In this document: in pieces, positions 1 to 64,000 of the stretch
How positions within the stretch are numbered: the stretch's first letter is position 1
How the letters are laid out: each line of letters begins with the position of its first letter
IMG/VR virus record: IMGVR_UViG_3300028648_000064
Coordinates: 3,708 to 67,707 of that record
Length of the DNA stretch: 64,000 bases
Strand: one strand, 5' to 3'
Origin: a virus
Notes under the pieces: model-generated
Seen by the model: only the letters and a program-made list of their open reading frames with translations
What the model was told of the DNA's origin: nothing
Database searches by the model: none
Position numbers and translations under genes: made by a program

Positions 1-78
1 TCGGCCTTGGTCGCTTCGGCGATGACGGAATTTCGGTAAGGGAGACGCCACCGGACGGAAAGAGCGCCCAGCCCGCAG

Positions 79-116
79 AGGGCCGGCGAAGTACCTGACC
101 CTACTTCGTCGGCCCT
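79..116 (+). terminator. 15-bp stem-loop (one G-U pair, 8-nt loop); possible terminator between convergent genes
   Basis: agggccggcgaagta (79-93) pairs with tacttcgtcggccct (102-116); overlaps the stop codon of the 101..418 gene; no clear U-tract. Confidence 0.4.
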
Positions 117-418
117 GGCTGTTTCGGTGGGTAGATGTGATCTGCGGGAACGCACCTGTACAGCGCGAGCAGTGCCGCCCAGCGGTCGCTAAACGACCCG
201 GCGGGCGTTTCGCCTTTTTTCGACATGTAGGCAGCAGCGTCAGCGGTCAAACTCTTCGTCCGTTCGGATCGGTACCGCTCGCAGGCTTCGGCCGCATCAA
301 AGGCTTGCACCTGCTCCCACTGCGCCAGGGGCTTCGTCGCGGGCTCGTCGCTGCCACCTGTCCACATCAGAATCCACCCGGCGACCGCGACCGACGCAAT
401 AGAGGAGCCCCTTCGCAC
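101..418 (-). CDS. small putative secreted/membrane-anchored hypothetical protein
   Basis: Hydrophobic N-terminus (SVAVAGWILMW), then PLAQWEQVQAFDAAEACE...YRCVP with a Cys pair; protein-like composition. Confidence 0.6.
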   Translation of the reverse strand: MRRGSSIASVAVAGWILMWTGGSDEPATKPLAQWEQVQAFDAAEACERYRSERTKSLTADAAAYMSKKGETPAGSFSDRWAALLALYRCVPADHIYPPKQPGPTK

Positions 419-603
419 GACGATCCCGTTAGCCGACCCACGACGAAGCTTTCAAGTCGGAGACGATCAACCTAAAACGAGGTTTGCTTGACCGGTCATG
501 CTAACGGCGTTTGAAATCAAAGTGGCCCACTACCGGACGAGGCGCGCGCCTTGCAGCGCGTCGGCCTCCTCAGGCAGGCTGACGCGGCGAGGACGCGGAC
601 GCC

Positions 604-1578
604 ATGAGCGACGACAGGACCGACGGCACCGACTTCGTCACCGCCCTCTCGCAAGCGGCCGAGGAATCCCTCGACGACGCCGCCCACTACCGACCCGACC
701 GCCATGGCGTGATCGACGCGGATTGCTTCGGACGTGGCTATCGCCGTCGCGATCCGGAGGAGATCCCGCCGCCTCGGAAGCGCACCTACCCGGAAGACGG
801 GTGTCCGCGTACGTGCACCGACTGCCGCACGCCGTTCAAGTTCGGCGAGATCATCCACCCTGCGCTCGACGGGACGCGCTGCATCCCGTGCTTCAAGGTC
901 GATCGCCGGAATCTCGGGCGGAGCCTCGCAAAGCTGTTCCGATCGGCGGCGGAGACGCCCGAAGCGCGCGAGGCCGGGAGCCGCAGCCTCGCGATGGTCG
1001 CCGACATCTATCGCGGGCTCGACCGCGCCGATCGGGTTCGCGAGCTGACAAAGCTCGTGCGCGATCGCCTACCGGTCGGGACGATCACTGCGCGCGAGAC
1101 GGAGTTACGCACGGCGCTCGCAGCCGAAGGCGTCGATGTCGACGCGGCGGTCGCCGACGACATGGCGATGCTCACGCACCCCGGCGCCGTCTTACTCGGG
1201 CGTCAGCTGCGCGGCGAAGCGCCGACGGCCGAGGAACTCCAGGCGTACACCGATTGGCTCGCGCCGCAGCTCGGCCCGCCGCTCACCGTCGAGGAGTACC
1301 GTGGCGTGCTCGACGCGTGGCAGTCGTTCCACGAGGAGATCACCGCGAACATGCCGCAGGGCATCGACGTCGCCGCGATCGCGCTCGAAGAACTCGGCAC
1401 CATCGACGAGGCCGACGTCGTCGCGCGCTGCCACAAGTGCGGCAAGGCGACCGCGAACGCGGACATGATCGGCGCCGGGTGCTCGACGGGCATCCTCGTG
1501 AATCCCGTCGATGGGTGTCGCGGGTACTATCATCCGGTCGATGCACGGGCCGCGGAGGAAGGGTACTTCCGCGCATGA
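604..1578 (+). CDS. hypothetical protein with CxxC motifs (possible Zn-binding)
   Basis: 324-aa ORF; CTDC...CIPC and CHKC motifs; ATGA-coupled to the next gene. Confidence 0.7.
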   Translation: MSDDRTDGTDFVTALSQAAEESLDDAAHYRPDRHGVIDADCFGRGYRRRDPEEIPPPRKRTYPEDGCPRTCTDCRTPFKFGEIIHPALDGTRCIPCFKVDRRNLGRSLAKLFRSAAETPEAREAGSRSLAMVADIYRGLDRADRVRELTKLVRDRLPVGTITARETELRTALAAEGVDVDAAVADDMAMLTHPGAVLLGRQLRGEAPTAEELQAYTDWLAPQLGPPLTVEEYRGVLDAWQSFHEEITANMPQGIDVAAIALEELGTIDEADVVARCHKCGKATANADMIGAGCSTGILVNPVDGCRGYYHPVDARAAEEGYFRA

Positions 1579-1778
1579 GCGACGTCCGCGTGCACGCCTG
1601 GCGCCACGGCGTCGAGCAGACCGAGGACTGCGCCACCATCGCGGACGCGCTCGCGTTCGCGGCGTCCGTCGAAGAGCACGGCTCGGCGTACGTCGAGAAG
1701 ATCACCGACGTTGAGACCGGCGCCACGCTCTACGCGAAGGCTGATCCGCTCGCGGAGTTGCTTCCGGTGCGCGCATGA
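1575..1778 (+). CDS. hypothetical protein (67 aa)
   Basis: MSDVRVHAW...LLPVRA; ATGA overlaps at both ends; it is the true 3' part of track ORF 498..1778. Confidence 0.65.
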   Translation: MSDVRVHAWRHGVEQTEDCATIADALAFAASVEEHGSAYVEKITDVETGATLYAKADPLAELLPVRA

Positions 1779-1870
1779 TCGACGTCGCCGCCGGCCTCAC
1801 CCTCGCCATCGCGACGCTCGGGGCGTGCAGCTACGCGTTCGTCGCGGCGTGGCGGGCGATGCTCGGGTAA
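1775..1870 (+). CDS. small single-pass membrane peptide (31 aa)
   Basis: MIDVAAGLTLAIATLGACSYAFVAAWRAMLG; ATGA overlap with the upstream gene. Confidence 0.5.
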   Translation: MIDVAAGLTLAIATLGACSYAFVAAWRAMLG

Positions 1871-1888
1871 GGGAGGGAGCCCGGACCT

Positions 1889-2308
1889 ATGCTCACTGAC
1901 GCACTAGGGCACGACGACGAAGAAGACGACATCTGGGGCGGCGAAGATCCCGACGCCCCGATCGACTTCCTTTGGACCTGCAAGGCGTGCGGGCGAGGCG
2001 ATGTTCCGGTCTCGTGGACGCGCCGCCAGTACGTCGAGCGGGGCCCCTTCACGCGATACATGATCGCGCGCGGCACCTGCGCCTGCGGCCATGAATCGCG
2101 CGTGAGGCTGCCCCGACTCGCGATCCCGGCGATTGATTGGGAAGCTCAGGAACGCGCGGCGGCAGAAGCCTACGCCGCCGAGAAAGCGCGGCGCCTGCGC
2201 GAGCAGCGGCGAGTCGCGCGCCTGCGCAAGAAGCCCCGGCGTGCGCTCAGCAAGGGCGACGTGCAATTCCTTCTGCGGCTCGCGTCACGCGCCACGGAAC
2301 ACGACTAG
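1889..2308 (+). CDS. hypothetical Zn-ribbon protein
   Basis: GGGAGGGAG RBS; CKAC...CACGH; basic helical C-terminus. Confidence 0.65.
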   Translation: MLTDALGHDDEEDDIWGGEDPDAPIDFLWTCKACGRGDVPVSWTRRQYVERGPFTRYMIARGTCACGHESRVRLPRLAIPAIDWEAQERAAAEAYAAEKARRLREQRRVARLRKKPRRALSKGDVQFLLRLASRATEHD

Positions 2309-2318
2309 GCGACTAGGA

Positions 2319-2642
2319 CTACGGCAGCGGCACCACCGCTTTCGCCGCCGCCTTCGCTCCGACCGCAATCCCCGCGCGTACCGATTCGATGACGTCCGCC
2401 CGGAGTGCACGTTCCCGATCGTCTTGCGCGCGGACGACGTCGACGTTCACGTTGCTGGAGTAGCCCCGGACCTCGACGCGGACGCCGTCGGCATCGGACC
2501 AGATCAGCTCCTTGAACGTCACGTCCTTGGCGCTCTCGACCAGGATCGAGCCGTCGGACGCCTTGCTGATCCGCGTCGTGAGGTTCGCCGACATGCAGCC
2601 GGCGACGAGTATCGCGAGCATGATCACCTGAAGTCGTTTCAT
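2319..2642 (-). CDS. lipoprotein at the end of the lysis cassette (spanin-like candidate)
   Basis: MKRLQVIMLAILVAGC lipobox; ATGA overlap with the patatin stop. Confidence 0.7.
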   Translation of the reverse strand: MKRLQVIMLAILVAGCMSANLTTRISKASDGSILVESAKDVTFKELIWSDADGVRVEVRGYSSNVNVDVVRAQDDRERALRADVIESVRAGIAVGAKAAAKAVVPLP

Positions 2643-3568
2643 GCTGCCGCCTCTCTTCCTGCGCTCACGAGCGCGTCTGCCGCGAGATCCAGCACGAGAT
2701 CCCCACCCCGTTCCCACAGATACGCCCGCGCTTCCGCTTCGAGCCGCGCGAGATTCGCGGCCGACGCGTCGTCCATCGCGTCGCTCGCGAGCGTGAGCGT
2801 CGTTTGCAGCCGAAAGTAGCGTCCCGGTGCCACGACATGCCGGCACGCGTCGTCGACGAGATCCGCCGGCCCCGCGAGCATCGCCCCGACGAGATCCCGC
2901 CGGAGCCACGCGACGGCCCCCGCACGCTGGGCGACCGCCGCCGATACCGACCGACACCGCCGGCCCGTGCCGATCGAGACGAGCACCGACCGGGTCATCG
3001 GATGCCGCGCGTCCTCGGCCGCCCACGCGACGAGCGCGGGGTTGTTCGCGGCGAGGCCGCCGTCGACGCCGACGACCGTGCGCGCCGCGATCGTGAGCGG
3101 CACCGCCGGGAAGAACGTCGGCGCCGCGGCGCTCGCGAGGCAGACGTCGACGATCGGGAGCCCGGCGTGCGCGGCGCGCGTCGAGTCCAGCACGAGTGCG
3201 TCGTGGGTCGCCACGTCGTAGACCGGCACGAGCACGCGCCGCGGGAGCGTGCCGAACACCGCGCTGCCGAAGAGCTCGACGAGCACCGCCCGGAGGGGCG
3301 CCGGGTCGTACTTCGGCCGGAGCGCCCCGGCCCACGGCCACGGCCGCGGGAAGATCCGCGCGGCGTCCCGGCGGCAGCGCGCGACGAGCTCGGCCGCCGG
3401 CAGGCCGCCCGCGACCGCACAGGCGAGCAGCGCGCCGATCGAGGTCCCGGCGACGGTCTCGACGACGTCCCGCACGGGGCGCGCGAGCCGCTGCTCGAGC
3501 GCGGCGAGGACGCACGCGGACCAGAGCCCGCGCACACCCCCGCCGTCGAAGGTGAGGATCCGGCGCAC
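2639..3568 (-). CDS. patatin-like phospholipase
   Basis: DGGGVRG oxyanion loop, GTSIG nucleophile elbow, DGG catalytic Asp; GTG start inferred at 3568. Confidence 0.9.
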   Translation of the reverse strand: MRRILTFDGGGVRGLWSACVLAALEQRLARPVRDVVETVAGTSIGALLACAVAGGLPAAELVARCRRDAARIFPRPWPWAGALRPKYDPAPLRAVLVELFGSAVFGTLPRRVLVPVYDVATHDALVLDSTRAAHAGLPIVDVCLASAAAPTFFPAVPLTIAARTVVGVDGGLAANNPALVAWAAEDARHPMTRSVLVSIGTGRRCRSVSAAVAQRAGAVAWLRRDLVGAMLAGPADLVDDACRHVVAPGRYFRLQTTLTLASDAMDDASAANLARLEAEARAYLWERGGDLVLDLAADALVSAGREAAA

Positions 3569-3576
3569 CGCCCCGC

Positions 3577-3756
3577 TTACTGGAAGCGGATGCCGAGGGC
3601 GGCGAGCCCCATCCCGACGAGCCCGACGCCTTCGTTGATCTTCGTGCCGTCGAGCACGTCGGCCGCGATCCCCTGAAACACCAAGCCGAGCCCGCCGCCG
3701 ATCATCGCGAGCGCGCCGGCGAGCGTCCGATACCCCTTGAGCCACGAGAGTTGCAT
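3577..3756 (-). CDS. small holin-like membrane protein (59 aa)
   Basis: MQLSWLKGYRT followed by two hydrophobic segments; GAGGAGG RBS; in the lysis cassette. Confidence 0.65.
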   Translation of the reverse strand: MQLSWLKGYRTLAGALAMIGGGLGLVFQGIAADVLDGTKINEGVGLVGMGLAALGIRFQ

Positions 3757-3779
3757 GCTGCATCCTCCTCTTGCCGGTT

Positions 3780-4172
3780 TCATCCGCGGCGCCATGCCGT
3801 GGAGTGCTGCTGCCACTCGTGGAAGCCGAGGAGCTCCCGCAAGCGGCACAACATGAAGAGCCCCGCCGCGACGATGTGGCCGACGAAGAGGAGGGCCGTC
3901 CCGCTCGCGATCGTATAGCTCCCTTGCTGGAGCGACATGGCGCCGATCGCCGGGTCCACGATCAAGATGCTCGCCGTCCCGCACCACCAGAGGCACCACG
4001 CCGCCGTGCAGCGGTAGCAGTCGAACGCGAACGCATCACGCGCCGGCTGCCAGCGCCGCCGCGTGTCTTCGAGATACATGGCGCAGATGGCGAGGAGACA
4101 CACGAGGCCGCTCCCGATCTGAATGGCCCGCATCGTCGAGAGCTGCGCCCAAAAGACGGGGATCACGCGCAC
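3780..4172 (-). CDS. multi-pass membrane protein (lysis cassette)
   Basis: About three hydrophobic segments; tightly packed between neighbours. Confidence 0.6.
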   Translation of the reverse strand: MRVIPVFWAQLSTMRAIQIGSGLVCLLAICAMYLEDTRRRWQPARDAFAFDCYRCTAAWCLWWCGTASILIVDPAIGAMSLQQGSYTIASGTALLFVGHIVAAGLFMLCRLRELLGFHEWQQHSTAWRRG

Positions 4173-4173
4173 G

Positions 4174-4593
4174 TCAGGCTCCTTTCGGCGGCACCGCGAG
4201 CACGCGCGCCGCGAGGTCGACGAACCGCGCCGTCACCCAATCGCAGCAGAAGCCCGCGGCCGCGCAGTACGCGAGGAGTTGCATGAGGTGTTCGGGCGTG
4301 TCGCGATACGACCCGAACGCGAAGAGCGCCGTCACGAACCCGACGAACGGCCCGAGGCCGAGCGCCCCCACGAGGCGCGGGGCGCCGGGAAAGCGCTCCC
4401 ATTGCGAGAGCAGCTTGAGCCCGCCGCCGATCCCGCCCGCGATCGCGGCGGCCTGCACGAAGGCGTCGGGGTCGTTCGGATTGCTCCACCACGGGACGAC
4501 GGCCGGAGCCGACGCGCCGAGCGCGAGGGTCGCGAGCGACAGGGTGGCCATGATCATGAGCACGGCGAGCGGGGGACGTGCGGGGTGGCGCAT
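4174..4593 (-). CDS. holin-like membrane protein
   Basis: 3-4 hydrophobic segments; directly downstream of the endolysin. Confidence 0.6.
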   Translation of the reverse strand: MRHPARPPLAVLMIMATLSLATLALGASAPAVVPWWSNPNDPDAFVQAAAIAGGIGGGLKLLSQWERFPGAPRLVGALGLGPFVGFVTALFAFGSYRDTPEHLMQLLAYCAAAGFCCDWVTARFVDLAARVLAVPPKGA

Positions 4594-4597
4594 GCAT

Positions 4598-4684
4598 TCA
4601 GGCGTGCTTTGGCGTGACGGCTCCGGCGAGCGCGCTCGCGTTGATGAGATCGATTCCCGTGCCGGTGTCGAGCGTGTCCGTCAT
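4598..4684 (-). CDS. possible 28-aa peptide
   Basis: MTDTLDTGTGIDLINASALAGAVTPKHA; ATGA overlap with the endolysin stop; fills the gap exactly. Confidence 0.35.
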   Translation of the reverse strand: MTDTLDTGTGIDLINASALAGAVTPKHA

Positions 4685-5064
4685 CGCGGCAGCTCGAAGT
4701 GCCCCATGTCCCACCCATCGCCCGCGCCTGGTTTCGACTCCCCAAACCGCCCGCCCCACCGAAGCCCGAGCGCCTCCCCGATCGCCCCGATGCGTTGCCA
4801 CACGGGATCGCGGACGTCCCACTGCAACTTGTCGGGCCCCGCGAGTTGGAAGAGGGCGAAGGGTACGACGTCTATCGCCATGCCGTCCTGATGGCGCGAG
4901 CGTTTCACTTTCGAGGTGCCCGCGGCGACGGCCGCAGCCTGTTCAGCCGGCGTGCGACCCGTGCTCACGATGAGGACGGGGATCTGCGCTTCGACGAGCT
5001 GTGCGAGGAACTCGACGGCCTTCGCGCGGAAGGCGGGCGCGAGCTCGCTGAGGTGTCGTCCCAT
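4681..5064 (-). CDS. endolysin, peptidase M15 family (L-Ala-D-Glu peptidase-like)
   Basis: GRTPAEQ, SRHQDGMAID (SxHxxGxAxD), LRWGG and DMGHFE motifs. Confidence 0.9.
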   Translation of the reverse strand: MGRHLSELAPAFRAKAVEFLAQLVEAQIPVLIVSTGRTPAEQAAAVAAGTSKVKRSRHQDGMAIDVVPFALFQLAGPDKLQWDVRDPVWQRIGAIGEALGLRWGGRFGESKPGAGDGWDMGHFELPR

Positions 5065-5080
5065 GCTGAACCTCCGTGCC

Positions 5081-8000
5081 CTACCGCTTCTGAACGGTGA
5101 CGTGGAATTTCGGCGACCGCACGCCGATGTTGTGCGCCTCGGTCGGGGGATTCGCCGTCGACCGCGTGAACTGGATTTGCAGCGCGTACGTCGCCGCCGC
5201 AGCGGCGGCGGGATTCTTCTCGGTCCACGCGAGGTGGTAGGACTGCCGGCGCGTGCTCTCGTCCACGCCCGCGATCGCTGGCACGGTCTCCGCGAGAATC
5301 TCGCGCGTGCCGATCGTCACCCCGCCGCGGATCAGCCGCGCCGTCACGGTCCCGGTGGTGGCGCCACCGACGCCCCAGTCGATCAGGCGGATGCTCACTT
5401 CGACCTGAATCCGCACGGCCTTGGTCCCGATCGGGATGGCGTTCTGCCCCGCCGGGGGCGTCAGGGCGATGTTGCCGACCGTGACAAACCCCCCGGGCAC
5501 CTGGACGCCTTCGGTGATCGTGTCCGTCTCGGGCGTGTCGTACGCTTCGCTCGCGGCGCCGTCGGCCATGTCGTCGGTCTCGACCGTCGACCCCGCCGCA
5601 GCGACGAGCACCGTCCACGCTGAGACCTGCCCGCTCGTGTTCACCGCCTGGATGCGGCAATAGCGCGGGAGCGACGCCGCGAGGTCACTCTCCGAGTAGG
5701 TGACCCGCTCCGCGCGCGTGAACCCGCGATCGCGCCGCGGGGTCGACGGCACGCCGCCGGCCATGGCGCTGCCCTCGTAGACCTCCCAGTGGTAGCCCTT
5801 GAGATTCTTCTCGGCGTTCTCGTTCCACTTCCAGCGGCGCTGGCGGGCGGACCCCGCGGTGAGGGCGGTGAGGCCGGTCGGCGTTGCGGGCGCCCCTGGC
5901 GCCGTGGTCGCCCGCGTCACGAGACTCGGGGCGCCGACGAGGCCGAACCGATTGACCGCGGAGAGCCGGAACTCGTAGCTCGTGGCGTCGTCGAAGACGT
6001 CGTCCACGCGGGCACTCGTTTGCGTGAGCGGAACGCCGGCGGACTGCCACGCGGTCGTGCCGGCAACCCGCCATTCGAGCAGCAGCGTCTGCGCGTTCTC
6101 GTGCGTCACCTTCGCCCACGTCGCGAGGGCGGACCAGATGCGCCGACCGTCGAGCGCGACCGTCACGCTGAACGTGACGGCGAAGTCGGCGACCCGAAGC
6201 GGATAGGTCGCCGAGTAGTCGGGTCGCGATTCCGCGTCGGGCGCCACCGGCAACGTCCCCGGCACGTACGTGTAGACGGCGTCACTCGCGGGCGCGCACT
6301 CGAAGGTGAAGGACGAGCCCTGCTCGACCGAGCCCGCCTCCTCGCTCGTTCGCACCTCGAGCTCGGTGAACGGCCGCCCGCTCACGGGATCGGCGACGGC
6401 GATCCGACGCCCCGGGAGCACGTCGAGCGCTTCGTCATCCGCGGTCGGGACCGTCACCGCGACGTCTTGGAGCCCGAGGCGCGCCGCCACGTAGCTCGCG
6501 AAGAGGTCCGCCGCGACCGGATCCCGCAGGGCCGGGCAGTCGAGCAGCTCGGGGTCCGCGCGCCCGACCGGATGCACGTCCCGGGCACTCGTCCGGAGCA
6601 CGAAGCGGTCGATCGCGCCGTCGGCACTCCGCTGTCGGCGGTAGCGCACGCGGCACTGGCGGAAGGCGCTCGCGAGCGCCGTCTGCTTCCACGTCGGCCG
6701 CGCGCCGAGGTTCTCCCAATAGCCATCCTTCAGGCCGAACGACGCGACGACGGCGCCCGGTTGATCGACCGTGCAGCCGAGGAGGCCGTCGGCGGTCAGA
6801 TACAGCCGGACGCCGCGGATGCGGAGGAGCTCCGCGACGTGGGTGCCGAGCGGGAGCGGCTCGACCAGCGCGTAGTCCGTCACGAGCGCGCCGGCTTCGA
6901 CGGCGGCGAGGTCGCGCTCGGCTTGGTCCCAGGAAGGTTGATCGAGCACGAGCCCCGGGCCGTGCGCGCCGCTCACGAGGAGCGACCGCACCTGCCGGAC
7001 GAGATTCCGGGCCCGCAGGAAGTGCGCTTCGGCGAGCTCGTTCAGCGTGCGCGTGCGGGCGGTCACCCGCACCTCGAGGATCTCGACGGGGGCGATCGGG
7101 ACGAGGCTATCGCCAGTGCCGCCGAGCGTGAACGCGGACGAGCCCGGAATCGATGGCACGGCGCCGGCCGGGAGCGCGGCCGTCGCGACGACCGCCCCAT
7201 TCGCAACGGCCGTCAGCGCCCCCGGCGTCGTCGGCGTCGGCGCTTGGTAGGTGAGCGCGACGGCATGCTCGCCGACGTCGAGGGCGCCGCCGGCGGCGAC
7301 GCGCGACACGCCCGCGTAGCCGAGGAGGGCGCGGACACTCCAGAGCGACCCCGGGACGGCACTCTGCCCGGCGAGGCCGAGGAGCCACCCGATCCCGGTC
7401 GTGGGGTTCCGCTTTCCGGCCAGGCCGAAGGACTGCGCGTTGGCGGCGCGGGCGCGGATGCGGATCGTCGCTTCGACCGTCCACCCCGTCTCGCTCCCAA
7501 TGTCGAGATCGCGGCATGCGGTGTGCGGGAGCTGCAAGATGCGCTGGTCGGCGTGCGTCCCGTCGAACCGGTCACCGGCGGGCAGGAACGGCGCCGGATC
7601 GGTATCGACCCGGAGCCACCCCATCTCGCCGAGGAAGGTCGCGGTCTCGAGACCCGGGCTGAACGACGACGAGCCGACCACCCACGGGCCGTCATTCGTG
7701 AGCGAGCCAAGCCCGGCGATCGAGATGGAATCTTCGAGGACGTCATCGACATACACGGCCAGCGTGTGCGCCGCCCGATTCACGACCATCGCCAACCGGT
7801 GGCGCGCCCCGTCGAGGCGCGTACTGCCCGCGGCCGCGTAGATCTTCAGGATCTGCTGGGACGGGTCCGCGGGGTCGGGGATCAGCGTCCCATCCGAGAC
7901 CGCCCCGTAGACCTTCCCGTTCCAGATGCGGAAGGTGAGGTGGGCCCCGGTCGAGCCCCAGCGCTCCGCGAGGATCAGCAGCCGCTCGAGCGTGTCCGGG

Positions 8001-9535
8001 TCGGAGCGGCCCTCCCAATCGAGGCGCACACTGCCGGTGCCGAAGTTCGGCCCGACCGTCTCGCACTGGCCGTACGCGAGTCCATTCGCGAGCCAGACGG
8101 GTTTCCCGTGCGGCCCCATGATGTAGTCATCGGCGCGGAGCCCGATCATCGCGAGGTGGTGTGCGCCGACGTGATCGAGACCCGTCCGCTCGAAGAGGTA
8201 GAGCGACACGGTCGTCGCCCGGACGAGCGGGTTCTGCCGCGCCGGCCGTTCGTCGCGCGTGTCGTGATCGAGGTGCCAGACGCTCCGGCACGTCGGTCCG
8301 TCCCACGCCCGGCGCATCGTCGCGACGTCCGCCAGGATGGGGGCAAGGGCCGAGTCGACGCCGAGCTGCGGCTGCCGGAACACGACCTCGACGGTCGCCT
8401 GCCCCGTCGTGTCCTCGGTCGGCGGCGCGTAGGGCCCCTCGCCGAGATACGACCCGTCGTCGAGGAACGTCGCGGCGTCGCCCCCCGGCACGATCGCGAG
8501 GAGCTTCCCGAAGCCCTGCTCGCCGACGCTCACGGCGTAGCCGGTCGTCCCGTCGGTGTTCGGCTCCCAGGTGAGGAGGACCGCCCGTCGACCGGCCGTC
8601 ACATCGGCGGCCGTGATCGTCACGATCGCGAGCGCGGAGCCGAGGCTCTCGCCGGCGCCGTGGAGGGCGGTCACCTGATAGACGCGCATCGGGGTCGGTC
8701 CCACCCCCGCCGTGAGCGTGCCGCCGCTCACTACCGTCGCCGTGACGCCCTGCGGGGCGGTGAGCTTTCGGTTGATGACGACCTGATACTCGCCGGGGGG
8801 GATGAGGGCCGCCCCGATCGGCATGCCGCGGTAGAGGGCGAGGACCGTCGGCAACACGTTCGCGTCACCCTGCGCCACGCGCGCGAGCGCCCCGCTCACG
8901 ACGTAGCGATGCACCGGGAAGAGCCGCGGGCGTTGCGTCCCGTGCGCGTAGACGCGCTCGGTCGCTTCGACCTGGCGACACGGGGTGTGCTCGCGGAGCT
9001 GGCCGAGGTGGAGCGGCACGGTGAGCCCGACCGCCAAGGCTTCGCTCGTCGCGGTCGGCCAGCGGTCACGGTCGATCCGGACCCGCGGATACGGGACCGC
9101 GAAGACGTCGGGGAGCGTGTCGGCGAGCTCGAGCCGGATGGTGCCGCTGCTCGTGTGCTCGACCCGCTGGATGACCCCGGTGAAGCGCGTGACGAGGGCG
9201 CCTGTCGCGCGGTTGCGGCGGCGGAGAATCACCGTCACGCCCCGCGCTTCGACGGCGCGGAACGCGGCGGCATCGGGATTCGCGAGGGCGGGCCGGTCGA
9301 AGCGGTCGACCTCTCCGCCCGCCTCGCGCGCTTGGAGATCGACACTCACCGTGCCCGACCCGACGATGCCGTAGAAGTCGTTCGAGAGCGTCCGCTGGAT
9401 CGTCGGCCAGAGGAGCCCCGCCTCGTAGACGTTCCCGGCGTCGTCCGCGACGCCTTCGCTCGTCGCGCGGTAGAGCGGCGTCGGGAGCCGAATCTCCGCC
9501 AGCATGTCGAAGCGCGGGTCAGGCGTCGTCGGCAC
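5081..9535 (-). CDS. tail tip / central fibre protein with LamG-like and FN3-like domains (1484 aa)
   Basis: Tail-hub-like N- and C-terminal parts; two concanavalin/LamG-like segments (WTVEA..., HRLAMV...YVDD); FN3-like APGAPATPTGLTA...W; position before the lysis genes. Confidence 0.75.
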   Translation of the reverse strand: MPTTPDPRFDMLAEIRLPTPLYRATSEGVADDAGNVYEAGLLWPTIQRTLSNDFYGIVGSGTVSVDLQAREAGGEVDRFDRPALANPDAAAFRAVEARGVTVILRRRNRATGALVTRFTGVIQRVEHTSSGTIRLELADTLPDVFAVPYPRVRIDRDRWPTATSEALAVGLTVPLHLGQLREHTPCRQVEATERVYAHGTQRPRLFPVHRYVVSGALARVAQGDANVLPTVLALYRGMPIGAALIPPGEYQVVINRKLTAPQGVTATVVSGGTLTAGVGPTPMRVYQVTALHGAGESLGSALAIVTITAADVTAGRRAVLLTWEPNTDGTTGYAVSVGEQGFGKLLAIVPGGDAATFLDDGSYLGEGPYAPPTEDTTGQATVEVVFRQPQLGVDSALAPILADVATMRRAWDGPTCRSVWHLDHDTRDERPARQNPLVRATTVSLYLFERTGLDHVGAHHLAMIGLRADDYIMGPHGKPVWLANGLAYGQCETVGPNFGTGSVRLDWEGRSDPDTLERLLILAERWGSTGAHLTFRIWNGKVYGAVSDGTLIPDPADPSQQILKIYAAAGSTRLDGARHRLAMVVNRAAHTLAVYVDDVLEDSISIAGLGSLTNDGPWVVGSSSFSPGLETATFLGEMGWLRVDTDPAPFLPAGDRFDGTHADQRILQLPHTACRDLDIGSETGWTVEATIRIRARAANAQSFGLAGKRNPTTGIGWLLGLAGQSAVPGSLWSVRALLGYAGVSRVAAGGALDVGEHAVALTYQAPTPTTPGALTAVANGAVVATAALPAGAVPSIPGSSAFTLGGTGDSLVPIAPVEILEVRVTARTRTLNELAEAHFLRARNLVRQVRSLLVSGAHGPGLVLDQPSWDQAERDLAAVEAGALVTDYALVEPLPLGTHVAELLRIRGVRLYLTADGLLGCTVDQPGAVVASFGLKDGYWENLGARPTWKQTALASAFRQCRVRYRRQRSADGAIDRFVLRTSARDVHPVGRADPELLDCPALRDPVAADLFASYVAARLGLQDVAVTVPTADDEALDVLPGRRIAVADPVSGRPFTELEVRTSEEAGSVEQGSSFTFECAPASDAVYTYVPGTLPVAPDAESRPDYSATYPLRVADFAVTFSVTVALDGRRIWSALATWAKVTHENAQTLLLEWRVAGTTAWQSAGVPLTQTSARVDDVFDDATSYEFRLSAVNRFGLVGAPSLVTRATTAPGAPATPTGLTALTAGSARQRRWKWNENAEKNLKGYHWEVYEGSAMAGGVPSTPRRDRGFTRAERVTYSESDLAASLPRYCRIQAVNTSGQVSAWTVLVAAAGSTVETDDMADGAASEAYDTPETDTITEGVQVPGGFVTVGNIALTPPAGQNAIPIGTKAVRIQVEVSIRLIDWGVGGATTGTVTARLIRGGVTIGTREILAETVPAIAGVDESTRRQSYHLAWTEKNPAAAAAATYALQIQFTRSTANPPTEAHNIGVRSPKFHVTVQKR

Positions 9536-10355
9536 GCGACCCCACTTCGCGGAGCTGGAAGCCCGCGAGCTCGAGATACGGCCCCGCCTGGCGCGTCGAC
9601 TCGCCGACGCCCGCCCGGCGGACGTGGTACCACTTCGACAGGTCCCCTTCGTTCTCGTCCCAGAGCATCACGCGCTCACGCGGCGCCCGGAGCATCGCGA
9701 GAAACTGCTCGACCGAGACGAGGTCGGCGCGTTGCAGGCGCGCGGGGAAGCTGATCACGCAGCGGGTCGGCGACGTCGACCCGTCGTAGGTGTCCTCGTA
9801 GACCTTCCGGTACGGCGTGCCCGGGTTCTTGTAGAGCGACTGGAAGTCGTCGGCACCCCAGGCGCCGAGCGAGCCGATCGCGTAGACGTCGTCGCGGCCC
9901 GACTCGTACGGGTTGAGGTAGAGATGGCGGAGCGTCCGCGGCTCCGGCGGGATGACGAGCCGCTTCTGCCGCCCGTCTTCGCTGTCGACGCCCGAGGTGT
10001 CGACCCAGCCGATGCCGGTCGCCCACGGGAAGGCCTCGTCGATCGTCTCGTCCGCAAACGCCCGGCCGCCGACGGGATGCGGGTCGGCGTTGGTGCCGTA
10101 CTGGATGCTCACCGTCGGGAAGTTGACGTGCTCGAAGGAGAGCGCAGCGACGACCACGTCGGTCCCGAAGTCCAGATGGATGACGGGCGCGTCACTGCTC
10201 ACCGACTTTGTGCTCCGCTGGAAATAACGGAGCTCCGCCATGCGGCTCACCGGAAACGCGGGATCGACGTTGAAGCACTCGGCGCCCGCGACGTAGGCGA
10301 GCGAGCGGTACCCGACGCGCGCCTTGGCGCTGCCGGTACTCGGGAGGATGGGCAT
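9519..10355 (-). CDS. putative distal tail / tail-tip protein (278 aa)
   Basis: GAGG RBS before MPILPSTG; overlaps the start of the tail-tip gene; function from synteny only. Confidence 0.6.
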   Translation of the reverse strand: MPILPSTGSAKARVGYRSLAYVAGAECFNVDPAFPVSRMAELRYFQRSTKSVSSDAPVIHLDFGTDVVVAALSFEHVNFPTVSIQYGTNADPHPVGGRAFADETIDEAFPWATGIGWVDTSGVDSEDGRQKRLVIPPEPRTLRHLYLNPYESGRDDVYAIGSLGAWGADDFQSLYKNPGTPYRKVYEDTYDGSTSPTRCVISFPARLQRADLVSVEQFLAMLRAPRERVMLWDENEGDLSKWYHVRRAGVGESTRQAGPYLELAGFQLREVGSRADDA

Positions 10356-10365
10356 CGGGGGACCT

Positions 10366-13300
10366 CTAGGGACAGCTGCCGGTCGTGACCCACTGATCGG
10401 GGAGGGTGAGGCGGCTCCCGTCGATGTCACGCGCGTCGAGCGTCAGGCGCTCGCAGGTCGCGACGGGAAAGCAGGTGCGGCCGAGCGCGTTCGCGACGAG
10501 CGGCGGATACGCGAGGCCGCTCGCCCGCCGATACGTGACGACCGCCCCCTCGGCGGGCACCGCCTTTGGCTTCGTGGTCCCGCTCGTCCGCGTGAGCCGC
10601 ATCCAGTCGCGGCAGTCGAACGCGACGCCGCTCGGACTCGGGAGCGCGGTCGGCGTTGCCGTCCGCGTCGGCGAGGGCGTGAGCGTCGGGGTCGCGGTCG
10701 GGGTCGCCGTCGGCGTCGGCGTCGCGGTCGCCGTCTGCCCGGGGAGCGACGTCGGCGTCGGGGTCGCCGTCGCCGTCCCGGTCGGCGTTGGCGTCGGGGT
10801 CGGCGTCGCGGCGCTCACCGTGAAGCTATCGAAGGGGGCACCGGTGTCGTCGCGCGCCTGGCACGTGAGCGTCGGATCGGCGAGCGTGCAGAGCGCGAAG
10901 GAATGCCAGCGCCCCGTCGAGCAGTAGCCCGTGCCGTTGTAGCTCCCGCACCCGGCCGCGACGAACGGCTGGAGATCGCCCCCGCCGGGCACGCACGCCG
11001 CGCCCGCCTGGTCGACGGGCTGACCACTGACGGTCCGGGCCCCGCCGTCGAGCGGCGCGCCGCCGCCGCCGACGACTACGTGCCGCGTCGTCTGGCCGTC
11101 CTGGTTCGGGCTAGTGGTCGCCGGATCACTCGTCAGGCTCGCGCCGTTGTAGTCGTCGAGGACGCGCGTGCGTTCCCAGAGATGGGCGTGGCCCCAGAAC
11201 GCGAGCTGCACCCCGAAGGCTTCGAAGAGCGGCGCGAACCGGTGGCGCGTGGCCGGGCTCGACGCCGGCGCGGTCCCGAGGCAGGCCCCGCCGGGGCACT
11301 CGGCGGCGGACGCGCAGCCGTTCCCGACGTTCGCGCCGGCGTCGCACCGCCCGTTCGCGCAGACGTACGGCGCCTGGTGCCCGAGGGCGAGCTTCCACGC
11401 ACGGGACGCCGACGGTTGCAGGCGGTTCCAGAGCCACGTTTTCTGATTCGCGCCCGTCACCCAATCTTGCGCGCCCGTCGGCCCGAAGTTCGTGTTGACG
11501 ACGAGGAAGGTCGCGGGGCCGGCATCGAGCGCGTACCACGCTTCTTCCCGCGTCCCCCCGGGGTTGCCGTTCACCGGCGCCGCAAAGAGCGCCCGCTGCA
11601 CGTGCGTCGCCGTCCATTCCGTGAGCACCCCATCCTGCGAGCCGTCGGCGCGCCGGAGGTCGCGATGCCCGAGTGCCAGGAAGGTCGGCGTCCGCGCGAA
11701 GACCTCCGCGTAGGGCACGAGGACCTTCTGCTCCCAATCGAGGAGGCGCGTCGCGAGGCCCTCGTGGGCGTTGTCGCCGACCCAGAAGAGGAGGTCCGGC
11801 GCCGCGGTCCGGATCTGCGCCGCGATCCGCTGCTGCGGGCAGGTGCCGCCGGCGTAGCAACTCGCGTCGGCGCCATCCACGCCCGCGTCGCCGACGACCG
11901 CGAACGTCATCGGCGCCAGGTCGTTCGCGGCCCGGAGCGTCCGGAACGCGCGGGTCCCCGCGACCTCGAGCACGGTCACGCCGTTGGTGGAGAGCCGAAA
12001 GTAGTACGGCGTCCCCGGGAGGAGGTCGGTGAGGTCGACGCGGTGGCAGGTGCCGGCGGCGCCGAGCTCGCACGTCGCCTGCTGGCTCTGCGTCGCGAAA
12101 AACCCGAGCGCCGTGGTCGTCCCGTAGTCGACCCGCGCGTTTCCCGGCTGATCCGTCCACCAGAGGATCGACATCGTCGTCGGATCGTTCAGCGGGTTCT
12201 GGATGAGCGGCCCGCAGCCGGCGGCCCCCGACGGGCAGCGGAGGCCCGAGACGACGGCGGTCGCGGTCGGCGTCGGCGTCGGGGTCCGGGTCGGCGTCGG
12301 GGTGCGGGTCGGGGTCGCGGTGCGGGTCGGCACCGCCACGCCGCCGACCTCGCGGGCGCCTGCGTCCGGTTGGCTGTCACGCGCGTTCCCGTCGGCGTCG
12401 ATCGCCTGATAGTCGCAGTCCGCGTTGACGGTGCACGGCCAGCCCTTCAGGCCCTCGGTGCAGCGGCCCGCGACGACGGTGCCGCAGACGCCGGGATCGA
12501 TCAGGATCGCGGTCGTGCCTTTGTTCTTGGCGACGGTGTCGCCGCTTTGCAGCGCGTAGCGGCCGGGGCCGGAGCCGCCGACGAAGAGCGGATCGGTCGT
12601 CGTCCAGACGTCGCCCTCGAACGAGTCCGGCCCGAACCAGAGGCCCGCGTCGCCGTCGGCCTGCGCCTGCGCGAGCTGGGTGATGCTCCGTCCCGTGATC
12701 GTCTGCGGCGTGTCGTCCATGCACGGGACGAGCGGGTTCTGGCAGATCTTGCCGGGGCCGCACGGGTTCGGCGCGCCGCCCGGCTCGCTGATCCCGTTCC
12801 CGGTGCCGTTCCGCTGGACGGTGACGTTGTGGTCCCACGCGTTGACGACGTTCGTCGTCATGCGGTCGATGAAGTGGCCGTACTGGTTGGTGGTCGAAAA
12901 GATGTTGTTCTGCACGACCTGGAGGTAGCTGTTGTCGAACGAGAAGATCGCGTAGCCCGTCGTCCGGCACGTGTTGTGGACGATCACCTGACGCGCGGGA
13001 CACGAGTAGCTCGAGAAGCACGAGCCCGGGCCGACGCCCTCGTTGTTGATCCAGAGGCAGTCCGTCGACCCGCTGTACTTGTAGAGGCCGTCCGCTTCCT
13101 CGGAGTAGTTGCCCCAGCTCGTAATGTGATGGCTCTTCCCGGCCGGGTGGCCGCCGAAGTCAAAGTTGTCTTCGCCACACCGCCGGACATCGTTGAACCG
13201 GATCGTGCCGAACGCCGCGCCCGCCGGCTGGATGCCGTCATGATCGTCGCAGCCCGTCATGCACCGACACGCGGTGCATGAACTCGCCGGGAGCGGGCCG

Positions 13301-14982
13301 CCGGTCGAGCTGTTGAGGCCGTTGCACGGGGGCGACGACGTCTCGCAGGGGCACGCGCTGCCGTTGACGCCGCGCCCGTCGCACTGCGCCGCCGTGACCG
13401 TCCGGGCGCGGTGGTCCCAGATGAGGTTGGACTCGATGTCGAAATCCTGGCTGCACCAGAGCGTGATCGCGCCGAATTGATTGCCGTTGCGCTCGATGCG
13501 GTTCCGCCGGATCGCGATCCCGCGTTCCTGCCGCCCGCTCTCGACGCAGTCGACGTCGCTCCCCGCGCCGTTGTACGACCCGATCTCGATCGTCGGGAAA
13601 TCCGAGCCGATGTCGTTCGGGACGTTGTCGTGGATCCAGTTGTCCTCGATCACGAAGCCCCGCATCGGCGCCGTCCCGGCCGCGGCGAGGCTGATCGCCC
13701 CCATCGGATAGCCGGCGATCTCGAAGCCGGAGAGGCCGTGCGTATCGCCCGTCGTCGCGAACCCATTCGGCTTCGTGTACGCCAGGCCGTCGCAGACGCC
13801 GCCCGGGCCGTCGTTCGCCGGCATGCCGGTGCCGTCCATGCCAACCCACGTCCCCGGATCGACGGGCCCGGAGTCGTCGGCCTTCCACGCGTGGTAGGTC
13901 ATGCCGGCCTTCTGCACGAAGCAGTTTTGCTGGAGCGTGCACGAGGCGTGCGTGCAGGTGAACGCGGTGTAGGCGCCGCCGCCGATCGGCTGCGTCACGC
14001 GCACCTGCACCCGGCCGGAGAACGCCGTCCGGCGAATCTGCGTGAAGTACTGCACCGAGGCACACGGATGCACCGCACCGCAGGTCGGATCGTCCGCGAC
14101 GGTCATGCCCGTGAAGTTGCCGATGCGGACGATCGTCATCGCGGCCGTCGCGGTCACGGTGGGGGTCGGGGTCCTGGTCGCGGTCGGCGAGAGCGTCGGG
14201 GTCGGCGTGCGCGTTGGTCCCGTCGTGGTCGGCGTCGGCGTCGCCGTCGGCGACAGGGTGGGCGTTGCGGTGACCGTCACCGTCGGGGTCGGCGTCCGCG
14301 TCGCGGTGACCGTCGGCGTCACCGCCGTGGTCGTCGGCGTTGCGGTCGGTGTCGGCGTGGCAGTCACCGTCGGCGTCGGGCCGCCGCTCCCGAGAAACAC
14401 CTGGAACCACGCATCCTCGCCGGTGTCGACGCCCGTCGCGTGGAACGTGCCACCGGTATAGCTCGCGCCGTCGTTGTTGGTGTTGACGCGCACGCAGCGA
14501 AGACCGGCGCCGCACGACGCCGCGCCGCCGCTGATCGTGCCGGCGTCATGCAAGAGGATCCAGTAGTTGCCGGGCGGCGCCGGCTTCGTGCCCGACCACG
14601 TGAAGGTCTGCACCGGGTCGGTCGCCGGACTCGTCGGCAAGTCGGTCACGTTGATCGGGTCCGACGGCGGCCCGATCGGATCGCCGATGCCGCCGGTGCC
14701 GGTGATCGCGTAGAGCTGGAGGAAGATGGTGCCGCCGGTGTTCCCCGTATTATTGAAGGCACTCCAGGCGATTTGACAGATCGGCTCCCCGGGGTTCGTA
14801 TTCGTGACGCCCTGCTTCGGCGCCCCGTCGAGGTGCACGCCGGACTCGAGCCGCCAGTAGTCGTTGCGCGGGCCGGTCTGCGCCATCGTACTCGACGGGG
14901 CACACTGGGCGCGCGCCTCGCCCGCGAGCGCAAGGCTGAGCGCGAGGCCCAGCGGCACGACCCATTGGAACCGCCGGCTCAG
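10366..14982 (-). CDS. secreted multidomain protein: beta-helix repeats, FN3 plus purple-acid-phosphatase-like metallophosphoesterase, Pro/Thr linkers (~1538 aa)
   Basis: Signal peptide ending GEARA-Q; G-I-x-I parallel beta-helix repeats; DADGNAR..PDAGARE; GDAG/GDN/GHAH phosphoesterase motifs; start inferred at a CTG overlapping the upstream TGA. Confidence 0.75.
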   Translation of the reverse strand: MSRRFQWVVPLGLALSLALAGEARAQCAPSSTMAQTGPRNDYWRLESGVHLDGAPKQGVTNTNPGEPICQIAWSAFNNTGNTGGTIFLQLYAITGTGGIGDPIGPPSDPINVTDLPTSPATDPVQTFTWSGTKPAPPGNYWILLHDAGTISGGAASCGAGLRCVRVNTNNDGASYTGGTFHATGVDTGEDAWFQVFLGSGGPTPTVTATPTPTATPTTTAVTPTVTATRTPTPTVTVTATPTLSPTATPTPTTTGPTRTPTPTLSPTATRTPTPTVTATAAMTIVRIGNFTGMTVADDPTCGAVHPCASVQYFTQIRRTAFSGRVQVRVTQPIGGGAYTAFTCTHASCTLQQNCFVQKAGMTYHAWKADDSGPVDPGTWVGMDGTGMPANDGPGGVCDGLAYTKPNGFATTGDTHGLSGFEIAGYPMGAISLAAAGTAPMRGFVIEDNWIHDNVPNDIGSDFPTIEIGSYNGAGSDVDCVESGRQERGIAIRRNRIERNGNQFGAITLWCSQDFDIESNLIWDHRARTVTAAQCDGRGVNGSACPCETSSPPCNGLNSSTGGPLPASSCTACRCMTGCDDHDGIQPAGAAFGTIRFNDVRRCGEDNFDFGGHPAGKSHHITSWGNYSEEADGLYKYSGSTDCLWINNEGVGPGSCFSSYSCPARQVIVHNTCRTTGYAIFSFDNSYLQVVQNNIFSTTNQYGHFIDRMTTNVVNAWDHNVTVQRNGTGNGISEPGGAPNPCGPGKICQNPLVPCMDDTPQTITGRSITQLAQAQADGDAGLWFGPDSFEGDVWTTTDPLFVGGSGPGRYALQSGDTVAKNKGTTAILIDPGVCGTVVAGRCTEGLKGWPCTVNADCDYQAIDADGNARDSQPDAGAREVGGVAVPTRTATPTRTPTPTRTPTPTPTATAVVSGLRCPSGAAGCGPLIQNPLNDPTTMSILWWTDQPGNARVDYGTTTALGFFATQSQQATCELGAAGTCHRVDLTDLLPGTPYYFRLSTNGVTVLEVAGTRAFRTLRAANDLAPMTFAVVGDAGVDGADASCYAGGTCPQQRIAAQIRTAAPDLLFWVGDNAHEGLATRLLDWEQKVLVPYAEVFARTPTFLALGHRDLRRADGSQDGVLTEWTATHVQRALFAAPVNGNPGGTREEAWYALDAGPATFLVVNTNFGPTGAQDWVTGANQKTWLWNRLQPSASRAWKLALGHQAPYVCANGRCDAGANVGNGCASAAECPGGACLGTAPASSPATRHRFAPLFEAFGVQLAFWGHAHLWERTRVLDDYNGASLTSDPATTSPNQDGQTTRHVVVGGGGAPLDGGARTVSGQPVDQAGAACVPGGGDLQPFVAAGCGSYNGTGYCSTGRWHSFALCTLADPTLTCQARDDTGAPFDSFTVSAATPTPTPTPTGTATATPTPTSLPGQTATATPTPTATPTATPTLTPSPTRTATPTALPSPSGVAFDCRDWMRLTRTSGTTKPKAVPAEGAVVTYRRASGLAYPPLVANALGRTCFPVATCERLTLDARDIDGSRLTLPDQWVTTGSCP

Positions 14983-17786
14983 AGCGTCCCCCAGAGCCAG
15001 CAGTGCACGTCGCTGGTGGTGACGTTGAAGCTGCCGCTCGTCGTCGAGATCCGCAGCTCGAGGCGCTGACTCGCCGTGAACGTGTTGTTGCTCGAGAGCG
15101 TCGCCGTGCAGGTCGACGCGCCATCGCTGATGACGCAGTCCTGGCTGCCCGCGTCCGCGCCGTCCTTGAACAGCTCGACGAGGTAGCACGGGTCCGCCGT
15201 GCAGTCGGCCGCCGTCGTCGTATTCGTGCCGTCCGCGAGGACGGCGCACGTGATCTCCGTCGCCGTCCCGGCCGCCGGGACGCGCACGAGATCTTCACCG
15301 GACCACCCGCTCCCGTTGCCTTGCAGCACTTGGTCGGTGAGTCCTGCCGCGGCGTTCGTGCGGAGGCCGTGCGTGAAGAGCGTCCGGCCCCCGACGTTGG
15401 CGAAGACCGTGCAGCGGAGGTCGTCGCTCGTCGACGTGAGATCCGCCGCGGTGGTGAGGCGGAGGTCGGCGACCTGGGCGGCACTCCAGGTGTTGGCGGA
15501 CGCGAGCGTGACGTTACACGAACCGCTGCTGTTCGCGATGTCGCAGTCCTGCGTGCCGGCGTCGGCGCCATCCACGAAGACCTCGACCTTGTGACACGGG
15601 CTCGTGGTGCACGCGGCCGATCCGAAGCCGCTCGAGGAATCGATGATGCCGCAGGTCACATGGGACCCGGTGGTCGACGCGGGGAAGCCGACCAGCGCCG
15701 CCTGCACGCCAAGCACCGCGTCCGTCTGCCCGGCGGCAGTGTCGAGCGTCAGCGTGTGCAGCATCGTGGCCTCGTTCGAGGCCGTGCCCCAGAGCCAGCA
15801 TTGCAGGTCGGAGGTCGTGCTCGTGAGGTCCGCGGGGGTCGTCACCCGGAGGTCCACCCGGGTGCCGGCCGACAGCGCCGTATTCGTGGCGAGGGTCGCC
15901 GTGCAGCCCTGGGCCCCGTTCGCGATCGTGCAATCCTCGGACCCGAGGTCCGACCCGTTCGCGAAGATCTCGATCGCGTAGCAGGGGGAGGTCGTGCACG
16001 CGGCCGTCTGGAGCCCGTTGGCCGTGCCCCCGCCGCCGTTGTTGGCGAGCAGGCACGTGAGGTGATTCGCCGTCGTCGCCGAGGCTGGGAGGGCGATCTG
16101 GCGGGCCGCCATGATCGCATCGGCCGCCCCCGCCTCGGTATTCGTCCGGAAGACGTCGAGCATGAGCGCCTCGCCGCCACCCGGCGTGCTGGTCGGCGTG
16201 GGGGTCGGCGTGCGCGTGGCCGTCACGGTCGGGGTTGGCGTTCGGGTCGGGGTCGGGGTCACCGTGACCGTCGGCGTCGGGGTCGCGGCTTGGCCGACGA
16301 CGAGCGTGTAGTCGCCGTCCGCTCCGTTGAACCCATCGACGATGATCCAGTAGGTCGTGCCGCTCGTGACCGGCCAGGTGAGCGACGACCCGTTGCCGCT
16401 CGGCGCGCAGCCGGTCGTATCGTCGTTGCACTTGAGCTCGTCCGCCGTCGGGCCCGAGCAGGCGGTGCCGTGGACGTAGAGGAGCGTGTCGAAGTTCGTG
16501 GTCCCGCCGCAGGTGTACGCGAAGGCGGTGCCGGTGAAGTTCGGCGTCCATTCGTGCACGACTTCCGGCGACGTGTCGGAGGGGTTGCAGCTTCCGGCGA
16601 GCGTGCTCGTCGCGCCGACCGTCGTGCCATCGACCGTGTCGCCGCCCGCTGCCAGGATGATCGGCTCATCGCAGGCAGGGACCGGCGTGGCGGTCACGGT
16701 GGGCGTCGGGGTCCGCGTCGCGGTCACCGTCGGCGTCGGGGTCGGGGTCCGGGTCGGGGTGCGCGTCGGCGTCGGCGTCCCGCCGCCCACGCCATAGACC
16801 GTGAAGAGGAGATCGTCGTTCGCTTCGTTCCCGAGGTACCAGGTGTTGAAGCCGAGGCCGCCATAGGACTCTTGCCCCGCAGAGGCCCACCGGACCGCCG
16901 TCCCGACCGAATCGTTCACGAGCGCGATCCAGTAGTGCGCGGCCTGGCTGACCGGGCTCGCGAAGGTGAACGTGACGAGCGTGCCCGTGCCGCTCGCCGT
17001 GCCGCACGTCGACGTCCCATCGAACGGCGCGTCTTTCACCGTCCCCGGGAGCGAGGTGGCGACGAGCGCCGAGCTCGCGCCGGTCGCGGCGTCCGGGCAT
17101 GCCGTCAGGCCGCAGCCCGCCAGCGGATCGTCGGCATAGAGCTCGACGTGGAGGTGCTGCCCGGGGATCGGCGTCGGATTCCCGGCGGGCGCGTTCCCGA
17201 GACACAGGTCCACGCGGCAGATGGCGACCCCGCTGCTGTTGCTGACCCGCTGGCGGAGGTTGTTCGTGCCCGCCGCCCCGCCGGTATAGAAGGGCTCGAG
17301 CGACCAGAAGCCGCCGACCGGGGGCTGGTGGTTCGTGAGGAGCACGTGGCAGCCGGGGGTCACCGTGACGGTCGGCGTCGGGGTCCGGGTGCTGGTCGCC
17401 GTCGCCACGACGCCCGTCGGGGTCGCCGTGCGGGTCGCCGTCGGCGTCACCCCGCCGCCCGGCGTATGCGTCGGGGTCGGCGTCGCCGGCTGCGTGCAGG
17501 CGTAGCGCGCGGTCTCCCGGACGCCATGCGGGTACGCGATGTCGATCAGCTGCGGCTCGAGGCGCGCGCAGTAGCGCCCGTAGCGATCGACCGTCGGCTG
17601 CGCCAGCACCGTTTGATCGCTGTGCCGCCGAATCACGACGGTGCCGGTCGCCGGCACCATGCAACCGCCCGACTTGACGAGCACGTCCTCACAGAAGAGC
17701 GACTCCGCCGCGAGATGATGCGGGAGCGCCGCCAGCAGACACACGAGGACGACCACGCCGAGCGGCGTGCGGGACGATGAACGCAT
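14979..17786 (-). CDS. secreted Pro/Thr-linker protein with a PPC-like domain and three C-terminal Cys-containing repeats (935 aa)
   Basis: AGGAG RBS; signal peptide; FDTLLYV...CNDD...GTTYWIIVDGF (PPC-like); three repeats of LTC...CTTSPCY.IEIF..G.D.G..DC.I. Confidence 0.8.
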   Translation of the reverse strand: MRSSSRTPLGVVVLVCLLAALPHHLAAESLFCEDVLVKSGGCMVPATGTVVIRRHSDQTVLAQPTVDRYGRYCARLEPQLIDIAYPHGVRETARYACTQPATPTPTHTPGGGVTPTATRTATPTGVVATATSTRTPTPTVTVTPGCHVLLTNHQPPVGGFWSLEPFYTGGAAGTNNLRQRVSNSSGVAICRVDLCLGNAPAGNPTPIPGQHLHVELYADDPLAGCGLTACPDAATGASSALVATSLPGTVKDAPFDGTSTCGTASGTGTLVTFTFASPVSQAAHYWIALVNDSVGTAVRWASAGQESYGGLGFNTWYLGNEANDDLLFTVYGVGGGTPTPTRTPTRTPTPTPTVTATRTPTPTVTATPVPACDEPIILAAGGDTVDGTTVGATSTLAGSCNPSDTSPEVVHEWTPNFTGTAFAYTCGGTTNFDTLLYVHGTACSGPTADELKCNDDTTGCAPSGNGSSLTWPVTSGTTYWIIVDGFNGADGDYTLVVGQAATPTPTVTVTPTPTRTPTPTVTATRTPTPTPTSTPGGGEALMLDVFRTNTEAGAADAIMAARQIALPASATTANHLTCLLANNGGGGTANGLQTAACTTSPCYAIEIFANGSDLGSEDCTIANGAQGCTATLATNTALSAGTRVDLRVTTPADLTSTTSDLQCWLWGTASNEATMLHTLTLDTAAGQTDAVLGVQAALVGFPASTTGSHVTCGIIDSSSGFGSAACTTSPCHKVEVFVDGADAGTQDCDIANSSGSCNVTLASANTWSAAQVADLRLTTAADLTSTSDDLRCTVFANVGGRTLFTHGLRTNAAAGLTDQVLQGNGSGWSGEDLVRVPAAGTATEITCAVLADGTNTTTAADCTADPCYLVELFKDGADAGSQDCVISDGASTCTATLSSNNTFTASQRLELRISTTSGSFNVTTSDVHCWLWGTL

Positions 17787-17798
17787 GGGCGGGGGCTC

Positions 17799-20700
17799 CT
17801 AGGAGTTCCGGGCGGGCGGTTGCGCCTGACGGGACGCGCGGGCGCTCGCGGCCTTCACGGTCGCGTCGGATGCGAGCAGCTCGAGGAGCGCGCGCTTGAG
17901 TTCCGGCGTGAGCTTCCGGACGGCCTCGGCCGGGTTGTCGAGCCGCGTGGACCCGTCGACCTTCAGCGTGAGGTTCAATTCGAAGTTCTGGATGATCTGG
18001 ACCGGAGCCGCCGGCGCGGCGACCGGCGCCGCCGGGGCGAGCGGCACCGTCGGCGCGAGCGTCCGGAGCGTGTCGAGGAGCCCCGCGCGCGTGCCGCCGC
18101 CGAAGGTCGCGATACCGGCGAGCTCGCGGAGCTGGCGCTGGATGTCGCCGTAGGGCACCGCAGTCGCGGCGGTGAAGAAGTCTTCGAACGTCCGCCGCAC
18201 TTCGCGATCCCGGAGCGCCGCGCCGAGCGGGAGGATGAGCTCCGGGCCCGCTTCGCCGACCCGCGCGATGCGGTCGCCGCGGACGAGGCCGCCGGTTGCG
18301 AAGCCGAGGATCGGCGAAACGGCGGCGAGGTCGTAGATCTTCTTGAGCGTGGCGTCGATGACGGCGTTCTGTGCGTCCCGCGAGCGGGCCCCTCGCCAGA
18401 AGGCGCGGCCCATGATGCCCGTCGACGACACGTCATCGAACCCGCGTCCGACCATCGCGAGGAGGTGGTTTTCGAAAGCCGTGGTGCCCGGCCGCGCCGC
18501 GGCCTGCTCGGTGAGCCCGCGCCAGGTGGCGAGATCGGTGGGGCTGATGTCGTAACGCCCACTGGTCCCACCAGTGCCCCGCTCCGCCTGTCCACCTGGA
18601 CTCGTCGAGCCCGCGGCGCCTCCGGATCCCGGTGTGGCGCCGGCGTTGCCGCCTGTCGACGCGCTACCCCCCGCCGAATTCGTCGCGTCGACCGCGATAC
18701 CCTTCCCTTCGAGCACCGCGCGGATCGCCTGGAGCTCGAGGAGGCTCGACGCCTGGATGTCTTCGAGATTCACGCTCGTGACGCCCGCCGCATCGAGCTT
18801 CGCCATGAGCTCCGCGTGCTGCGCCTCGTAGAGCGCCTTCTCCTGATTCCGGATCCACTCGAGGACGCCGGCGGTGTTCTCGCTGACCTTCTGAATCTTG
18901 GCTTCGGCGTCCTTCTGGGCGGCGACGATCGCGTCCTGTTCGGCTTCGATCTGCTCGTCGATCGCCTTCAGTTGCGCCGCGGCGTCTTTCTGGAGGTCCC
19001 TGATCTCGCGCTGGAGGTCGAGCGCTTGCTGCTGCTTGTCGAGGAGACCTGCCGACTCCGAACCGGCGACGCCGGCCACGCGATCGAGCGCGTCCGTGAC
19101 CAGGTCGTAGAGGATGCGATACGCCTCGGAGGACTGCGCGAGCCCCGACTGCTGCGCGAGCTGCAAGAGCTGCGGCCCGAGCTCGTTCAACTTCTGCCCG
19201 GCCGCGATCCGTTGCTCGTCCGAGAAATCCGGGTGCGCCGTGTCGATCGTGTTGAAGTCGACCAGCGCCTTTTCGAACCGCTCGCGCAGGTTCCCGAGCT
19301 GCTGTTGCGGCGACTCGAACTGCCCCCGGAGCGTGAGGAGGGTGTCCTGCGTGGTGTCGAGGAGGCCTTTCCACGCCTGCATCTTCGCGATCGATTCCTG
19401 GATGAGCTCGAGCTCCTCCTGGCGGGCTTCGATCGCGGCCTGCGAGGCTTCTTGAATCGCCGCGCGTTCCTCTTGGAGGTCGGCGATCCGCTCCTGGTGG
19501 CCTTCGATGACCGCGGCCGTCTCGGCTTCGATCGCGGCGATGCGGATCGCGAGGTCCTTCTCGGCGAGGTCCTTCAGCGTGACGAGCGCGGCCGCCTTCT
19601 CGGCGGAGGTCGGTTCGTCGGGGCCACCCGCCGTGCGACGCACGTAGCTCTCGATCTCGTCGGGGTTGATGAGCCCCGTCTGCCCGGCCCGGATGACGTC
19701 GGAGAGCGAGCCGAAGAAGCCGAGCTGCGTCAGCTGAAACTCCTTCGCGATGTCCGGGAGGTCGCGCTTCAGGATCTCGGGGGAGGCCTTCCCCTGGTTC
19801 CGGAGGGCGAAGATGCGGGCGTCGATGTCGTTTTGGAATTGGCGGTGGGCGGCGTCGAGCTGCACGACGGCGGTCGCGAGGCCGATCGCGTCGGTGGTGC
19901 TACTCGTCGTGACGTCGAGCGCCGCGTCGAAGGCTTCGCCGATGTTGAAGATCGCGAGCCCGAGCTGGCGGAGTGCCGGCGTCAGCGTCTCGATCGTCGC
20001 GACTGCGGCGAGCCCGGCGTCCTGGAGCGTATCCGTGAGCGCATCGAGCGCGGTCGCGTCCTGCGGCCCCGCCTGGAACTCCTTGAACGCCTTGTCGACC
20101 GTGTCGAAGAACCCCGCGAGCGCACCGGTGTCGATCTGCGCCCGGAGAAAGCCTTCGACGATCGAGGACGTGACCATGTCCTGGATCTTCCGACCGGCGG
20201 AGAGCACGAAGGCATCAACGGCGTCGTCGAGCAGCTGCTCTTGCGTCCCGTTCTTGATCGCCTCGGCCGCGCCCTGCTCGATCGTCTGCCGAAAGTTGGC
20301 GACGAGCGGATTTAGCAACTCGACCGAGCGCACCGCCTGCTGCAAGCGCTCGTTCAGCGCCTCGAAGGTGACAACGCCCTGCTCGCCCGCGTCGGTGAGG
20401 GTCTGGTCGAGCAGCTCGAGTGCGCGGACACCCGCGTGCACGCCCGGCGGAAGATCTTGGAACACGGCGTTGATCGCCTCGATCTCTTCTTTGTAGACGT
20501 CGAGGCCCTTCTGGTTCTTGTCGGAGAGGTCGAACTTGATCGTCGGGGCGGGCCCCGCGTAGAGATCCGCGAGCGCCTGGATGACGGCGCGATAGTCTTC
20601 CGCGGCGATCTTCCCGCCCTTGAGCGCGTCGCCGAGGTCGTCGAAGACCTTCGCCGGGTCCCCGAGCTTCCCGATCGAGATGCGGAGGAGCTCCATCGCG

Positions 20701-23700
20701 GTGACCGCGTTGGCGCCGCCCTCCGCCATGGACCCGAGCATCGCCGCGATGGTCGCGAGGTTCCGCTGCTCCTGGCTCCCGCCCTTGTCGCCGAGGACGG
20801 TCGCTTTGAACGCGAATCCGAGTGCGGTGAACTGCGCGATCTGCTCTTTCCCGAGCCCGATCGATTCGCCCTGGAGTCGGATGTACTCGCGGAGCCCATC
20901 GGAGAACGAGCCCTGCCCGCGCTTCTCGAAGTCGCGCGCGAAGTCCTGGCCGAGCGAGCGGTCGAAGTTCCCCTTGATGAACTCGCCGTCCTGGAGCACC
21001 GGCACGTTCCCGAAGAAGGGGGCGAACCGCCGGCTCTCGTGCTTCCGGTTCTTCTCTTCGAGGAAGCCCTCGAAGGCGACGCGCGTCGCCGTACCGCCCG
21101 TCGGGGGCTTCGTGAACGCGGCGAAGGCGAACAGCGGGAGCAGCATCGGACCAAGCGGTCCCGCGAGGGCACCGGCGAGCTTCGCGATGTCGAGGCCGGA
21201 CGCGCCGCCGAACATGGTGCCCTGGATGACGCCGAAGAGGTTGGAGGCCCCGGACCCGCCGCCGGGGTTATTGCCGAGCCCGCCGAACGAGCCCATGCCC
21301 GCGAGCATCGCCGTGAAGTTGGCGATCGCGAGCGTGAACGGATCGAACGTGGACATGAACATCTTCCGCGTGTCGGCCGTGCTGAACGCGCTCTTCCGGT
21401 TCTCCTCGACAGCCGAGAGGCCAAGGAAGGCTTCGATGGCGGCGACGACGGCGGCGAGGATGCCGGCGGTCGAGGCGGCGCCGGCGATGCTGCCGCCGGC
21501 CGTCCCGGCGCTGATGCCGACCGCTCCCGTCGACGACGACGCCCCCTCAGCGACGACAGCCGCCCCGAGCGCGGCATCCGAGAACCCGACGAAGCCGGGT
21601 GCGATGGACGCGACGGCCGAGCCCCCGGCACCACCGAGGCCGAGCGCGCCCGTGATGCTGCTCGCCAGTGGCGTCAGGATGCCGCCGAACGCCGCGTTCA
21701 GCGACCCGCCGAGCGACGCGCCGCCGGTCCACGCGGAAAAGCCGTTGTAGATCCCGCGGAGCAGCGAGACCATGGTGCTCGTATTCGAGACCATGCTGCC
21801 GACGTTGCCGCTCGCGACTGCCGACCCGAGCTGCGCGACGTTGCCGGCGGTCGTCGCCGCCTGGCCGATCGACGATGCCCCGGAGAAGAGCGAGCCGACA
21901 CCGCTGATGCCGGAGAGGATCGTGCCGACGGCGGTGCCGAAGCCGCCGCCGCCGCCTTGCCCGCCACCACTCCCCCCACCCGAGAAGAGCGAGCCAATGA
22001 TGCCGAGCACACTCGACGCCATGCTCCCGACCTTCCCGAAGGCACTGCCGAAGAGACTGACGATCGCCCCCGCCCCCTGCGACGCCATCGCGGGAATGTC
22101 CCGCAAGAGGTTCACGGAGAGCGGTTGGTCGAGAAACTGGAACTTCGAGTGGATCGTCGCCTTGAAGGCGTCGGCGAAGAGGGACTTGAAGCCGTCGGTC
22201 AGGAGCTTCCCGGCGTCGAGCCCCTTCCGCGTCCCCGAGAGCATGCCGTCGACGAAGCCGTCGATGATGGTGTCGAAGGAGTCGGCGAGGTTGATCGTCG
22301 ATTTGTCGATCGCCGCCCGCATGCGCTCGATGTTTTCGGCGGCGGCGACCGAGGCCTCGGCGGTGATCGGCGGGACGTTCGCCCGTTCGAGGCGTGCGAC
22401 CGCGAGCTTGTGCTCCGCCTCGGCGAGCGACAGCGTGCCGGCCTGGACCTGCGCCAGGAGTTGGATCTCTTCGAGGAGTCCGCCAGCGGCGTTCAAGTTG
22501 TCGAGCTCTTCGCGGGCGGCGATGTCGACCTTGACCGCCTGGGCGACGCTGAAATGCGCCCGCGCGGCGGCTTCGGCGGCGTCCGCCTGCTGGCTGTCCG
22601 CGGCTTTCACCCGCGCGGCCGCAATCGCGAGCCGCTCGTCGAGTTGGAGCCGGCTCTCGCCGCTGGCGATCGCCTGCTGGAACGCCGCGTGCTGGGCTTC
22701 GAGCTCGGCCGTCTGCTCTCGCAGGTTCGTGATGTAGCTCTCGCCCGCTTTGATCTTGGCGATTTCGTCGTTGTACTGCGCGGCCGCGAGTGCCGCGGCT
22801 TCGGTCGCCTGCGCGACCTCCTGGTTGCCGGTCTTCACGAGCGCTTTGGCGCCCGCCACCTTCGCCTCGATCTCGATCGTCGAGAGCCCGGCCGCGACGC
22901 CTTCGCGGCGTGCCTCGGCCTCGGCCTTCAGCTCGCGGATGTTCTCCTGCGCGTCCTTCAGCGCCGATTGCTGCGTCTTCCCGAGGTCGCGGAGCGCCTT
23001 GTCTTGCTCCTTCGTCGCCGCCACGAGGCCGAGTCGCTCGTTGGCCTCGATGGCGAAGGCCAGGGCGTTCGAGCGGTTCTTCGTTTGGAAGCCGGTCTCG
23101 CGCGCCGCGACGAGGATGTCGGTCTTTTCGCTGCTGAGGCCTTGGGCCGCGGCCTGGCGGCGACTTTCGTTCTCGCGTCGGAGCGCACCGAGCGAGTCGC
23201 CGAACGCCACGCGCGCCGACGCCCGCGCTTCGGCGAGGCGCTTCTCTTCGAGCGCCGCGAGCCGTGCCGCCTCGGCCTCGCCCGCGAACGCCTGGGCGAG
23301 GTTCAAGCTGGCGACGGTGAGCGCCTGCGCGAGGGGGCTCGCCGTCCGGTAGCCGTCCGCGAGCTCGCCGAGCCCTTGGCGGTTCCGGCTCGACGCCGCG
23401 GCGGAGCCGTCGGCCGCAGCGGCGACCTGATTAACGCCAGCGGCCGCGCGCACGGCGGCGCCTTCGAGGGGGCGCAGCGCCTCTTCCGTGCGCGCGGCCT
23501 CATCGGCCGTCGCTTTCAGGTACTCCCCGATTCCTAGCGCTACGGCACCGATGACGGCGCCGGGTGCCCCCACGCGCGATCCGATGGCAGCGCCCGCCCC
23601 ACCGACCAACAGGACACGGAGAAGCGTGGAGCGATCGACGATGTTCTGCGCACGCTCCAGCCCGGCTGCGAACGTGTTGACCCACTCTGTAATTTCGCGC

Positions 23701-24848
23701 ACGCCATCGGTTAGGCCGCGCTGGCTGCCCTGTATCTGGAGCCCGAGATTGACGAACGCGTTGCCGAGCCGCGTGAGCTGCTCGAGCAGCGTGTCAGTGT
23801 TGGCCTTCGCCTGCTCGTACGCCGCCCCGGTGCCCGTCACCTTCCCCCGGAGCACCTCGGCCGCGTTCGCCGTCTGGATCATCTGCGCCGCGACGACGGC
23901 GTTGCGGTCGCCGAACTCCTGCGCGAGATCCGAGATCGTGAAGCCCTTGGCGCCGAGGTTCAGCAGCGCCTGCGTGAGCCCGACCACCTTCGGGTTCGTC
24001 TCGTCCGCGCCGGCGCCGAGCTTCAAGAGCACGTTCCGGAAGCCGGTCGCGAACTCTTCCGCGGGGGCGCCGAACTCGGCGAGCTTTTCGAGCGTCGCGA
24101 CCGTCTGCTCGAACGACACGCCGACCGAGGCGGCGACGGCCCCTGACTTCACGAGCGCATCGGTCAGCTCGGGAATCTCCGCCTTCCCGAACTTGGCGCC
24201 GGCGGCGAGGACGTTCACGAAGCGCGCCGCTTGGTCGGCGCCCGCCCCGAACTGCGACAGCGCGTTGGTGGTCGCGCGAGCGGCTTCCGCAAGCCCCAGG
24301 CCCGACGCTTCCGAGAGCGTGATGACTTCCTTCGTGACCTTGGCGAGCGCGTCGGCGTTCTCGAGAAGCTCGGGCTTGGCGGACGCGACGAGCTTGAACG
24401 CCTCGGCGACGTCGCGCGCCGACTGCGTCGAGTCCCGCGAGAACTCGATGGCCTTCTGGCGGAGCACATCGAGATCCCGCCCGGTCTGCCCCGTGATCGC
24501 AGACACGTTCGCAAGCGTCTTGTTGAACTCCGCCGCCTCGCGCGCACTCCGGAGGTACGCCGCGCCGAGAATCGCGGCACCACCCGCCGCGGCTGTGCCG
24601 GCGGGCCCAAGCGCCTTCAGCACCGCCCCGGTTGCGCCGAGCCGATCCGCGTACGCTTCGGTGCGGAGGCGCGCTGCATCGACCGCCGCCGCGTAGGCCG
24701 TCGTTGCGCGCGTCGCCGCGGGTGCCGCGTCCCCGACGTCGACGAACGCTTTCTTGACGCGGACGCCGGACGCAGCAAGGCTCTCCATCGCCTTCTGCGC
24801 CTGATCCGTGGTGGCACGGATGCGGATCTCGACGGTTTCGTTAGCCAC
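17799..24848 (-). CDS. tape measure protein (TP901-type N-terminal domain), 2349 aa
   Basis: Ala-rich helical; SARDVAEAFKLVAS, LNVLAAGAKFG-like TP901 core; C-terminal GFATGG...VGEAGPELILPL; follows the tail chaperones. Confidence 0.93.
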   Translation of the reverse strand: MANETVEIRIRATTDQAQKAMESLAASGVRVKKAFVDVGDAAPAATRATTAYAAAVDAARLRTEAYADRLGATGAVLKALGPAGTAAAGGAAILGAAYLRSAREAAEFNKTLANVSAITGQTGRDLDVLRQKAIEFSRDSTQSARDVAEAFKLVASAKPELLENADALAKVTKEVITLSEASGLGLAEAARATTNALSQFGAGADQAARFVNVLAAGAKFGKAEIPELTDALVKSGAVAASVGVSFEQTVATLEKLAEFGAPAEEFATGFRNVLLKLGAGADETNPKVVGLTQALLNLGAKGFTISDLAQEFGDRNAVVAAQMIQTANAAEVLRGKVTGTGAAYEQAKANTDTLLEQLTRLGNAFVNLGLQIQGSQRGLTDGVREITEWVNTFAAGLERAQNIVDRSTLLRVLLVGGAGAAIGSRVGAPGAVIGAVALGIGEYLKATADEAARTEEALRPLEGAAVRAAAGVNQVAAAADGSAAASSRNRQGLGELADGYRTASPLAQALTVASLNLAQAFAGEAEAARLAALEEKRLAEARASARVAFGDSLGALRRENESRRQAAAQGLSSEKTDILVAARETGFQTKNRSNALAFAIEANERLGLVAATKEQDKALRDLGKTQQSALKDAQENIRELKAEAEARREGVAAGLSTIEIEAKVAGAKALVKTGNQEVAQATEAAALAAAQYNDEIAKIKAGESYITNLREQTAELEAQHAAFQQAIASGESRLQLDERLAIAAARVKAADSQQADAAEAAARAHFSVAQAVKVDIAAREELDNLNAAGGLLEEIQLLAQVQAGTLSLAEAEHKLAVARLERANVPPITAEASVAAAENIERMRAAIDKSTINLADSFDTIIDGFVDGMLSGTRKGLDAGKLLTDGFKSLFADAFKATIHSKFQFLDQPLSVNLLRDIPAMASQGAGAIVSLFGSAFGKVGSMASSVLGIIGSLFSGGGSGGGQGGGGGFGTAVGTILSGISGVGSLFSGASSIGQAATTAGNVAQLGSAVASGNVGSMVSNTSTMVSLLRGIYNGFSAWTGGASLGGSLNAAFGGILTPLASSITGALGLGGAGGSAVASIAPGFVGFSDAALGAAVVAEGASSSTGAVGISAGTAGGSIAGAASTAGILAAVVAAIEAFLGLSAVEENRKSAFSTADTRKMFMSTFDPFTLAIANFTAMLAGMGSFGGLGNNPGGGSGASNLFGVIQGTMFGGASGLDIAKLAGALAGPLGPMLLPLFAFAAFTKPPTGGTATRVAFEGFLEEKNRKHESRRFAPFFGNVPVLQDGEFIKGNFDRSLGQDFARDFEKRGQGSFSDGLREYIRLQGESIGLGKEQIAQFTALGFAFKATVLGDKGGSQEQRNLATIAAMLGSMAEGGANAVTAMELLRISIGKLGDPAKVFDDLGDALKGGKIAAEDYRAVIQALADLYAGPAPTIKFDLSDKNQKGLDVYKEEIEAINAVFQDLPPGVHAGVRALELLDQTLTDAGEQGVVTFEALNERLQQAVRSVELLNPLVANFRQTIEQGAAEAIKNGTQEQLLDDAVDAFVLSAGRKIQDMVTSSIVEGFLRAQIDTGALAGFFDTVDKAFKEFQAGPQDATALDALTDTLQDAGLAAVATIETLTPALRQLGLAIFNIGEAFDAALDVTTSSTTDAIGLATAVVQLDAAHRQFQNDIDARIFALRNQGKASPEILKRDLPDIAKEFQLTQLGFFGSLSDVIRAGQTGLINPDEIESYVRRTAGGPDEPTSAEKAAALVTLKDLAEKDLAIRIAAIEAETAAVIEGHQERIADLQEERAAIQEASQAAIEARQEELELIQESIAKMQAWKGLLDTTQDTLLTLRGQFESPQQQLGNLRERFEKALVDFNTIDTAHPDFSDEQRIAAGQKLNELGPQLLQLAQQSGLAQSSEAYRILYDLVTDALDRVAGVAGSESAGLLDKQQQALDLQREIRDLQKDAAAQLKAIDEQIEAEQDAIVAAQKDAEAKIQKVSENTAGVLEWIRNQEKALYEAQHAELMAKLDAAGVTSVNLEDIQASSLLELQAIRAVLEGKGIAVDATNSAGGSASTGGNAGATPGSGGAAGSTSPGGQAERGTGGTSGRYDISPTDLATWRGLTEQAAARPGTTAFENHLLAMVGRGFDDVSSTGIMGRAFWRGARSRDAQNAVIDATLKKIYDLAAVSPILGFATGGLVRGDRIARVGEAGPELILPLGAALRDREVRRTFEDFFTAATAVPYGDIQRQLRELAGIATFGGGTRAGLLDTLRTLAPTVPLAPAAPVAAPAAPVQIIQNFELNLTLKVDGSTRLDNPAEAVRKLTPELKRALLELLASDATVKAASARASRQAQPPARNS

Positions 24849-24877
24849 GGGCGGTTTGCTGGTGTTAAGGGGCTGGC

Positions 24878-25201
24878 GTGCGAAAGCTGGCGATCCGGGT
24901 GTCGCTACTGGGCTTGCTGACGGCGTCGCCCTGCGCAGCGGAGGACACGGCGGTCGTGGCGGCCACGCTCACCGACCCGGCCGCAGAGTGCCGCTACGTT
25001 GCGCAGCTCTGCGCAGACGCGATCCGGGCGCGCGACGCGGCGCGGATCGAGCTCGACTCCCGAACCGGCACACGCGCCGAGACAGCGAAGTCCGATGCGC
25101 GCGGCGCTATGAAGGTCGTGCGCGCCAAGCATGCGACGATGCCGTCGTGCTTCACGGTCCGGGACTGCGCCGTGCTCTTCGACCTCGACGACTTCCGGTA
25201 A
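24878..25201 (+). CDS. secreted Cys-containing protein, opposite-strand moron
   Basis: AAGGGG RBS; signal peptide MRKLAIRVSLLGLLTASPCAA; four further Cys. Confidence 0.65.
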   Translation: MRKLAIRVSLLGLLTASPCAAEDTAVVAATLTDPAAECRYVAQLCADAIRARDAARIELDSRTGTRAETAKSDARGAMKVVRAKHATMPSCFTVRDCAVLFDLDDFR

Positions 25202-25202
25202 G

Positions 25203-25589
25203 TCACTCGTCGCCGTTCAGCATCGCGATGCCCCAGTAGATGTCGTCGCGCGCCGCGAGCGTGTCTTCGACGTTGAAGAGCTCCGGGTGATCGTAGACGA
25301 GTCGGAGCGCCTCGAGACTCGGCGCCCACCGGGGCGGCTCGTCCTTCGCGTTGACCTTCGTGCTGCACGCGCGCACGAGGGACGCCGTCGGCCAGACGTC
25401 AGTTTCCTCGTACGGACACCGCCAGCATTCCTCGCCCGGGTGTTCGCCCGGGCAGCACGCGCGCACGCACCCGCTCCGGACTGATCCGGAGCGGGTGAGC
25501 GTCTCGCATTGCGTCTCGTCTTTCGGTGCCGCGGTCTCGCCGGCGTCCCGCGCGGCTAGGAAGCGGAGGAGCCGGCGGAGCCTTTTCCC
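25203..25589 (-). CDS. tail assembly chaperone -1 frameshift extension (gpGT-like C-terminal part)
   Basis: -1 frame entered at the GGGAAAA slippery site reads GKRLRRLLRFL...C..C...WGIAMLNGDE; lies immediately upstream of the TMP. Confidence 0.7.
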   Translation of the reverse strand, partial: GKRLRRLLRFLAARDAGETAAPKDETQCETLTRSGSVRSGCVRACCPGEHPGEECWRCPYEETDVWPTASLVRACSTKVNAKDEPPRWAPSLEALRLVYDHPELFNVEDTLAARDDIYWGIAMLNGDE

Positions 25590-26032
25590 CGCGCGTCCTT
25601 CGCCTTCTGGACCTGCTCGTCCTGCTCGTCGATCCACGCCTGGATCTTGTTCTGAAAGCGCGACGGGAGCCCGTGCCGGAAGAGGCAGACCGCGAGGCCT
25701 TCGTCGTAGGGCAGCGTGCCGCCGTTCTCGGATTCGATCTTCTGGAGCGCGGCGAGGTCTTCGTCGATCGGGTCGATCTTGAAGACGTCCGTCACCATGG
25801 CGAGCGTCAGGCCCGACCACTTCGGCTCGAGCATCTCGCGGAGGAAGTCGACGGCGAACTTCTGATGTGCCTGCTCGTCGTTCACGTCCTGGCCGCGGCG
25901 CGTGAACGCCTTGGTCCGGATGTGCTGGCGCCGCGCCGGATTGGCGTAGCGCAGACCGATGGTGAAGGCCTCATAGATCGGGAGCGGCTCGTACGGATTC
26001 CCTTGCGAGGATTCTTTGACCCGAATCTGCAT
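25556..26032 (-). CDS. tail assembly chaperone (gpG-like)
   Basis: AAAGGAG RBS; between tail tube and TMP; slippery heptamer near the 3' end. Confidence 0.8.
   Translation of the reverse strand: MQIRVKESSQGNPYEPLPIYEAFTIGLRYANPARRQHIRTKAFTRRGQDVNDEQAHQKFAVDFLREMLEPKWSGLTLAMVTDVFKIDPIDEDLAALQKIESENGGTLPYDEGLAVCLFRHGLPSRFQNKIQAWIDEQDEQVQKAKDARGKGSAGSSAS
25583..25589 (-). other. programmed -1 ribosomal frameshift heptamer G GGA AAA
   Basis: In-frame codons CGG GGA AAA of the chaperone; X XXY YYZ form, like the lambda G/T site GGGAAAG. Confidence 0.8.
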
Positions 26033-26189
26033 GTCGTTCTCCTTTGCGTGTGTGGTGTGAGGCTGGTCGACATGCCGTGTGCGGCGACCCGGTGTGGCGA
26101 CCCGTGGCGACCCGAGGGAGGCCGGGGACGCGGTGGGTCAGGCCGCGCCCCCGGGACGGCCCGCGTTCCGGACCGTCAGGCGGTGCGTA

Positions 26190-27170
26190 TTACGGCTTCC
26201 AGACCTCGATCATGAGCTCATCCTCGGCGGTCGCCGCGGAGAGCTTCTGCTCGATGGCGAGCGTGCCGTGGTCGTTCTCCTCGCCCTTGGTCATCTTCGC
26301 GATGCGCGTCTTGATCGTGAAGCGCGTCTTCCCGCCGTCCGAATCGGTGTGCGTGAAGATGGTGGTGAGGCGTGCGCCGCTGTCCTTCGCCGCCTCGAGC
26401 GCGAGGTACTCGGAGGCGGTCATGCCAATCGTCATGGTGAGCCGCGGAGCGCGTTTCCCCATGAGGTAGCCGGCGAGGCCCGAGCTCGCGTTGAAGTCGG
26501 TGTCGGGGTTGATCGGCCAGCCCTGGTCGAGCGAGAACGACTTGCCGACCGGGGTGATCGTCGAGCCGCCGGCGATCGCGATCGTGCAGCTCTCGGCCTT
26601 CATCGTGGCGATGTTCGCGGCCGGGAGGGTGAGCGTCGGCGCCGCGAACGACGTCGCCGCCGCGTAGGCGCCCTGGAGTGTCGCCTCGATCGTGATCGGC
26701 TGGCCCGCCGAGCCCGCCCAGACGAGCGAGCCGTAGCAGCCGAGGATCCGGTGGAGCAGTCCGTTCCCCGAGACCGAGTCCTCGAAGAAGTGCACGTCCC
26801 CCGACTCGAAGCCCGAGGAGCGGAACTTGTAGACGGCGGTCCCGGCCCCCGGCGTCGTCCGCGCCATGCCGCACATGCGGTAGATGGCGTCGAGGCGGTA
26901 GCCGGCGATCGACGAGCCGTAGGCCTGGAGGTTGAAGCCCGGCCGGAGCGTCGAGGTCTGATTGCCGATCGTCGAGCCGGGATCGGTGAACGAGGTCGAG
27001 AGCGGGTTCAGGTCGATCTCTTCCGTGTTGACGTCGAAGGGCGTCTTGTTCCGGAAGAGGAGGTTCGCCGATTCGAACGCAGACGAGACCGCGACGGCAG
27101 CCCCCGCGCCGTACGCAGATTCGAGACGGGCGTCGACGGCAATCGCGTTGACGTTCATCTTGATGCCCAT
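26190..27170 (-). CDS. major tail tube protein (326 aa)
   Basis: AAAGGA RBS before MGIKMN; beta-rich Thr/Ser/Gly composition; position upstream of the chaperones. Confidence 0.8.
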   Translation of the reverse strand: MGIKMNVNAIAVDARLESAYGAGAAVAVSSAFESANLLFRNKTPFDVNTEEIDLNPLSTSFTDPGSTIGNQTSTLRPGFNLQAYGSSIAGYRLDAIYRMCGMARTTPGAGTAVYKFRSSGFESGDVHFFEDSVSGNGLLHRILGCYGSLVWAGSAGQPITIEATLQGAYAAATSFAAPTLTLPAANIATMKAESCTIAIAGGSTITPVGKSFSLDQGWPINPDTDFNASSGLAGYLMGKRAPRLTMTIGMTASEYLALEAAKDSGARLTTIFTHTDSDGGKTRFTIKTRIAKMTKGEENDHGTLAIEQKLSAATAEDELMIEVWKP

Positions 27171-27308
27171 GGGATCAATCCTTTCGTGCCGCCGACGTCG
27201 GGGACGCCGGGTATGCGGACGCACGACGGCCCGACGACCGGAGCAGTCGCTCCCGCGTCAGGTCGCGTGACATCGTGCTGTGCGTGGTGGTGAGTGCGGC
27301 GGGTTCGG

Positions 27309-28346
27309 CTAGGCGGCCGCGGTCGCCGTGCTACGGGAGAGGTGGTGCAAGAGGGTCCGGGCCGTCCGGTCCCACGTGAAGGTGCGGACCTGGCGCGCGC
27401 CGAAGCGGGCTTTCCGCAGCGCGCGCGGGTAGTCCCGCATCATCGCGTCCATCGCGTCCGAGAGATGGGCGGGCTCGACCCAGGCGGTCTCGACCGTGAT
27501 GCCGTCGAGGCCTTCGGTCCCGTGGAACTGGCTCCGCCGCGGCGCCCAGTCGAGATAGGTGACGGTGTCGTCGTTCGTGAATTCGAGGTGCCCGCCGACG
27601 CGCGTGCAGAGGGCGGGCAGCCCGGTCGCCATCGCCTCGTGGAGCACGAAGCCGTGCCCTTCCCCGCCCGTCGGAAACGCGAACCCGTGGGCCGCCTGAT
27701 AGAGCACGACGAGCTCCGCGAGCGACGTGCGGCGGACGTCGAGCGTCAGGTTCCCGTTCCGGAACACGTAGGGCGCGACCTCGGTCCAGCCCGACCAGAG
27801 GCACTCGCGGCGGATCGCCGGGAGGTTCGTGTCGTCGGCGACCGTCGTCTTCAGCACGCATTCCGCGTCCGGCCGCCCGCGCCACCAGCGCGCCCAGGTC
27901 TCTTGCAGGACATCGGCCCCCTTCCGACCCGTCGGCGCCCCGACGTGGAGCCAGCGAAAGCGCGTCCCCGGCTTCCACGTGCGCTCGACCGCCGGGAAGC
28001 GATCGGCGTGCAGGCCGAGCGGGCAGACGACCACCGGGCACGCGACGTATTGGGCGAAGATCGGGACGTTCCACTGGCACGGCACGACGATCAGGTCGGC
28101 TGCGTGCATCTGGCCGCGCATCGCCTCCGGAATCGTCGGGGACTCGAACATGGTGAAGAGCACGTTGAAGGCGCCCGGCACCGGGACGAACGTCTGCGGC
28201 GGCTTCACGTGGAGCGCGATGTCCGCCGTCGCCTCGAAGCAGACGCCGCGCGCGGCGAGCGCCGCGTGGAGATCGTGACAGAGCCGGGCGTAGCCGAGCG
28301 TATTCCCGGCGCCCTCAAACCAGGGCGTGATCCACTGGAGCTTCAT
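27309..28346 (-). CDS. glycosyltransferase family 4 (GT-B)
   Basis: FRWLHVGAPTGRKG; LYQAAHGFAFPTGGEGHGFVLHEAMATGLP (Ex7E); ATGA coupling. Confidence 0.9.
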   Translation of the reverse strand: MKLQWITPWFEGAGNTLGYARLCHDLHAALAARGVCFEATADIALHVKPPQTFVPVPGAFNVLFTMFESPTIPEAMRGQMHAADLIVVPCQWNVPIFAQYVACPVVVCPLGLHADRFPAVERTWKPGTRFRWLHVGAPTGRKGADVLQETWARWWRGRPDAECVLKTTVADDTNLPAIRRECLWSGWTEVAPYVFRNGNLTLDVRRTSLAELVVLYQAAHGFAFPTGGEGHGFVLHEAMATGLPALCTRVGGHLEFTNDDTVTYLDWAPRRSQFHGTEGLDGITVETAWVEPAHLSDAMDAMMRDYPRALRKARFGARQVRTFTWDRTARTLLHHLSRSTATAAA

Positions 28347-29143
28347 GCCGCGCTCGCCGTGAGGCGCTTCAAGCGCCCCGTCGCATGCCACGTCTCGACA
28401 AAGCGCCGGCGATTCGGCCCCTCGTCGCATCCCGACCGCGTGCCGTGCTCGTCGTGGATCACGACGGCGTCCGTCGCCACGTGCACGTCGACGCCGCGCT
28501 CGCTCGCGCGGAGACCGAGGTCCACGTCTTCGTAGCCGCCGAACCCTGGGTAGGCTTCGTCGAAACCCCCGAGCGCATCCCAGAGCTGGCGCGCGAGCAT
28601 GAGCGCCGCGCCAGTCGCCCATCGACAGGCGCGCGGATCCGCGGGGAGCCGCGCCATCGCCGCGTCCCGATCGAGGTGCACGGGGTTCCCGTCGTCGTCG
28701 AGACCGCCACCGGCGCTGTTCACGCGGCCTGCGCGGTTGACGATCACTGGCGCCACGAACAGATGCGCCCGCCTGGCCCAGAGCGCCGCGAGTGTCGCCG
28801 GCGTCACTTCCGCATCGTCCGACAGCAAGAGCACGTGCGAGGACGCCGATGCCGCCACGGCGTCGTTACACCCCGCGGCGAAGCTCCGGTTGCTTCCACG
28901 CAACACGGTCCAGCCTCGCCGCTCCGCCGCCTCCGCCGTCTCGCGGTCCCCGCCGTTCCAGACCAGAATGCGCTCGAGGAGCATGGCGCCACACGGAGGG
29001 AGACTGTCCGCGAGGCGCGTGAAGTAGTCGGGCCGTCGGTAGGACAAGGTCACGACCGTGACGCCTTCGGGGTACGCCGGCACCCCCGCGCGCGCGAGGC
29101 CGGTGGGCATCGCGGCGGCGCGGTCGTGCATGTCGGAGGTCAT
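28343..29143 (-). CDS. glycosyltransferase family 2
   Basis: NRSFAAGCN, VLLLSDDAEV, WATGAALML, FDEAY...GYEDVDLGLR. Confidence 0.88.
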   Translation of the reverse strand: MTSDMHDRAAAMPTGLARAGVPAYPEGVTVVTLSYRRPDYFTRLADSLPPCGAMLLERILVWNGGDRETAEAAERRGWTVLRGSNRSFAAGCNDAVAASASSHVLLLSDDAEVTPATLAALWARRAHLFVAPVIVNRAGRVNSAGGGLDDDGNPVHLDRDAAMARLPADPRACRWATGAALMLARQLWDALGGFDEAYPGFGGYEDVDLGLRASERGVDVHVATDAVVIHDEHGTRSGCDEGPNRRRFVETWHATGRLKRLTASAA

Positions 29144-29643
29144 CCCGCGACCCCGCTTCGCGGATCGCCGAGCGCGTACTCGTGGTAGACGAGAAACTGC
29201 GCGTGCCCGCCGGCTTGGTCCTCGTACTGGTCCTGGACGTACAGGTCGCACTCGGAGGCTTCGACGCGGACGACGCTCCCGCCGATCACGCGATCGGGCT
29301 GCACGAGGACGCTCTCGATGTCGGCCGCGAACCGGCGCCCGACCTGCTCCCGCGTCGCCGGCGTGCACTTCGCGAGGAAGACGACTTCGAGCTCGAGGAG
29401 CGACCCCTGGATACCGATCGGCACGCCGAGGCCGATCGCGTCCCCCTGCGTCCCGGTCAGCATCTTTCGCTCCGTGCCGCTGAAGAGGTAGATCGCCGGC
29501 TGCGGCTCGGTGAGAAGCGCTTCATTCGGCCAGCGTCGATGCACGTTGCTGCCGACGGTCTGCGAGTGCGTCGGCGCCGCGATAGTACGCAACTCCGTCG
29601 CGAACTGACCGAGAATCAGCTCGAGGACGGGGTCGGTCGCCAT
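29140..29643 (-). CDS. tail terminator / completion protein
   Basis: Size, P-A-I-Y-L motif and position after the neck genes. Confidence 0.65.
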   Translation of the reverse strand: MATDPVLELILGQFATELRTIAAPTHSQTVGSNVHRRWPNEALLTEPQPAIYLFSGTERKMLTGTQGDAIGLGVPIGIQGSLLELEVVFLAKCTPATREQVGRRFAADIESVLVQPDRVIGGSVVRVEASECDLYVQDQYEDQAGGHAQFLVYHEYALGDPRSGVAG

Positions 29644-29647
29644 GGGG

Positions 29648-30307
29648 TCAGTCGTTCGGGATCGCGCCCGTCGGCCCGGCTTCGGTGAAGATCGCCGCGA
29701 TGACGCGCGCCTTCAGCTCTTCGCGGATCGACGGCACCGTCTCGTCGACGCTCCGCTGAATGGTCCGCGTCGGCCGGATGGTCGCGCGCTTCAAGCCGAC
29801 GAAGAGCGGCGTGATCGTCCGGCTCTTCTCCGTCTTCTTGCCGAACAAGATGGGGATGCCGCCGCCCCCCGCGCTGATCGTCTTCCAGAAGGTGCCGCCC
29901 TTGTAGATGTCCGCGGCCTCGCGCGCGGTGAATCGCTGCACCCCTGCCGCGGTGAGCGCCGCCGAGAGCGGCACCGTCAAGAGCCGCGCCCGCTTCGGCG
30001 TGATCGTGCCGCCGTACTCGTGGATGCGGGCGTAGCGGAGCGCCTCCTCGCCGCGGAGCACGCCGACGCGCGTCGTGATGACGTCGCCGTCCCGGTCGGT
30101 CTTGCTGTCGAGGCTCCGCCGATACGTACCGCTCCGGACGCGCAGCGTCTCGCCGGTCGCGAGCTCGCGGGCCCGATTCGCCGCCCGCCGCCCACCGCGG
30201 CGCATGACGTCAAGGCTGATGAGGGCGAGGCGCCGCGGCCCGTCCGCGAGGGTCTTGGTGAGATCCTCGAGCGGCTTCAGGTCGAGATCGACGATCGGGT
30301 TGGCCAT
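29648..30307 (-). CDS. neck / tail-completion protein (HK97 gp10-like)
   Basis: RVRSGTYRRS, YARIHEYGGTI motifs; basic protein. Confidence 0.75.
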   Translation of the reverse strand: MANPIVDLDLKPLEDLTKTLADGPRRLALISLDVMRRGGRRAANRARELATGETLRVRSGTYRRSLDSKTDRDGDVITTRVGVLRGEEALRYARIHEYGGTITPKRARLLTVPLSAALTAAGVQRFTAREAADIYKGGTFWKTISAGGGGIPILFGKKTEKSRTITPLFVGLKRATIRPTRTIQRSVDETVPSIREELKARVIAAIFTEAGPTGAIPND

Positions 30308-30314
30308 TGGCCCC

Positions 30315-30932
30315 TTACCAGTGCCGCCGGTAGCGATCGATCGCCGCGGACGCGTTCGTGCAGAGCGGCGTATTCCGGAAGTACGTGACCGACCCGCCGG
30401 ATTGCGCCTTTCCGCTGATGTCCACGTTCTCGGGGCGCTTCAAGCTCAAGAGCACCTGCTCGATGCAGGGGCGGCGGAGATTGGCGGGGATCTGGTGGAC
30501 GTCGAGGGCGAGCCCGCCAACGTACGTGATCTGGAGCGTCTGCGGGCCGTCGACGATGCCTGCCGCGGAGCGCAGGATCACCTGCCCCGTTCGCCCGCCT
30601 TGGTGGAGCGCGTAGGACGTCGGGTCGAGGGCCGTGGCACTCGCGAAGTCGCTGTCGGCATCGCTCTTGATGCTCACGATCGAGGCCACGGGATACGCCC
30701 GGAGCGCGAAGACGCGCTGCCCGCACTCGACGTCGAGCACCTCCGTCCATGGAAGGTCGACGGTGCTCTTCTTGAACCACCGGCCGGTATCCTGCTCGGC
30801 GGTCAGGCTGAAGTCGTGGATGGCGTCCGCGATCGCCTCCAGCGTCGCGAGATCAGTCGTGTTCGCCCACGCTTCCATGCCCTTCGAGTTGAGGACGTCC
30901 GCCACCGTGGCGAGGGCGATGGTCGGGGTCAC
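30315..30932 (-). CDS. head-tail connector / adaptor (205 aa)
   Basis: LRAYPVASIVSI, ITYVGG...IPANLRRPC, IDRYRR; GTGA overlap start. Confidence 0.75.
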   Translation of the reverse strand: MTPTIALATVADVLNSKGMEAWANTTDLATLEAIADAIHDFSLTAEQDTGRWFKKSTVDLPWTEVLDVECGQRVFALRAYPVASIVSIKSDADSDFASATALDPTSYALHQGGRTGQVILRSAAGIVDGPQTLQITYVGGLALDVHQIPANLRRPCIEQVLLSLKRPENVDISGKAQSGGSVTYFRNTPLCTNASAAIDRYRRHW

Positions 30933-31318
30933 TGGGTCCGCTCCACGCGCATGCCGTAGATTTCGACGAACGGACTGCCGCTCTGCGTATGCACCGCCTT
31001 CACGCGGAAGACGTGGAGCTCGGTGTCGCCGATCCCGAGGCGGGGATTCACGATCGGCGCGTCGGCGAGCTGCACGAGCCACGTGAAGAGGCCGGACGTC
31101 GCGTGGACGGTGCCGCTGTTGGCGCCCTTCACGTTCGCGTTCGCGTGGCCGACCTTCCGGTTGTTGATGGCGTCGGCGGTCTCGTGGCCCTCTCCGTTCC
31201 AGAGGTACAGCTCCAAGCTCGTCAGGTTCGCGAGCGTGATCGGCGCGCCCGTGCGGTCGACGAGCGTGAGCTCGATCGGCGCCACGACGCCCTGCTTGAT
31301 CGGGAAGACCTTTTTCAC
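30929..31318 (-). CDS. small beta-sandwich virion protein
   Basis: PIELTLVDRTGAPITL...GLFTW pattern typical of BppU-N-like domains; coupled by GTGA overlaps. Confidence 0.55.
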   Translation of the reverse strand: MKKVFPIKQGVVAPIELTLVDRTGAPITLANLTSLELYLWNGEGHETADAINNRKVGHANANVKGANSGTVHATSGLFTWLVQLADAPIVNPRLGIGDTELHVFRVKAVHTQSGSPFVEIYGMRVERTQ

Positions 31319-31500
31319 GTGATCGACTCCCCGCCGGTACCGCCGCTTCGGATGGTTTCGAGCGTCGTGGCGGCGTGCGTGAGGTTCTCGGCGACGGCGC
31401 GCGCGGCGGAGGCGGCTTCGTTCACGAAGCGGATGACGGCCGAGAGATCGGGGCCGGGACCAGCGCCGCTGCTGCCGTTGAACAGCAGCAGCAGGCTCAT
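31315..31500 (-). CDS. hypothetical protein (61 aa)
   Basis: MSLLLLFNG...; overlap-coupled at both ends. Confidence 0.5.
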   Translation of the reverse strand: MSLLLLFNGSSGAGPGPDLSAVIRFVNEAASAARAVAENLTHAATTLETIRSGGTGGESIT

Positions 31501-31649
31501 GGAGTCGCCCCTCGCAACAGCGAGACCACGAACGGAAGCGCAGCGCCGTAGGCGAACGCCGTAGCGATCACGATAGCGGCAGTGACGAGGATCCCGAGCG
31601 CAGGTAACGCGCGCGGCCTCGCGCGCCGGGTTCCGGTGGACACCGTCAT
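31497..31649 (-). CDS. small membrane peptide (50 aa)
   Basis: One hydrophobic segment; ATGA overlaps at both ends. Confidence 0.45.
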   Translation of the reverse strand: MTVSTGTRRARPRALPALGILVTAAIVIATAFAYGAALPFVVSLLRGATP

Positions 31650-31777
31650 GCCGTCCACCACGCGACGAGCTCCGACGCCCACCGCCAGCACGCCCACACC
31701 GCCACAAGCACCGCAGCACCAAGGGCGAGGACCACGAGGGTATCGATCCCGGCATAGGGGGAGCCGTGGGCGTTCAT
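31646..31777 (-). CDS. small membrane peptide (43 aa)
   Basis: MNAHGSPYAGIDTLVVLALGAAVLVAVWACWRWASELVAWWTA; ATGA overlap. Confidence 0.45.
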   Translation of the reverse strand: MNAHGSPYAGIDTLVVLALGAAVLVAVWACWRWASELVAWWTA

Positions 31778-31811
31778 GCGGCGCTCCGGGGAGTGTCCAG
31801 CGGGCAGGACA

Positions 31812-31841
31812 TTGACGGCCGCCAGATCGATTGCGTAGCGT
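31812..31841 (+). promoter_or_regulatory. candidate sigma70-type promoter for the acyltransferase
   Basis: TTGACG-18 nt-TAGCGT; ATG follows 8 nt later with no RBS. Confidence 0.4.
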
Positions 31842-31848
31842 CCCGCCG

Positions 31849-32823
31849 ATGCGCCCGGACCTCTCGCCCGCGATCGACTGGCTGAAGGCCCTCGCGATCA
31901 TCGCCGTTGTCGCGGCGCACGCCGGGCCATTCGGCTTCACACAGGCCCACCCCGTCGATGCGATCGTGCGCTTGCGGATCGTGTCCTTTCACGTCTCGGT
32001 GTTCCTGTTCGTGTCCGGATTCCTGCACAGCAGCGCCACGCCGCTGACGGCAGCAGAGACGTGGCGACGGCTTCAGCGCATCCTCGGCCCCTACCTGGTC
32101 GCGTCGCTCGCGATCACGGCCTTGCACCTGATGCCGCACGCGACGTGGAGCGCGTTGCCGTGGAATCTCGCGACCGGCAACGCACACGGGACCTACTATT
32201 ACGTGCTCGTCTGGTGCGGCTGCGTCCTCTCCGGGTTGGTGTGGTCGCGGCTGCGTGGCGGCGGACTGCTCGCGGCGCTCGCGCTGGTGGCGGTCGCGAC
32301 CGAATGGCGGAGCCGGCATGCGATCGTCGGCGTGTTTTGGGGCATCCGCGACCCGCTGTTCCAAGGGTGGTTGTTCTGTTACCTCGCCGGCTGGTGCGCG
32401 CAGCGATACGACGCGCTCGACGTCGTGCGCCGGATTCCCCGCGCCAGCGTCGGCGTGGCCCTCGTCGGTAGCCTGCCGTGGCTGCTGCGCGATAGCGCCG
32501 CTACGGCGGTCACGGATCGCCGCATCCTCTACGCGGCGAGCGTCGTCCTCCTCGTGACCGCGCTCGCACGCCACGCCCCGCCCCTGGTTCGCTGGCTGAG
32601 TCGTGAAACCTTGTGGGTGTACCTGGCGCACATGGCGATTCTGGCGCCGCTCGTCCGCGCAACCACCGCATGGCCGCCGATCGCGCGCCTCCCGGTCGTC
32701 GCGATCGTCACGCTCGCCGCGTGCGCGGCAGGCATCGCGCTCGCGCGGTGGCTCCAGCGCGTCGTGCGTCCCAACGGGCATCGTCACCACGCCTCGTCGA
32801 TGCAGACGAGCACGGTGCAATGA
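31849..32823 (+). CDS. acyltransferase family 3 (OafA-like membrane O-acyltransferase)
   Basis: IDWLKALAIIAVVAAH, FHVSVFLFVSGF, HGTYYYV, SRETLWVYLAH; about 10 TM segments. Confidence 0.9.
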   Translation: MRPDLSPAIDWLKALAIIAVVAAHAGPFGFTQAHPVDAIVRLRIVSFHVSVFLFVSGFLHSSATPLTAAETWRRLQRILGPYLVASLAITALHLMPHATWSALPWNLATGNAHGTYYYVLVWCGCVLSGLVWSRLRGGGLLAALALVAVATEWRSRHAIVGVFWGIRDPLFQGWLFCYLAGWCAQRYDALDVVRRIPRASVGVALVGSLPWLLRDSAATAVTDRRILYAASVVLLVTALARHAPPLVRWLSRETLWVYLAHMAILAPLVRATTAWPPIARLPVVAIVTLAACAAGIALARWLQRVVRPNGHRHHASSMQTSTVQ

Positions 32824-35800
32824 TGGACACCGCTCGACCATGACCCCGTGCGCGCCGCCTTGATGTGCCAAATGCTGCTTGTCGCCACCGTGTCCTTGTG
32901 GGTCGCGTCGACGCACGCCCACTCATTGGTAGCCGACGTCCCGGTGATGGTGCAGGTGACGGTTCCGGTACTCCATGTGCAGAGCCGCGCCGCCCCGTCC
33001 GTGCCGCCGGTCGCTGCACAGCTCGAGACGGGCGCCGTCTCCACGGTGAAGACGTAGGTCGCCGCGTTCGGCGCCTCGATTTGCGTCTGGCACGAGAGGC
33101 CCGAAATGGTGACGCCGGCACCGACCGGGAGGAAGGCGCCATCCTGCCCGGTGTTGGCGTAGCTGCCCGCGAAATAGGACGTGCCCGCATTGCTGCCGCC
33201 GAAGGCCACGAGCGCGCACGCGCGCACCGGCACGGCCGCCGATCCGTTCCCGACCGTTACCTGCGGCACCGTTGCCGAGCCGCCGTTCGTGTCGAAATGG
33301 AGCCGCCCCGCCGTCGTGGAGCCGGCGCTCGTCGAGTTGGGCACCGTGAACGTCGCCGGGGCGAGCGTGTCGCCGCCGCCTGCGGCGTTGGAATGGTTGT
33401 GCGTCGCGTTCGCGAAGCTCGCGATCGTAGGCGTCGTCAGCGTCTTGTTGGTCAGCGTCTCCGAGCCCGCGAGCGTCGCGACATCGTTGTCCGTCGTCGC
33501 GGCGTTGATCTTGGCGACGGAGTCCCATTCGGTGTCGCGCGTGAGCGTCGACGGAATCTCGCCGTCGGTCACGTTGATCATGGCCGCATCGAAGGTGAAC
33601 CGGCTGAGATTGCAGGCCGCGATGGTGCTGGTAGTGCCCGTGTCGACCTTACACCGCACGTCCCACGTCCCATTGATCGCGGTCGTGATGTAGTGCTCCA
33701 GGTGCATGAGGCACTGCTTGGCCGCCGTGCCTTCGCAGGTCACCCGGCGACTGGCGCCACCGCCGGAGACGTCCACGGCGTTGTTCCGCATCTTGCAGGT
33801 GAACGTCTTTGGCAGCGTGCCGCTCGCGCCTGTCATCTCGGCATCGAACGTGAGACGGGTTCCGGCCGCCGTATTCGTCCACGAACTCAAGCTCGCGACC
33901 GTCACGTAGGTGTCGGCCGTCGTGCCGTTCATGTCGCTATCGCAAGTGATGTCCTGCACGTACGTCGCTTGGGCGCCGACGCGGCGCCACTCGCCTGCGG
34001 TGTCGCAGTCGCCGCTACTCGGGACACACGACCAGACGCGGTAGTCGTCTTGATCCACGCAAATCTGGCCGACCTTGCCGTCGGTTAGCCCGGTGCAGTC
34101 GGTCGCATGCGATCGCGTCTTGTTGGTGAATGCCGTGAAGTCCGACGAGCCGAGGCACCCCGGCTGCGACCCCGACGCGGCATTGCACGAGAGCGCGAGC
34201 GTCCCGGCTTGGATGCTGCCGGTCGCAACGATCGGCGCGGCGGCGGTGACGGCTGGGGTCGGCGTGAGCGTCGGCGACGGCGTGAATGTCGCCGTGGGGG
34301 TCGGGGTCGGCGCCGTCAGGTCATGCGTCACCCCCGCCGCGCGACACTTCTTGGTGTTCGTCGTGAGATCGTACCAGCACTCGCCGTCGATCGGATTCGC
34401 GACCCACGACGCGTCGACGCTCGGCGCATCGCTACTGTCCTCGGCCGCCGCGCCCGTATCGACCCAGTGCACGCGACAGACGCCGTTGCCCGTGCAATCC
34501 GTGCTGCGGGTGCAGGTTGTGCCGTCGTTGCTACCGGCGTGGCACTTGAGCGTCCCCGGCGCCGTGACGGTCGCCAGCCGGTCGTAGTCGGTGTTCTGCC
34601 GGCCATAGACGCGGTAGCTCGTCGCGCGTCCGATCCGATCCCAAATGACCGTGACGGCGCACGCGCTCCCGGTACATCCCGACGTCGTCACCGACACAGG
34701 CGTCGACGCCGTCGTCTCGCCGTACTCCGTGAGGCCCGTGACCTTGTACTCGTACGTCTCGTTGGGAAGCGAGCCGCCGCTGGTCGCAAAGGTCGGTGTC
34801 CGTGCGGTCGTCACCGTCAAGGGGTGCGTCTGCGGCGCTGGGCACTTGAGCGTGCCTTCGTAGCTGCCGCCGCCCCACCGGCTACGCCCCGTGGCGACGT
34901 CCGCGTAGCTCAACGTCCCGGCGATGCGCCGCCGGCATGCGTCGTAGTCCAGCACCCCCGCGACCGCGACCGTCGTTCCCGTACCGACGTCCACCGCCGT
35001 GTGCGGCTGCTCCCACTGGACGACGGAATTGTTGCTCACCACACGGAGCGCCCGGACACTGACCACCGTCCGGTTTTTCTGCGCGCTCGGCGAGTCTTGG
35101 TCGCACGTGATCTGCGAGGTCTTCAGGCCGCTCACGTCCGTGGTCGCGCTCGCCCCGTTCTGGATCACGTTGTTGTCGAGGAATAGATTGAACTCGGTGC
35201 CGCACCCCTGCGCCTGAAACTCCACCACGCCGCCGCTGGCCCCTTCGCGCGTGCCGGCTTGGATGAAGCTGTTCATGACGCCAAAATCGCTCGACGAGTT
35301 GTTGCGCGGGCAGACGTCGGTCGCGTCGCACGTCGATCCCGGGCAGTCGGTCGCTTGCGTGGCGACCGTGCAGAGGCGACCGACGTTCGCGCCGCCGACG
35401 CAGACGGCGCAATCCGCGTTCGCCGCGCACGCGCGCGACGGGAGCGCCGTGCAGGTGTCGCCCCACGGCTCGAAGCGAATCGAGGTCTGCGACGAGTTGG
35501 CCGTGAACCCGAACGTCGTGATGCGATCAAAGACGTTGGTCGCGTTGCCGCGGCCCGTGAAATCGACGTCGCGACCAGCGCCCCAATGCACGAGCGACGC
35601 GTCCCGCACATTGAAACCGAAGGTGCCCCCGGTGGAACACATCGCGTCGCCGTCGCCCCAATGCTGCACGCTCATGCGCTCGAAGCGCACACTCGCGCGG
35701 TCGGTCACGTCGACCGTGCAGTCTGCCGACCCGTGGTAGAGCATCGTCGAGTTTTGGGCGGCGCCGAGATAGGTGATGTGTCCCGGCGAGGGCACGCTTC

Positions 35801-38060
35801 CGGTTCCACCGCCCGAGATAGTTTCGTTGTACCGGCCCGCACCAAGCACGATGCCGTACTGCTTCACGGGGCCGGTACAGGTGCCGGCGTTCGCGGCGGT
35901 GCAGACGCTTGTAGTCGCCGTGCACGTCTCGCCGCCGGGGCAATCGCTGTTCTCGTTGCAGTCCGTCGCCGTCGTCGTGGAGCACCGCCCGCAGCCGAGT
36001 GCTTGATTCCCCGAGCAGGTCGCGAAGCCATTGTCGTTGTTCGCGAGGATCTTCGCGTGCGCGCCGTCAGTGCCCGTCAGCGTGGCGCACGGCGCATTGA
36101 TCGGGCCGCAGTCGGCAGAATCCGTGCCGGCCTTGTCGACGTAGAGCGCGAACGCCGAGATGATTTCGGCTTGCGGCACCGGGATGCACGCGAGCTGCCC
36201 ACCCGTGACCGACGTGACTTGTCCGTCGGGACAGTTGGTGAGGGACGCATTGTTCGTGCCGCCCTTCGCGAGCGGCAGTGTCCCCTCTACTTCGTTCCCG
36301 TCGAGGTCAACTGCACCCGCCGCAATCTGTCCGTCGCCGAGCTGGCCAGAGAGCTGCGAAAACGCCACCTGCGCACACACCGCCGCTCCTGACGTGATGT
36401 CCGTCATGTACTGCCCCGACGTGCAGGCGGTCGGGTCGAAGGCGCCGAAGTCGCCGACCTCGGGCACGTCGTCGTCGGTCTGACACTCGACTCCGGTACC
36501 CCCGCTGGTGCCGCCGAGTGTCTGCGCGTCGGTGCAACTGGAGGCGAGGTTCGTGACCGTGATCGCGTCTCCGCCGCCGGCACTGTGCTCCGTCGCGTGC
36601 GCTTCTTCCTCGAGGTCCGCCGTGATGTCGGTTCCCCCGTTCGCCGCCGTCGCACACTGAATCGCGGACCCGTCGGCGGTGCAGAATCGTCCGGACGTGG
36701 ATACCGTCCCGACCTGCGGGTCGGTCTCCGTCCCGGTGATCGTGACCGTGTTGCCCGACCGGGCGGTTGCGACGATGCCGCCCCCCGCGAGCGTGATGCC
36801 GAGCCCCGAGGTCGCGCCGCCGCTGTCGGCGGTGATCGTGTTGATCTCGTTGGTGGTCGAGCCGTCGACTTCCGTCCCCGTGATGGTGACGGTGTCGCCG
36901 GAGCGGGCCGTGCTGACGATGCCGCCACCGGCCAAGGTGATGCCGAGGCCGCTCGTCGCGCCACCCGCGTCGGCCGTGACGGTGTTGATCTCGTTCGTCG
37001 TGGACCCGTCCACCTCGGTCGCCCCGATGGTGATGGTGTCGGTCGTGGCGTTGCCCGTGATCGTGACGATGCCCGAGGCGGCGAGCGCCAGCGTGTCCGT
37101 CGTGCTGTCGGCGACCGGATCGGTGCCCGAGGGCGCGTCGATCGTCTCGAAAATGTTCTGCAACTCGTTGGTCGTGGAGCCGTCGACTTCACTCGTGAGC
37201 GCGTTTTCCACGCACCCGGTGACATCCGCGCAGGCGAGCGACCCTTGCAGATCCTCGAGATCAAGCACGCTTTCGAGCTCGGATTCGACCGCGAGTTCGT
37301 CGAGATCGTTCGCGCCCATGTCCCCGTCCACGTCGCCGTTCAGCGTGGGATAGGGCGTTGGCGTTTGCGTGGCCGTGACGGTGACGGTTGGCGTCGGTGT
37401 GACCGTGACCGTGGGGGTGGGCGTTGCCGTCGGGGTTGCCGTCGGTGTCGGTCCGAGCGCGATGGTCAGCGTGTCCGTCGAGCTGTCCCCGGTGCAGACC
37501 AGCGGGGCCGGGCACGTAATGTTGAGCGTGTCGGTCGCGTTGTCGGCCACGGGATCGGTGCCGTTCGGAGCGTTGAACGTCTCGAACGAGTTGCCCGCGC
37601 CCCCGCCCGTCGCATCTGCCGCACAGCCCCACGCGCCGCCCGAGAACTTCTGAATCTGCCCGTCCGAGCACGGCGTGATGCCGAGCGTCGCGCCTTCAGT
37701 GCCCGTCTTCGTGAGCCCGCCGCCGCTTGTCGCGTCGGCCACGTAGTCGCCGGTTGTGTGCGTGCCGAGCTCGGGCTGTGCCGTAGCGGTCGCCGTCGGG
37801 GTCGCGCTCACCGTTGGTGTCGGCGTCACCGTGACGGTGGGCGTCGCCGTCCGGGTCGCCGTGGGCGTCGCGGTGGCCGTGGGGGTCGGCGACGGCGTCG
37901 CGGTTGGCCGGAACGGGACGCACGTGCACGCCCCGTCCCCGATGACCCGCACGGCGGCATCCGGTCCGCAGTCGCATGCGAGCGGCGGCCCTTCCCACTG
38001 GGCAAAGCTCCGCCCGGCAACCACGAGGGTCACCAGCAGGACGACAAGAAGGCGCTTCAC
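32784..38060 (-). CDS. giant signal-peptide-bearing fibre/adhesin-like protein (1758 aa)
   Basis: MKRLLVVLLVTLVVAGRSFA-Q; PT linkers; EVDGSTTNE repeats; phage-fibre motifs GTLPLAKGGT and TLTNKTLTTP; beta-helix-like middle; Cys modules. Confidence 0.8.
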   Translation of the reverse strand: MKRLLVVLLVTLVVAGRSFAQWEGPPLACDCGPDAAVRVIGDGACTCVPFRPTATPSPTPTATATPTATRTATPTVTVTPTPTVSATPTATATAQPELGTHTTGDYVADATSGGGLTKTGTEGATLGITPCSDGQIQKFSGGAWGCAADATGGGAGNSFETFNAPNGTDPVADNATDTLNITCPAPLVCTGDSSTDTLTIALGPTPTATPTATPTPTVTVTPTPTVTVTATQTPTPYPTLNGDVDGDMGANDLDELAVESELESVLDLEDLQGSLACADVTGCVENALTSEVDGSTTNELQNIFETIDAPSGTDPVADSTTDTLALAASGIVTITGNATTDTITIGATEVDGSTTNEINTVTADAGGATSGLGITLAGGGIVSTARSGDTVTITGTEVDGSTTNEINTITADSGGATSGLGITLAGGGIVATARSGNTVTITGTETDPQVGTVSTSGRFCTADGSAIQCATAANGGTDITADLEEEAHATEHSAGGGDAITVTNLASSCTDAQTLGGTSGGTGVECQTDDDVPEVGDFGAFDPTACTSGQYMTDITSGAAVCAQVAFSQLSGQLGDGQIAAGAVDLDGNEVEGTLPLAKGGTNNASLTNCPDGQVTSVTGGQLACIPVPQAEIISAFALYVDKAGTDSADCGPINAPCATLTGTDGAHAKILANNDNGFATCSGNQALGCGRCSTTTATDCNENSDCPGGETCTATTSVCTAANAGTCTGPVKQYGIVLGAGRYNETISGGGTGSVPSPGHITYLGAAQNSTMLYHGSADCTVDVTDRASVRFERMSVQHWGDGDAMCSTGGTFGFNVRDASLVHWGAGRDVDFTGRGNATNVFDRITTFGFTANSSQTSIRFEPWGDTCTALPSRACAANADCAVCVGGANVGRLCTVATQATDCPGSTCDATDVCPRNNSSSDFGVMNSFIQAGTREGASGGVVEFQAQGCGTEFNLFLDNNVIQNGASATTDVSGLKTSQITCDQDSPSAQKNRTVVSVRALRVVSNNSVVQWEQPHTAVDVGTGTTVAVAGVLDYDACRRRIAGTLSYADVATGRSRWGGGSYEGTLKCPAPQTHPLTVTTARTPTFATSGGSLPNETYEYKVTGLTEYGETTASTPVSVTTSGCTGSACAVTVIWDRIGRATSYRVYGRQNTDYDRLATVTAPGTLKCHAGSNDGTTCTRSTDCTGNGVCRVHWVDTGAAAEDSSDAPSVDASWVANPIDGECWYDLTTNTKKCRAAGVTHDLTAPTPTPTATFTPSPTLTPTPAVTAAAPIVATGSIQAGTLALSCNAASGSQPGCLGSSDFTAFTNKTRSHATDCTGLTDGKVGQICVDQDDYRVWSCVPSSGDCDTAGEWRRVGAQATYVQDITCDSDMNGTTADTYVTVASLSSWTNTAAGTRLTFDAEMTGASGTLPKTFTCKMRNNAVDVSGGGASRRVTCEGTAAKQCLMHLEHYITTAINGTWDVRCKVDTGTTSTIAACNLSRFTFDAAMINVTDGEIPSTLTRDTEWDSVAKINAATTDNDVATLAGSETLTNKTLTTPTIASFANATHNHSNAAGGGDTLAPATFTVPNSTSAGSTTAGRLHFDTNGGSATVPQVTVGNGSAAVPVRACALVAFGGSNAGTSYFAGSYANTGQDGAFLPVGAGVTISGLSCQTQIEAPNAATYVFTVETAPVSSCAATGGTDGAARLCTWSTGTVTCTITGTSATNEWACVDATHKDTVATSSIWHIKAARTGSWSSGVHHCTVLVCIDEAW

Positions 38061-38503
38061 CAGAGGTTCTTGCGGAGGATGTTGCCGGTGCCGCTCTCGG
38101 CCCGACCGTAGATCTTGCCGACGTACCCGGCTTCCGCGGGCGGCGCGAAGAAGCGGGTCGTGCCCTTGCGCAGCCGGAGCCCGACGTCACCCTCGGGCGC
38201 GTCGGCCCCGCCGTACGTCACGAACATGTCGACGCTGCTATCGTTCTGGAGCTCGCACCCGTGGAGGCCGGCGAGGTCCGCGACTTCGACCCATTGATCG
38301 GTGAGGGACTGCGGTGCGCGCGGGGTCGCTGAGGACGCCGGTTCGAGCAACCGCCCGGCGCTATCCGCCCGGAGAAACCGCTGCCCGTGGACGACGACTT
38401 GCCCGTCGCCTGGCGTCGGATCGGCCGCCGGCGTCTCCGCCCACGCGGACGTCGCGACTTTCGGCCCCGACTCGGTCGCAACCGGGATGTTGCTGCCGTT
38501 CAT
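38057..38503 (-). CDS. hypothetical virion-associated protein
   Basis: 148 aa; GTGA-coupled to the fibre gene; ELQNDSSVDMFV beta-rich segment. Confidence 0.65.
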   Translation of the reverse strand: MNGSNIPVATESGPKVATSAWAETPAADPTPGDGQVVVHGQRFLRADSAGRLLEPASSATPRAPQSLTDQWVEVADLAGLHGCELQNDSSVDMFVTYGGADAPEGDVGLRLRKGTTRFFAPPAEAGYVGKIYGRAESGTGNILRKNLW

Positions 38504-39493
38504 CTACGCCGCCACCCTCTCCGCCCGTCGGGCTTCTTTCCGGAGGATCGCGGCGAGCTTCTGGGCGGCGGCGTCCCAGGTGTACGACCGCATCGCTTTG
38601 GCGGCGCGCTGGCCCATGGCGAGGGCGGCGTCGTAATGCTGCATGACCCAGAGCATGTCGCGGGCGAGGTTCTCGACGGAGAGCGTCGCGAACGCGTAGC
38701 GCCCGTCCGGAGCCGTCGAGGGATGCTCCTTCGCGGGCTCGAGGCGCTGCACCTTCGGCCGGACGAGCCGGCAGCGCCCGCGCGCGAAGTCGAGGTGCCC
38801 GCCGTAGTCGGTCGCCACACTCGGGAGGCCGGCGGCGAGCGCCTCGGCAAGCCCAAGGCCGAAGCCTTCCCCCATCGTCGGATACGCGAACGCGTGCGCG
38901 TCGCGGTAGAGCGCCGCGAGATCCTCCCGCGTGAGGCTCCGCGAGTCGAACACGAAGTTGCCGTGCGTCTCACGGACGCCGCTTCCGTCGATGAGCGTCG
39001 TCTTCACGACGAGCCGGACAGCACCCCCCATGCGGGCGAAGTACCGGTCCCAGGTGGCGGCCAAGACGGGCCAGCCTTTTCGGAAGTTCATGGCCCCGAC
39101 CCAGAGCCAGGTGAACGGTGCCGAGAACCTGCGCTCCGGGACCGTCGCCGGCTCGACGCCGAGCGGCACGACGTAGATCGGCGCGTCGGTGAACTGCCGG
39201 AAGATCCGCAAGCAGAAGTACGACGGCACCACGAGCACATCCGCCGCCCGCACGCCCGCGATCGCGTCCGCGGGCATGTCGTGGCTCTCGTACATCGACA
39301 CGAGCACGTTCCGCTTCCCGGGGACCGGCTCGAAGACCATGGGCGCGCACATCTGGAGCGCAATCGGGGCGTCCCCGTCGTGGACGATGTGGCCCGTGAG
39401 GCCGCGATCGAAGCCGTCGAGCATCGTGCGGTAGCCCGCGTGGAGACCGCCGGAGAGGTACCGCGCGAGTCGGATGTCGACGGGAAGCATCAA
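38504..39493 (-). CDS. glycosyltransferase family 4 (GT-B)
   Basis: FTWLWVGAMNFRKG; AFAYPTMGEGFGLGLAEALAAGLP; YTWDAAA. Confidence 0.9.
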   Translation of the reverse strand: MMLPVDIRLARYLSGGLHAGYRTMLDGFDRGLTGHIVHDGDAPIALQMCAPMVFEPVPGKRNVLVSMYESHDMPADAIAGVRAADVLVVPSYFCLRIFRQFTDAPIYVVPLGVEPATVPERRFSAPFTWLWVGAMNFRKGWPVLAATWDRYFARMGGAVRLVVKTTLIDGSGVRETHGNFVFDSRSLTREDLAALYRDAHAFAYPTMGEGFGLGLAEALAAGLPSVATDYGGHLDFARGRCRLVRPKVQRLEPAKEHPSTAPDGRYAFATLSVENLARDMLWVMQHYDAALAMGQRAAKAMRSYTWDAAAQKLAAILRKEARRAERVAA

Positions 39494-39494
39494 G

Positions 39495-39710
39495 CTAGAG
39501 GGTGCGGTTCTTGGCGCCGCGCTGCATGCGATCGCGGCTGGCGATGTCGTCGGCGCCGCGCTCCGCGGCGAGCTCGGAGGGGCCGAGCACCTGGACCGAC
39601 ATCCCGAGGTTCGTGGCGAGCTCGGCGGGCATGTCCGCTTCGTCGCCGGGGTAGAGGTTGAAGTCTGGGTGGCTCACCCGGGCTCGGGCGAGAATGCGTA
39701 CGAGTGGCAT
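39495..39710 (-). CDS. small capsid-adjacent protein (71 aa)
   Basis: LYPGDEADMPAELA...L pattern and basic C-terminus, typical of genes following the major capsid gene. Confidence 0.6.
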   Translation of the reverse strand: MPLVRILARARVSHPDFNLYPGDEADMPAELATNLGMSVQVLGPSELAAERGADDIASRDRMQRGAKNRTL

Positions 39711-39740
39711 AGTCGTGACCCTTTCGTGCGGCAGAAACGC

Positions 39741-39776
39741 CACGGCCCCGGGACACGCGAGGCGCCCGGGGCCGTG
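39741..39776 (-). terminator. stem-loop after the major capsid gene
   Basis: 12-bp perfect inverted repeat cacggccccggg / cccggggccgtg just downstream of the MCP stop; weak U tract. Confidence 0.6.
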
Positions 39777-39799
39777 GGATCAGTGAGTGACGACGGCGG

Positions 39800-41128
39800 T
39801 TAGCTCGCCGCCGTCTTGATGCGCGAGAGCGCCGGCGGGAGGACGACGAGCACGCCGACCATCGCGAGGACGCGCATCTTGACGCGCGCCTTCGAGAACT
39901 CCTCGTGCTCGCTGAACGCGACCGCGGTCTTCATGAGGTCGCCGATCATAACGAAGGAGAAGTCGCCGAACGCCGCGAAGACCTTGCTCGCGGTGTTACC
40001 GGACTGCTTCGGGGCCTTGATCGAGCGCGAGTAGGCGTAGCCCTCGAGTTCCTTCGGGATGGACCCCGCCATGTCCCCGAACATCGGGCGGCCCTGCGTG
40101 TCCACCTTCTTCTTGCAGTTGTGGTAGAACTGCGGGTGCGCCGCCCAGCGAAGGTTGGTGCCCTCGCCCGGGTCCATGAAGAGCTGCTCGTCCGCCGCGT
40201 CGATCGTCGAGATCAGCGCGCCGTGATCGAACTGGTGGAACGACACGGAGCCCGTCCCGAGGACGTGCTGGCCGACGCCATCCGCGACGAAGACGCCCGT
40301 GAACGGATCCGCCGAGGCGACGAGCACCTGACGGTCCTCCTCGAGCGCGTGGGCCTGCATGTGGCGCATGCCGATGAAGGCGAGGACGCTCGGGAGCGCC
40401 GTCTCGAGGAGCTTCATCGAGTGGCCGTTGGTCGAGACGAGTTCCTTGGCCGTCAGCTTCGGGCGCGGATCGGTGAGCAGCACCGACGACTCCGAACCCG
40501 GCGCGGTCGCCTCCCCTGGCCACGACACGGCCGGGTAGGCCGTCGAGGTGTTGACGTCGAGGGTCTCGGAGTCCATCTCGGTGACGGTGCAGAACCGGCG
40601 ACCGAAACCGAGCTGCGGGAGCAGGTGGAAGACGCCGTCCCAGAGCGGCCGGGGAACACCGTGCCCGCCCTTGGTGTTGTCGCCGACCGTCTGGTCGCGC
40701 GTGATGTGCCCGTACTTCGGGGCGCGTCCGGTCCAGAGCATGAACGCGTCCTGGACGCATTCGCCGAACTGGCGCACCGTCGTCATCTGGCGACCGGCGA
40801 GCCGGACGCCGCAGACGATACCCGGAATGTCCTCCTCCCGGACCTGGCCGTAGAGGCCGGCGCCCTTCGACATCACGGCGTCGACCGCCTCGAGTCGGGT
40901 CTTCATGGCGGTGAGCTCGGCCTCGTCCTTGACGGCGCGGGCGTTCAGCTCACCGAGCGTCTTCGCGTAGTCGGCGTCGCGCGTCTCGATCGCCTTCGTC
41001 ATTTCGGTGGCGACGCGATCGCGATCCTTCCGGGTCTCGTCGAGCTGCTGGTGCATCTCGTCGAGGAGCGTGCGCAGGGTCGCGAGCTCCTCCTTCGGCA
41101 CGGATACGTGCGTGGCATTGGCGGTCAT
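39800..41128 (-). CDS. major capsid protein, HK97 fold with N-terminal coiled-coil delta domain
   Basis: GGAGG RBS; GGHGVP, WPGE, LEGYAY, FGDFS motifs; position after the protease. Confidence 0.92.
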   Translation of the reverse strand: MTANATHVSVPKEELATLRTLLDEMHQQLDETRKDRDRVATEMTKAIETRDADYAKTLGELNARAVKDEAELTAMKTRLEAVDAVMSKGAGLYGQVREEDIPGIVCGVRLAGRQMTTVRQFGECVQDAFMLWTGRAPKYGHITRDQTVGDNTKGGHGVPRPLWDGVFHLLPQLGFGRRFCTVTEMDSETLDVNTSTAYPAVSWPGEATAPGSESSVLLTDPRPKLTAKELVSTNGHSMKLLETALPSVLAFIGMRHMQAHALEEDRQVLVASADPFTGVFVADGVGQHVLGTGSVSFHQFDHGALISTIDAADEQLFMDPGEGTNLRWAAHPQFYHNCKKKVDTQGRPMFGDMAGSIPKELEGYAYSRSIKAPKQSGNTASKVFAAFGDFSFVMIGDLMKTAVAFSEHEEFSKARVKMRVLAMVGVLVVLPPALSRIKTAAS

Positions 41129-41232
41129 GACATCCTCCATCTCGGGCGCACAGGGGCGCCCGCAGCCCGCGGGGGCTGTCCGCTATGCATCGGTTGGGAC
41201 GTGGCGTCGGTTCCTGGGTGGGAGACGGGCAG

Positions 41233-44082
41233 TTACCGCGTGGCGGCATGCTCACCGCGCGACGCGCGCAGGCGTCGGCGCATGCCGTCCATCACACTGC
41301 CCAATTCAGACACGGCCGCCGCGTCGTCGCGCGTCCGCGCCAGGCGCTGGCGGAGGCGGTCGAGATCGGGGCCGAGCACGGCGGGCGCGGGGGCACCGCG
41401 CTCCCCGGGCATGGGGTGGCCGTGCGTGTCGTCCTCGTGGTCGTCGTCCGCGTGCTCGTCGGACTCGTCACCCGGCTTCGCGCGCGTCGCCTCGGCGAGC
41501 ACCTGGTCGAGAAGCGCGGCGCCGTCGGTGAAGTGCTGGCGGGCCTGCGCGAGGCGGTCGAGGTTGCGCTTGGCGAGGACCGCGCCGGCGCGGCCGTGCA
41601 CATCGCGTGCTCCGACGAGCATCGGCAGCTCGCGCTCGAGGCGGGCGAGCACCTGATCGGCGACCGCGTCGACGCCCGCGACCGCCACTGTCAGGGAATC
41701 CGGGGGCGGGCCGGAGGCGGGACGCGCGAGCGCCGGCAGCGCCCGGGTCGCGTGCTCGAGGGCGGCCGGCATGCGGTATCGGGCCGGGGCGAGTTGCACG
41801 TCGGTGATCAGATCGCGCTGCTCTTGGAGCTTCGTGAGTGCTCGGGTGAGCGCCTCGCCGAGCGTGCAGCCGTCTTCCGCGCGCAGCACCTGCACGAAGT
41901 GCGCGAGCTCGCGGACGTGCGCCCCGGAGTAGCCCTCGGTCGCCGCGACCGCCGCCGCCCGCTCGGCCTCGCCGAGATCGGGCAACCACTGCGCGAGCAT
42001 GCGGCCGCGCATCGCGGCAGTCGGCAGCTCGAGCCGGAGCACGTCGTGGAACCGCCCCGGACGGTCCAGGAGCGCTTCCGGCAGCCGCTCCGGGTAGTTG
42101 GTCGTCAGGATCGTCACCACGCCCGACGACCGCCCGATGCCGTCCATCTCGGTCTTCAGGAGGTCGTGGCTGTGGTTCCCGAGGAAGTTGTCAATGTCCT
42201 CGAGAAAGAGGATCGCCGGCGCACACTCCCGCGCGAGCGCGAACGCGTCGGCAATGCCCTCGAAGGCGCCCGCGTAGTAGAGATCGCGGGCCGACACCCA
42301 AATGAAGGTCGCCCGGGCGCTGTTCATGAGGATGCGGCCCGCGAGCGTCTTGCCGGTGCCCGGCGGCCCCATGGCGATGAGGCCGCGATTCGGCAGCGCC
42401 CCGCCCTGCTTGTTCAGGAGGTCGGCGATGCGCTGCAGCGGACCGATGGTGTCGGGCTCAAGAAACAGATCGCTCCACGTCTCGGCCGTGCGCTCGAGGA
42501 ACGCGCCCGAGAGGGCGAACGCCTCGCCCTTCAGGAAGTTGAGCTGGCGTGCGCGGGACCACGTGCGCGCGAGGAGTGCCTCGTCGACCTCGCCGTGGTC
42601 GCGATGCCGGTACGTCCGCACCTCGAGCCCGTACCACCGTGGCTGCACCCGGAGTGTGAGCCGGTCGGTGCCATGCGCGAGAAAGCGCGTGCCTTCGATC
42701 AGGAAGGTGGCCCATCGGGTGGAATTGAGTTGCAGTCGCTCGTAGACCGGTGGCTTCTCGGTTCCGTCGCACGGGTCGAGATTCCGGACGTCGTGGGTGT
42801 CGTAGCTGGCCAGCGCTTCGTCGAGCGCCGACAAGAACGCGCCCATGCGGCAGCTCGGCACGCGCGTGCCGTTGGCGACGAGATCGCGCACGCGACACTC
42901 GAGGAACCGAGCTGCGAGGTCGATCTCCGCCGTCGAGGGCGTGTATTCGACGGCGGTCGTATCGAAGGCGCGGCCGAGCGTGGGATTCCAGCGCACGGCC
43001 GTAGCGTCGGGCGCCGCGCGCACGTCGTCGTCGGCGTCGTCCGCCGCCTGGACTTCATCCCGGACGTACCACTTGTGGATACCGTCCATCCCGTCGAACT
43101 GAATGCCGTAGGCCGGCGTGCTGATCTCGACGATGACGCCGGTCTTACCGCGTGTCATGGCCTCGTGCTCCGCACCAGGCTTCACGGTGACGCGGTCCCC
43201 GACTTGGAACTCGGCGTCAGCGGGGGGCGCATCCGCCGCGGCCCGGACGCTCGCCGTCTTTGCGTGCCCGGTGTCGTGCGCCTCACTGCCGAGGTCCGTC
43301 GACGCGCCCATGCTGGCGCGCGCCTGGGCGATCAGATCCGCGACCGAAGTCGGCTCGGCGGCCGGAGCCGACGGGGGCATCTCGGCCATGTCCCGCACCG
43401 TGTAGATCGCGCTCCCGCGCTCCCGGACGAAGAACGGGACGTGTTCTTCGGGGAGGCGCCGCGCTTGGACTGCGCGCTGGAGCGCCTGGGCATCCGCCCC
43501 GATCAGCACGAACGCGCCCTCGAGCACTTCGCTATCGAGGTGGCGGAGACCGAGCGTGCGGCCCTCCTCGTCGACGATCGCCTCGAGCTTCCGGGGAATC
43601 CATCCGCCGGAGACCGCGTCGAGGTCGTGCGCGGCATACATGCGGAAGAGCGTCTGCGAGAGCTTCGCCGCGTCGCTGCCGTCGTCCACCCGGAGCGGCA
43701 CCGCGTCGGCCTCGATGATCGGGCCGAGCTTCACGTCGACCATCGGCTCGATCCGGATCCAGTTGCCGACGGGGAGCTGATCGTACTTGTGTGACCACGT
43801 GACTCGGGGGTTGGCCCGGATGTGCGAGAGGTCCGCCCCGCTCACCATGAACTCGTCGCCGTCCCGCTTCCGCCCCTGCGAGAAGAGCACGAAGCGCAGC
43901 ACCGGCCCGGTCGGCGTGTCGCCGATGATCCGGGTGCCGTGCAGGGAGAGGCCACGGGCCTTGGGCTGCTCGCCGCGGGTGTAGGCGCCGTAGAACGCCG
44001 CGATCGCGGCCTGGCGTTCTTCGGAGACGGAGGGGGCGAACGACAGCGCCGACGGCGCGGCCGCGAGGGTGGATCGATGCAT
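41233..44082 (-). CDS. HK97-type prohead protease fused to an SH3/KOW-like domain and an AAA+ ATPase
   Basis: RDGD..., NPRVTWSH...PVG, AVSGGW, EGAFVLIGAD protease motifs; GPPGTGKT, LFLEDID, TTNYPERLPEALLDRPGRF ATPase motifs. Confidence 0.88.
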   Translation of the reverse strand: MHRSTLAAAPSALSFAPSVSEERQAAIAAFYGAYTRGEQPKARGLSLHGTRIIGDTPTGPVLRFVLFSQGRKRDGDEFMVSGADLSHIRANPRVTWSHKYDQLPVGNWIRIEPMVDVKLGPIIEADAVPLRVDDGSDAAKLSQTLFRMYAAHDLDAVSGGWIPRKLEAIVDEEGRTLGLRHLDSEVLEGAFVLIGADAQALQRAVQARRLPEEHVPFFVRERGSAIYTVRDMAEMPPSAPAAEPTSVADLIAQARASMGASTDLGSEAHDTGHAKTASVRAAADAPPADAEFQVGDRVTVKPGAEHEAMTRGKTGVIVEISTPAYGIQFDGMDGIHKWYVRDEVQAADDADDDVRAAPDATAVRWNPTLGRAFDTTAVEYTPSTAEIDLAARFLECRVRDLVANGTRVPSCRMGAFLSALDEALASYDTHDVRNLDPCDGTEKPPVYERLQLNSTRWATFLIEGTRFLAHGTDRLTLRVQPRWYGLEVRTYRHRDHGEVDEALLARTWSRARQLNFLKGEAFALSGAFLERTAETWSDLFLEPDTIGPLQRIADLLNKQGGALPNRGLIAMGPPGTGKTLAGRILMNSARATFIWVSARDLYYAGAFEGIADAFALARECAPAILFLEDIDNFLGNHSHDLLKTEMDGIGRSSGVVTILTTNYPERLPEALLDRPGRFHDVLRLELPTAAMRGRMLAQWLPDLGEAERAAAVAATEGYSGAHVRELAHFVQVLRAEDGCTLGEALTRALTKLQEQRDLITDVQLAPARYRMPAALEHATRALPALARPASGPPPDSLTVAVAGVDAVADQVLARLERELPMLVGARDVHGRAGAVLAKRNLDRLAQARQHFTDGAALLDQVLAEATRAKPGDESDEHADDDHEDDTHGHPMPGERGAPAPAVLGPDLDRLRQRLARTRDDAAAVSELGSVMDGMRRRLRASRGEHAATR

Positions 44083-44122
44083 GATGGAGACTCCTTGTCG
44101 GAGTGAGTTGGTGGTGCGGGCG

Positions 44123-46378
44123 CTACGCCGGCTCGTCGACGCAGCGACAGTTGACGGTTTCCTCGGGGGGCCCGTTCACGTCCATGACGTAGAGCAGCCC
44201 GTTCGAGAACGGCTCGCCGACCGCGACCTCTTCGCCGTCGACGTGCTGGTGCGAATCGCGCACCTGCGGATCGCGCGACGAGAGCCAGGAATGGCGGTCG
44301 ACGCCCTGCCCGTGCATCTCGAGAAACCGGCTCCCCGAGACGCTACTCCCGATCTCGGTCCGCGCGATGGTCCGGGCGCGCGTCGCGCCGGCGTTCATCA
44401 CGCCACGAACGCGCTCCGCGAGGCCCGTCAGCGTCTCGCCCGCGTCGAGGCCTTCCCCGAGCGTCTCGCGGAGCGCCTCGCGGATCGTCTCGTTGATGCC
44501 GACGACCTTGATCTCCTTCACCTGGAGAAAGGCCCGCATCCCCGGCGCGTCGAGCCCGAGCGGGTCGCTGTCGATGAGGTTGGCGACGCCCTCGGCGCCG
44601 ATCCGGATCGCGTCTTCGAAGTACGGCCGCGAGAGCGTCCGCAGGCGCTCGTTTGCCGCCTGCTCGTCAAAGAGGAGCCGGCGGAGCTCGTCACTCGACG
44701 CGCGCGCCACCTGCTTCAGCGCCCGGAGGTTCCCCATCACCTCGGCATTGAGGTCGAAGATGTGGCCGCGGACTTCCGTCCGATACCGCTTCGTCAGCGG
44801 GTTGAACGAGGCCATGACGGCGCGCCACCGAGCGAACCGGAGCCCGTCGCGTTCCTGCTGCGCGCGGCGCGCGCGCACGCGCGCGGACGGGAGCACGATC
44901 ACGCGGCGTTCCTTCGGGGGCGGGAGCTTGGCCGGCGGTGTATCGTCGTCGTCGTCGTCGCCGCCGGGGGTCTTCGGGTCAGCCGCCGTCGGCGTGACGT
45001 CGATCGCCAGCGGATCGGAGAGCCGCCCGCCCTCGAGCACCTCCGAGACTGGCGCGAGGCTGAACGACACGAGCGCCACGTCCGGGAGCGCGTCGGGGTC
45101 GACGCCGAGGTCGCACAGCGCCGCTGCATCGCGTGCCGGCACCTGGCCCTCGTTCACGAGCTTGCAGTAATTCGTCACCTTCTCGGAGAAGTCCTTCTTC
45201 AGGACCTCGATCTCGTCGATGTCGAAGTAGCCGATGTGCCCCGGCGCGTAGCGATCGACGAAGATGCGCTGATAGTACGCCGAGAGGAGCGTGCAGAGCG
45301 GGACCGTCACCTGCCGCGCTTCCTGCGCTTCCGCGGCCGTGATCTGCTCGCCCGAGAGCGCCGACTTCTCCTGGTCGTTCAGGAGGACCGCCGGCGTCTT
45401 GAAGCACATGGCGATCTCGCGAAGCCCCCAGGTGCGCCCTTCGACGAACTGCATGTCCCGCTGCGTGATGCCGAGATCCTCGAGGTCCCAGTCGAGATTG
45501 ATCGCGCCGACCTTCCGCATCTTGGTCGAGCCGGCATAGGCGTCCTCGAACGCGAGGCGGGCCGCCTTCAAGTCATCGGGCTTGAGCGGCTGGCGGGTCT
45601 GCTCCGGCCCGACGCCGCGGTACTTCAGGAGGAGCGACAGCGCGCCGCCGTTCACGAAGAATGCTTCCTCGTACCGCTGCATCGCGTAGTCGCCGTTGAC
45701 GGCCTGCTGCGCCGCCTGGAGCGGGCCGAGCCCGAGGATCTGCGGTCCCGAGTCCGGATTCGAGAGCTTGCACTGGTCGAGCGTTTCCGGGTTCACCCAC
45801 TGCGGCCGCGAGCCCCACCGGAGCTCCCACGCGAGGAGCGCCCAGGTGGCGGGGTCGATCAGCGGCGACACGTGCGCGCTCGTGAGCGCGCGGAAGGTCA
45901 GAGGGATCCGCGTCTTCGAGTCGACGACCGGGTCCGCCTGCGTCCACGTGTTCCCGTGGGCAAGCAAACTTCCGACGTGCATCTCGACCATCTGCGAGAA
46001 GACCGGGTAGAGCGTCGGATGCGGCCGCTTCAGGCGATCGAGGAGCGCGTGCTTCGCGACCGGCTCACCGGGGTTGCCGTCCGGATCGGGCTTCGCGAGC
46101 TTGAACGGTACGCGCCCGACGTTCGTCATCGCACGCGAGATCGCCGTGTAGACGATGCTGTGGCTGCTGAACGAGCCGTTGACGCGCCGCCCGAGCCCGG
46201 CGGACTGAAGCTGCTCCTGGAGCGTCCGCACCATCGCGTCGCTGAGCGTCGAGGCGAACGCCCGGTGCTCCGCGCCGCGGATCTCACGGTCGTGGGCGAG
46301 CACTTGGTCGATCACCGTCGGAAGCGCGGACGCCGGCGTGCCGCCCAGGGCGCGCACGATGCGGTCGGCGAGGGGCAT
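44123..46378 (-). CDS. HK97-family portal protein fused to a MuF (SPP1 gp7-like) head morphogenesis domain
   Basis: LLAHGNTW, LGLGPL, FFVNGG, IAMCFKTP portal motifs; C-terminal RARTIARTE...W...D..VR.SH...DG...NCRC. Confidence 0.9.
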   Translation of the reverse strand: MPLADRIVRALGGTPASALPTVIDQVLAHDREIRGAEHRAFASTLSDAMVRTLQEQLQSAGLGRRVNGSFSSHSIVYTAISRAMTNVGRVPFKLAKPDPDGNPGEPVAKHALLDRLKRPHPTLYPVFSQMVEMHVGSLLAHGNTWTQADPVVDSKTRIPLTFRALTSAHVSPLIDPATWALLAWELRWGSRPQWVNPETLDQCKLSNPDSGPQILGLGPLQAAQQAVNGDYAMQRYEEAFFVNGGALSLLLKYRGVGPEQTRQPLKPDDLKAARLAFEDAYAGSTKMRKVGAINLDWDLEDLGITQRDMQFVEGRTWGLREIAMCFKTPAVLLNDQEKSALSGEQITAAEAQEARQVTVPLCTLLSAYYQRIFVDRYAPGHIGYFDIDEIEVLKKDFSEKVTNYCKLVNEGQVPARDAAALCDLGVDPDALPDVALVSFSLAPVSEVLEGGRLSDPLAIDVTPTAADPKTPGGDDDDDDTPPAKLPPPKERRVIVLPSARVRARRAQQERDGLRFARWRAVMASFNPLTKRYRTEVRGHIFDLNAEVMGNLRALKQVARASSDELRRLLFDEQAANERLRTLSRPYFEDAIRIGAEGVANLIDSDPLGLDAPGMRAFLQVKEIKVVGINETIREALRETLGEGLDAGETLTGLAERVRGVMNAGATRARTIARTEIGSSVSGSRFLEMHGQGVDRHSWLSSRDPQVRDSHQHVDGEEVAVGEPFSNGLLYVMDVNGPPEETVNCRCVDEPA

Positions 46379-46392
46379 TCAGTCGAGAACGA

Positions 46393-47883
46393 TCAGAACG
46401 CAGCGATCGCCGCGGGGTCGAACACCGCCGGTCGGCGATCCAGGAAACACAGCATCAGCGCATCCGCGTTGTCCGGGCTCCGCCCGTCCAAGCGCTTCCG
46501 CATCTCGTCCTTGCTCTCGATCTTGGTGCGGCCCCGGGACGAGCGGTCGTATTTGATAGCCACGAGCTCGGCGGCGAGGTCGAGGTCGTCCGGGTCGAGG
46601 TCGATGTCGCCGTCGATGAAACGCTCGCGGAGGCCCCAGTAGCCTTCGGCGCGGAGGTTCTCGAATTCCTCGTTGTTGGCGGCGCCCTCACCGACGTTGA
46701 TGCCGATGACGCTGGCCTCGCCGAGCTCGGCGGCACGATTCACGGCGCCAAGGCCCACGCCGCACTTGTCGATCTTCACCGCCGTCGCCTCGACCTCGCG
46801 CTTGTGCGCGAGCACGTTCCCGAGGGTCTTCATCGTGTCGGGTTGCCGATCGCGCCGCAGGCGACGCGCCACCGGCCCCCAGCGGGCGTAGACGACGTTC
46901 TCGTCACCGCCCGCCCCGACGTCGACGCCGAGCTCGCGCGGCTCGCCGAGCGAGAGCCTTCGGTTCTGCGCGGCAAGGACGAGGCCGGGTGAAATGAGTC
47001 CGCCATCCGTCTGCTCCGGGAACTCCCCTTCGACCTTGGACTTCCAGAGCGGGTTGCTCTCGCCCCACTTCCGCCGCTTCTCTTCGACCCAGGTCTTCCC
47101 GACCAACAGCGGACGGATCTCGTCAGGGACGTCCTCCCCGGTGAAGTTCGGCGAGTCGAAGGCGGAGATGTGGATGACGTTCCAGCCGGAGCCGGGCTTG
47201 CAGACCTCGGCGAATTCGGTTCGCGGGTCGTCGGGGTTGCCGATCGCGAGCATGCGCGAGTCATCGTTGGCGATGAGCGAGTCGGCGGCGACGAAGAGGT
47301 TCTTCGGGATGCCGCAACTCTCATCCAGCACGACCAGCATGTAGCGCTGGTGAAGTCCCTGAAACGCCGTCGGGTCTTGGTCAGCCGGCTTCCGACCGAA
47401 GGCCACGAGCTCTTCGCGGAACGTCCCGTCCGGCTTCCGGATTGGCAGAAACCACTCCGTTTGATTGAGTCGCCCAGGGAGCCCCCCGCGCGCATGGAGC
47501 CGCGCGATCTCACGCCAGAGAATCGCGCGAACCTGCGGGGCAGTCGGCGCCGACGTGACCACGAAGGCCGTTCCCGGGGGGTGGACGTCCAGCCACCACC
47601 CGACCGCGACGGCCGCACAGAGCGACTTGCCGACCTCGTGAGACGCGTGCACCGAGGTGAGACGATGGTCCCGGAGACTCTCAATGATGGCCCGCTGCTT
47701 TGACCAGAGGTGAACGCCAGCTCGCTCGCGCGCCCACGCGACGGGGTCCTTGAGGTACCGTCGCCGCGCCGCCTCACGCGCAATCTCGTCGTCAGTGGGC
47801 GGACGAAACGCCGCCCGGGGCGTGGCCGTTGGTGCCGTTGCCGTTGTGGTGTGCGTGGTCGTGTCCGTTGGTAAGCGGCGCAC
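46393..47883 (-). CDS. terL: terminase large subunit
   Basis: ASHEVGKS Walker A, VVLDES Walker B, IGNP motif III, GVDVG nuclease Asp, SPDNADALML. Confidence 0.93.
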   Translation of the reverse strand: MRRLPTDTTTHTTTATAPTATPRAAFRPPTDDEIAREAARRRYLKDPVAWARERAGVHLWSKQRAIIESLRDHRLTSVHASHEVGKSLCAAVAVGWWLDVHPPGTAFVVTSAPTAPQVRAILWREIARLHARGGLPGRLNQTEWFLPIRKPDGTFREELVAFGRKPADQDPTAFQGLHQRYMLVVLDESCGIPKNLFVAADSLIANDDSRMLAIGNPDDPRTEFAEVCKPGSGWNVIHISAFDSPNFTGEDVPDEIRPLLVGKTWVEEKRRKWGESNPLWKSKVEGEFPEQTDGGLISPGLVLAAQNRRLSLGEPRELGVDVGAGGDENVVYARWGPVARRLRRDRQPDTMKTLGNVLAHKREVEATAVKIDKCGVGLGAVNRAAELGEASVIGINVGEGAANNEEFENLRAEGYWGLRERFIDGDIDLDPDDLDLAAELVAIKYDRSSRGRTKIESKDEMRKRLDGRSPDNADALMLCFLDRRPAVFDPAAIAAF

Positions 47884-48331
47884 CGGCGCGCGCGCGGATC
47901 TTCTGCAACGCTTCGAATTCCTCGTCGGTGAGCTTGGTCAGGTCCCACGGGACCGCGGCGGTTTCGATGGGGCCGCCGTCTTTGCCGGTGTGCTCGTGGC
48001 TCGCGCGGTCCCGGTACTTGTCGCCACGGTTGCCCTTGAGCAGGAAGATCGCCGCCGTCGTGTCGCGCGTGATGCCGCGGCGGTAGAGGCTCTCCTCGAG
48101 CGCGTCGAGTGCGTCGTCGTGCGCGTCCGTCCACGCCGCTGCGAACGCCTCATCGGCATCCCGCCAGGCGTAGACGGTGCGGCGGCCGACGTCAGCCGCC
48201 TTCGCCGCGTGATAGACGCTTCCATGTCGGCGAAGTTCTTCGATGAACGCCGCCTTTTTTTCTGGTGTGCTACTGCGCTTGCCGGGTGGCGGCTTGCGCT
48301 TCCGTCGCCGGGGTTCAGGCCGCTTCGGCAC
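47792..48331 (-). CDS. terS: terminase small subunit
   Basis: KKAAFIEELRRHGSVYHAAKAADVGRRTVYAWR HTH; IFLLKG; EHTGKDGGPI. Confidence 0.88.
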   Translation of the reverse strand: MPKRPEPRRRKRKPPPGKRSSTPEKKAAFIEELRRHGSVYHAAKAADVGRRTVYAWRDADEAFAAAWTDAHDDALDALEESLYRRGITRDTTAAIFLLKGNRGDKYRDRASHEHTGKDGGPIETAAVPWDLTKLTDEEFEALQKIRARAGAPLTNGHDHAHHNGNGTNGHAPGGVSSAH

Positions 48332-48914
48332 CGAGCCCCCAGAGGATCTTCCCGGTCGAGTGATGCTTGATGTGGCAGGCGCGACACAGGGTGATCCCGT
48401 TGTCGAGCTCGATTCGCAGCGACGGCACATTCGCCCAGTGGACAAGGTGATGCGCCACGAGCTGCTCGGTCGCCCCGCACCCGATCGCCTGACACCGGTG
48501 CCCGTCACGGCGCAGAACTGCCCGGCGCCACGCAAGGACGTCCGGCGACCCTCGGTCCACCACGTACCCACGCAGCGACTTGACCGTGCGCCAATGGGGA
48601 GCCACGTAGTCGAGCCACGCTGCGCACGCCTCTCGTTGCTCGGGGAGGGCGGTCTCGTCGAGCATCCGCGCCGCCATGAGAAGGACGGCCGGCACGCCGC
48701 CGTGCTTCCGGATGCGCTCCGAGATCTCCTCCTCGGTCGGCTTGGCTCGTCCGACCGTCCACCACCCCATAATCTTCTTCAGCGCCCGGATCTTCTGCGT
48801 CAGGAACGCGCGGTACCATTCGACAGCGAACCGCACCTCGTCCGGGGTGCCCTCGAATGCGACCGGCAGAAGCTCGCCAGAGGCTGCTCGTTCGAAGTGG
48901 ATCTTCGCTCCCAT
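48315..48914 (-). CDS. HNH endonuclease (terminase-associated, HK97 gp74-like position)
   Basis: RDGHRCQAIGC...AHH...NGITLCRACH. Confidence 0.85.
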   Translation of the reverse strand: MGAKIHFERAASGELLPVAFEGTPDEVRFAVEWYRAFLTQKIRALKKIMGWWTVGRAKPTEEEISERIRKHGGVPAVLLMAARMLDETALPEQREACAAWLDYVAPHWRTVKSLRGYVVDRGSPDVLAWRRAVLRRDGHRCQAIGCGATEQLVAHHLVHWANVPSLRIELDNGITLCRACHIKHHSTGKILWGLGAEAA

Positions 48915-48918
48915 CGCC

Positions 48919-49146
48919 CTACGCTCGCCCGATCACCACCGCCCGCCGATACGTCTCTCGCCCGTAGAGCGCTTGCTCTGGGGCCGAGAGGCGGAGGGTG
49001 GCGCCCGTGCCCCGGCTCCGATGCCCGCGGTTCGAGCTCCGACACGCGCGGCAGGTGCCGTAGACCGGGAGCGTGCCGTCGTTCCGGATGTCCTCGGGCA
49101 TCGCTTCGAGCCGCGGGATCTCGGCGTCGCAAGATAAGCACTTCAC
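48919..49146 (-). CDS. small Zn-ribbon hypothetical protein
   Basis: CLSC...CRAC; GTG start inferred. Confidence 0.45.
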   Translation of the reverse strand: MKCLSCDAEIPRLEAMPEDIRNDGTLPVYGTCRACRSSNRGHRSRGTGATLRLSAPEQALYGRETYRRAVVIGRA

Positions 49147-49353
49147 GGAATGACCTCGAGCTCCACCGAACGACACCCTGGATCCGGCCACCGAAACGCC
49201 TCCCTGTACGCGATCGTGCGGACGATGGTGACGCGCGCGGAGGCGTCCTGCGGGGTGATCGAGACGACGTCCCACCCGTCAGGGCGGATGGAACGTCGCC
49301 CCGAGGGTCACCAAGCAGGCGAGCGTGAGGCGGAGGAGCTCCACGACCGAAGA

Positions 49354-49701
49354 TCAGTTCTCGTCGTCGCCGCCGAAGGTGATCGTCCCGCCGGAGGCCT
49401 CGCCCTGGATCACGGTCTCTTCACCGATGAGCGTGAGCGTGCGCACGCCGTCGCCGCGGTCGGCGTCGGCCGTGACCTGGACCTGGACAGGACCGAGGGC
49501 AGAGGGGCGAACCTTGCCCGAGCAGCCGACGACCTTGCCGTCGTTCAGGCCGGTGCCGAAGACCTTCGCGAAGTCCTCGATCGCCCCGTTCGTCGTGGCC
49601 GCGGCGATCTCCTGCTGGCTCTCGTCGATCGAGCACTCGTTGCCCTGGATGTCGGTGAAGCGCGCTTCGAAGGCGCGGCGGCGTCCCAATTGAATCGGCA
49701 T
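49354..49701 (-). CDS. hypothetical beta-rich protein (115 aa)
   Basis: AAAGGA RBS; ends ASGGTITFGGDDEN. Confidence 0.7.
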   Translation of the reverse strand: MPIQLGRRRAFEARFTDIQGNECSIDESQQEIAAATTNGAIEDFAKVFGTGLNDGKVVGCSGKVRPSALGPVQVQVTADADRGDGVRTLTLIGEETVIQGEASGGTITFGGDDEN

Positions 49702-49737
49702 GATGCGTGTCCTTTCGTGCGTGAAATGCCGACGGCG

Positions 49738-49887
49738 CTACGGCTCGTCGGTCGGGGCAAACGTAACGGTGCCGCCCGTAGCGACCGGTGGCGGCGGAGG
49801 TGTGAGCTTCTTCTCGATGTCGTCGAGGCGGCGGTGCAGCGAGACGGACACGAGCACCAGCACCGCGAAGATGATGCCGTCCAGCAT
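49738..49887 (-). CDS. small membrane-anchored protein (49 aa), not in the ORF track
   Basis: MLDGIIFAVLVLVSVSLHRRLDDIEKKLTPPPPVATGGTVTFAPTDEP; TGATG coupling. Confidence 0.65.
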   Translation of the reverse strand: MLDGIIFAVLVLVSVSLHRRLDDIEKKLTPPPPPVATGGTVTFAPTDEP

Positions 49888-50258
49888 CAGCCCTCGTCGC
49901 TGGGAGCGAAGGCAACGGTGCCGGCGGAGGCCTCGCGCTGCTTGAACCGCGCGCGGGCCGCTTGCGCTTGGCGCACCTGGAGGTCGAGGAGTGCGATCGT
50001 CGCCGCGTCGACTTCACGCTCCGGGAGCGCCGGGAAGCCGTGCTCGAGCAAGTCGGAAACGGCGACGCGGGCGGCTTCGATCTTCGCGAGACGCGCCTGG
50101 AGAAAGGAGTCTTCCGCCGCGTCGGCCTCGCGCATCGGCTCTTCGCCGGGGAGCGCGAGGCGCTGGCCATCTTGAACGCCACCCAACGGGTCCGCGATCG
50201 CGGCCACTTGCGCTGCCATCGCCGCGAGCAGGGTGTCGGCGGCTTCTTTTCCGTCCAT
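49887..50258 (-). CDS. hypothetical helical protein
   Basis: MDGKEAAD...; ends ASAGTVAFAPSDEG. Confidence 0.7.
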   Translation of the reverse strand: MDGKEAADTLLAAMAAQVAAIADPLGGVQDGQRLALPGEEPMREADAAEDSFLQARLAKIEAARVAVSDLLEHGFPALPEREVDAATIALLDLQVRQAQAARARFKQREASAGTVAFAPSDEG

Positions 50259-50269
50259 CGCTGTCACCC

Positions 50270-50890
50270 TCACTTCCAAGTGCGACCGAGCATGACCTGC
50301 TCGATCGCGCCAAGAGTTACGCCGTACTCCTCGGCTAGCTGTCGATGGGTGACGCCGCCGGAACCCGGCCGACCTTTGCCGTGTCGCGTGCCGTACCGGC
50401 GGCGAATCTCATCGACCTGCGGACGCGTGAGAATCGCCTTCCCCGCCGTTTCACCACGGGCCTGCCGACACTTGCGGACCTTGTCGGCGTTATTGTCGGC
50501 GTCGGTCCCGAGGAAGAGGTGCGCCACGCGAACGCACGGCGGATTGTCGCAGCGGTGCAGCACGCCCATGCCGTCCGGGATCGGCCCGCGCTGCAATGTC
50601 CATGCGACCCGGTGCGCAAGCTCAAGGCGTCCGCGCACCCCAAGCCTTCCGTACCCGAGCGGGTTTCGAAACCCCGTCCACAACCAGCACCCGTCCGATA
50701 CCGAAACGTACGACCAGAACCGGAGCGCGAGCTGCGGCAAAGACCCGGGCCCGAGCCGTCGCTGGTCCCGGCGGCGGTACGCCGTCGCTAGCATGCCCAT
50801 GAGCGCCCCCGCAGGGACGCGAGGGTCCGCCGCGGCCCGGAGGAGAACGGGGATCTCCGCAGGCCCGAAGTCAGCCGCCGTGTTTCGCAT
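50270..50890 (-). CDS. HNH homing endonuclease (HNH_3 type) with C-terminal HTH
   Basis: FW..V...GCWLWTG...GYG...AHRVAW...VLHRCDNPPCV...HLFLGT..DN. Confidence 0.9.
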   Translation of the reverse strand: MRNTAADFGPAEIPVLLRAAADPRVPAGALMGMLATAYRRRDQRRLGPGSLPQLALRFWSYVSVSDGCWLWTGFRNPLGYGRLGVRGRLELAHRVAWTLQRGPIPDGMGVLHRCDNPPCVRVAHLFLGTDADNNADKVRKCRQARGETAGKAILTRPQVDEIRRRYGTRHGKGRPGSGGVTHRQLAEEYGVTLGAIEQVMLGRTWK

Positions 50891-52154
50891 TCGCCTGGTT
50901 GGGGGAGTGCTGCCTGTATTCGATGAGTGGATGCGGCACGCGAACTGCGTCGTGGCCTGCTGCGACGATGCGTCGAAAGAGGTCATGATCCTCGGGCCCA
51001 CCGGTGTCCCGATAGCCGCCGACTTCCAAGTACGCGGACCGTCGGTAGGCCGAGCTCCCGTGCATCACGTTGTGCGACTGCATCCGCACCCGAATCGACG
51101 CGTCGAAGTCCGGGAACGTCCAGTGATAGAGCCCGACGTCCGGCAGCTTCGCGGCCCCCACCTTGCCCGCCAAGATGTGCGCGCGCTCGCCGAAGAGGAC
51201 CATGTCCGTGTAGGCGATCGCGGCGAAGGGATGCGCGATCAGCGCCCCAGCGCACCGCTCCACGTAGTCGGCGCGGGCGCGGTTGTCGGCGCCGAGGAAG
51301 CACACGAACTCGCTCGCCGTCGCGTCAACGCCGCGGCGGAAGTTGCCGACGACGCCGAGGTTCCGCTCGTTTCGATGCACCGTCACGCGCCCGGCGTAGC
51401 GCTCGAGCACCTGCATCGTCTCGTCGGTGCTTGCGTCGTCCATCACGACGAGCTCGTCGGGGGCTTGGGTCTGCGCGAGCGCGGAGTCGAGGGCCTCGCC
51501 CAAGTACCGGCCGTATTGATAATTCGCGACGATCAGGGCGACGGTCGGATGCCCGAGGCGTGTCGTTTCGAGCGCGCAGTCGCGGCGGAGCGTGTAGCGG
51601 TGGTCGTCGCCGTTCTCGCAGGCGACGGCGCCGAGGAAGCCTGACTCAGGGAGCAGCGCGAGCCCGGCCACTCTCCCGTGCGGGTACGCGAACCAGCGGA
51701 ACCCCTGCGGATCGAGCGCGCGGAGGTGCTCGGGGACCGCGAGCTCGTGGCGGATGGCGTCGTGGTCGAGCGTCGTCAGGTCCGCGTGGCTCGCGGAGTG
51801 CCACTGGAGGCGGCCGCCGTGCTCGACGATCGTGCGGAGGTCGTCGAGATCGGCGAAGTCCGCGGGCGGTTCCGGGGCGTCGAAGGCGTTGTCGCGGCCG
51901 ATGTGGTCGCCGGAGAGGAAGCATTCGAACGGTACGCCGTGGCGGCGGAGCAGCGGGAGCGCGTACGTGAGGACGTTCCGGTAGAGGCCGTCGAACGTGA
52001 TCACGTAGGCGTTCGGGTCGTGCGGGTCGTACTCGTCGAGGTACGTCACGCGCTTGCCGCGGAGGTCCAGCAGGAGCTGCGCGAGCGCATCGGGCGTAAC
52101 CCACCACCGAGTCGCAGCCACTGGCGCGACTTTGTGGAGGTAGAGGATGGGCAC
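50871..52154 (-). CDS. polysaccharide deacetylase (CE4/NodB-like) plus GT2 glycosyltransferase fusion
   Basis: LYLHKV, ITFDG, WHSASH, FAYPHG; then VVMDDASTD, FLGADN, EDHDL. Confidence 0.88.
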   Translation of the reverse strand: MPILYLHKVAPVAATRWWVTPDALAQLLLDLRGKRVTYLDEYDPHDPNAYVITFDGLYRNVLTYALPLLRRHGVPFECFLSGDHIGRDNAFDAPEPPADFADLDDLRTIVEHGGRLQWHSASHADLTTLDHDAIRHELAVPEHLRALDPQGFRWFAYPHGRVAGLALLPESGFLGAVACENGDDHRYTLRRDCALETTRLGHPTVALIVANYQYGRYLGEALDSALAQTQAPDELVVMDDASTDETMQVLERYAGRVTVHRNERNLGVVGNFRRGVDATASEFVCFLGADNRARADYVERCAGALIAHPFAAIAYTDMVLFGERAHILAGKVGAAKLPDVGLYHWTFPDFDASIRVRMQSHNVMHGSSAYRRSAYLEVGGYRDTGGPEDHDLFRRIVAAGHDAVRVPHPLIEYRQHSPNQANAKHGG

Positions 52155-52161
52155 GGTCTAG

Positions 52162-52887
52162 CTACGCTACGTGACGCCAGCTTCTCCGAGCGACGGCATT
52201 GATGACCGCGGTTGGAGTTACACCGTACCGTTGCGCGAGTGCGGCGTACGGGACGCCGGCAGCCGCTTCCCTTCGAACCTGCCGTACCGACTCCGCCGTC
52301 AACTTCGCCCAGGAGCACGCTTCCCCATGCAGGGAAGTAGGGACATGCCGCCCCTTACTCATCATGTCCTTCACGTTGTCGTCGCGTGTCCCGAGAAACA
52401 GGTGGCCCGGGTTCACGCACGGGGGATTGTCACAGCGATGGAGGACGCAGAGCCCGTCCGGGATCTTGCCGTTGCATAGTTCCCACGAAAAACGGTGTGC
52501 CCGAACAGACGCCTTTCCGCGCTCGACGTGGAAGTTGCCGTAGCCACGAGGCGACCGACCGGACTGCCATTCCCAGCACGATTCATCATCGCGCTTGGCG
52601 ACGTAGCCCCAGAACCGTTGCGCCAGTGTCGAGGTCGGCCGCTTGCCCGGCTCTTGATGCTCGGGGTTCACGCAACGCACCGCGCCGCAACGCGGGCGAA
52701 GATTCGCCGGGCCGTCGGTACCATGGCGCATTAGCCAGGCAACTCGATGCGCAAGACGCGAGACTCCGAGATGAACGAATACGCCGCGCCCTCGCGCGCT
52801 AACACCGCCGCGCCATAGCCAACAGCCGTCTTCGCAACACTCCACGAACGACATGAAGTGCATCGCTATGTCATCTATGCGGCGCAT
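52162..52887 (-). CDS. HNH homing endonuclease with duplicated HNH module
   Basis: Two CW.W...G.G...AHR...C....CVNP.H units (first degenerate); C-terminal HTH. Confidence 0.88.
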   Translation of the reverse strand: MRRIDDIAMHFMSFVECCEDGCWLWRGGVSARGRGVFVHLGVSRLAHRVAWLMRHGTDGPANLRPRCGAVRCVNPEHQEPGKRPTSTLAQRFWGYVAKRDDESCWEWQSGRSPRGYGNFHVERGKASVRAHRFSWELCNGKIPDGLCVLHRCDNPPCVNPGHLFLGTRDDNVKDMMSKGRHVPTSLHGEACSWAKLTAESVRQVRREAAAGVPYAALAQRYGVTPTAVINAVARRSWRHVA

Positions 52888-52890
52888 AGC

Positions 52891-53424
52891 TTAGCAGGCT
52901 CGCCAGATCTCAAGACGGTGCTCGAACTCTCGGTATTTATACGTCTCCCGGTGCAGCAACGTCAGCGGCGGCACGACCGAAAGCCAACCGCTGACACCAC
53001 TGATGACAAGATCGCCGCCCGGCGCGAGCTGCTCCGCAAGAATCTGCCCCGCGAGCACGGAGGCGCCGCCAAGATACTGGGAGTACAATATCCCGCTCGC
53101 AATGATCAGGTCGTACGTCCCCCGGATCAGGTTCCCGAAGTCGAAGAGCGACCCCTGGTAGAAGACCCGCTTCGCCCCCGCCGGCGTCCGGTCGCGGGCC
53201 TGGTTGATGGCGCCCTGCGCGAGGTCGATGCCGGTCACGAACTCGGCGGGGAGCTGCTCCGCGATGAACCCGTCCCCGCACCCGATGTCGAGCGCCCGCC
53301 GGTACCGACTTTTCGGGAGCGCCGCCAAGAGCTTCACGAGCCGCGTTTGATCGTCCGGGTGCGTCCGGAAGCCCCAGGGATCGGGGCGGGACCAGAAGGC
53401 GTCGAGCTCGGCGGGGGATTGCAT
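52891..53424 (-). CDS. class I SAM-dependent methyltransferase (NodS-like)
   Basis: DPWGF N-terminal motif; RALDIGCGDG motif I; YDLII..G.LY. Confidence 0.85.
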   Translation of the reverse strand: MQSPAELDAFWSRPDPWGFRTHPDDQTRLVKLLAALPKSRYRRALDIGCGDGFIAEQLPAEFVTGIDLAQGAINQARDRTPAGAKRVFYQGSLFDFGNLIRGTYDLIIASGILYSQYLGGASVLAGQILAEQLAPGGDLVISGVSGWLSVVPPLTLLHRETYKYREFEHRLEIWRAC

Positions 53425-53426
53425 CG

Positions 53427-53597
53427 TCACCACACCGACCCGAGCGCGTGAACGCCGTCCCGGCAGAATCGACACTCCGGCGCGCAGTAGCCTTCGACGA
53501 TCGCGCGCGGCATCCGCCGACGACCGCCCGCGCTTCGCCACCGTCGCGCCAACGACAGCATCCGACCAAACCATGCGAGGCGGCGGGTGCTAGCCAT
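53427..53597 (-). CDS. possible small basic protein (56 aa)
   Basis: Fills the gap and overlaps both neighbours; C..EC..C motif. Confidence 0.35.
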   Translation of the reverse strand: MASTRRLAWFGRMLSLARRWRSAGGRRRMPRAIVEGYCAPECRFCRDGVHALGSVW

Positions 53598-54363
53598 GCC
53601 GCACCGCTTCCCCCTCCCGAAACGCCCACGGGTACGCGTCCCCGACCGCATCAGCGTCCGCGTAGCCGCACATGTAGTACCGCCGACTCCGCTCCGTCGT
53701 GTTCGGTTGCGACCCGTGGATCACGAGCGGATGCCAGAGCCCGACCGATCCTGCCGTGACGAGCGCGGGCTGCACCGGCCCGTAGCGGTCGTCCATGTCC
53801 CACGCGCCGCCCTTCCGCTTCGCGACGTCGTCGAGCGTCCAGAGCCCGTCGACGTCGCCCGCGCGGTGGCTCCCCGGTACGAACACGATCGCGCCCTGCT
53901 CGATCGCCGTCACGTCGTCGAGGAAGATCGCCGCCTGCACGTAGCGCTCGGGGGCCTCCATCGCGTCCCGGAAGATCACGTCCCGGTGCCACTGGAAGGC
54001 GTCCGGATCGCCCGGCGTCCGGTAGTAGAGCTGGCTCGTGCCGCTTCGAAGGCTCGTCGTGCCGAGGATCAGCTGCACGAGCGCCAGCATCCGCGAATCC
54101 GTCCGCGCGCCGTCGAGCGTCGCCGCGAGGAGCGACGGCCAGAACGCGATCCGCGTGGCGCCGTTCGGGGCCATCTCGCGGTCGCACGCGGGGTGCGTCT
54201 CCACGTACGCGGCCGCCTCTTTCATGGCGGCCACTTCCGTCAGCGAGAAGACGTTGTGGACGAGGGCGTAGCCGTCGCGGTGGTAGGCCGCGAGCCAGTC
54301 GGGGGCGGACGGAGCTTCGCCGGCCGTCGCAGGTTTCGTGCGGCGGCGGGCGAGGAGGCTCAT
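53590..54363 (-). CDS. Fe(II)/2-oxoglutarate dioxygenase, phytanoyl-CoA dioxygenase family
   Basis: YHRDGY, WHRD (HxD), FVPGSH, WHPLVIHGS..N...RR. Confidence 0.9.
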   Translation of the reverse strand: MSLLARRRTKPATAGEAPSAPDWLAAYHRDGYALVHNVFSLTEVAAMKEAAAYVETHPACDREMAPNGATRIAFWPSLLAATLDGARTDSRMLALVQLILGTTSLRSGTSQLYYRTPGDPDAFQWHRDVIFRDAMEAPERYVQAAIFLDDVTAIEQGAIVFVPGSHRAGDVDGLWTLDDVAKRKGGAWDMDDRYGPVQPALVTAGSVGLWHPLVIHGSQPNTTERSRRYYMCGYADADAVGDAYPWAFREGEAVRHG

Positions 54364-54372
54364 GGGCTGAGT

Positions 54373-54921
54373 TTACCCGGGTACTACGCTAGCGAATCTG
54401 CCACCGGTACGTGGCTGGTTCCTGTACGCACGCTGGGGAGCTACGCCCCCAGGTAGATGCGCCCACCGACGCCCAGTCGCCGCCCTACTCACTCGCGAGC
54501 GGGGCACCCCCAACCACTGCGCGATCGCGGCGACGCTAATTCCGCGCCTTCGTGCGGCTCGAATTGCCCTCACCGCTTCGTCCGAGAATCGGGCTAGCGG
54601 GTGGCGGACTCCGACATTCGACCGCCCCTTCGACCGCATGTCGCGCATGTTGTCCTCGTGCGTGCCGAGGAAGAGGTGCGCGGGGTTGCAGCACGGCGGG
54701 TTGTCGCACCGGTGCAGCACCAAGAGGCCGTCTGGTATTTCGCCATTCGCCAGCGCCCACGCGACTCGATGAGCAAGGACCACCGGCGTGACGTGCCCCC
54801 GTCCTATATGAGCCTTTCCGTAGCCCAGTGGGGATCGAGCGTGTGCCCATTCCCAGCATCCGTCGGGCGAGCGCCGATCAACGCTCGCCCAGAATTTCTC
54901 GGCATCAACGACGGCTAACAA
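54373..54921 (-). CDS. HNH homing endonuclease (HNH_3 type)
   Basis: FWASV...GCWEW...AHRVAW...LHRCDNPPCCNPAHLFLGT..DN. Confidence 0.9.
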   Translation of the reverse strand: MLAVVDAEKFWASVDRRSPDGCWEWAHARSPLGYGKAHIGRGHVTPVVLAHRVAWALANGEIPDGLLVLHRCDNPPCCNPAHLFLGTHEDNMRDMRSKGRSNVGVRHPLARFSDEAVRAIRAARRRGISVAAIAQWLGVPRSRVSRAATGRRWAHLPGGVAPQRAYRNQPRTGGRFASVVPG

Positions 54922-55125
54922 TCATTCCTCGATGTTGCCCTTCGCGGCGTTTGTGTGACCGTTGCGGCTGAGGAGTTGCCTCGCCCCGCCGTTAATCGGC
55001 TTCGGCGGGCTCAGCTGTCCCAGGTCGACGCTCACAGCGTTGCCTCTGCGGGTGACGGCTTTCTTCACGCGGCGTTCGATGAGGTCAGCGATCTCGGCCG
55101 GGGTCGGCTTTTTCCTGGAGGCCAT
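54922..55125 (-). CDS. small basic hypothetical protein (67 aa)
   Basis: MASRKKPTPAEIADLIERR...; abuts the HNH start. Confidence 0.55.
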   Translation of the reverse strand: MASRKKPTPAEIADLIERRVKKAVTRRGNAVSVDLGQLSPPKPINGGARQLLSRNGHTNAAKGNIEE

Positions 55126-55189
55126 GCCTGAAGGCATGCCCCAGCACACGCGGCGAGCGCAAACGGTCGCACCCGGATCTCAGGAGGGG

Positions 55190-55222
55190 GGCCGCGACCC
55201 GCATGCGGGACGGGTCGCGGCC
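55190..55222. promoter_or_regulatory. 12-bp inverted repeat with a nested palindrome in a long intergenic region
   Basis: ggccgcgacccg / cgggtcgcggcc, with internal cccgcatgcggg. Confidence 0.5.
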
Positions 55223-55319
55223 AGTGCGATCGTGGAAGCCGCCTGGTGGACGGACCTACCGACGACTGTCATGTAACATGCCGGCGCCATTCACCAAGAG
55301 GCGTTGATAGGGCGTCGGG

Positions 55320-55565
55320 CTAGCGTGGGGATGGGCGTTCGGGGGGCGTCTGTCGTTGAGGCCGCCCGAACGGCGCACGCGCCCGGTCTCGCACCCATTC
55401 GAGGATGGCGTCCGAGCTCGTCCAGAGGCGGCCGCCGCTGTCGGCGAAGAGCGGGAACCCGTCGCGGCGCGCGAGGCGCTTGAGCGACTTCTCGGTCCGC
55501 TCCATCACCGCCGAGATTTCCTTCAGGCCGTTGTAGATCGTGCCTGGTTCGAGCTTCAGCGCCAC
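55320..55565 (-). CDS. small winged-helix DNA-binding protein (excisionase/AlpA/MerR-like)
   Basis: GLKEISAVMERTEKSLKRLARRDGFP...GGRLWT...ILEW. Confidence 0.7.
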   Translation of the reverse strand: MALKLEPGTIYNGLKEISAVMERTEKSLKRLARRDGFPLFADSGGRLWTSSDAILEWVRDRARAPFGRPQRQTPPERPSPR

Positions 55566-55577
55566 CCCGCCTCCCGT

Positions 55578-55760
55578 TCAGTACGCTTCGATGATGAACT
55601 CGTCGTCCGCTTCCTCGAAGTCCGGACCGAAGAGTCGCCGGCGTTCCGCTAGCGCTTCGCACTCGCCCACGATGGCGCGGCCCGCGTCGTAGCCGAGGAC
55701 GCCGAGCGCCACCCACATCGGGTAGTGCATCCAGGCGAACCAGTCATGTTCTCGTGGCAT
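55578..55760 (-). CDS. small membrane protein (60 aa)
   Basis: MPREHDWF... one TM segment, acidic tail. Confidence 0.5.
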   Translation of the reverse strand: MPREHDWFAWMHYPMWVALGVLGYDAGRAIVGECEALAERRRLFGPDFEEADDEFIIEAY

Positions 55761-56184
55761 CCAGCCTCCCCACGACGATGCCGGTCTTGCCGCCCCGGCT
55801 GATCTCGTCGCCCACCTGGTAGTCGTCCGGTCCGCGCCGCCGCGCGCGTACCATTTCCGCTTCGAACGCCTCCGCCTCAACGTTTCGCAGCCGATAGGGA
55901 CCGCCGTCTTGCAGCTCGACAAACTCGGCGTGCCCGAGCTCACCGCATGCCGCGCGCCGGTAGACCGCCACGACCTCGGGCAGCATGACGCCAGCCTCCA
56001 CCCAAGGGCACCCGTCGCCTTCGATCCGCAACGTGATCGTCGCCTCGTTCCAGCTTTCGTCGCGCGGGCGCATCGCCGTGATCCGCATGCCCGGCGGGAG
56101 GCGGAGCACCGCGGCGAGCATCGCCCACGAGACGTGCAGGACGGCGCCTTGGCGGAAGTCGAGTCCGTGCAAGCCGAGGTTCAC
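55744..56184 (-). CDS. hypothetical protein
   Basis: 146 aa; GTGA-coupled. Confidence 0.6.
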   Translation of the reverse strand: MNLGLHGLDFRQGAVLHVSWAMLAAVLRLPPGMRITAMRPRDESWNEATITLRIEGDGCPWVEAGVMLPEVVAVYRRAACGELGHAEFVELQDGGPYRLRNVEAEAFEAEMVRARRRGPDDYQVGDEISRGGKTGIVVGRLDATRT

Positions 56185-56402
56185 GGTCTCGCCCGCCTTC
56201 CCGCCGCGTCGTCCGTCTGCTCACGGAGCCACCGATCGTCATCCGACTCCGGCCGCCTCGCGTTCGCGATCGCGACGCCGATGAAGACGAGCACCCCACC
56301 CGTCACGCACCAGCCCGCGACCGGACTGTAGCGCCAGGCGCCGTAGCCGAGACAGGCGAAGCCGAGGAGGATGAGGAGGCCGGCGGCGTTGTTGGTCGTC
56401 AT
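56181..56402 (-). CDS. two-TM membrane protein (73 aa)
   Basis: Two hydrophobic segments; ATGA overlap. Confidence 0.65.
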
Positions 56403-56944
56403 GCGGCGGATGCCTCGTCAGGAAAGTTGAGGCGTGCGAATTTGCCGTGCAGCTTCAGCGCCGCTCGATCATATGCCCGGGCCGCGTCCTCGGCCGAGTA
56501 GAAGGTCCCGAGGCCGCGTCGTCGGTAGTTGTACCGAATGTTCGCCTTCCACCGCCGATCGCGCGCGTGCCATACCACGCCGATGAACCCGTGCTTATTG
56601 CCTTTGCCGCGCGCGTTCCACGAATTCTCTTGGTACGTGGCCACCCGCAAATTGCTGCGTCGATTGTCGAGCCCGTTGCCGTTCCGGTGATCGGCTACCA
56701 CCTTCGCGCGCTTCCCGTTGCGCAATCCGAGCAGGAAGCAGTGCATGCGGATCAACTTTCCATCGCCACGCGGCAGGTCGGCACGACTGACAGCGTAGAC
56801 TTTCCCGTCTCGGACATCCGCGCACCAATTGTAGCGGCCGACGCGCTCTGCATCGACGGCATCGATGATCGCGACGTGGCCTTTTGTGAGCGTGACGTGG
56901 AACGTGCCGTCCGGCTGCGGCACCAAGGGTCGCAGCTTTTTCAC
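56399..56944 (-). CDS. HNH endonuclease with AP2 domain
   Basis: [16 protein letters not shown]; GFIGV...W.A.I...[16 protein letters not shown]. Confidence 0.92.
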
Positions 56945-57702
56945 GCTCGCACCTCGTTGGCCAACCGGAACTCCCCCAGTGGCACGTCGACCTGCCCCGC
57001 ATGGAATTTGAGGACGTGCCACTCGGCGTAGAACTCCGGCGGCGGCGAATTGACGTGCGCTGCGGAGCTCAAAACGCCCACGTTGTTGCATCTCGAGAGG
57101 ACCGGGAACGCTTCGCGAAGCCCTGCGCGCTCGCGGGCGGCGTTGACGTCGCAGTCCCACGACATGCGCCCGCGCCCGACCTGGTTGCGGATCATGGCCC
57201 ACCGGCTGCGCCAGATGCCGAAGCCCCAGACGTGGGTCCACGCCCGCGTCCGCACCTCGTGCCAGCGCTCGGGCGGGGGCATGGCGGGCTCCCTGTTGTA
57301 CGTGGTCGCACTCAGCACGCGCGTGTCGTCCCAGAACTGCGCCGCCGCCCACGCGAGGAAGGTGAGGCCGTCAGCCGCAAGGACAACGTCGTCCTCGATC
57401 AGGCATACGTAGTCGACGTCGCCGCGCGCAAAGCCGGCGTTGATCGCGGCGAGCGTGTTCGCGTTGACGCCGAGACGTTCCCGGTTGCGCACGAGCGTCG
57501 TGCCGCCATGGAACCGGCGACAGAACGCCTCGCACAAGGCCATGACTTCGTCTGATCCGGGCTCGACGTGCAGATGGATCGGCACGTCGCGGCCCAGCGC
57601 TTCGAGTGCGACCGCGAGGGCGTTGAGCGACTGGCGCGAGTAGTCCGGGCGCTTGAATGCCGTGCAGACGACGGCGATCTCGGGGCGGATGTCGTCGCTC
57701 AT
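56941..57702 (-). CDS. GT-A fold glycosyltransferase
   Basis: [39 protein letters not shown]. Confidence 0.8.
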
Positions 57703-57968
57703 GCTCGGGCCGCCCGCCGGTTGTGCGCCGCGATCAGCGCATCGACCGCTTCGTCGAACGTCGCGGCGTCGCTGTCGCTTTCCATGTCTTGTTGGGCGAC
57801 GCCCGAGGCTTCGCGGGCCAGGTCGTAGTCCTCGCTCTCCAGCATGAAGAACCACTGGCGGCCGGGCCGGTGGCCGAGGTGGCGCCCGACGATGCCGAGC
57901 CGCCGGTCGCCGATCATGACGTCGGCGACCTGGTGTTGCAGCGTGACCTGCGCTCGCGTGACGCTCAT
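57699..57968 (-). CDS. hypothetical protein (89 aa)
   Basis: ATGA overlaps at both ends. Confidence 0.6.
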   Translation of the reverse strand: MSVTRAQVTLQHQVADVMIGDRRLGIVGRHLGHRPGRQWFFMLESEDYDLAREASGVAQQDMESDSDAATFDEAVDALIAAHNRRAARA

Positions 57969-58477
57969 GCCCCTATCCTCCGTCCTTCCGTCCGCGCCCC
58001 TCGATAGTCGTAGAACGTCGTGATCAGGACCCCCGCATCGCCACGCGCGAACGGATCGAGCGGCCGATCGTCGAGGAGCCCCGCCGCGAGCAAGCCCGCG
58101 CGCGTCTTTTCGAAGCCGAGGCACACGAGATCGACAAACTTCTCGTGATACATTTTCTCGCCCGTCGCCGCGGCGAGCAGCTCGCACTTGCTCGTCGACG
58201 CACGGACGCGGCGCGGTTGATACTCGCCTGGTTTTGGCTTGCTCCGACTGACCGGCAAATCCGGCCGCGTCACTTCGAGCTCGATCGCGCCCGCTTCGAT
58301 CGGCGTGCACGCCTTCATGGCTCGCGCCAAGTCCGCTTCTTCCTCGAGGATGGCATGCGGGTCGGAGATCCGCGGCCCCTCGCCGGCGAGTGCCAGCGTG
58401 CAGCGCCCGGAGAGCAGCGCGAGCAAGGTGTAGCGGCGGGTGAGGGCCGACATGACGCTTGGATAGGTGTCAGGCAT
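57965..58477 (-). CDS. hypothetical protein (170 aa)
   Basis: Coupled ORF with protein-like composition. Confidence 0.55.
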   Translation of the reverse strand: MPDTYPSVMSALTRRYTLLALLSGRCTLALAGEGPRISDPHAILEEEADLARAMKACTPIEAGAIELEVTRPDLPVSRSKPKPGEYQPRRVRASTSKCELLAAATGEKMYHEKFVDLVCLGFEKTRAGLLAAGLLDDRPLDPFARGDAGVLITTFYDYRGARTEGRRIGA

Positions 58478-59090
58478 CGGCCATCGCCTCTTTCCGCTGC
58501 GCGTCGTAGCTCCGCAGCATGGCCGCGATCGCATCGACGGCGTCCTTGAACGTCGCGCCGGCTCGCAGATGCGCGCTCACGTACCCCGCCGAGAAGCCGC
58601 CCGTCACCGTGAATCCATCCTCCGCGTTGCCGGAGATGTGCCCGATGACGTCGCCGGCCTTGTAGACGTACGCGTCATGCCGCGCTCGCACGGGCCACCG
58701 GCGCGATTCGCGTATCACGATCTCCGGCTCACCGATGTCGACGTTGGGGTGCGGCGCCATCGGCGGCGACGTGCTCGCGCGCGGGATGGCCGGCACCTCG
58801 AAATAGAGCGCCACCTCCTCTTGCGCCTCGGGACGCTCGTCGAGCCGGTACTGATCAAAGAGGCTCGCTTCCAGGTCGCCGAGATCGTCACCGCGATACA
58901 GCACCTCGCGGAGCTTGAACCTCCGCACGCTTCGTCCGCTCTCGTTCCACTCGCGCACGAGTTCGAGGAACGAGATCGGATCGGCCGCGACCGGACCCCG
59001 AAATGGGATCGGGATGTCGAGCAGCTCCGGCGTCCGTTCCATCTCGATCAACCGCGAGCACCCGCACGACGTCACCAACAGCACCAGCAT
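58470..59090 (-). CDS. hypothetical protein
   Basis: 206-aa ORF with GGAGG upstream; start uncertain. Confidence 0.55.
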   Translation of the reverse strand: MLVLLVTSCGCSRLIEMERTPELLDIPIPFRGPVAADPISFLELVREWNESGRSVRRFKLREVLYRGDDLGDLEASLFDQYRLDERPEAQEEVALYFEVPAIPRASTSPPMAPHPNVDIGEPEIVIRESRRWPVRARHDAYVYKAGDVIGHISGNAEDGFTVTGGFSAGYVSAHLRAGATFKDAVDAIAAMLRSYDAQRKEAMADA

Positions 59091-59109
59091 GCTCCGCCTC
59101 CTCGCCGGT

Positions 59110-59502
59110 TTAGCCCGGCACCACCACGATCAACGGCTTCCGTTCCACCGCCTTCTTCATCTCCTGCACGATTCCCTGCACCACCGGCACCGCCTCCGGC
59201 GTCGTCGTTTGGATCACCCCCGCGTCCACGACTTGAAGAAACCGCGCCATCACTTGCCGGTTCTGCGACGCTTCGACCGGCGGCGTCGGTTCCACTTCCG
59301 TCACGTTGAAGCCCTGCACTTCTTTCGTCGCCCGGTTCTCGACCATGACCTGGAGCGCGGCGCCGCTCCGAAGGTGGTTCACCGCAACGGCGATCGCCTG
59401 CTCGTACGTCTGGGCGTCGTTGACGGTGACGTCGAGGACGACGCGGAAACCGGCGACGGGGACGGGGCCGCCGGTCGCATGGCCGTTCAGACCTTCAGGC
59501 AT
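59110..59502 (-). CDS. hypothetical protein (130 aa)
   Basis: MPEGLNGH...; overlaps the upstream stop. Confidence 0.6.
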   Translation of the reverse strand: MPEGLNGHATGGPVPVAGFRVVLDVTVNDAQTYEQAIAVAVNHLRSGAALQVMVENRATKEVQGFNVTEVEPTPPVEASQNRQVMARFLQVVDAGVIQTTTPEAVPVVQGIVQEMKKAVERKPLIVVVPG

Positions 59503-59830
59503 GGGACACTCCCGCTTCGATCTCGGCGAGCGAGCGTTGGTCTTTGGGGTTCGGGATGTGGACCGGGTTGCCCTGCTGTCGGATCCATTCGAGCACCTCG
59601 GCCGCCGTCCGCAGTGGCGCTGCCTCTGCCGCACGGATCGCCGCCTCGATCTCGCATGCCTCGCGCGATGACAGTCCGGACGCAGGGGGTGGCGGCGGTG
59701 GCGGGCTTGGCGGCTCCGTCGTGGCCGGCGGATACCAGACGCCACCGTTCGCACCGCCCGGCGCCACGCCACGGCGGAGCATCAGGCCGAGCAGGCATCC
59801 CGCGACGAACGCGGCTGTGATCGCACTCAT
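59495..59830 (-). CDS. membrane-anchored Pro-rich protein (111 aa)
   Basis: N-terminal TM segment followed by a poly-Pro linker. Confidence 0.55.
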   Translation of the reverse strand: MSAITAAFVAGCLLGLMLRRGVAPGGANGGVWYPPATTEPPSPPPPPPPASGLSSREACEIEAAIRAAEAAPLRTAAEVLEWIRQQGNPVHIPNPKDQRSLAEIEAGVSHA

Positions 59831-60114
59831 TGGACGCCAACCTCCGCGCACGTCGGAATGGATGCCCGGCAGTCCTTCCGCTCCTCCCGCGCGTCCCGTC
59901 GACACTCGCGCAGCGTTTCGATCTCGAATCCCGTCTCGAGATACCGGTCCCGGGCGTACGCTTCCGTGCAGTCGAGGAGCGCCTGCTTTTGGTCGACGCG
60001 GCAGCGATCCCGGTCGATGTTCAGGAGCGCGCGGCAGTAGTCGAGGTCGGAGAAGGCGTGCACCGGGGAGGCGGAGAGGAGCACGAGGAGCACCGTGGCG
60101 ATCGAGCGGATCAT
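59827..60114 (-). CDS. secreted Cys-rich helical protein (95 aa)
   Basis: Signal peptide ending SPVHA-F; six Cys with C-x10-C spacing. Confidence 0.7.
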   Translation of the reverse strand: MIRSIATVLLVLLSASPVHAFSDLDYCRALLNIDRDRCRVDQKQALLDCTEAYARDRYLETGFEIETLRECRRDAREERKDCRASIPTCAEVGVQ

Positions 60115-60731
60115 GGTGCCTCCGCAGGGGTCGACGTCCGCTCCCCGCCGTGGGGCCGTGGGGCGAGCCGGTCGATGATGTCGAGAAGTCGCGTGTGTAG
60201 GCTGTCGGGCGCGCCGTAGATCCGCGCCTTTTCCATGTAGACCCGTTCTTCCGGCGTGAGTCGGTCTGCCCGTTCTCCGCCATGGGTCGAGGGTGGCGGA
60301 CTCTCACCGCCATTCGTCGGAGCCCCATGCCCCGTGTCTTCGTGGCCTGTCAGGGCGCGCGTCCCAGCAGGCTTAGACGACCCCTCGTCAAGCGTGGCGT
60401 TGCGAATAGCATCGAGCAGCCGCGCGGCGAAGTTGCGAAGATTGCCCGCCACAAACGTCCGCTCATCTTCGGTTGCGTGCGGCGTCCAGGGCAGTGCCCG
60501 GATAAACGCTTCGACGTTCTCCGCGAACGCGACGGCCGCATAGACCTTCGCCTGTGCCGCCTCGAAGTATGTCCAATCTTCTTCGTTCATCGGTGCCCGT
60601 TCTCCGCCGTGGACGTCGGGACAGCCCCTACAATGGGCGTCCACTTCCACCTCGACGCTCATGCCGTTCTCGTCGTGATACTCGCGCCGCTTGGTGCGGA
60701 TGCCCTTACACGTTGGCTCGGGCACGCTCAT
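60111..60731 (-). CDS. hypothetical protein
   Basis: MSVPEPT...; ATGA overlap; an internal ATG (MNEEDW) is an alternative start. Confidence 0.55.
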   Translation of the reverse strand: MSVPEPTCKGIRTKRREYHDENGMSVEVEVDAHCRGCPDVHGGERAPMNEEDWTYFEAAQAKVYAAVAFAENVEAFIRALPWTPHATEDERTFVAGNLRNFAARLLDAIRNATLDEGSSKPAGTRALTGHEDTGHGAPTNGGESPPPSTHGGERADRLTPEERVYMEKARIYGAPDSLHTRLLDIIDRLAPRPHGGERTSTPAEAP

Positions 60732-60940
60732 TGCCATCCCATCGGGCGCGCTTTGGTGTAGCCCTGCGTCGGGTGCACGATCGGATCGAGGTAGCAGGAA
60801 TCGCAGACCGCTGGTCGCAACAGCACCCAGTCGCGTAGCCGTTGGCGCCACGTTCGACGACGCGGCCTCCACGGATGCGGACCGACGCTCGTATATTCGG
60901 CTATCGTGTTCGTTGGCTCGGGCACGCTTCCCTCGTTCAT
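60728..60940 (-). CDS. hypothetical protein (70 aa)
   Basis: AAGGA RBS; ATGA overlaps. Confidence 0.5.
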   Translation of the reverse strand: MNEGSVPEPTNTIAEYTSVGPHPWRPRRRTWRQRLRDWVLLRPAVCDSCYLDPIVHPTQGYTKARPMGWQ

Positions 60941-61128
60941 GGCTCTGTGTCCTTCACTTTCGACGGATACGCCTGCCACTCCGCGCCACAGGTATGGCAC
61001 TGGAAGATGAGCCGAATAGGCATCGCCGTCAGTCCAAATCCGGTCGTCATGGTCTTCAGCCCCTGCGCCACGCAGGAATTGCAGACAATCGCGAACGGCC
61101 GAGGCTTTGCTGCGCTTCCCTCGTTCAT
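60937..61128 (-). CDS. Zn-ribbon protein (63 aa)
   Basis: CNSC...CHTC. Confidence 0.6.
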   Translation of the reverse strand: MNEGSAAKPRPFAIVCNSCVAQGLKTMTTGFGLTAMPIRLIFQCHTCGAEWQAYPSKVKDTEP

Positions 61129-61415
61129 GGGGTGGTCCTTTCGTCCCTACGTCGCCGATGACGCGAGGGGCAGGTGTCTCGGTTGCAGTAGCCGCCACGG
61201 TGAGCCTCGCGCCGCGCCTCCACGACAAGGCGTTGCACACTCGGATTGCTCGCGACGAACTGCGCCCACTGCGCGTCAAATGCCCGCTCTCGCACCTTGC
61301 GGGCCTGCTCACGGAGCGCGTCGAAGGCCCGGCGATCTCCGTAGTTGAGCGCCCAATCAGCGATAGCCTCAAGCCGTTGCTCTCGTACGCGCGCGATGTT
61401 CACGACCTCGCTCAT
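61125..61415 (-). CDS. hypothetical protein (96 aa)
   Basis: ATGA overlaps at both ends. Confidence 0.55.
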   Translation of the reverse strand: MSEVVNIARVREQRLEAIADWALNYGDRRAFDALREQARKVRERAFDAQWAQFVASNPSVQRLVVEARREAHRGGYCNRDTCPSRHRRRRDERTTP

Positions 61416-61666
61416 GGGTGGGGAGTCCTTACCGACCGCCATTTACGCCAGCGTTCGCACGCGACTTGGGCGCAACGGTCGACGCCTCGGCCCACTTGCA
61501 CCGACCATTCCGCGATCACGAACAGCATCGAGAGCGGCCAGAGCACAACGGCGGCGAGATACACGATGTCGGTGCGCGTCCCGTCCATTTCAAACCACGG
61601 CCCCCAGGTGAAGCCACAGAGCACGACGCCGATCAGGTACGCGACGATCAACCCCTCAACGTCCAC
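61412..61666 (-). CDS. two-TM membrane protein
   Basis: LIVAYLIGVVL...; YLAAVVLWPLSMLF. Confidence 0.65.
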   Translation of the reverse strand: MDVEGLIVAYLIGVVLCGFTWGPWFEMDGTRTDIVYLAAVVLWPLSMLFVIAEWSVQVGRGVDRCAQVACERWRKWRSVRTPHP

Positions 61667-61690
61667 GTCTCCCCCTTCCAGTACGACGGG

Positions 61691-61819
61691 TCACACGCAC
61701 TCAGGGCAGTCTTCGTCGTCGGGCATCAGGCAGCAGCACGTGTCTTCGCCGCAGTCGTGAGGAATGAATCCTGAGCCGCCGCAGGTGCCGCACACCTCAT
61801 CATCGTCAAAGTCGTCCAT
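61691..61819 (-). CDS. tiny acidic Cys-rich protein with a CxxCxGxG motif (42 aa)
   Basis: MDDFDDDEVCGTCGGSGFIPHDCGEDTCCCLMPDDEDCPECV; AGGAAGG RBS. Confidence 0.6.
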   Translation of the reverse strand: MDDFDDDEVCGTCGGSGFIPHDCGEDTCCCLMPDDEDCPECV

Positions 61820-61879
61820 GTTCCTGTTCCCTTCCTTCTCCCGTTCCCCTCAGTCACCGAACGTATTCTGCGTTTGACA

Positions 61880-62056
61880 CTAGAATTTGCAGCGCCGCCG
61901 CGCGCCCACGAATGCGTCCACGACGTCTGAGTGCCCCATGTCGGCAAGGAAAATCAGCAGCACCGCGAGTGCCGCCCCGCGCGCTTCGTCAGGATGCAAC
62001 GCCTCGGTCATGTCGTTCAGAAATGCCCGGGCTCGTTCTTCGCTTTCGTTTGCCAT
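61880..62056 (-). CDS. hypothetical protein (58 aa), not in the ORF track
   Basis: MANESEERARAFLNDMTEALH...; GAGGAG RBS. Confidence 0.55.
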   Translation of the reverse strand: MANESEERARAFLNDMTEALHPDEARGAALAVLLIFLADMGHSDVVDAFVGARRRCKF

Positions 62057-62080
62057 GTCCGTCGTTCTCCTCTGTTCCTT

Positions 62081-62449
62081 TCAGGGGGCTACTTCAGCAT
62101 CGTCGCTCGCGGCATCCTGCGCACCGCTGCCCACAACCCGATTCTCGATGTGGTCGTAGCGTCCAGCAATGAACGCATCGAATTGAATGGCGCCGAGCAC
62201 CATGGCGTTCATAGTCGCCGGTCTGATCTTCGGCCCCTCGTCCCGTCTCGCGAGGTCGCTCGCCACACGCAAATACTCCGCATCTTTGATGATCAGATCG
62301 CGGTAGGCGTTGATCGAGAGCATGAGCGCCGTCGTGCGGCGCTTCTCGTCTTTGGTTAGATCAAGATACTGCACGCTCGGGTCGAAGCCGACGCCGGCAT
62401 CCTCCATCGCCTGGTGCGGCGACTGATCCTTGATTTCATCATTACTCAC
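62081..62449 (-). CDS. hypothetical protein (122 aa)
   Basis: AAGGAG RBS before the GTG. Confidence 0.65.
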   Translation of the reverse strand: MSNDEIKDQSPHQAMEDAGVGFDPSVQYLDLTKDEKRRTTALMLSINAYRDLIIKDAEYLRVASDLARRDEGPKIRPATMNAMVLGAIQFDAFIAGRYDHIENRVVGSGAQDAASDDAEVAP

Positions 62450-62480
62450 GTTCCATCTCCTTGTTTCGAGGGGGGAGGGA

Positions 62481-63320
62481 CTACGCGCTGATCCACGCCG
62501 GCAGCGTGTCGAGTTGGAAGCCGGCCGCGCCCTTGTGCCCACCGCCGCCGTACTTCTTGGCGATCTCCGATACGTCCACGTCGCCGCGCGAGCGCAACGA
62601 GAACTGGAAGAGTCCGTCGAATCGCTGCCACCAACCCATCGCCACCGGCGCGCCGTTGTCGCAAAAGCTGCTCAGCAGCTCCGAAATGTCGACCTGCGGC
62701 GCGTTCACACACGGCACGCGCATGCCCTCGAAATCGACGTGACGAGCGTTCTTCGATGCCTCCGCGATGTACTGCGCCACTTTCGCACGCACCGGCTTGC
62801 CGCGCAGATAGGCGTCACCGGCCAAGATTTCTTGCGCGGCCTCGGTCCACGCCGAGAACTCGAACGGCAGCACCCCGATGTAGGCGTTGACCGTTTCGGA
62901 GTTGAGGAGCGCATGGCGCCACAGGTCGCGATCTTCCACGTAGTCCACGGGCCACGGCCGCTCCTCACGGGGGAAGAAGTGGTCCCATGCGAGCCCCGCG
63001 CCGCTACGCTCCATGTCAAACACCACCGTGCAGTCGACACCGTAGAGCGACCGCATGGCATGCTCGAATCCGTCGAGCGCGGCCTGCGCCGTCTTGTGGT
63101 GATCGAGGACCAGCAGCGACTTGGCCTCGTTGGCGATGCCGGTCATCACGTCGAGCGGATACGAGAAGTCCACCATGATGACATCGCGCGCCTTCACGTT
63201 GGGTGCCGGCTTCCCGTAGTACGCCGCCACGAACTCCGCGCCCGGAAATTTTTGATGAAGCACCCACGCCGCGCAAAATCCGTCGCGACACGAGCCATGA
63301 TAGATCACCAGTGGAGTCAC
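62481..63320 (-). CDS. DHH/DHHA1 family phosphoesterase (NrnB/nano-RNase-like)
   Basis: YHGSCRDG, VDFS, LDHHKT, EDRDLW, GGGGHKGAAGF. Confidence 0.92.
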   Translation of the reverse strand: MTPLVIYHGSCRDGFCAAWVLHQKFPGAEFVAAYYGKPAPNVKARDVIMVDFSYPLDVMTGIANEAKSLLVLDHHKTAQAALDGFEHAMRSLYGVDCTVVFDMERSGAGLAWDHFFPREERPWPVDYVEDRDLWRHALLNSETVNAYIGVLPFEFSAWTEAAQEILAGDAYLRGKPVRAKVAQYIAEASKNARHVDFEGMRVPCVNAPQVDISELLSSFCDNGAPVAMGWWQRFDGLFQFSLRSRGDVDVSEIAKKYGGGGHKGAAGFQLDTLPAWISA

Positions 63321-63347
63321 GCACTTTCTCCTTTCGAGAGGGGGGAG

Positions 63348-63371
63348 GCGGGAGTCCCGAAAGACTCCCGC
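63348..63371 (-). terminator. stem-loop with a UUCG-type loop between genes
   Basis: gcgggagtc / gactcccgc 9-bp stem; the minus-strand loop reads UUUCGG; no U tract. Confidence 0.5.
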
Positions 63372-63382
63372 GCTGGGTCCGT

Positions 63383-64000
63383 TCACTGCGATTGCGCCTC
63401 CCGTGCGAGCCGCGCGATCACCTGATCCCACGTCTCGATCGGGCACTGCCGGATGAAGAAATCGACCATCGGATTCGGCGAGCACGGAAACCGGAAGAGC
63501 CGCCGCGCATCCTTGTGGTTCCGCATCGTGTGCATCCCGTAGTGGGCGACGGACTTTTGATCCGAGCACTCCCAATCGCCGCGCCGGAGACACGCCGCCC
63601 ACTGCTGATAGAACCGATGCTCGCCGCGCTTGATGAGGCGAAGCTCCGTCGCCGCGATCGTCGGATCGACTTTCCCCGAGAACGGGAGGAGCGACAGGAA
63701 GCCCAGCTCGCGATCGCTGCGCGCTAAATCCTCGAGCTCGATGTGGCACTGCTTCACGCTCCGTCCGGCCGGGAGCGGCTGATCCTCGGACGCGAGGTGA
63801 TGGAGGTGCTCGCACTCGTCGAGCTTCGCGAGTTGCGCCGCGGAGAGCGCCGGCTGCACGCCGTCGAGCTCGACGTGCCCGAGCGTGAGCCGCGCCTTGT
63901 CGTAGGTCCGCTCGTCAGGCACCGGCAGCGCCACCTCGGCGCCGACCACGCACCGGCCCTGCTCGACGTGGATCGTGAGGAAGTCGAGGAGGAGATCATC
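63383..64000 (-). CDS. hypothetical protein, 5' end outside the window
   Basis: The frame of track ORF 63383..63949 stays open to the window edge. Confidence 0.6.
   Translation of the reverse strand, partial: DDLLLDFLTIHVEQGRCVVGAEVALPVPDERTYDKARLTLGHVELDGVQPALSAAQLAKLDECEHLHHLASEDQPLPAGRSVKQCHIELEDLARSDRELGFLSLLPFSGKVDPTIAATELRLIKRGEHRFYQQWAACLRRGDWECSDQKSVAHYGMHTMRNHKDARRLFRFPCSPNPMVDFFIRQCPIETWDQVIARLAREAQSQ

Follow-up and report, generated by a model that had tools for sequence, protein, structure and literature searches.

Three giant cysteine-rich proteins with predicted Sec signal peptides encoded within the structural operon of an uncultured wastewater phage

Why would a tailed phage place genes for giant proteins with apparent export signals among its virion assembly genes? 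Textbooks have tailed phages put together entirely in the cytoplasm, and receptor-binding proteins are taken to be free of export signals. We examined this question in an uncultured phage from wastewater/activated sludge that is represented by a 72-kb contig (IMG/VR record IMGVR_UViG_3300028648_000064). The window analyzed here is a stretch of 64,000 nucleotides of that record (positions 3,708 to 67,707). A sequence-only reading had singled out three large open reading frames and proposed that their products are exported, folded oxidatively in the periplasm, and docked onto virions at lysis or, alternatively, are late-expressed proteins of the host surface.

All three frames are present on the minus strand, co-oriented late genes within the structural operon: giant 1 (G1; 1758 amino acids, 32784 to 38060), giant 2 (G2; 935 amino acids, 14979 to 17786), and giant 3 (G3; about 1538 amino acids, 10366 to 14982). 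Together they take up 17.6% of the phage genome, and their GC3 of 0.87 to 0.92 matches the rest of it. Their tight packing and coupling with structural genes was borne out: the GTG start of G1 overlaps the stop of the preceding gene (GTGA), the ATG of G2 lies 12 nt past the stop of the tape measure protein (TMP) gene with AGGAG 9 nt upstream, and the stop of G3 is followed after 10 nt by the start of a tail-tip protein gene. G2 and G3 do separate the TMP (2349 amino acids, 17799 to 24848, minus strand; PhageMin_Tail, E = 1.2e-23), directly upstream of G2, from the tail-tip genes. The latter encode a conserved 278-amino-acid protein adjoining G3 (9519 to 10355, minus strand), with a discoidin-like fold and membership in a large viral family, and a J-like central tail fibre of 1484 amino acids without a signal peptide (5081 to 9535, minus strand; phrog_31, E = 5.4e-17; Laminin_G_3). 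Scans for promoters and terminators of the giants returned nothing above chance. We take the giants to be real late genes that would be co-transcribed with the virion genes.

Two details of the earlier reading needed correction. G1 had been placed between capsid and connector; it is inside the structural operon, but a convergent plus-strand gene for an Acyl_transf_3 membrane O-acyltransferase (31831 to 32823; Pfam E = 4.6e-23; GC3 0.88), whose 3' end overlaps that of G1 by 40 nt, parts it from the connector genes. A minus-strand frame at 31774 to 32922 was rejected as spurious, the acyltransferase gene occupying that locus. As context, a GT4 glycosyltransferase gene (38504 to 39493, minus strand) separates the capsid gene from the p148-G1 pair, and a second one lies in the tail module (27309 to 28622, minus strand). 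The frame of G3 exists as described, but its codon at 14982 is CTG, a noncanonical start preceded 4 nt upstream by a Shine-Dalgarno-like GGGGGA. The sole canonical start nearby is a GTG at 14958, eight codons downstream, from which the hydrophobic core would be retained and the RR n-region lost.

Signal peptides were called with a heuristic that requires a positively charged n-region, an uncharged hydrophobic h-region of 9 to 16 residues, and small residues at −3 and −1. All three giants passed this strict rule at the N terminus, compared with 1.1% of 13,404 internal windows from the phage's other proteins, in agreement with the classical Sec signals that had been claimed; G3 passed solely with the CTG start. 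Each signal peptide ends in an AxA-type site. That of G1 (residues 1 to 20, 38001 to 38060, minus strand) reads M-KR-LLVVLLVTLVVAG-RSFA with cleavage predicted before Q21, that of G2 (17706 to 17786, minus strand) reads MRSSSRTP-LGVVVLVCLLAAL-PHHLAA with cleavage predicted before E28, and that of G3 (14908 to 14982, minus strand) reads (M)SRRFQW-VVPLGLALSLALAG-EARA with cleavage predicted before Q26. A glutamine thus follows the predicted site in G1 and G3, as it does in 12 of 23 family members. Beyond the signal, the N termini of the three translations look unalike. We rejected Tat export (G3 has SRRF, its orthologue has a single arginine, and G1 and G2 are without RR) as well as lipoprotein anchoring, the lipobox being absent from all three. 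None of the giants showed a membrane or lipid anchor or a C-terminal sorting anchor of known type, and therefore we expect them to remain in solution until the cell lyses or type II secretion exports them. Searches of Pfam, NCBIfam, and PHROGs revealed no outer-membrane beta-barrel in them either.

The dozens of paired cysteines reported from the sequence were also found. The mature giants hold 70 (G1), 34 (G2), and 52 (G3) cysteines, or 3.4 to 4.0% of residues, compared with 0 to 0.9% in the canonical virion proteins (TMP, 0 of 2349; J-like fibre, 9 of 1484 [0.6%]; portal, 7 of 751; capsid, 4 of 446). The number is even in 12 of 12 linker-bounded domains, which has a chance of about 2e-4 under random parity, and the mature count is even in 18 of 23 family members (P = 0.005). 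Across the family of the G1 beta-helix the cysteine columns are invariant, and cysteines were gained pairwise relative to P0004 and P0005. The domains are bounded by the (PT)n linkers that had been noted, three to four per giant, which map to residues 49 to 91, 202 to 240, and 1245 to 1272 of G1, residues 97 to 146, 334 to 371, and 500 to 538 of G2, and residues 200 to 277, 884 to 911, and 1388 to 1446 of G3. Threonine makes up 13 to 17% of the giants, and the label “mucin-like” is only an analogy of composition. Matches of all three giants to PHROG 15511 were confined to the PT linkers and were treated as low complexity.

Signal peptides are kept in relatives in function, not in sequence: in the orthologue of G3 on contig L014, in P0027, and in 25 of the best 28 relatives of the G1 beta-helix, whose cysteine content is 3 to 5.6%. 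Together with the even and invariant cysteines and the cysteine-poor virion proteins, this supports the proposed export and oxidative folding, which we regard as very likely on the evidence of sequence. The opposing view is that the hydrophobic N termini are non-functional, that the cysteines bind metals or oxidize after lysis, and that the giants are ordinary cytoplasmic fibres. Our signal peptide scoring is heuristic, the start of G3 is ambiguous, and G1 has one HxH motif, a type of metal site that trimeric fibres use, all of which would fit. However, an n-h-c pattern with AxA recurs at the exact N terminus in those 25 of 28 family members although the sequence itself is not conserved, the parity is even domain by domain, the cysteine spacing resembles that of disulfide-rich secreted repeats and not of zinc clusters, and the phage's other virion proteins avoid cysteine. 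Retention of the giants in the cytoplasm is accordingly improbable.

What kind of molecule would be exported? G1 runs from the signal peptide through a 4-Cys mini-domain, PT linkers, fibre repeats, a beta-helix, and an FN3-like domain to a tip. The tandem repeats (EVDGSTTNE..., residues about 290 to 465, 36666 to 37193, minus strand) are common to proteins annotated with a tail-fibre domain and coincide with a 144-nt tandem DNA repeat (D6). Both phage-fibre motifs picked out earlier are there, GTLPLAKGGT (residue 593) and, nearer the C terminus, TLTNKTLTTP (residue 1535). Residues 600 to 1130 (34671 to 36263, minus strand) were modelled as a right-handed parallel beta-helix with Cys-rich inserts (AF2 pLDDT 78.6), for which Foldseek returned pectin methylesterase, AlgE4 epimerase, polysaccharide lyases, and phage tailspikes (E values between 7e-5 and 1e-2, at low TM).

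The structure prediction suggested for trimeric fibre segments gave an intertwined homotrimer for the C-terminal tip (residues 1478 to 1758, 32787 to 33629, minus strand). Three copies scored 0.77 compared with 0.00 for the best control, at pLDDT 75 to 81, with a partner pLDDT of at least 74 and at least 75% of contacts agreeing between runs; 21 of 30 solved homo-pairs and none of the 23 single chains attained the score mark, which was calibrated on two copies. The interface (residues 1521 to 1575) includes TLTNKTLTTPTI and H1554-N-H. In the monomer model the same residues have a pLDDT below 35, and the AF2 monomer of residues 1273 to 1758 has a pLDDT of 38. Thus, G1 is tail-fibre/tailspike-like with a predicted homotrimeric tip. 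Targeting of this tip by a diversity-generating retroelement (DGR) was rejected, since no template/variable repeat pair was found.

G2 and G3 are beads-on-a-string proteins whose binding or enzyme-derived modules also occur in bacterial secreted proteins. G2 consists of a 4-Cys N-domain, a 6-Cys beta domain, a PPC-like 6-Cys domain, and a triple 6-Cys repeat (residues 539 to 935, 14982 to 16172, minus strand). Its modules occur in bacterial secretome proteins, in the context of lysyl oxidase, of PQQ dehydrogenase, and of PPC, and there is also a copy on a chromosome (P0096); its structural matches in the atlas were viral clusters (TM 0.70 to 0.78). G3 has an N-domain, a beta-helix (12334 to 14151, minus strand), a domain like purple acid phosphatases (10822 to 12249, minus strand), and a 4-Cys C-terminal domain. 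A module common to the G2 N terminus and the G3 C terminus was rejected as a marginal BLAST match (E = 0.005 over 30 residues); residues 147 to 333 of G2 matched the G3 N-domain with an E of 0.07.

The likeness of G3 to purple acid phosphatases and calcineurin-like metallophosphoesterases is limited to this one domain, in which Pur_ac_phosph_N and Metallophos scored above the Pfam cut-offs and which matched PDB entry 3zk4, the phosphatase match being the only one from PDB sequence searches. We took five metal-binding and catalytic motifs as diagnostic of a purple acid phosphatase: GDxG, GDxxY, GNH[DE], H, and GHxH. G3 reads GDAG, GDNAH, GHRD, GHQ, and GHAH, with GNH changed to GHR in motif III and tyrosine to histidine in motif II, and so lacks the full set. 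Bacterial P0023 has canonical motifs; decay is seen in G3 and goes further in its orthologue P0022 (GSMG, GDNAL, GNRD, GHH, and GGDE), in which motifs I and V are lost. Because catalytic residues are being lost, the module more likely binds than hydrolyzes, and from its sequence it is probably a binding pseudoenzyme. The decaying active site also disfavors G3 as a phosphate-scavenging auxiliary enzyme.

We then asked whether relatives keep the giants at the same loci. Signals and cysteines were kept, as described above, while synteny was kept in one contig: L014 retains the order G3, tail-tip protein, J. In other lineages homologous giants stand at other junctions, namely, the TerL/portal junction in SU10-like contigs, the portal/capsid side in a phage with a GpA terminase, and after the lysis genes in L019. 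Small genes beside the giants in those contigs have signal peptides too. Positional equivalence with SU10 tail fibres was rejected because the real SU10 fibre genes follow the adaptor gene (PMC9509320). The G1 beta-helix family is almost restricted to phage contigs, in some subgroups of relatives a conserved module comes directly after the signal peptide, and giant modules have been swapped between phages with different tails and similar lysis genes (L012). GenBank phages yielded no relative of G1 and distant portal matches only. In IMG/VR the capsid, G2, and G3 were without relatives, and JGI metagenome scans gave no matches to the tail-tip protein or the J-like fibre; a GTDB scan with G2 gave two weak domain matches only, in a Calditrichaeota MAG and a Myxococcales MAG.

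These data bear on whether the giants end up on virions. In a two-compartment scheme, periplasm-folded giants would meet particles built in the cytoplasm when the holin opens the inner membrane and would attach to them as appendages, G1 at the head/neck and G2 and G3 at the tail tip. The coupled genes in the structural operon, the modelled trimeric G1 fibre with its tail-fibre motifs and tip, the near-restriction of the family to phages, the trade in modules, and the synteny in L014 all argue for it. The conserved post-signal module of some relatives could be the docking piece, and there is a parallel in T4, whose fibres attach by simple mixing in vitro. However, searches of Pfam, PHROGs, and NCBIfam found no virion-attachment domain after the signal peptide of G1, G2, or G3, insertion points vary by lineage, the conventional tip of tail-tip protein and signal-less J-like fibre is complete without the giants, G3 bears a decaying enzyme domain, and no precedent is known in tailed phages. 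For the first three of these reasons the docking part of the earlier proposal is unsupported, and we consider the scheme rather unlikely. Its broadest form is about as unlikely: that this and many other environmental phages finish their particles in two compartments, with heads and tails made in the cytoplasm and periplasm-matured, disulfide-locked fibres, possibly glycosylated on their PT linkers with the aid of phage glycosyltransferases, snapping on only at the holin breach.

A second possibility is that infected or lysogenic cells display the giants on their surface or secrete them, and that the giants serve in superinfection exclusion, receptor masking, or adhesion. The signal peptides would suit this role, and Acyl_transf_3 beside G1 and several glycosyltransferases suggest modification of envelope glycans. 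Two known systems lend it further support. The mosaic adhesive trimers (MATs) of Bdellovibrio bacteriovorus combine a Sec signal peptide with a phage-like trimeric fibre and swappable tips, and show that Sec-exported trimers can decorate the cell surface outside the cytoplasm, as the giants might (Caulton et al. 2024, PMC10769870). Likewise, morons of the lambda Lom/Bor type are exported proteins with genes among the tail genes; Lom is a signal-peptide protein from the lambda tail cluster (PMC12309495). The likeness is partial in both cases. MATs are the predator's cellular genes with a common beta-rich N-domain of ~130 amino acids immediately behind the signal peptide and, in many, an S74 intramolecular chaperone, whereas the giants are phage late genes in which Pfam gave no Peptidase_S74 match (G1, G2, and G3). 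Lom, a small beta-barrel of the outer membrane, has expression of its own in lysogens, whereas the giants are 935 to 1758 amino acids long, of soluble design, and coupled to structural genes. Surface display is unlikely given the missing beta-barrel, lipobox, and sorting domain, the absence of any integrase or repressor seen in the 72-kb contig, the lack of any sign of independent promoters, and the homologues in contigs of SU10-like podophages, a typically virulent group.

The reading that we favor over post-lysis docking, tentatively, is that the giants are lysis-released or cell-associated envelope-binding proteins and not pre-assembled virion parts. The Sec pathway would export them, signal peptidase I would remove the signal, and they would fold, forming many disulfide bonds, in the periplasm of a host that is presumably diderm, since the lysis cassette encodes a patatin phospholipase as well as lipoproteins. 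G1 would form a homotrimeric tail-fibre/tailspike-like molecule of repeats, beta-helix, and intertwined tip. Free or associated with cells or debris, the soluble giants may then bind or cleave glycans of the envelope or matrix, with the possible effects of loosening floc matrix or capsule and of masking or destroying receptors around the burst. We favor this because no attachment or sorting domain was found, the position of the giants varies among phages, their small neighbors elsewhere have signals, and modules are common to bacterial secretome proteins. The beta-helix of CAZyme/tailspike type, the degenerate phosphatase motifs, the existence of a normal signal-less J-like fibre, and an adjoining acyltransferase that acts on envelope glycans point the same way, as do the signal peptides, the even cysteine counts, and the cysteine contrast with virion proteins. 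Against it, a G1 trimer with a receptor-binding-type tip has the look of a virion fibre, the giants are coupled inside the structural operon with no promoter or terminator signals of their own above chance, their modules shuffle among unrelated phages like those of receptor-binding proteins, and their share of the genome is costly for non-virion proteins. Taken together, the data show the gene structure, composition, homology, and fold of the giants and give the trimer model, and we infer their export, disulfides, location, and function.

Tail fibres and tailspikes that carry beta-helix depolymerase domains (such as P22-like ones, CBA120 TSP, and the tailspikes of Klebsiella and Acinetobacter phages) resemble G1 in fibre repeats, beta-helix, trimeric tip, fibre motifs, and a late operon. 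G1 differs in having a signal peptide in place of the N-terminal virion-binding domain, 4% paired cysteines, (PT)n linkers, and a gene between head and neck modules. In Porphyromonas gingivalis phages, too, Sec signal peptides have been noted in gene products, glutamine occupying +1 in some of them, as in G1 and G3; that report covers capsid, spanin, and unknown small genes, with fibre-like giants or a disulfide-rich design unmentioned (Matrishin et al. 2023, PMC10367356). Our literature search found no published account of exported, disulfide-rich giant phage proteins. Exported, disulfide-bonded, fibre-like late proteins would imply either that part of virion assembly runs through the periplasm or that phages make a class of extracellular adhesins and enzymes to condition the surface of the host or the biofilm matrix. 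In both cases the prediction of receptor-binding proteins from metagenomes and the inference of host range would change, and recombinant expression would need a periplasmic or oxidizing system. The phage described here contributes three examples from a single genome, a clean compositional contrast between them and its own virion proteins, and a trimer model for one of them. The phage or its near relatives also appeared, as short contigs only, in other wastewater and bioreactor runs.

The source of the window is a single contig of 72,235 bp (about 70% G+C) from an activated-sludge metagenome assembly, and other wastewater and bioreactor runs contain short contigs identical or near-identical to this phage. 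Nearly all of its genes lie on the minus strand. Family searches identified a siphovirus-type late region, which in minus-strand order opens with an HNH endonuclease (48315-48914), the large terminase (46393-47883), a portal fused to MuF (44123-46378), a 949-aa AAA protein (41233-44082), an HK97-type capsid (39800-41140), and a first GT4 glycosyltransferase (38504-39493). A 148-aa protein (38057-38503) and giant 1 (G1; 1758 aa, 32784-38060) follow, then the head-tail adaptor (30315-31082), Neck1/tail completion protein (29648-30307), second GT4 (27309-28622), a tail protein (26190-27224), and the tape measure (17799-24848). Giant 2 (G2; 935 aa, 14979-17786) and giant 3 (G3; about 1538 aa, 10366-14982) precede a conserved 278-aa tail-tip protein (9519-10355), the J-like central fibre (5081-9535), and a lysis cassette that includes genes for an M15 peptidase and a patatin phospholipase. 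The three giants make up 17.6% of the genome.

The sequence-only reading had described these genes as tightly packed or translationally coupled, and they are. The GTG start of G1 overlaps the stop of the preceding gene, the tape-measure stop lies 12 nt before the G2 ATG (with AGGAG upstream), the G2 stop is the point where the G3 frame begins, and 10 nt separate the G3 stop from the start of the tail-tip gene. The placement of G1 between capsid and head-tail connector held as a location, but a plus-strand Acyl_transf_3 membrane O-acyltransferase gene (31831-32823) intervenes before the adaptor, its 3' end overlapping that of G1 by 40 nt. Thus, G1 ends a transcription unit, and structural genes do not flank it on both sides. 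The acyltransferase gene resembles a moron lodged where the head module gives way to the neck module; a minus-strand ORF over it (31774-32922) was rejected as a high-G+C artefact. For G3, the reading frame stood, but its first codon (14982) is CTG, which overlaps the G2 stop and follows an SD-like GGGGGA by 4 nt. The only canonical alternative nearby, GTG at 14958, retains the hydrophobic core and cleavage site while losing the Arg-Arg n-region.

All three giants had been credited with signal peptides, (PT)n linkers, and paired cysteines, and each feature was found. The N-termini have an n-h-c layout with predicted AxA-type cleavage after SFA (before Q21) in G1, LAA (before E28) in G2, and ARA (before Q26) in G3. 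We applied a strict rule of our own: an n-region, at most 12 residues long, that is positively charged overall; an uncharged core of 9 to 16 residues whose Kyte-Doolittle hydrophobicity averages 2.0 or more; and a small residue at both -3 and -1. All three giants passed at the N-terminus. Among 13,404 arbitrary positions within the remaining proteins of the phage, 1.1% passed, and just four further ORFs of the genome did so, all small and membrane- or lipoprotein-like. The linkers occur in all three giants, and their DNA repeats are restricted to these genes. Threonine makes up 13 to 17% of the giants and 6.3% of all other phage proteins; for cysteine, the figures are 3.4 to 4.0% and 1.3%. The phage's virion proteins differ from the giants: the tape measure (2349 residues) and Neck1 (219) have no cysteine; the J-like fibre has 9 in 1484, the portal 7 in 751, and the capsid 4 in 446. 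Cysteine number is even in 12/12 linker-bounded domains (4/4/42/20 in G1, 4/6/6/18 in mature G2, and 4/28/16/4 in G3). Domain searches of the giants found no lipobox, beta-barrel, S74 domain, or NCBIfam C-terminal sorting domain.

From these sequence features, we consider it highly probable that the giants are exported by the Sec pathway, are cleaved by signal peptidase, and then undergo disulfide-dependent folding outside the cytoplasm. That they are not exported at all is very improbable. Because the lysis cassette bears a patatin and lipoproteins, the host would be a diderm. The predicted first mature residue is Gln in G1 and G3, as in 12 of 23 members of the G1-core family; the pattern is reminiscent of the "Q rule" for signal-peptidase substrates of Bacteroidetes.

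Residues 600-1130 of G1 were confidently modeled as a right-handed beta-helix (pLDDT 78.6), with pectin methylesterases, AlgE4 epimerase, polysaccharide lyases, and phage tailspikes as Foldseek neighbours. The C-terminal 281 residues gave an uninformative monomer model (pLDDT <35). Three copies, however, gave a consistent intertwined trimer: the score was 0.77 (best control, 0.00), against a pass mark calibrated on two copies and reached by 21/30 solved homo-pairs and 0/23 single chains. Partner pLDDT was at least 74, and at least 75% of contacts agreed between runs. The modeled interface takes in the TLTNKTLTTPTI motif and the HxH at residue 1554. On the beta-helix and trimer models, G1 is best described as a trimeric tailspike- or fibre-like protein in which a signal peptide replaces the N-terminal virion-binding domain. 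Four described systems come nearest. Ordinary tailspikes and fibres share this body but have no export signal. Bdellovibrio MAT fibres are likewise Sec-exported, phage-like trimers but are encoded by cellular genes and share a conserved N-domain (PMC10769870). Lambda Lom is also an exported protein encoded among tail genes, but a small one (PMC12309495), and signal peptides were briefly noted on some genes of Porphyromonas phages (PMC10367356). No account of tailed phages with giants that are exported, rich in disulfides, and fibre-like came up in our literature searches.

The C-terminus of G2 (residues 539-935, 14982-16172) comprises three tandem repeats of ~133 aa that have one 6-Cys pattern in common. 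Taken together, the three match viral ESM Atlas clusters (414-458 aa) with TM 0.70-0.78; given weaker matches to BclA/C1q-type jelly rolls, they might form a single-chain pseudo-trimer. G2 parts recur in bacterial secreted proteins, beside lysyl oxidase, PQQ dehydrogenase, and PPC domains, and in one chromosomal gene. G3 contains both a weak NosD-type beta-helix and a purple-acid-phosphatase-like domain (residues 912-1387, 10822-12249). The phosphatase catalytic motifs are canonical in a bacterial homologue (P0023). In G3 they have changed (GNH to GHR, Tyr to His), and in the phage orthologue P0022 some are gone, including the Asp of motif I and GHxH. This graded loss suggests drift from enzyme to binder, with the domain retained as a binding or scaffold module. 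G3 and G1, whose host domains are otherwise unrelated, share an inserted Cys-rich loop (C-x-G-A-N-V-G-x-x-C ... [DE]-C-P-G-x-x-C); the 42-nt stretches that encode it (11305-11346 and 35361-35402) are 76% identical.

Relatives keep the signals; synteny is kept in part. On L014, a 9.5-kb contig of 69% G+C, the end of another Cys-rich giant is followed by an HNH gene, an orthologue of G3 (60% identical across its C-terminal 677 residues), and then the tail-tip protein and J-like fibre (54% and 56% identical, respectively). Upstream of its called start, the frame of the G3 orthologue continues into a different, equally signal-like N-terminus. The HNH/AP2-type homing endonuclease gene (L014:878-1732, minus strand) has lower GC3 and lies on the opposite strand between two giant genes. 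A search of 1.84 billion representatives with the G1 core (beta-helix and C-terminal domain) returned a small family of 21 clusters at E<=1e-30. Among the 28 best matches, 25 have an N-terminal signal peptide and 3 to 5.6% Cys, the exceptions being two fragments and one Cys-free protein. Mature Cys count is even in 18/23 members (p=0.005), and 13 Cys columns show little or no variation across 23 members. Readable contexts were phage-like, but positions differ: three SU10-like contigs have the giant between terminase and portal (SU10 fibre genes proper follow the adaptor gene; PMC9509320), a GpA-terminase phage has it directly behind the portal, L019 has it after lysis genes, and L021 has it beside integrases. 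Small genes nearby in these contigs often encode signal peptides as well, and IMG/VR contigs gave further examples. In five contigs (L007, L008, L011, L019, and L020), G1-like giants stand in runs of two to three consecutive signal-peptide proteins of 138-164 aa, 282-314 aa, and about 1010-1030 aa (with Laminin_G_3); as read from sequence, such runs are putative "secretome islands" within late operons of unrelated phage contigs. Another contig, L012, encodes a 1273-aa signal-peptide protein joining the G2 triple repeat, a G3-like beta-helix, and the G2 PPC-like domain. Its patatin gene (L012:12057-12986) is 78% identical to that of the phage (2639-3763) and its tail module is different and unrelated; giants' modules and lysis genes move together between phages.

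This module swapping, reminiscent of receptor-binding proteins, agrees with the sequence-only proposal that the giants dock on virions at lysis, as do the fibre-like G1 and the coupling of the giant genes inside the operon. However, the giants have no attachment domain, their insertion sites vary between phage lineages, G3 is of enzyme ancestry, and the phage already has a complete tip without signal peptides. We therefore consider docking unlikely; a role in cell-surface conversion or exclusion is slightly less probable still. Our tentative preference is that the exported giants, secreted or released by lysis, might act on envelope or matrix glycans, either free or attached to cells and debris. 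The two GT4 genes and the acyltransferase point to a role for glycans at this locus, and the PT linkers are candidate glycosylation sites. Serine-rich-repeat adhesins and HMW1 are precedents for glycosylation in the cytoplasm ahead of Sec-type export, and mycobacteriophages for virion glycosylation by phage glycosyltransferases.

In the glycan-gene region, three 90-nt stretches at ~2-kb spacing (50493-50582, 52376-52465, and 54650-54739) are 74-76% identical and probably mark paralogous small genes. An 827-aa protein (63383-64000 and beyond; 91-2574 of L018, which continues the record past the window) carries an Acb3 (CBASS inhibitor) domain at its N-terminus (E 1.8e-71). The contig also has a SocA/Panacea antitoxin-like gene, a gene for a ClpP/SDH-type serine protease, and, at its end, a fragment of an IS1-like transposase.

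Follow-up and report, generated by a model that had tools for sequence, protein, structure and literature searches.

A predicted prohead protease of uncultured phages with an inserted BCS1/YjoB-like AAA+ ATPase module

Tailed phages and herpesviruses mature their proheads with proteases that, by textbook account, need no ATP, and the ATP used in head morphogenesis is thought to be spent on DNA packaging and host chaperonins only. Herpesvirus UL26 is a fusion of assemblin, linker and scaffold, with a C-terminal tail that binds the major capsid protein (MCP); herpesvirus scaffolds have no ATPase. Canonical phage enzymes of the HK97 gp4/T4 gp21 type (MEROPS S78/S77, PF04586), such as the capsid maturation protease of Gordonia phage Upyo, have ~200-310 aa. 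Here, we analysed a window of 64,000 nucleotides of phage DNA encoding a 949-aa protein, P0001, which shares with these enzymes the predicted catalytic fold and the His/Ser(/Glu) residues, the gene position between portal and capsid, the conserved GR(V/T)LSxxN helix and the acidic tail. Compared with them, proteins of the P0001 type gain ~570-620 aa before the tail helix, consisting of a linker, a BCS1-like N-terminal domain (NTD) and an AAA+ domain. As in UL26, a protease of predicted assemblin fold stands at the N-terminus and is followed by a linker and by a C-terminal tail that presumably binds the capsid protein.

Bcs1, a heptameric AAA protein that translocates the folded Rieske protein in mitochondria, and YjoB of B. 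subtilis (7w42) combine an NTD with a classical AAA domain in which ED replaces the DE of Walker B, as does P0001. Both residues are required for ATPase activity, both proteins form chambered rings, and YjoB needs its chamber for an anti-aggregation chaperone activity that depends on ATP and is substrate-specific (PMC9565160). The P0001 module differs from the two in being embedded in a viral protease and in having an NTD without sequence similarity to either. Standalone BCS1-type AAA+ proteins of jumbo phages and giant viruses have been proposed to act in head assembly through the handling of folded proteins (Iyer et al. 2021, PMC7824862); they are encoded on their own and lack a protease, whereas here the ATPase is a covalent part of the maturation protease and its gene keeps synteny with that of the capsid protein. 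Lon and FtsH also join AAA+ and protease in one chain, and the permuted members of the present family (NTD-AAA-S78) share their AAA-then-protease order. Nevertheless, the Ser-Lys protease fold of Lon and the Zn protease fold of FtsH are not the assemblin/S78 fold predicted here, and most members of the family are protease-first, with a long flexible linker.

The P0001 gene lies on a phage contig of 72 kb and 69% GC. It starts with ATG, has an AAGGAG ribosome-binding site upstream and shows a GC3 of 0.89 that is uniform along the entire ORF. The gene sits, as the initial annotation had stated, between a portal-MuF gene and the capsid gene (Table 1), which is the place of prohead protease genes. 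The MCP begins with a helical delta-like domain of ~150 aa and found zero matches among 50,697 GenBank phage records. There is no separate scaffold gene at this locus.

Table 1. Features of the fusion gene and its neighbours (positions in the window)
Feature	Position	Strand	Support or remark
Portal protein fused to MuF-like domain	44123..46378	(-)	PF04860 + PF04233, phrog_2662; immediately upstream of the fusion gene
Whole fusion gene P0001, 949 aa	41233..44082	(-)	protease + linker + BCS1-like N-domain + AAA+ + capsid-targeting-like tail
Predicted prohead serine protease domain, S78/assemblin fold	43468..43920 (aa 55-205)	(-)	AF2 pLDDT >90, fold match, conservation
Catalytic-residue codons (Glu188 as candidate)	His98 43789-43791; Ser158 43609-43611; Glu188 43519-43521	(-)	
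Variable, mostly low-confidence linker	42988..43467 (aa 206-365)	(-)	pLDDT <50
Putative lineage-specific SH3/KOW-like barrel inside linker	43039-43224 (aa 287-348)	(-)	ESM Atlas structure matches
Family-specific ATPase N-terminal domain, predicted YjoB/Bcs1-NTD-like alpha/beta fold	42448..42987 (aa 366-545)	(-)	pLDDT ~97; no Pfam family
AAA+ domain + lid	41788..42447 (aa 546-765)	(-)	PF00004 E 4e-20, 73 bits
Walker A GPPGTGKT	42346-42369	(-)	
Pore loop LYYAG	42268-42282	(-)	
Walker B ILFLEDID	42190-42213	(-)	
Sensor-1 N662	42097-42099	(-)	
SRH TTNYPERLPEALLDRPGRF with Arg fingers	42049-42105	(-)	
Conserved post-lid motif Q-x-x-G-S-x-Y-R-P-[RK][KR]	41764..41796 (aa 763-773)	(-)	QLAPARYRMPA in P0001
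Conserved helix K-x-G-R-V-L-S-x-x-N-x-x-x-L ... V-L	41485..41595 (aa 830-866)	(-)	homologous to the post-catalytic-domain helix of canonical capsid maturation proteases
Scaffold-like tail: acidic His/Asp-rich aa 867-904 + terminal amphipathic helices aa 905-948	41236..41484	(-)	
HK97-fold major capsid protein (MCP), 446 aa	39800..41140	(-)	PF05065 at aa 158-440

The N-terminal part of P0001 is predicted to be a prohead serine protease. The AF2 model of this domain, in which the pLDDT exceeds 90, matched T4 gp21 best (5jbl; VIA-align Z 11.2, rmsd 2.8, 131 residues aligned), followed by the herpesvirus assemblins of VZV, HCMV and KSHV (Z 8.4, 7.3 and 5.7, respectively). In support of this, P0001 matches the protease portion of phrog_617 in PHROG (E 2e-5), and BLASTP aligned it with the protease of the homolog P0003 (E 3e-11). 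These comparisons support the HK97-type protease that the initial annotation had placed at aa ~60-205. His98 (130/131), Ser158 (133/135) and Glu188 (134/134) are near-invariant across the family, and Glu188 is, from this conservation, a candidate for the third catalytic residue. The P0001 domain itself is diverged, its PAN motif reading GAD, and no direct Pfam match was obtained with it even at E<=10; the pieces aa 1-260, 350-560 and 760-949 likewise gave zero Pfam matches at that threshold. The homologs P0003, P0004 and P0005 score 31.1, 22.6 and 33.3 bits against PF04586 (cutoff 21), so that the match to a prohead protease HMM asked for by the initial annotation was obtained in Pfam with the homologs and not with P0001 itself. 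A PDB profile search with a six-sequence protease alignment returned chance matches to orange carotenoid protein alone. The protease fold was detected by VIA-align after a Foldseek search of the PDB, using model residues 45-562, had missed it; the latter search gave weak matches for the N-domain (Bcs1, SRPBCC-like, E ~1e-3).

The comparison with a canonical enzyme indicates where the ATPase entered the gene. Residues 70-180 of the 307-aa Upyo protease align to residues 78-182 of P0003, and residues 191-222 align to residues 757-788. Since the tail helix is homologous to the one standing directly after the Upyo catalytic domain, the ATPase is inserted and not appended, in agreement with what had been suggested from the C-terminal helix. 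A complex prediction of the MCP with the tail (aa 825-949) returned no answer (score 0.00, partner pLDDT <50) and is uninformative either way.

The ATPase belongs, judging from its motifs, all of which are intact, to the classical clade of AAA+ proteins. The completeness claimed for the module was confirmed, with Walker A exactly at 42346-42369 and both Walker B and the SRH in place, PF00004 being found directly. Among 150 sequences the Walker A Lys (K578), the sensor-1 Asn (N662) and the Arg fingers R674 and R677 are invariant. The Walker B ED is kept at E628 in 149/150 and at D629 in 150/150, which bears out the assignment of the EDID motif to the BCS1 type, as ED is the form present in YjoB and Bcs1 (PMC9565160). 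Pore loop 1 is semi-canonical: its Gly is kept in 140/150, and an aromatic residue is conserved in ~80% of the members at varying positions. In the lid, G-Y-S-G-A-H at residues 717-722 is a GxSGA-type motif that replaces the sensor-2 Arg. The G-S-x-Y-R-P motif behind the lid was considered as a candidate HbYX-like docking signal or cleavage signal.

Residues 366-765 are best described as a BCS1/YjoB-like two-domain module, the assignment of the NTD being made on the predicted structure. The structure search of the PDB had YjoB (7w42) and Bcs1 as top matches, with ~400 aligned columns; VIA-align superposed YjoB on model residues 381-754, that is, NTD plus AAA, at Z 22.7 over 327 residues, and in AFDB and BFVD the best matches that carry a name were mostly BCS1 proteins covering query residues ~350-800. 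Taken alone, the isolated NTD matches that of mBcs1 weakly (Z 5.4, VIA-align). In sequence, 0/101 member NTDs matched any Pfam family, PF08740 included, a PDB profile search with the 101 N-domains found no significant relative, and the matches of the AAA domain to PDB sequences, which reach E 1e-34, are best for Cdc48 and Afg2, not Bcs1. Since the NTD lacks a Pfam or PDB sequence relative and the AAA domain is nearest to Cdc48/Afg2, we call the module BCS1/YjoB-like and not a BCS1 ortholog. A generic Cdc48/FtsH-like unfoldase was also tried as a description and dropped, because both its N-domain and its ED motif in Walker B point to BCS1/YjoB. The alpha/beta domain of ~150 aa noted before is present and modelled with pLDDT >95; its size is, however, ~180 aa. 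We saw no transmembrane helix, of the kind that anchors Bcs1 in the membrane, in the sequence or structure model of P0001.

The fusion is widespread among uncultured phages and undescribed in the literature that we searched. When proteins are clustered at 50% identity, at least 150 clusters share its core, and the protease is present in 142/155 members; mean column identity is 66% in the core versus 42% in the protease domain. The phages carrying it measure 45-145 kb. Among 92 related loci, 66 have an MCP gene at most 1.5 kb downstream of the fusion; a further five encode the MCP in the fusion ORF itself, which gives 71/79 of the loci that could be assessed. Six permuted members have NTD-AAA and then directly the protease, the domain order of FtsH and Lon, some being fused to a capsid protein; in one of them, P0005, a PF05065 capsid domain follows the protease, which places the ATPase at that side of the chain which faces the capsid interior. 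Other members are split-gene versions. A tblastn search with P0001 of the same 50,697 GenBank phage records returned generic AAA matches alone and not the full architecture, and our full-text literature search found no paper describing a protease-AAA head fusion, consistent with the earlier statement that none was known. The possibility, raised in the initial annotation, that the fusion is already common and annotated proved correct in its first half only: it is common, and where UniProt has a protein of this architecture, the label is just 'AAA+ ATPase domain-containing protein'.

An artefact or relic, either a chimera of assembly or annotation or a decayed ATPase or protease, would fit the divergence of the P0001 protease beyond the reach of Pfam and the low-confidence linker that makes up ~17% of the protein. 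However, ENA, JGI and Logan assemblies, made independently, show the same single-ORF architecture, and so do more than 80 IMG/VR contigs; together with the breadth of the family this rules out a chimeric join, which the initial annotation had named as a danger. Moreover, both enzymes keep all their catalytic residues, and the GC3 does not change along the ORF. This explanation is effectively refuted, and we consider it extremely improbable.

The conservation of an ATPase within the protease suggests an ATP-driven step in capsid maturation. The P0001 gene would encode the phage's only prohead protease, into which a BCS1/YjoB-type module, that is, a chamber-forming N-domain plus ATPase, has been inserted ahead of the helix and acidic tail. 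We favour, at slightly less than even confidence, a model in which an encapsidated ATPase of this type and the protease, in one chain, make scaffold removal ATP-dependent in the manner of Lon and FtsH, the protein functioning, on this view, as an ATP-driven chaperone coupled to a protease. The C-terminal tail would co-assemble the fusion with the delta-domain-bearing MCP and so bring it within the procapsid, where the NTD-AAA parts would form six- or seven-membered rings with the proteases tethered by flexible linkers around the NTD side. Using ATP, the ring would take hold of the helical delta domains, as well as of the fusion's own tails, remodel both and pass them to the tethered proteases. 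At the end the fusion would digest itself, and the fragments would exit prior to DNA packaging. In favour of this model are the fold and catalytic residues of the protease, the YjoB/Bcs1-like structure and invariant motifs of the ATPase, the insertion topology, the linkage to the capsid gene, the permuted and split-gene members, the intein-like insertions at the P-loop and the higher conservation of the core. Against it stand the semi-canonical pore loop 1, the diverged protease of P0001 and the sequence searches, in which the NTD matched nothing and the AAA domain scored best with Cdc48 and Afg2. Note that the disordered stretch of 100-300 aa between protease and NTD argues against a rigid, stacked AAA-protease chamber. 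The ATP-driven unfoldase proposed initially is also less certain than implied, since the known BCS1/YjoB relatives work on folded proteins, either as chaperones with a chamber or as translocases (PMC9565160); their clients, folded or partly folded, are held in the chamber and not threaded, so that handing substrates to a protease would depart from the way in which they are known to act. HK97-type maturation runs without ATP, which counts against an ATP-dependent reading, as the need for an ATPase is left unexplained.

The ring may instead use ATP to hold or fold the MCP, its delta domain or the portal, and thus be an assembly chaperone or nucleator; we find this rather unlikely. Here it would substitute for chaperonin help and might template capsomers (six tails, six delta domains), the protease riding along and later destroying the polypeptide. 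The chamber-dependent anti-aggregation activity of YjoB (PMC9565160), the head-assembly role already proposed for the standalone BCS1 orthologs of jumbo phages (PMC7824862), the lack of a scaffold gene at the locus and the co-occurrence of the fusion with one MCP family all agree with it, as do the standalone BCS1-like ATPases of ~400-450 aa that occur in other phages. However, a chaperone leaves unexplained why the protease is covalently joined in 142/155 members and in both orders, and the YjoB chamber holds ~21 kDa, less than the 48-kDa MCP. In the ejected-cargo alternative raised initially, which we consider improbable, the AAA+ protein would be loaded through the targeting tail, freed by self-cleavage and ejected with the DNA to act early on host proteins. 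An insertion between protease and targeting tail does resemble the loading of internal proteins by capsid-targeting sequences, in T4, gp21 trims internal proteins that have been loaded into the head and are later injected (PMC9958956), and the adjoining portal-MuF fusion is of a kind for which links to head cargo are frequent. Typical cargo is polymorphic, though, whereas this module is highly conserved and its architecture fixed over at least 150 clusters. In addition, the permuted forms, fused N-terminally to protease and MCP, would be stoichiometric with the MCP, in which case the module could not be retained next to the genome, and conserved flanking cleavage sites were not identified. The strong conservation and the permuted forms thus weaken this alternative.

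A further-reaching form of the ATP-dependent scaffold-removal model, in which the assemblin-fold serine protease works in the procapsid in covalent union with a chambered BCS1-like ring, and this ring, docked under the capsomers by its tails, uses ATP to extract and clear the delta-domain scaffolding, would define a new class of enzyme, the ATP-dependent procapsid protease; we regard this as possible but doubtful. If true, capsid maturation would be energy-dependent before DNA packaging in a large clade of uncultured phages. More generally, the presence of a conserved BCS1-type ATPase with intact catalytic motifs within the protease of a phage clade suggests that capsid assembly or scaffold removal includes a step that consumes energy and has gone unrecognised. 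For the BCS1/YjoB machines, which handle folded proteins and are poorly understood, the fusion phages offer a bacterial-virus system that is tractable, and P0001-type proteins may extend the short list of AAA+ protease architectures. The analysis also closes an annotation gap, since the sole named database relative carries only an ATPase label, and the logic of tail-directed loading could serve engineered protein encapsidation.

Finally, two further features deserve mention. The SH3/KOW-like segment described in the initial annotation may be a small barrel, a proposal that we keep as a lead: in the ESM Atlas it matches L21e, NdhS and KOW structures at TM 0.72-0.81, and its Pfam matches (NHase_beta_C, DUF4819 and R67 DHFR, E 0.02-0.12) are non-significant. 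It is confined to P0001 and P0002 and absent from the remaining family members. In four members an intein-like insertion sits at the P-loop, which is where ATPases under functional constraint typically have them.

The 949-aa protein P0001 carries two intact enzymes, a protease and an ATPase, in one chain. Its N-terminal domain is a prohead protease despite the silence of Pfam, which gave no protease match to P0001 even when the N-terminus was scanned alone at E<=10. In support of this, the homologues P0003, P0004 and P0005 exceed the PF04586 gathering score, P0001 aa 62-197 align to the P0003 protease (E 3e-11), and P0001 matches the protease portion of phrog_617 (E 2e-5), while P0003 matches phrog_80, 'head maturation protease' (E 1e-22). 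Moreover, aa 55-205 were modelled with pLDDT >90 (AlphaFold2, 70 family sequences), and in an exhaustive structural comparison the closest fold was T4 gp21 (5jbl, Z 11.2, rmsd 2.8 Å, 131 residues), with the VZV, HCMV and KSHV assemblins ranking after it. The HK97-type protease proposed in the initial annotation was thus borne out, the PF04586 match coming from the homologues and not from P0001 itself. His98 (130/131), Ser158 (133/135) and Glu188 (134/134) are conserved in the family. P0001 and P0002, which share a lineage, have KRDGD in place of the DRxGD motif and GAD in place of PAN; this lineage stands at the family's diverged end.

The ATPase matches PF00004 over aa 570-684 (E 4e-20), and the motifs quoted in the initial annotation were all found at their stated coordinates. 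Among solved structures, those closest to it in sequence are AAA proteins of the classical clade (Cdc48/p97 D2, Afg2, VAT and Yme1). Across 150 family sequences, the lysine of Walker A, the E628-D629 pair of Walker B (E628, 149/150), sensor-1 N662, R674 and R677 are invariant or nearly so. The lid motif G-Y-S-G-A-H has invariant G720 and A721, with G717, S719 and H722 in 144-146/150 and Tyr718 in 105/150; the pore loop L-Y-Y-A-G keeps its Gly in 140/150 and an aromatic at position 602 in ~80%. Ahead of the AAA domain lies an alpha/beta domain of ~180 residues (NTD; aa 366-545, pLDDT ~97). Pfam gave no match to this domain in the 101 members scanned, and the PDB has no sequence relative of it. 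In a structure search of the PDB, NTD and AAA jointly matched B. subtilis YjoB best and then heptameric Bcs1, over ~400 aligned columns, compared with only ~240-300 for other AAA proteins. VIA-align placed YjoB 23-404 on model residues 381-754 (327 residues, Z 22.7), and the named top matches among AFDB fold clusters and viral BFVD were mostly BCS1 proteins, over query ~350-800. YjoB and Bcs1 have their NTD fold in common, their Walker B is ED, not DE, and YjoB ATPase activity needs both residues; their chambered rings (hexamer and heptamer, respectively) handle folded or aggregation-prone clients (PMC9565160). The structural matches and the ED Walker B therefore support the BCS1 lead of the initial annotation. 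Since the likeness lies in predicted NTD-AAA fold and Walker B and does not extend to membership at the sequence level, we name the module only BCS1/YjoB-like.

When 71 aa of P0003 surrounding its conserved C-terminal helix were searched against 2.3 Gb of phage DNA, just two places matched, each inside a Gordonia phage gene annotated as a capsid maturation protease. In the canonical protease of Gordonia phage Upyo (307 aa), aa 70-180 align to P0003 78-182 and 'KAGRTLSKANETNL...DKVL' (aa 191-222) aligns to P0003 757-788, the P0001 counterpart being aa 831-862. Catalytic domain and tail helix are common to both, but the helix stands ~10 residues or less past the catalytic domain in the canonical enzyme, whereas in the P0001 family a linker and the NTD-AAA lie between, so that the helix is pushed away by ~570-620 residues. 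This alignment on both sides of the ATPase shows that, as the initial annotation had suggested, the ATPase is inserted within a protease-plus-tail scaffold and not appended to it, and sharpens the proposed architecture to a BCS1/YjoB-like module inside the protease. Family members conserve the motif K-x-G-R-V-L-S-x-x-N-x-x-x-L; after the helix that carries it come an acidic tract and amphipathic helices resembling a scaffold or capsid-targeting tail, and the tail may act in capsid targeting. The conserved post-lid motif, with its Tyr in 117/143 members, might serve in docking or mark a site of processing.

The source contig (single, 72,235 bp, ~69% GC) is evidently a phage genome. P0001 starts with an ATG, preceded at the right distance by AAGGAG, 41 nt past the portal stop, and its GC at third codon positions (0.89) resembles that of adjoining genes. 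The first ~150 residues of the major capsid protein (MCP) form a helical delta-like domain, and no scaffold gene of its own was found around the fusion and MCP genes. The MCP had no tblastn match at E<=1e-3 in 50,697 GenBank phage records, and the terminase reached at best 49% identity (faecal phage), with ~40% to Arthrobacter phages; the phage belongs to a deeply divergent lineage. Note that in the relative L004 portal and MuF are two neighbouring genes, not fused.

Only five relatives came out of 5.8 billion proteins in a word-indexed search; when 1.84 billion cluster representatives were searched exhaustively with a profile of the 430-position family core, at least 150 were returned, all matches listed scoring >450 bits across the whole core. 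Among 155 proteins whose architecture was assigned with family HMMs, the protease domain was present in 142 and not detected in 13. The order protease-NTD-AAA occurred in 136, the tail helix was also detectable in 75, and 6 had the permuted order NTD-AAA-protease. Domain order is interchangeable in this family: the permuted P0005 is a single 1096-aa ORF (L003:367-3657) of NTD-AAA, S78 protease and PF05065 capsid domain, close in length to the permuted P0027 (1,094 aa) and P0122 (1,091 aa), and split versions have S78 protease and NTD-AAA as neighbouring ORFs (L041:2260-7418) or an NTD-AAA ORF and then an S78-containing ORF (L082:28-2804). Permuted forms fell in at least four places of a midpoint-rooted core tree; with its low support values, this tree does no more than suggest repeated rearrangement. 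Four metagenomic members (P0043, P0098, P0145 and P0172) have ~300-400 aa inserted immediately past Walker A, probably inteins; the two scanned, P0043 and P0098, gave Intein_splicing matches below the Pfam threshold. A small TacA1-type antitoxin-like gene precedes the P0005 ORF, and elsewhere a 2035-aa ORF (L044:6771-12878) holds the family core, with no MCP homologue detected downstream.

The family is present on at least 88 IMG/VR viral contigs (up to ~145 kb) and, among GTDB genomes, on six metagenome-assembled contigs only, from unrelated phyla. A homologue of the window's MCP lies <=1.5 kb downstream in 66 fetched loci and in the same ORF in 5, and 13 more loci stop at the contig edge; synteny between the fusion and one MCP family is both tight and widespread. 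No chimeric join was seen, the fusion being one ORF in independent ENA, JGI and Logan assemblies. It is neither a chimera nor rare, and an artefact is extremely improbable. None of ten family clusters examined had a source name, NCBI or UniRef record, and GenBank phages gave only generic AAA matches. The AFDB representative A0A496ZL23 (927 aa) has the same full-length architecture over P0001 37-828 (E 5e-52) and is labelled just 'AAA+ ATPase domain-containing protein'. Full-text literature searches turned up no paper describing a protease-AAA head fusion, and the initial annotation likewise named none; the family is common (at least 150 matches listed), and its one named entry is not annotated as a fusion. 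The nearest precedent is the standalone BCS1 of jumbo phages, which might translocate folded proteins into heads (Iyer et al., PMC7824862), whereas the P0001 module is joined to a protease. The fusion is thus widespread but undescribed, and made from known kinds of part.

Prohead proteases co-assemble inside procapsids and digest the scaffold and themselves, the peptides exiting via shell openings (review of the T4 head, PMC9958956). In the fusion, the C-terminal tail would bring the protein into the procapsid, the NTD-AAA parts would build rings, with a chamber in which delta domains or tails are engaged, and ATP-driven remodelling would hand these to the tethered proteases. We tentatively propose such a coupled chaperone-protease as its function; the high interest of the fusion lies in the ATP-dependent step in capsid maturation that this would imply. 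The main rival, an assembly holdase or nucleator acting without coupling to proteolysis, fits YjoB biochemistry well but explains less well why the module stays covalently joined to the protease, and we consider it rather unlikely. Ejected cargo is more doubtful still: where NTD-AAA is joined N-terminally to a protease-MCP, the ATPase should lie on the interior side and have to be destroyed, which favours a morphogenetic role.

Around these genes, the GT4 glycosyltransferase and the deacetylase/GT2 fusion together suggest glycan modification of virion or host, and the structural module includes four very large ORFs.

Features of the window
Feature	Position	Strand	Details
Structural-module protein	5081-9535	-	1484 aa; Laminin_G_3 domain
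Structural-module protein	10366-15249	-	1627 aa; purple-acid-phosphatase N and metallophosphoesterase domains
Tape-measure-like structural-module protein	17799-24848	-	2349 aa; PhageMin_Tail
Giant structural-module ORF	32784-38060	-	1758 aa; no Pfam match
GT4 glycosyltransferase	38504-39493	-	directly downstream of capsid gene
MCP	39800-41140	-	PF05065; downstream of P0001 gene
Fusion gene P0001	41233-44082	-	ORF, 949 aa
Post-lid motif Q-x-x-G-S-x-Y-R-P-[RK][KR]	41764-41796	-	P0001 aa 763-773, directly after AAA lid
Portal and MuF-like head morphogenesis domain, one protein	44123-46378	-	PF04860 aa 75-412, PF04233 aa 636-747
Terminase large subunit	46393-47883		upstream of P0001 gene
Polysaccharide-deacetylase/GT2 fusion	50871-52154	-	upstream of packaging genes
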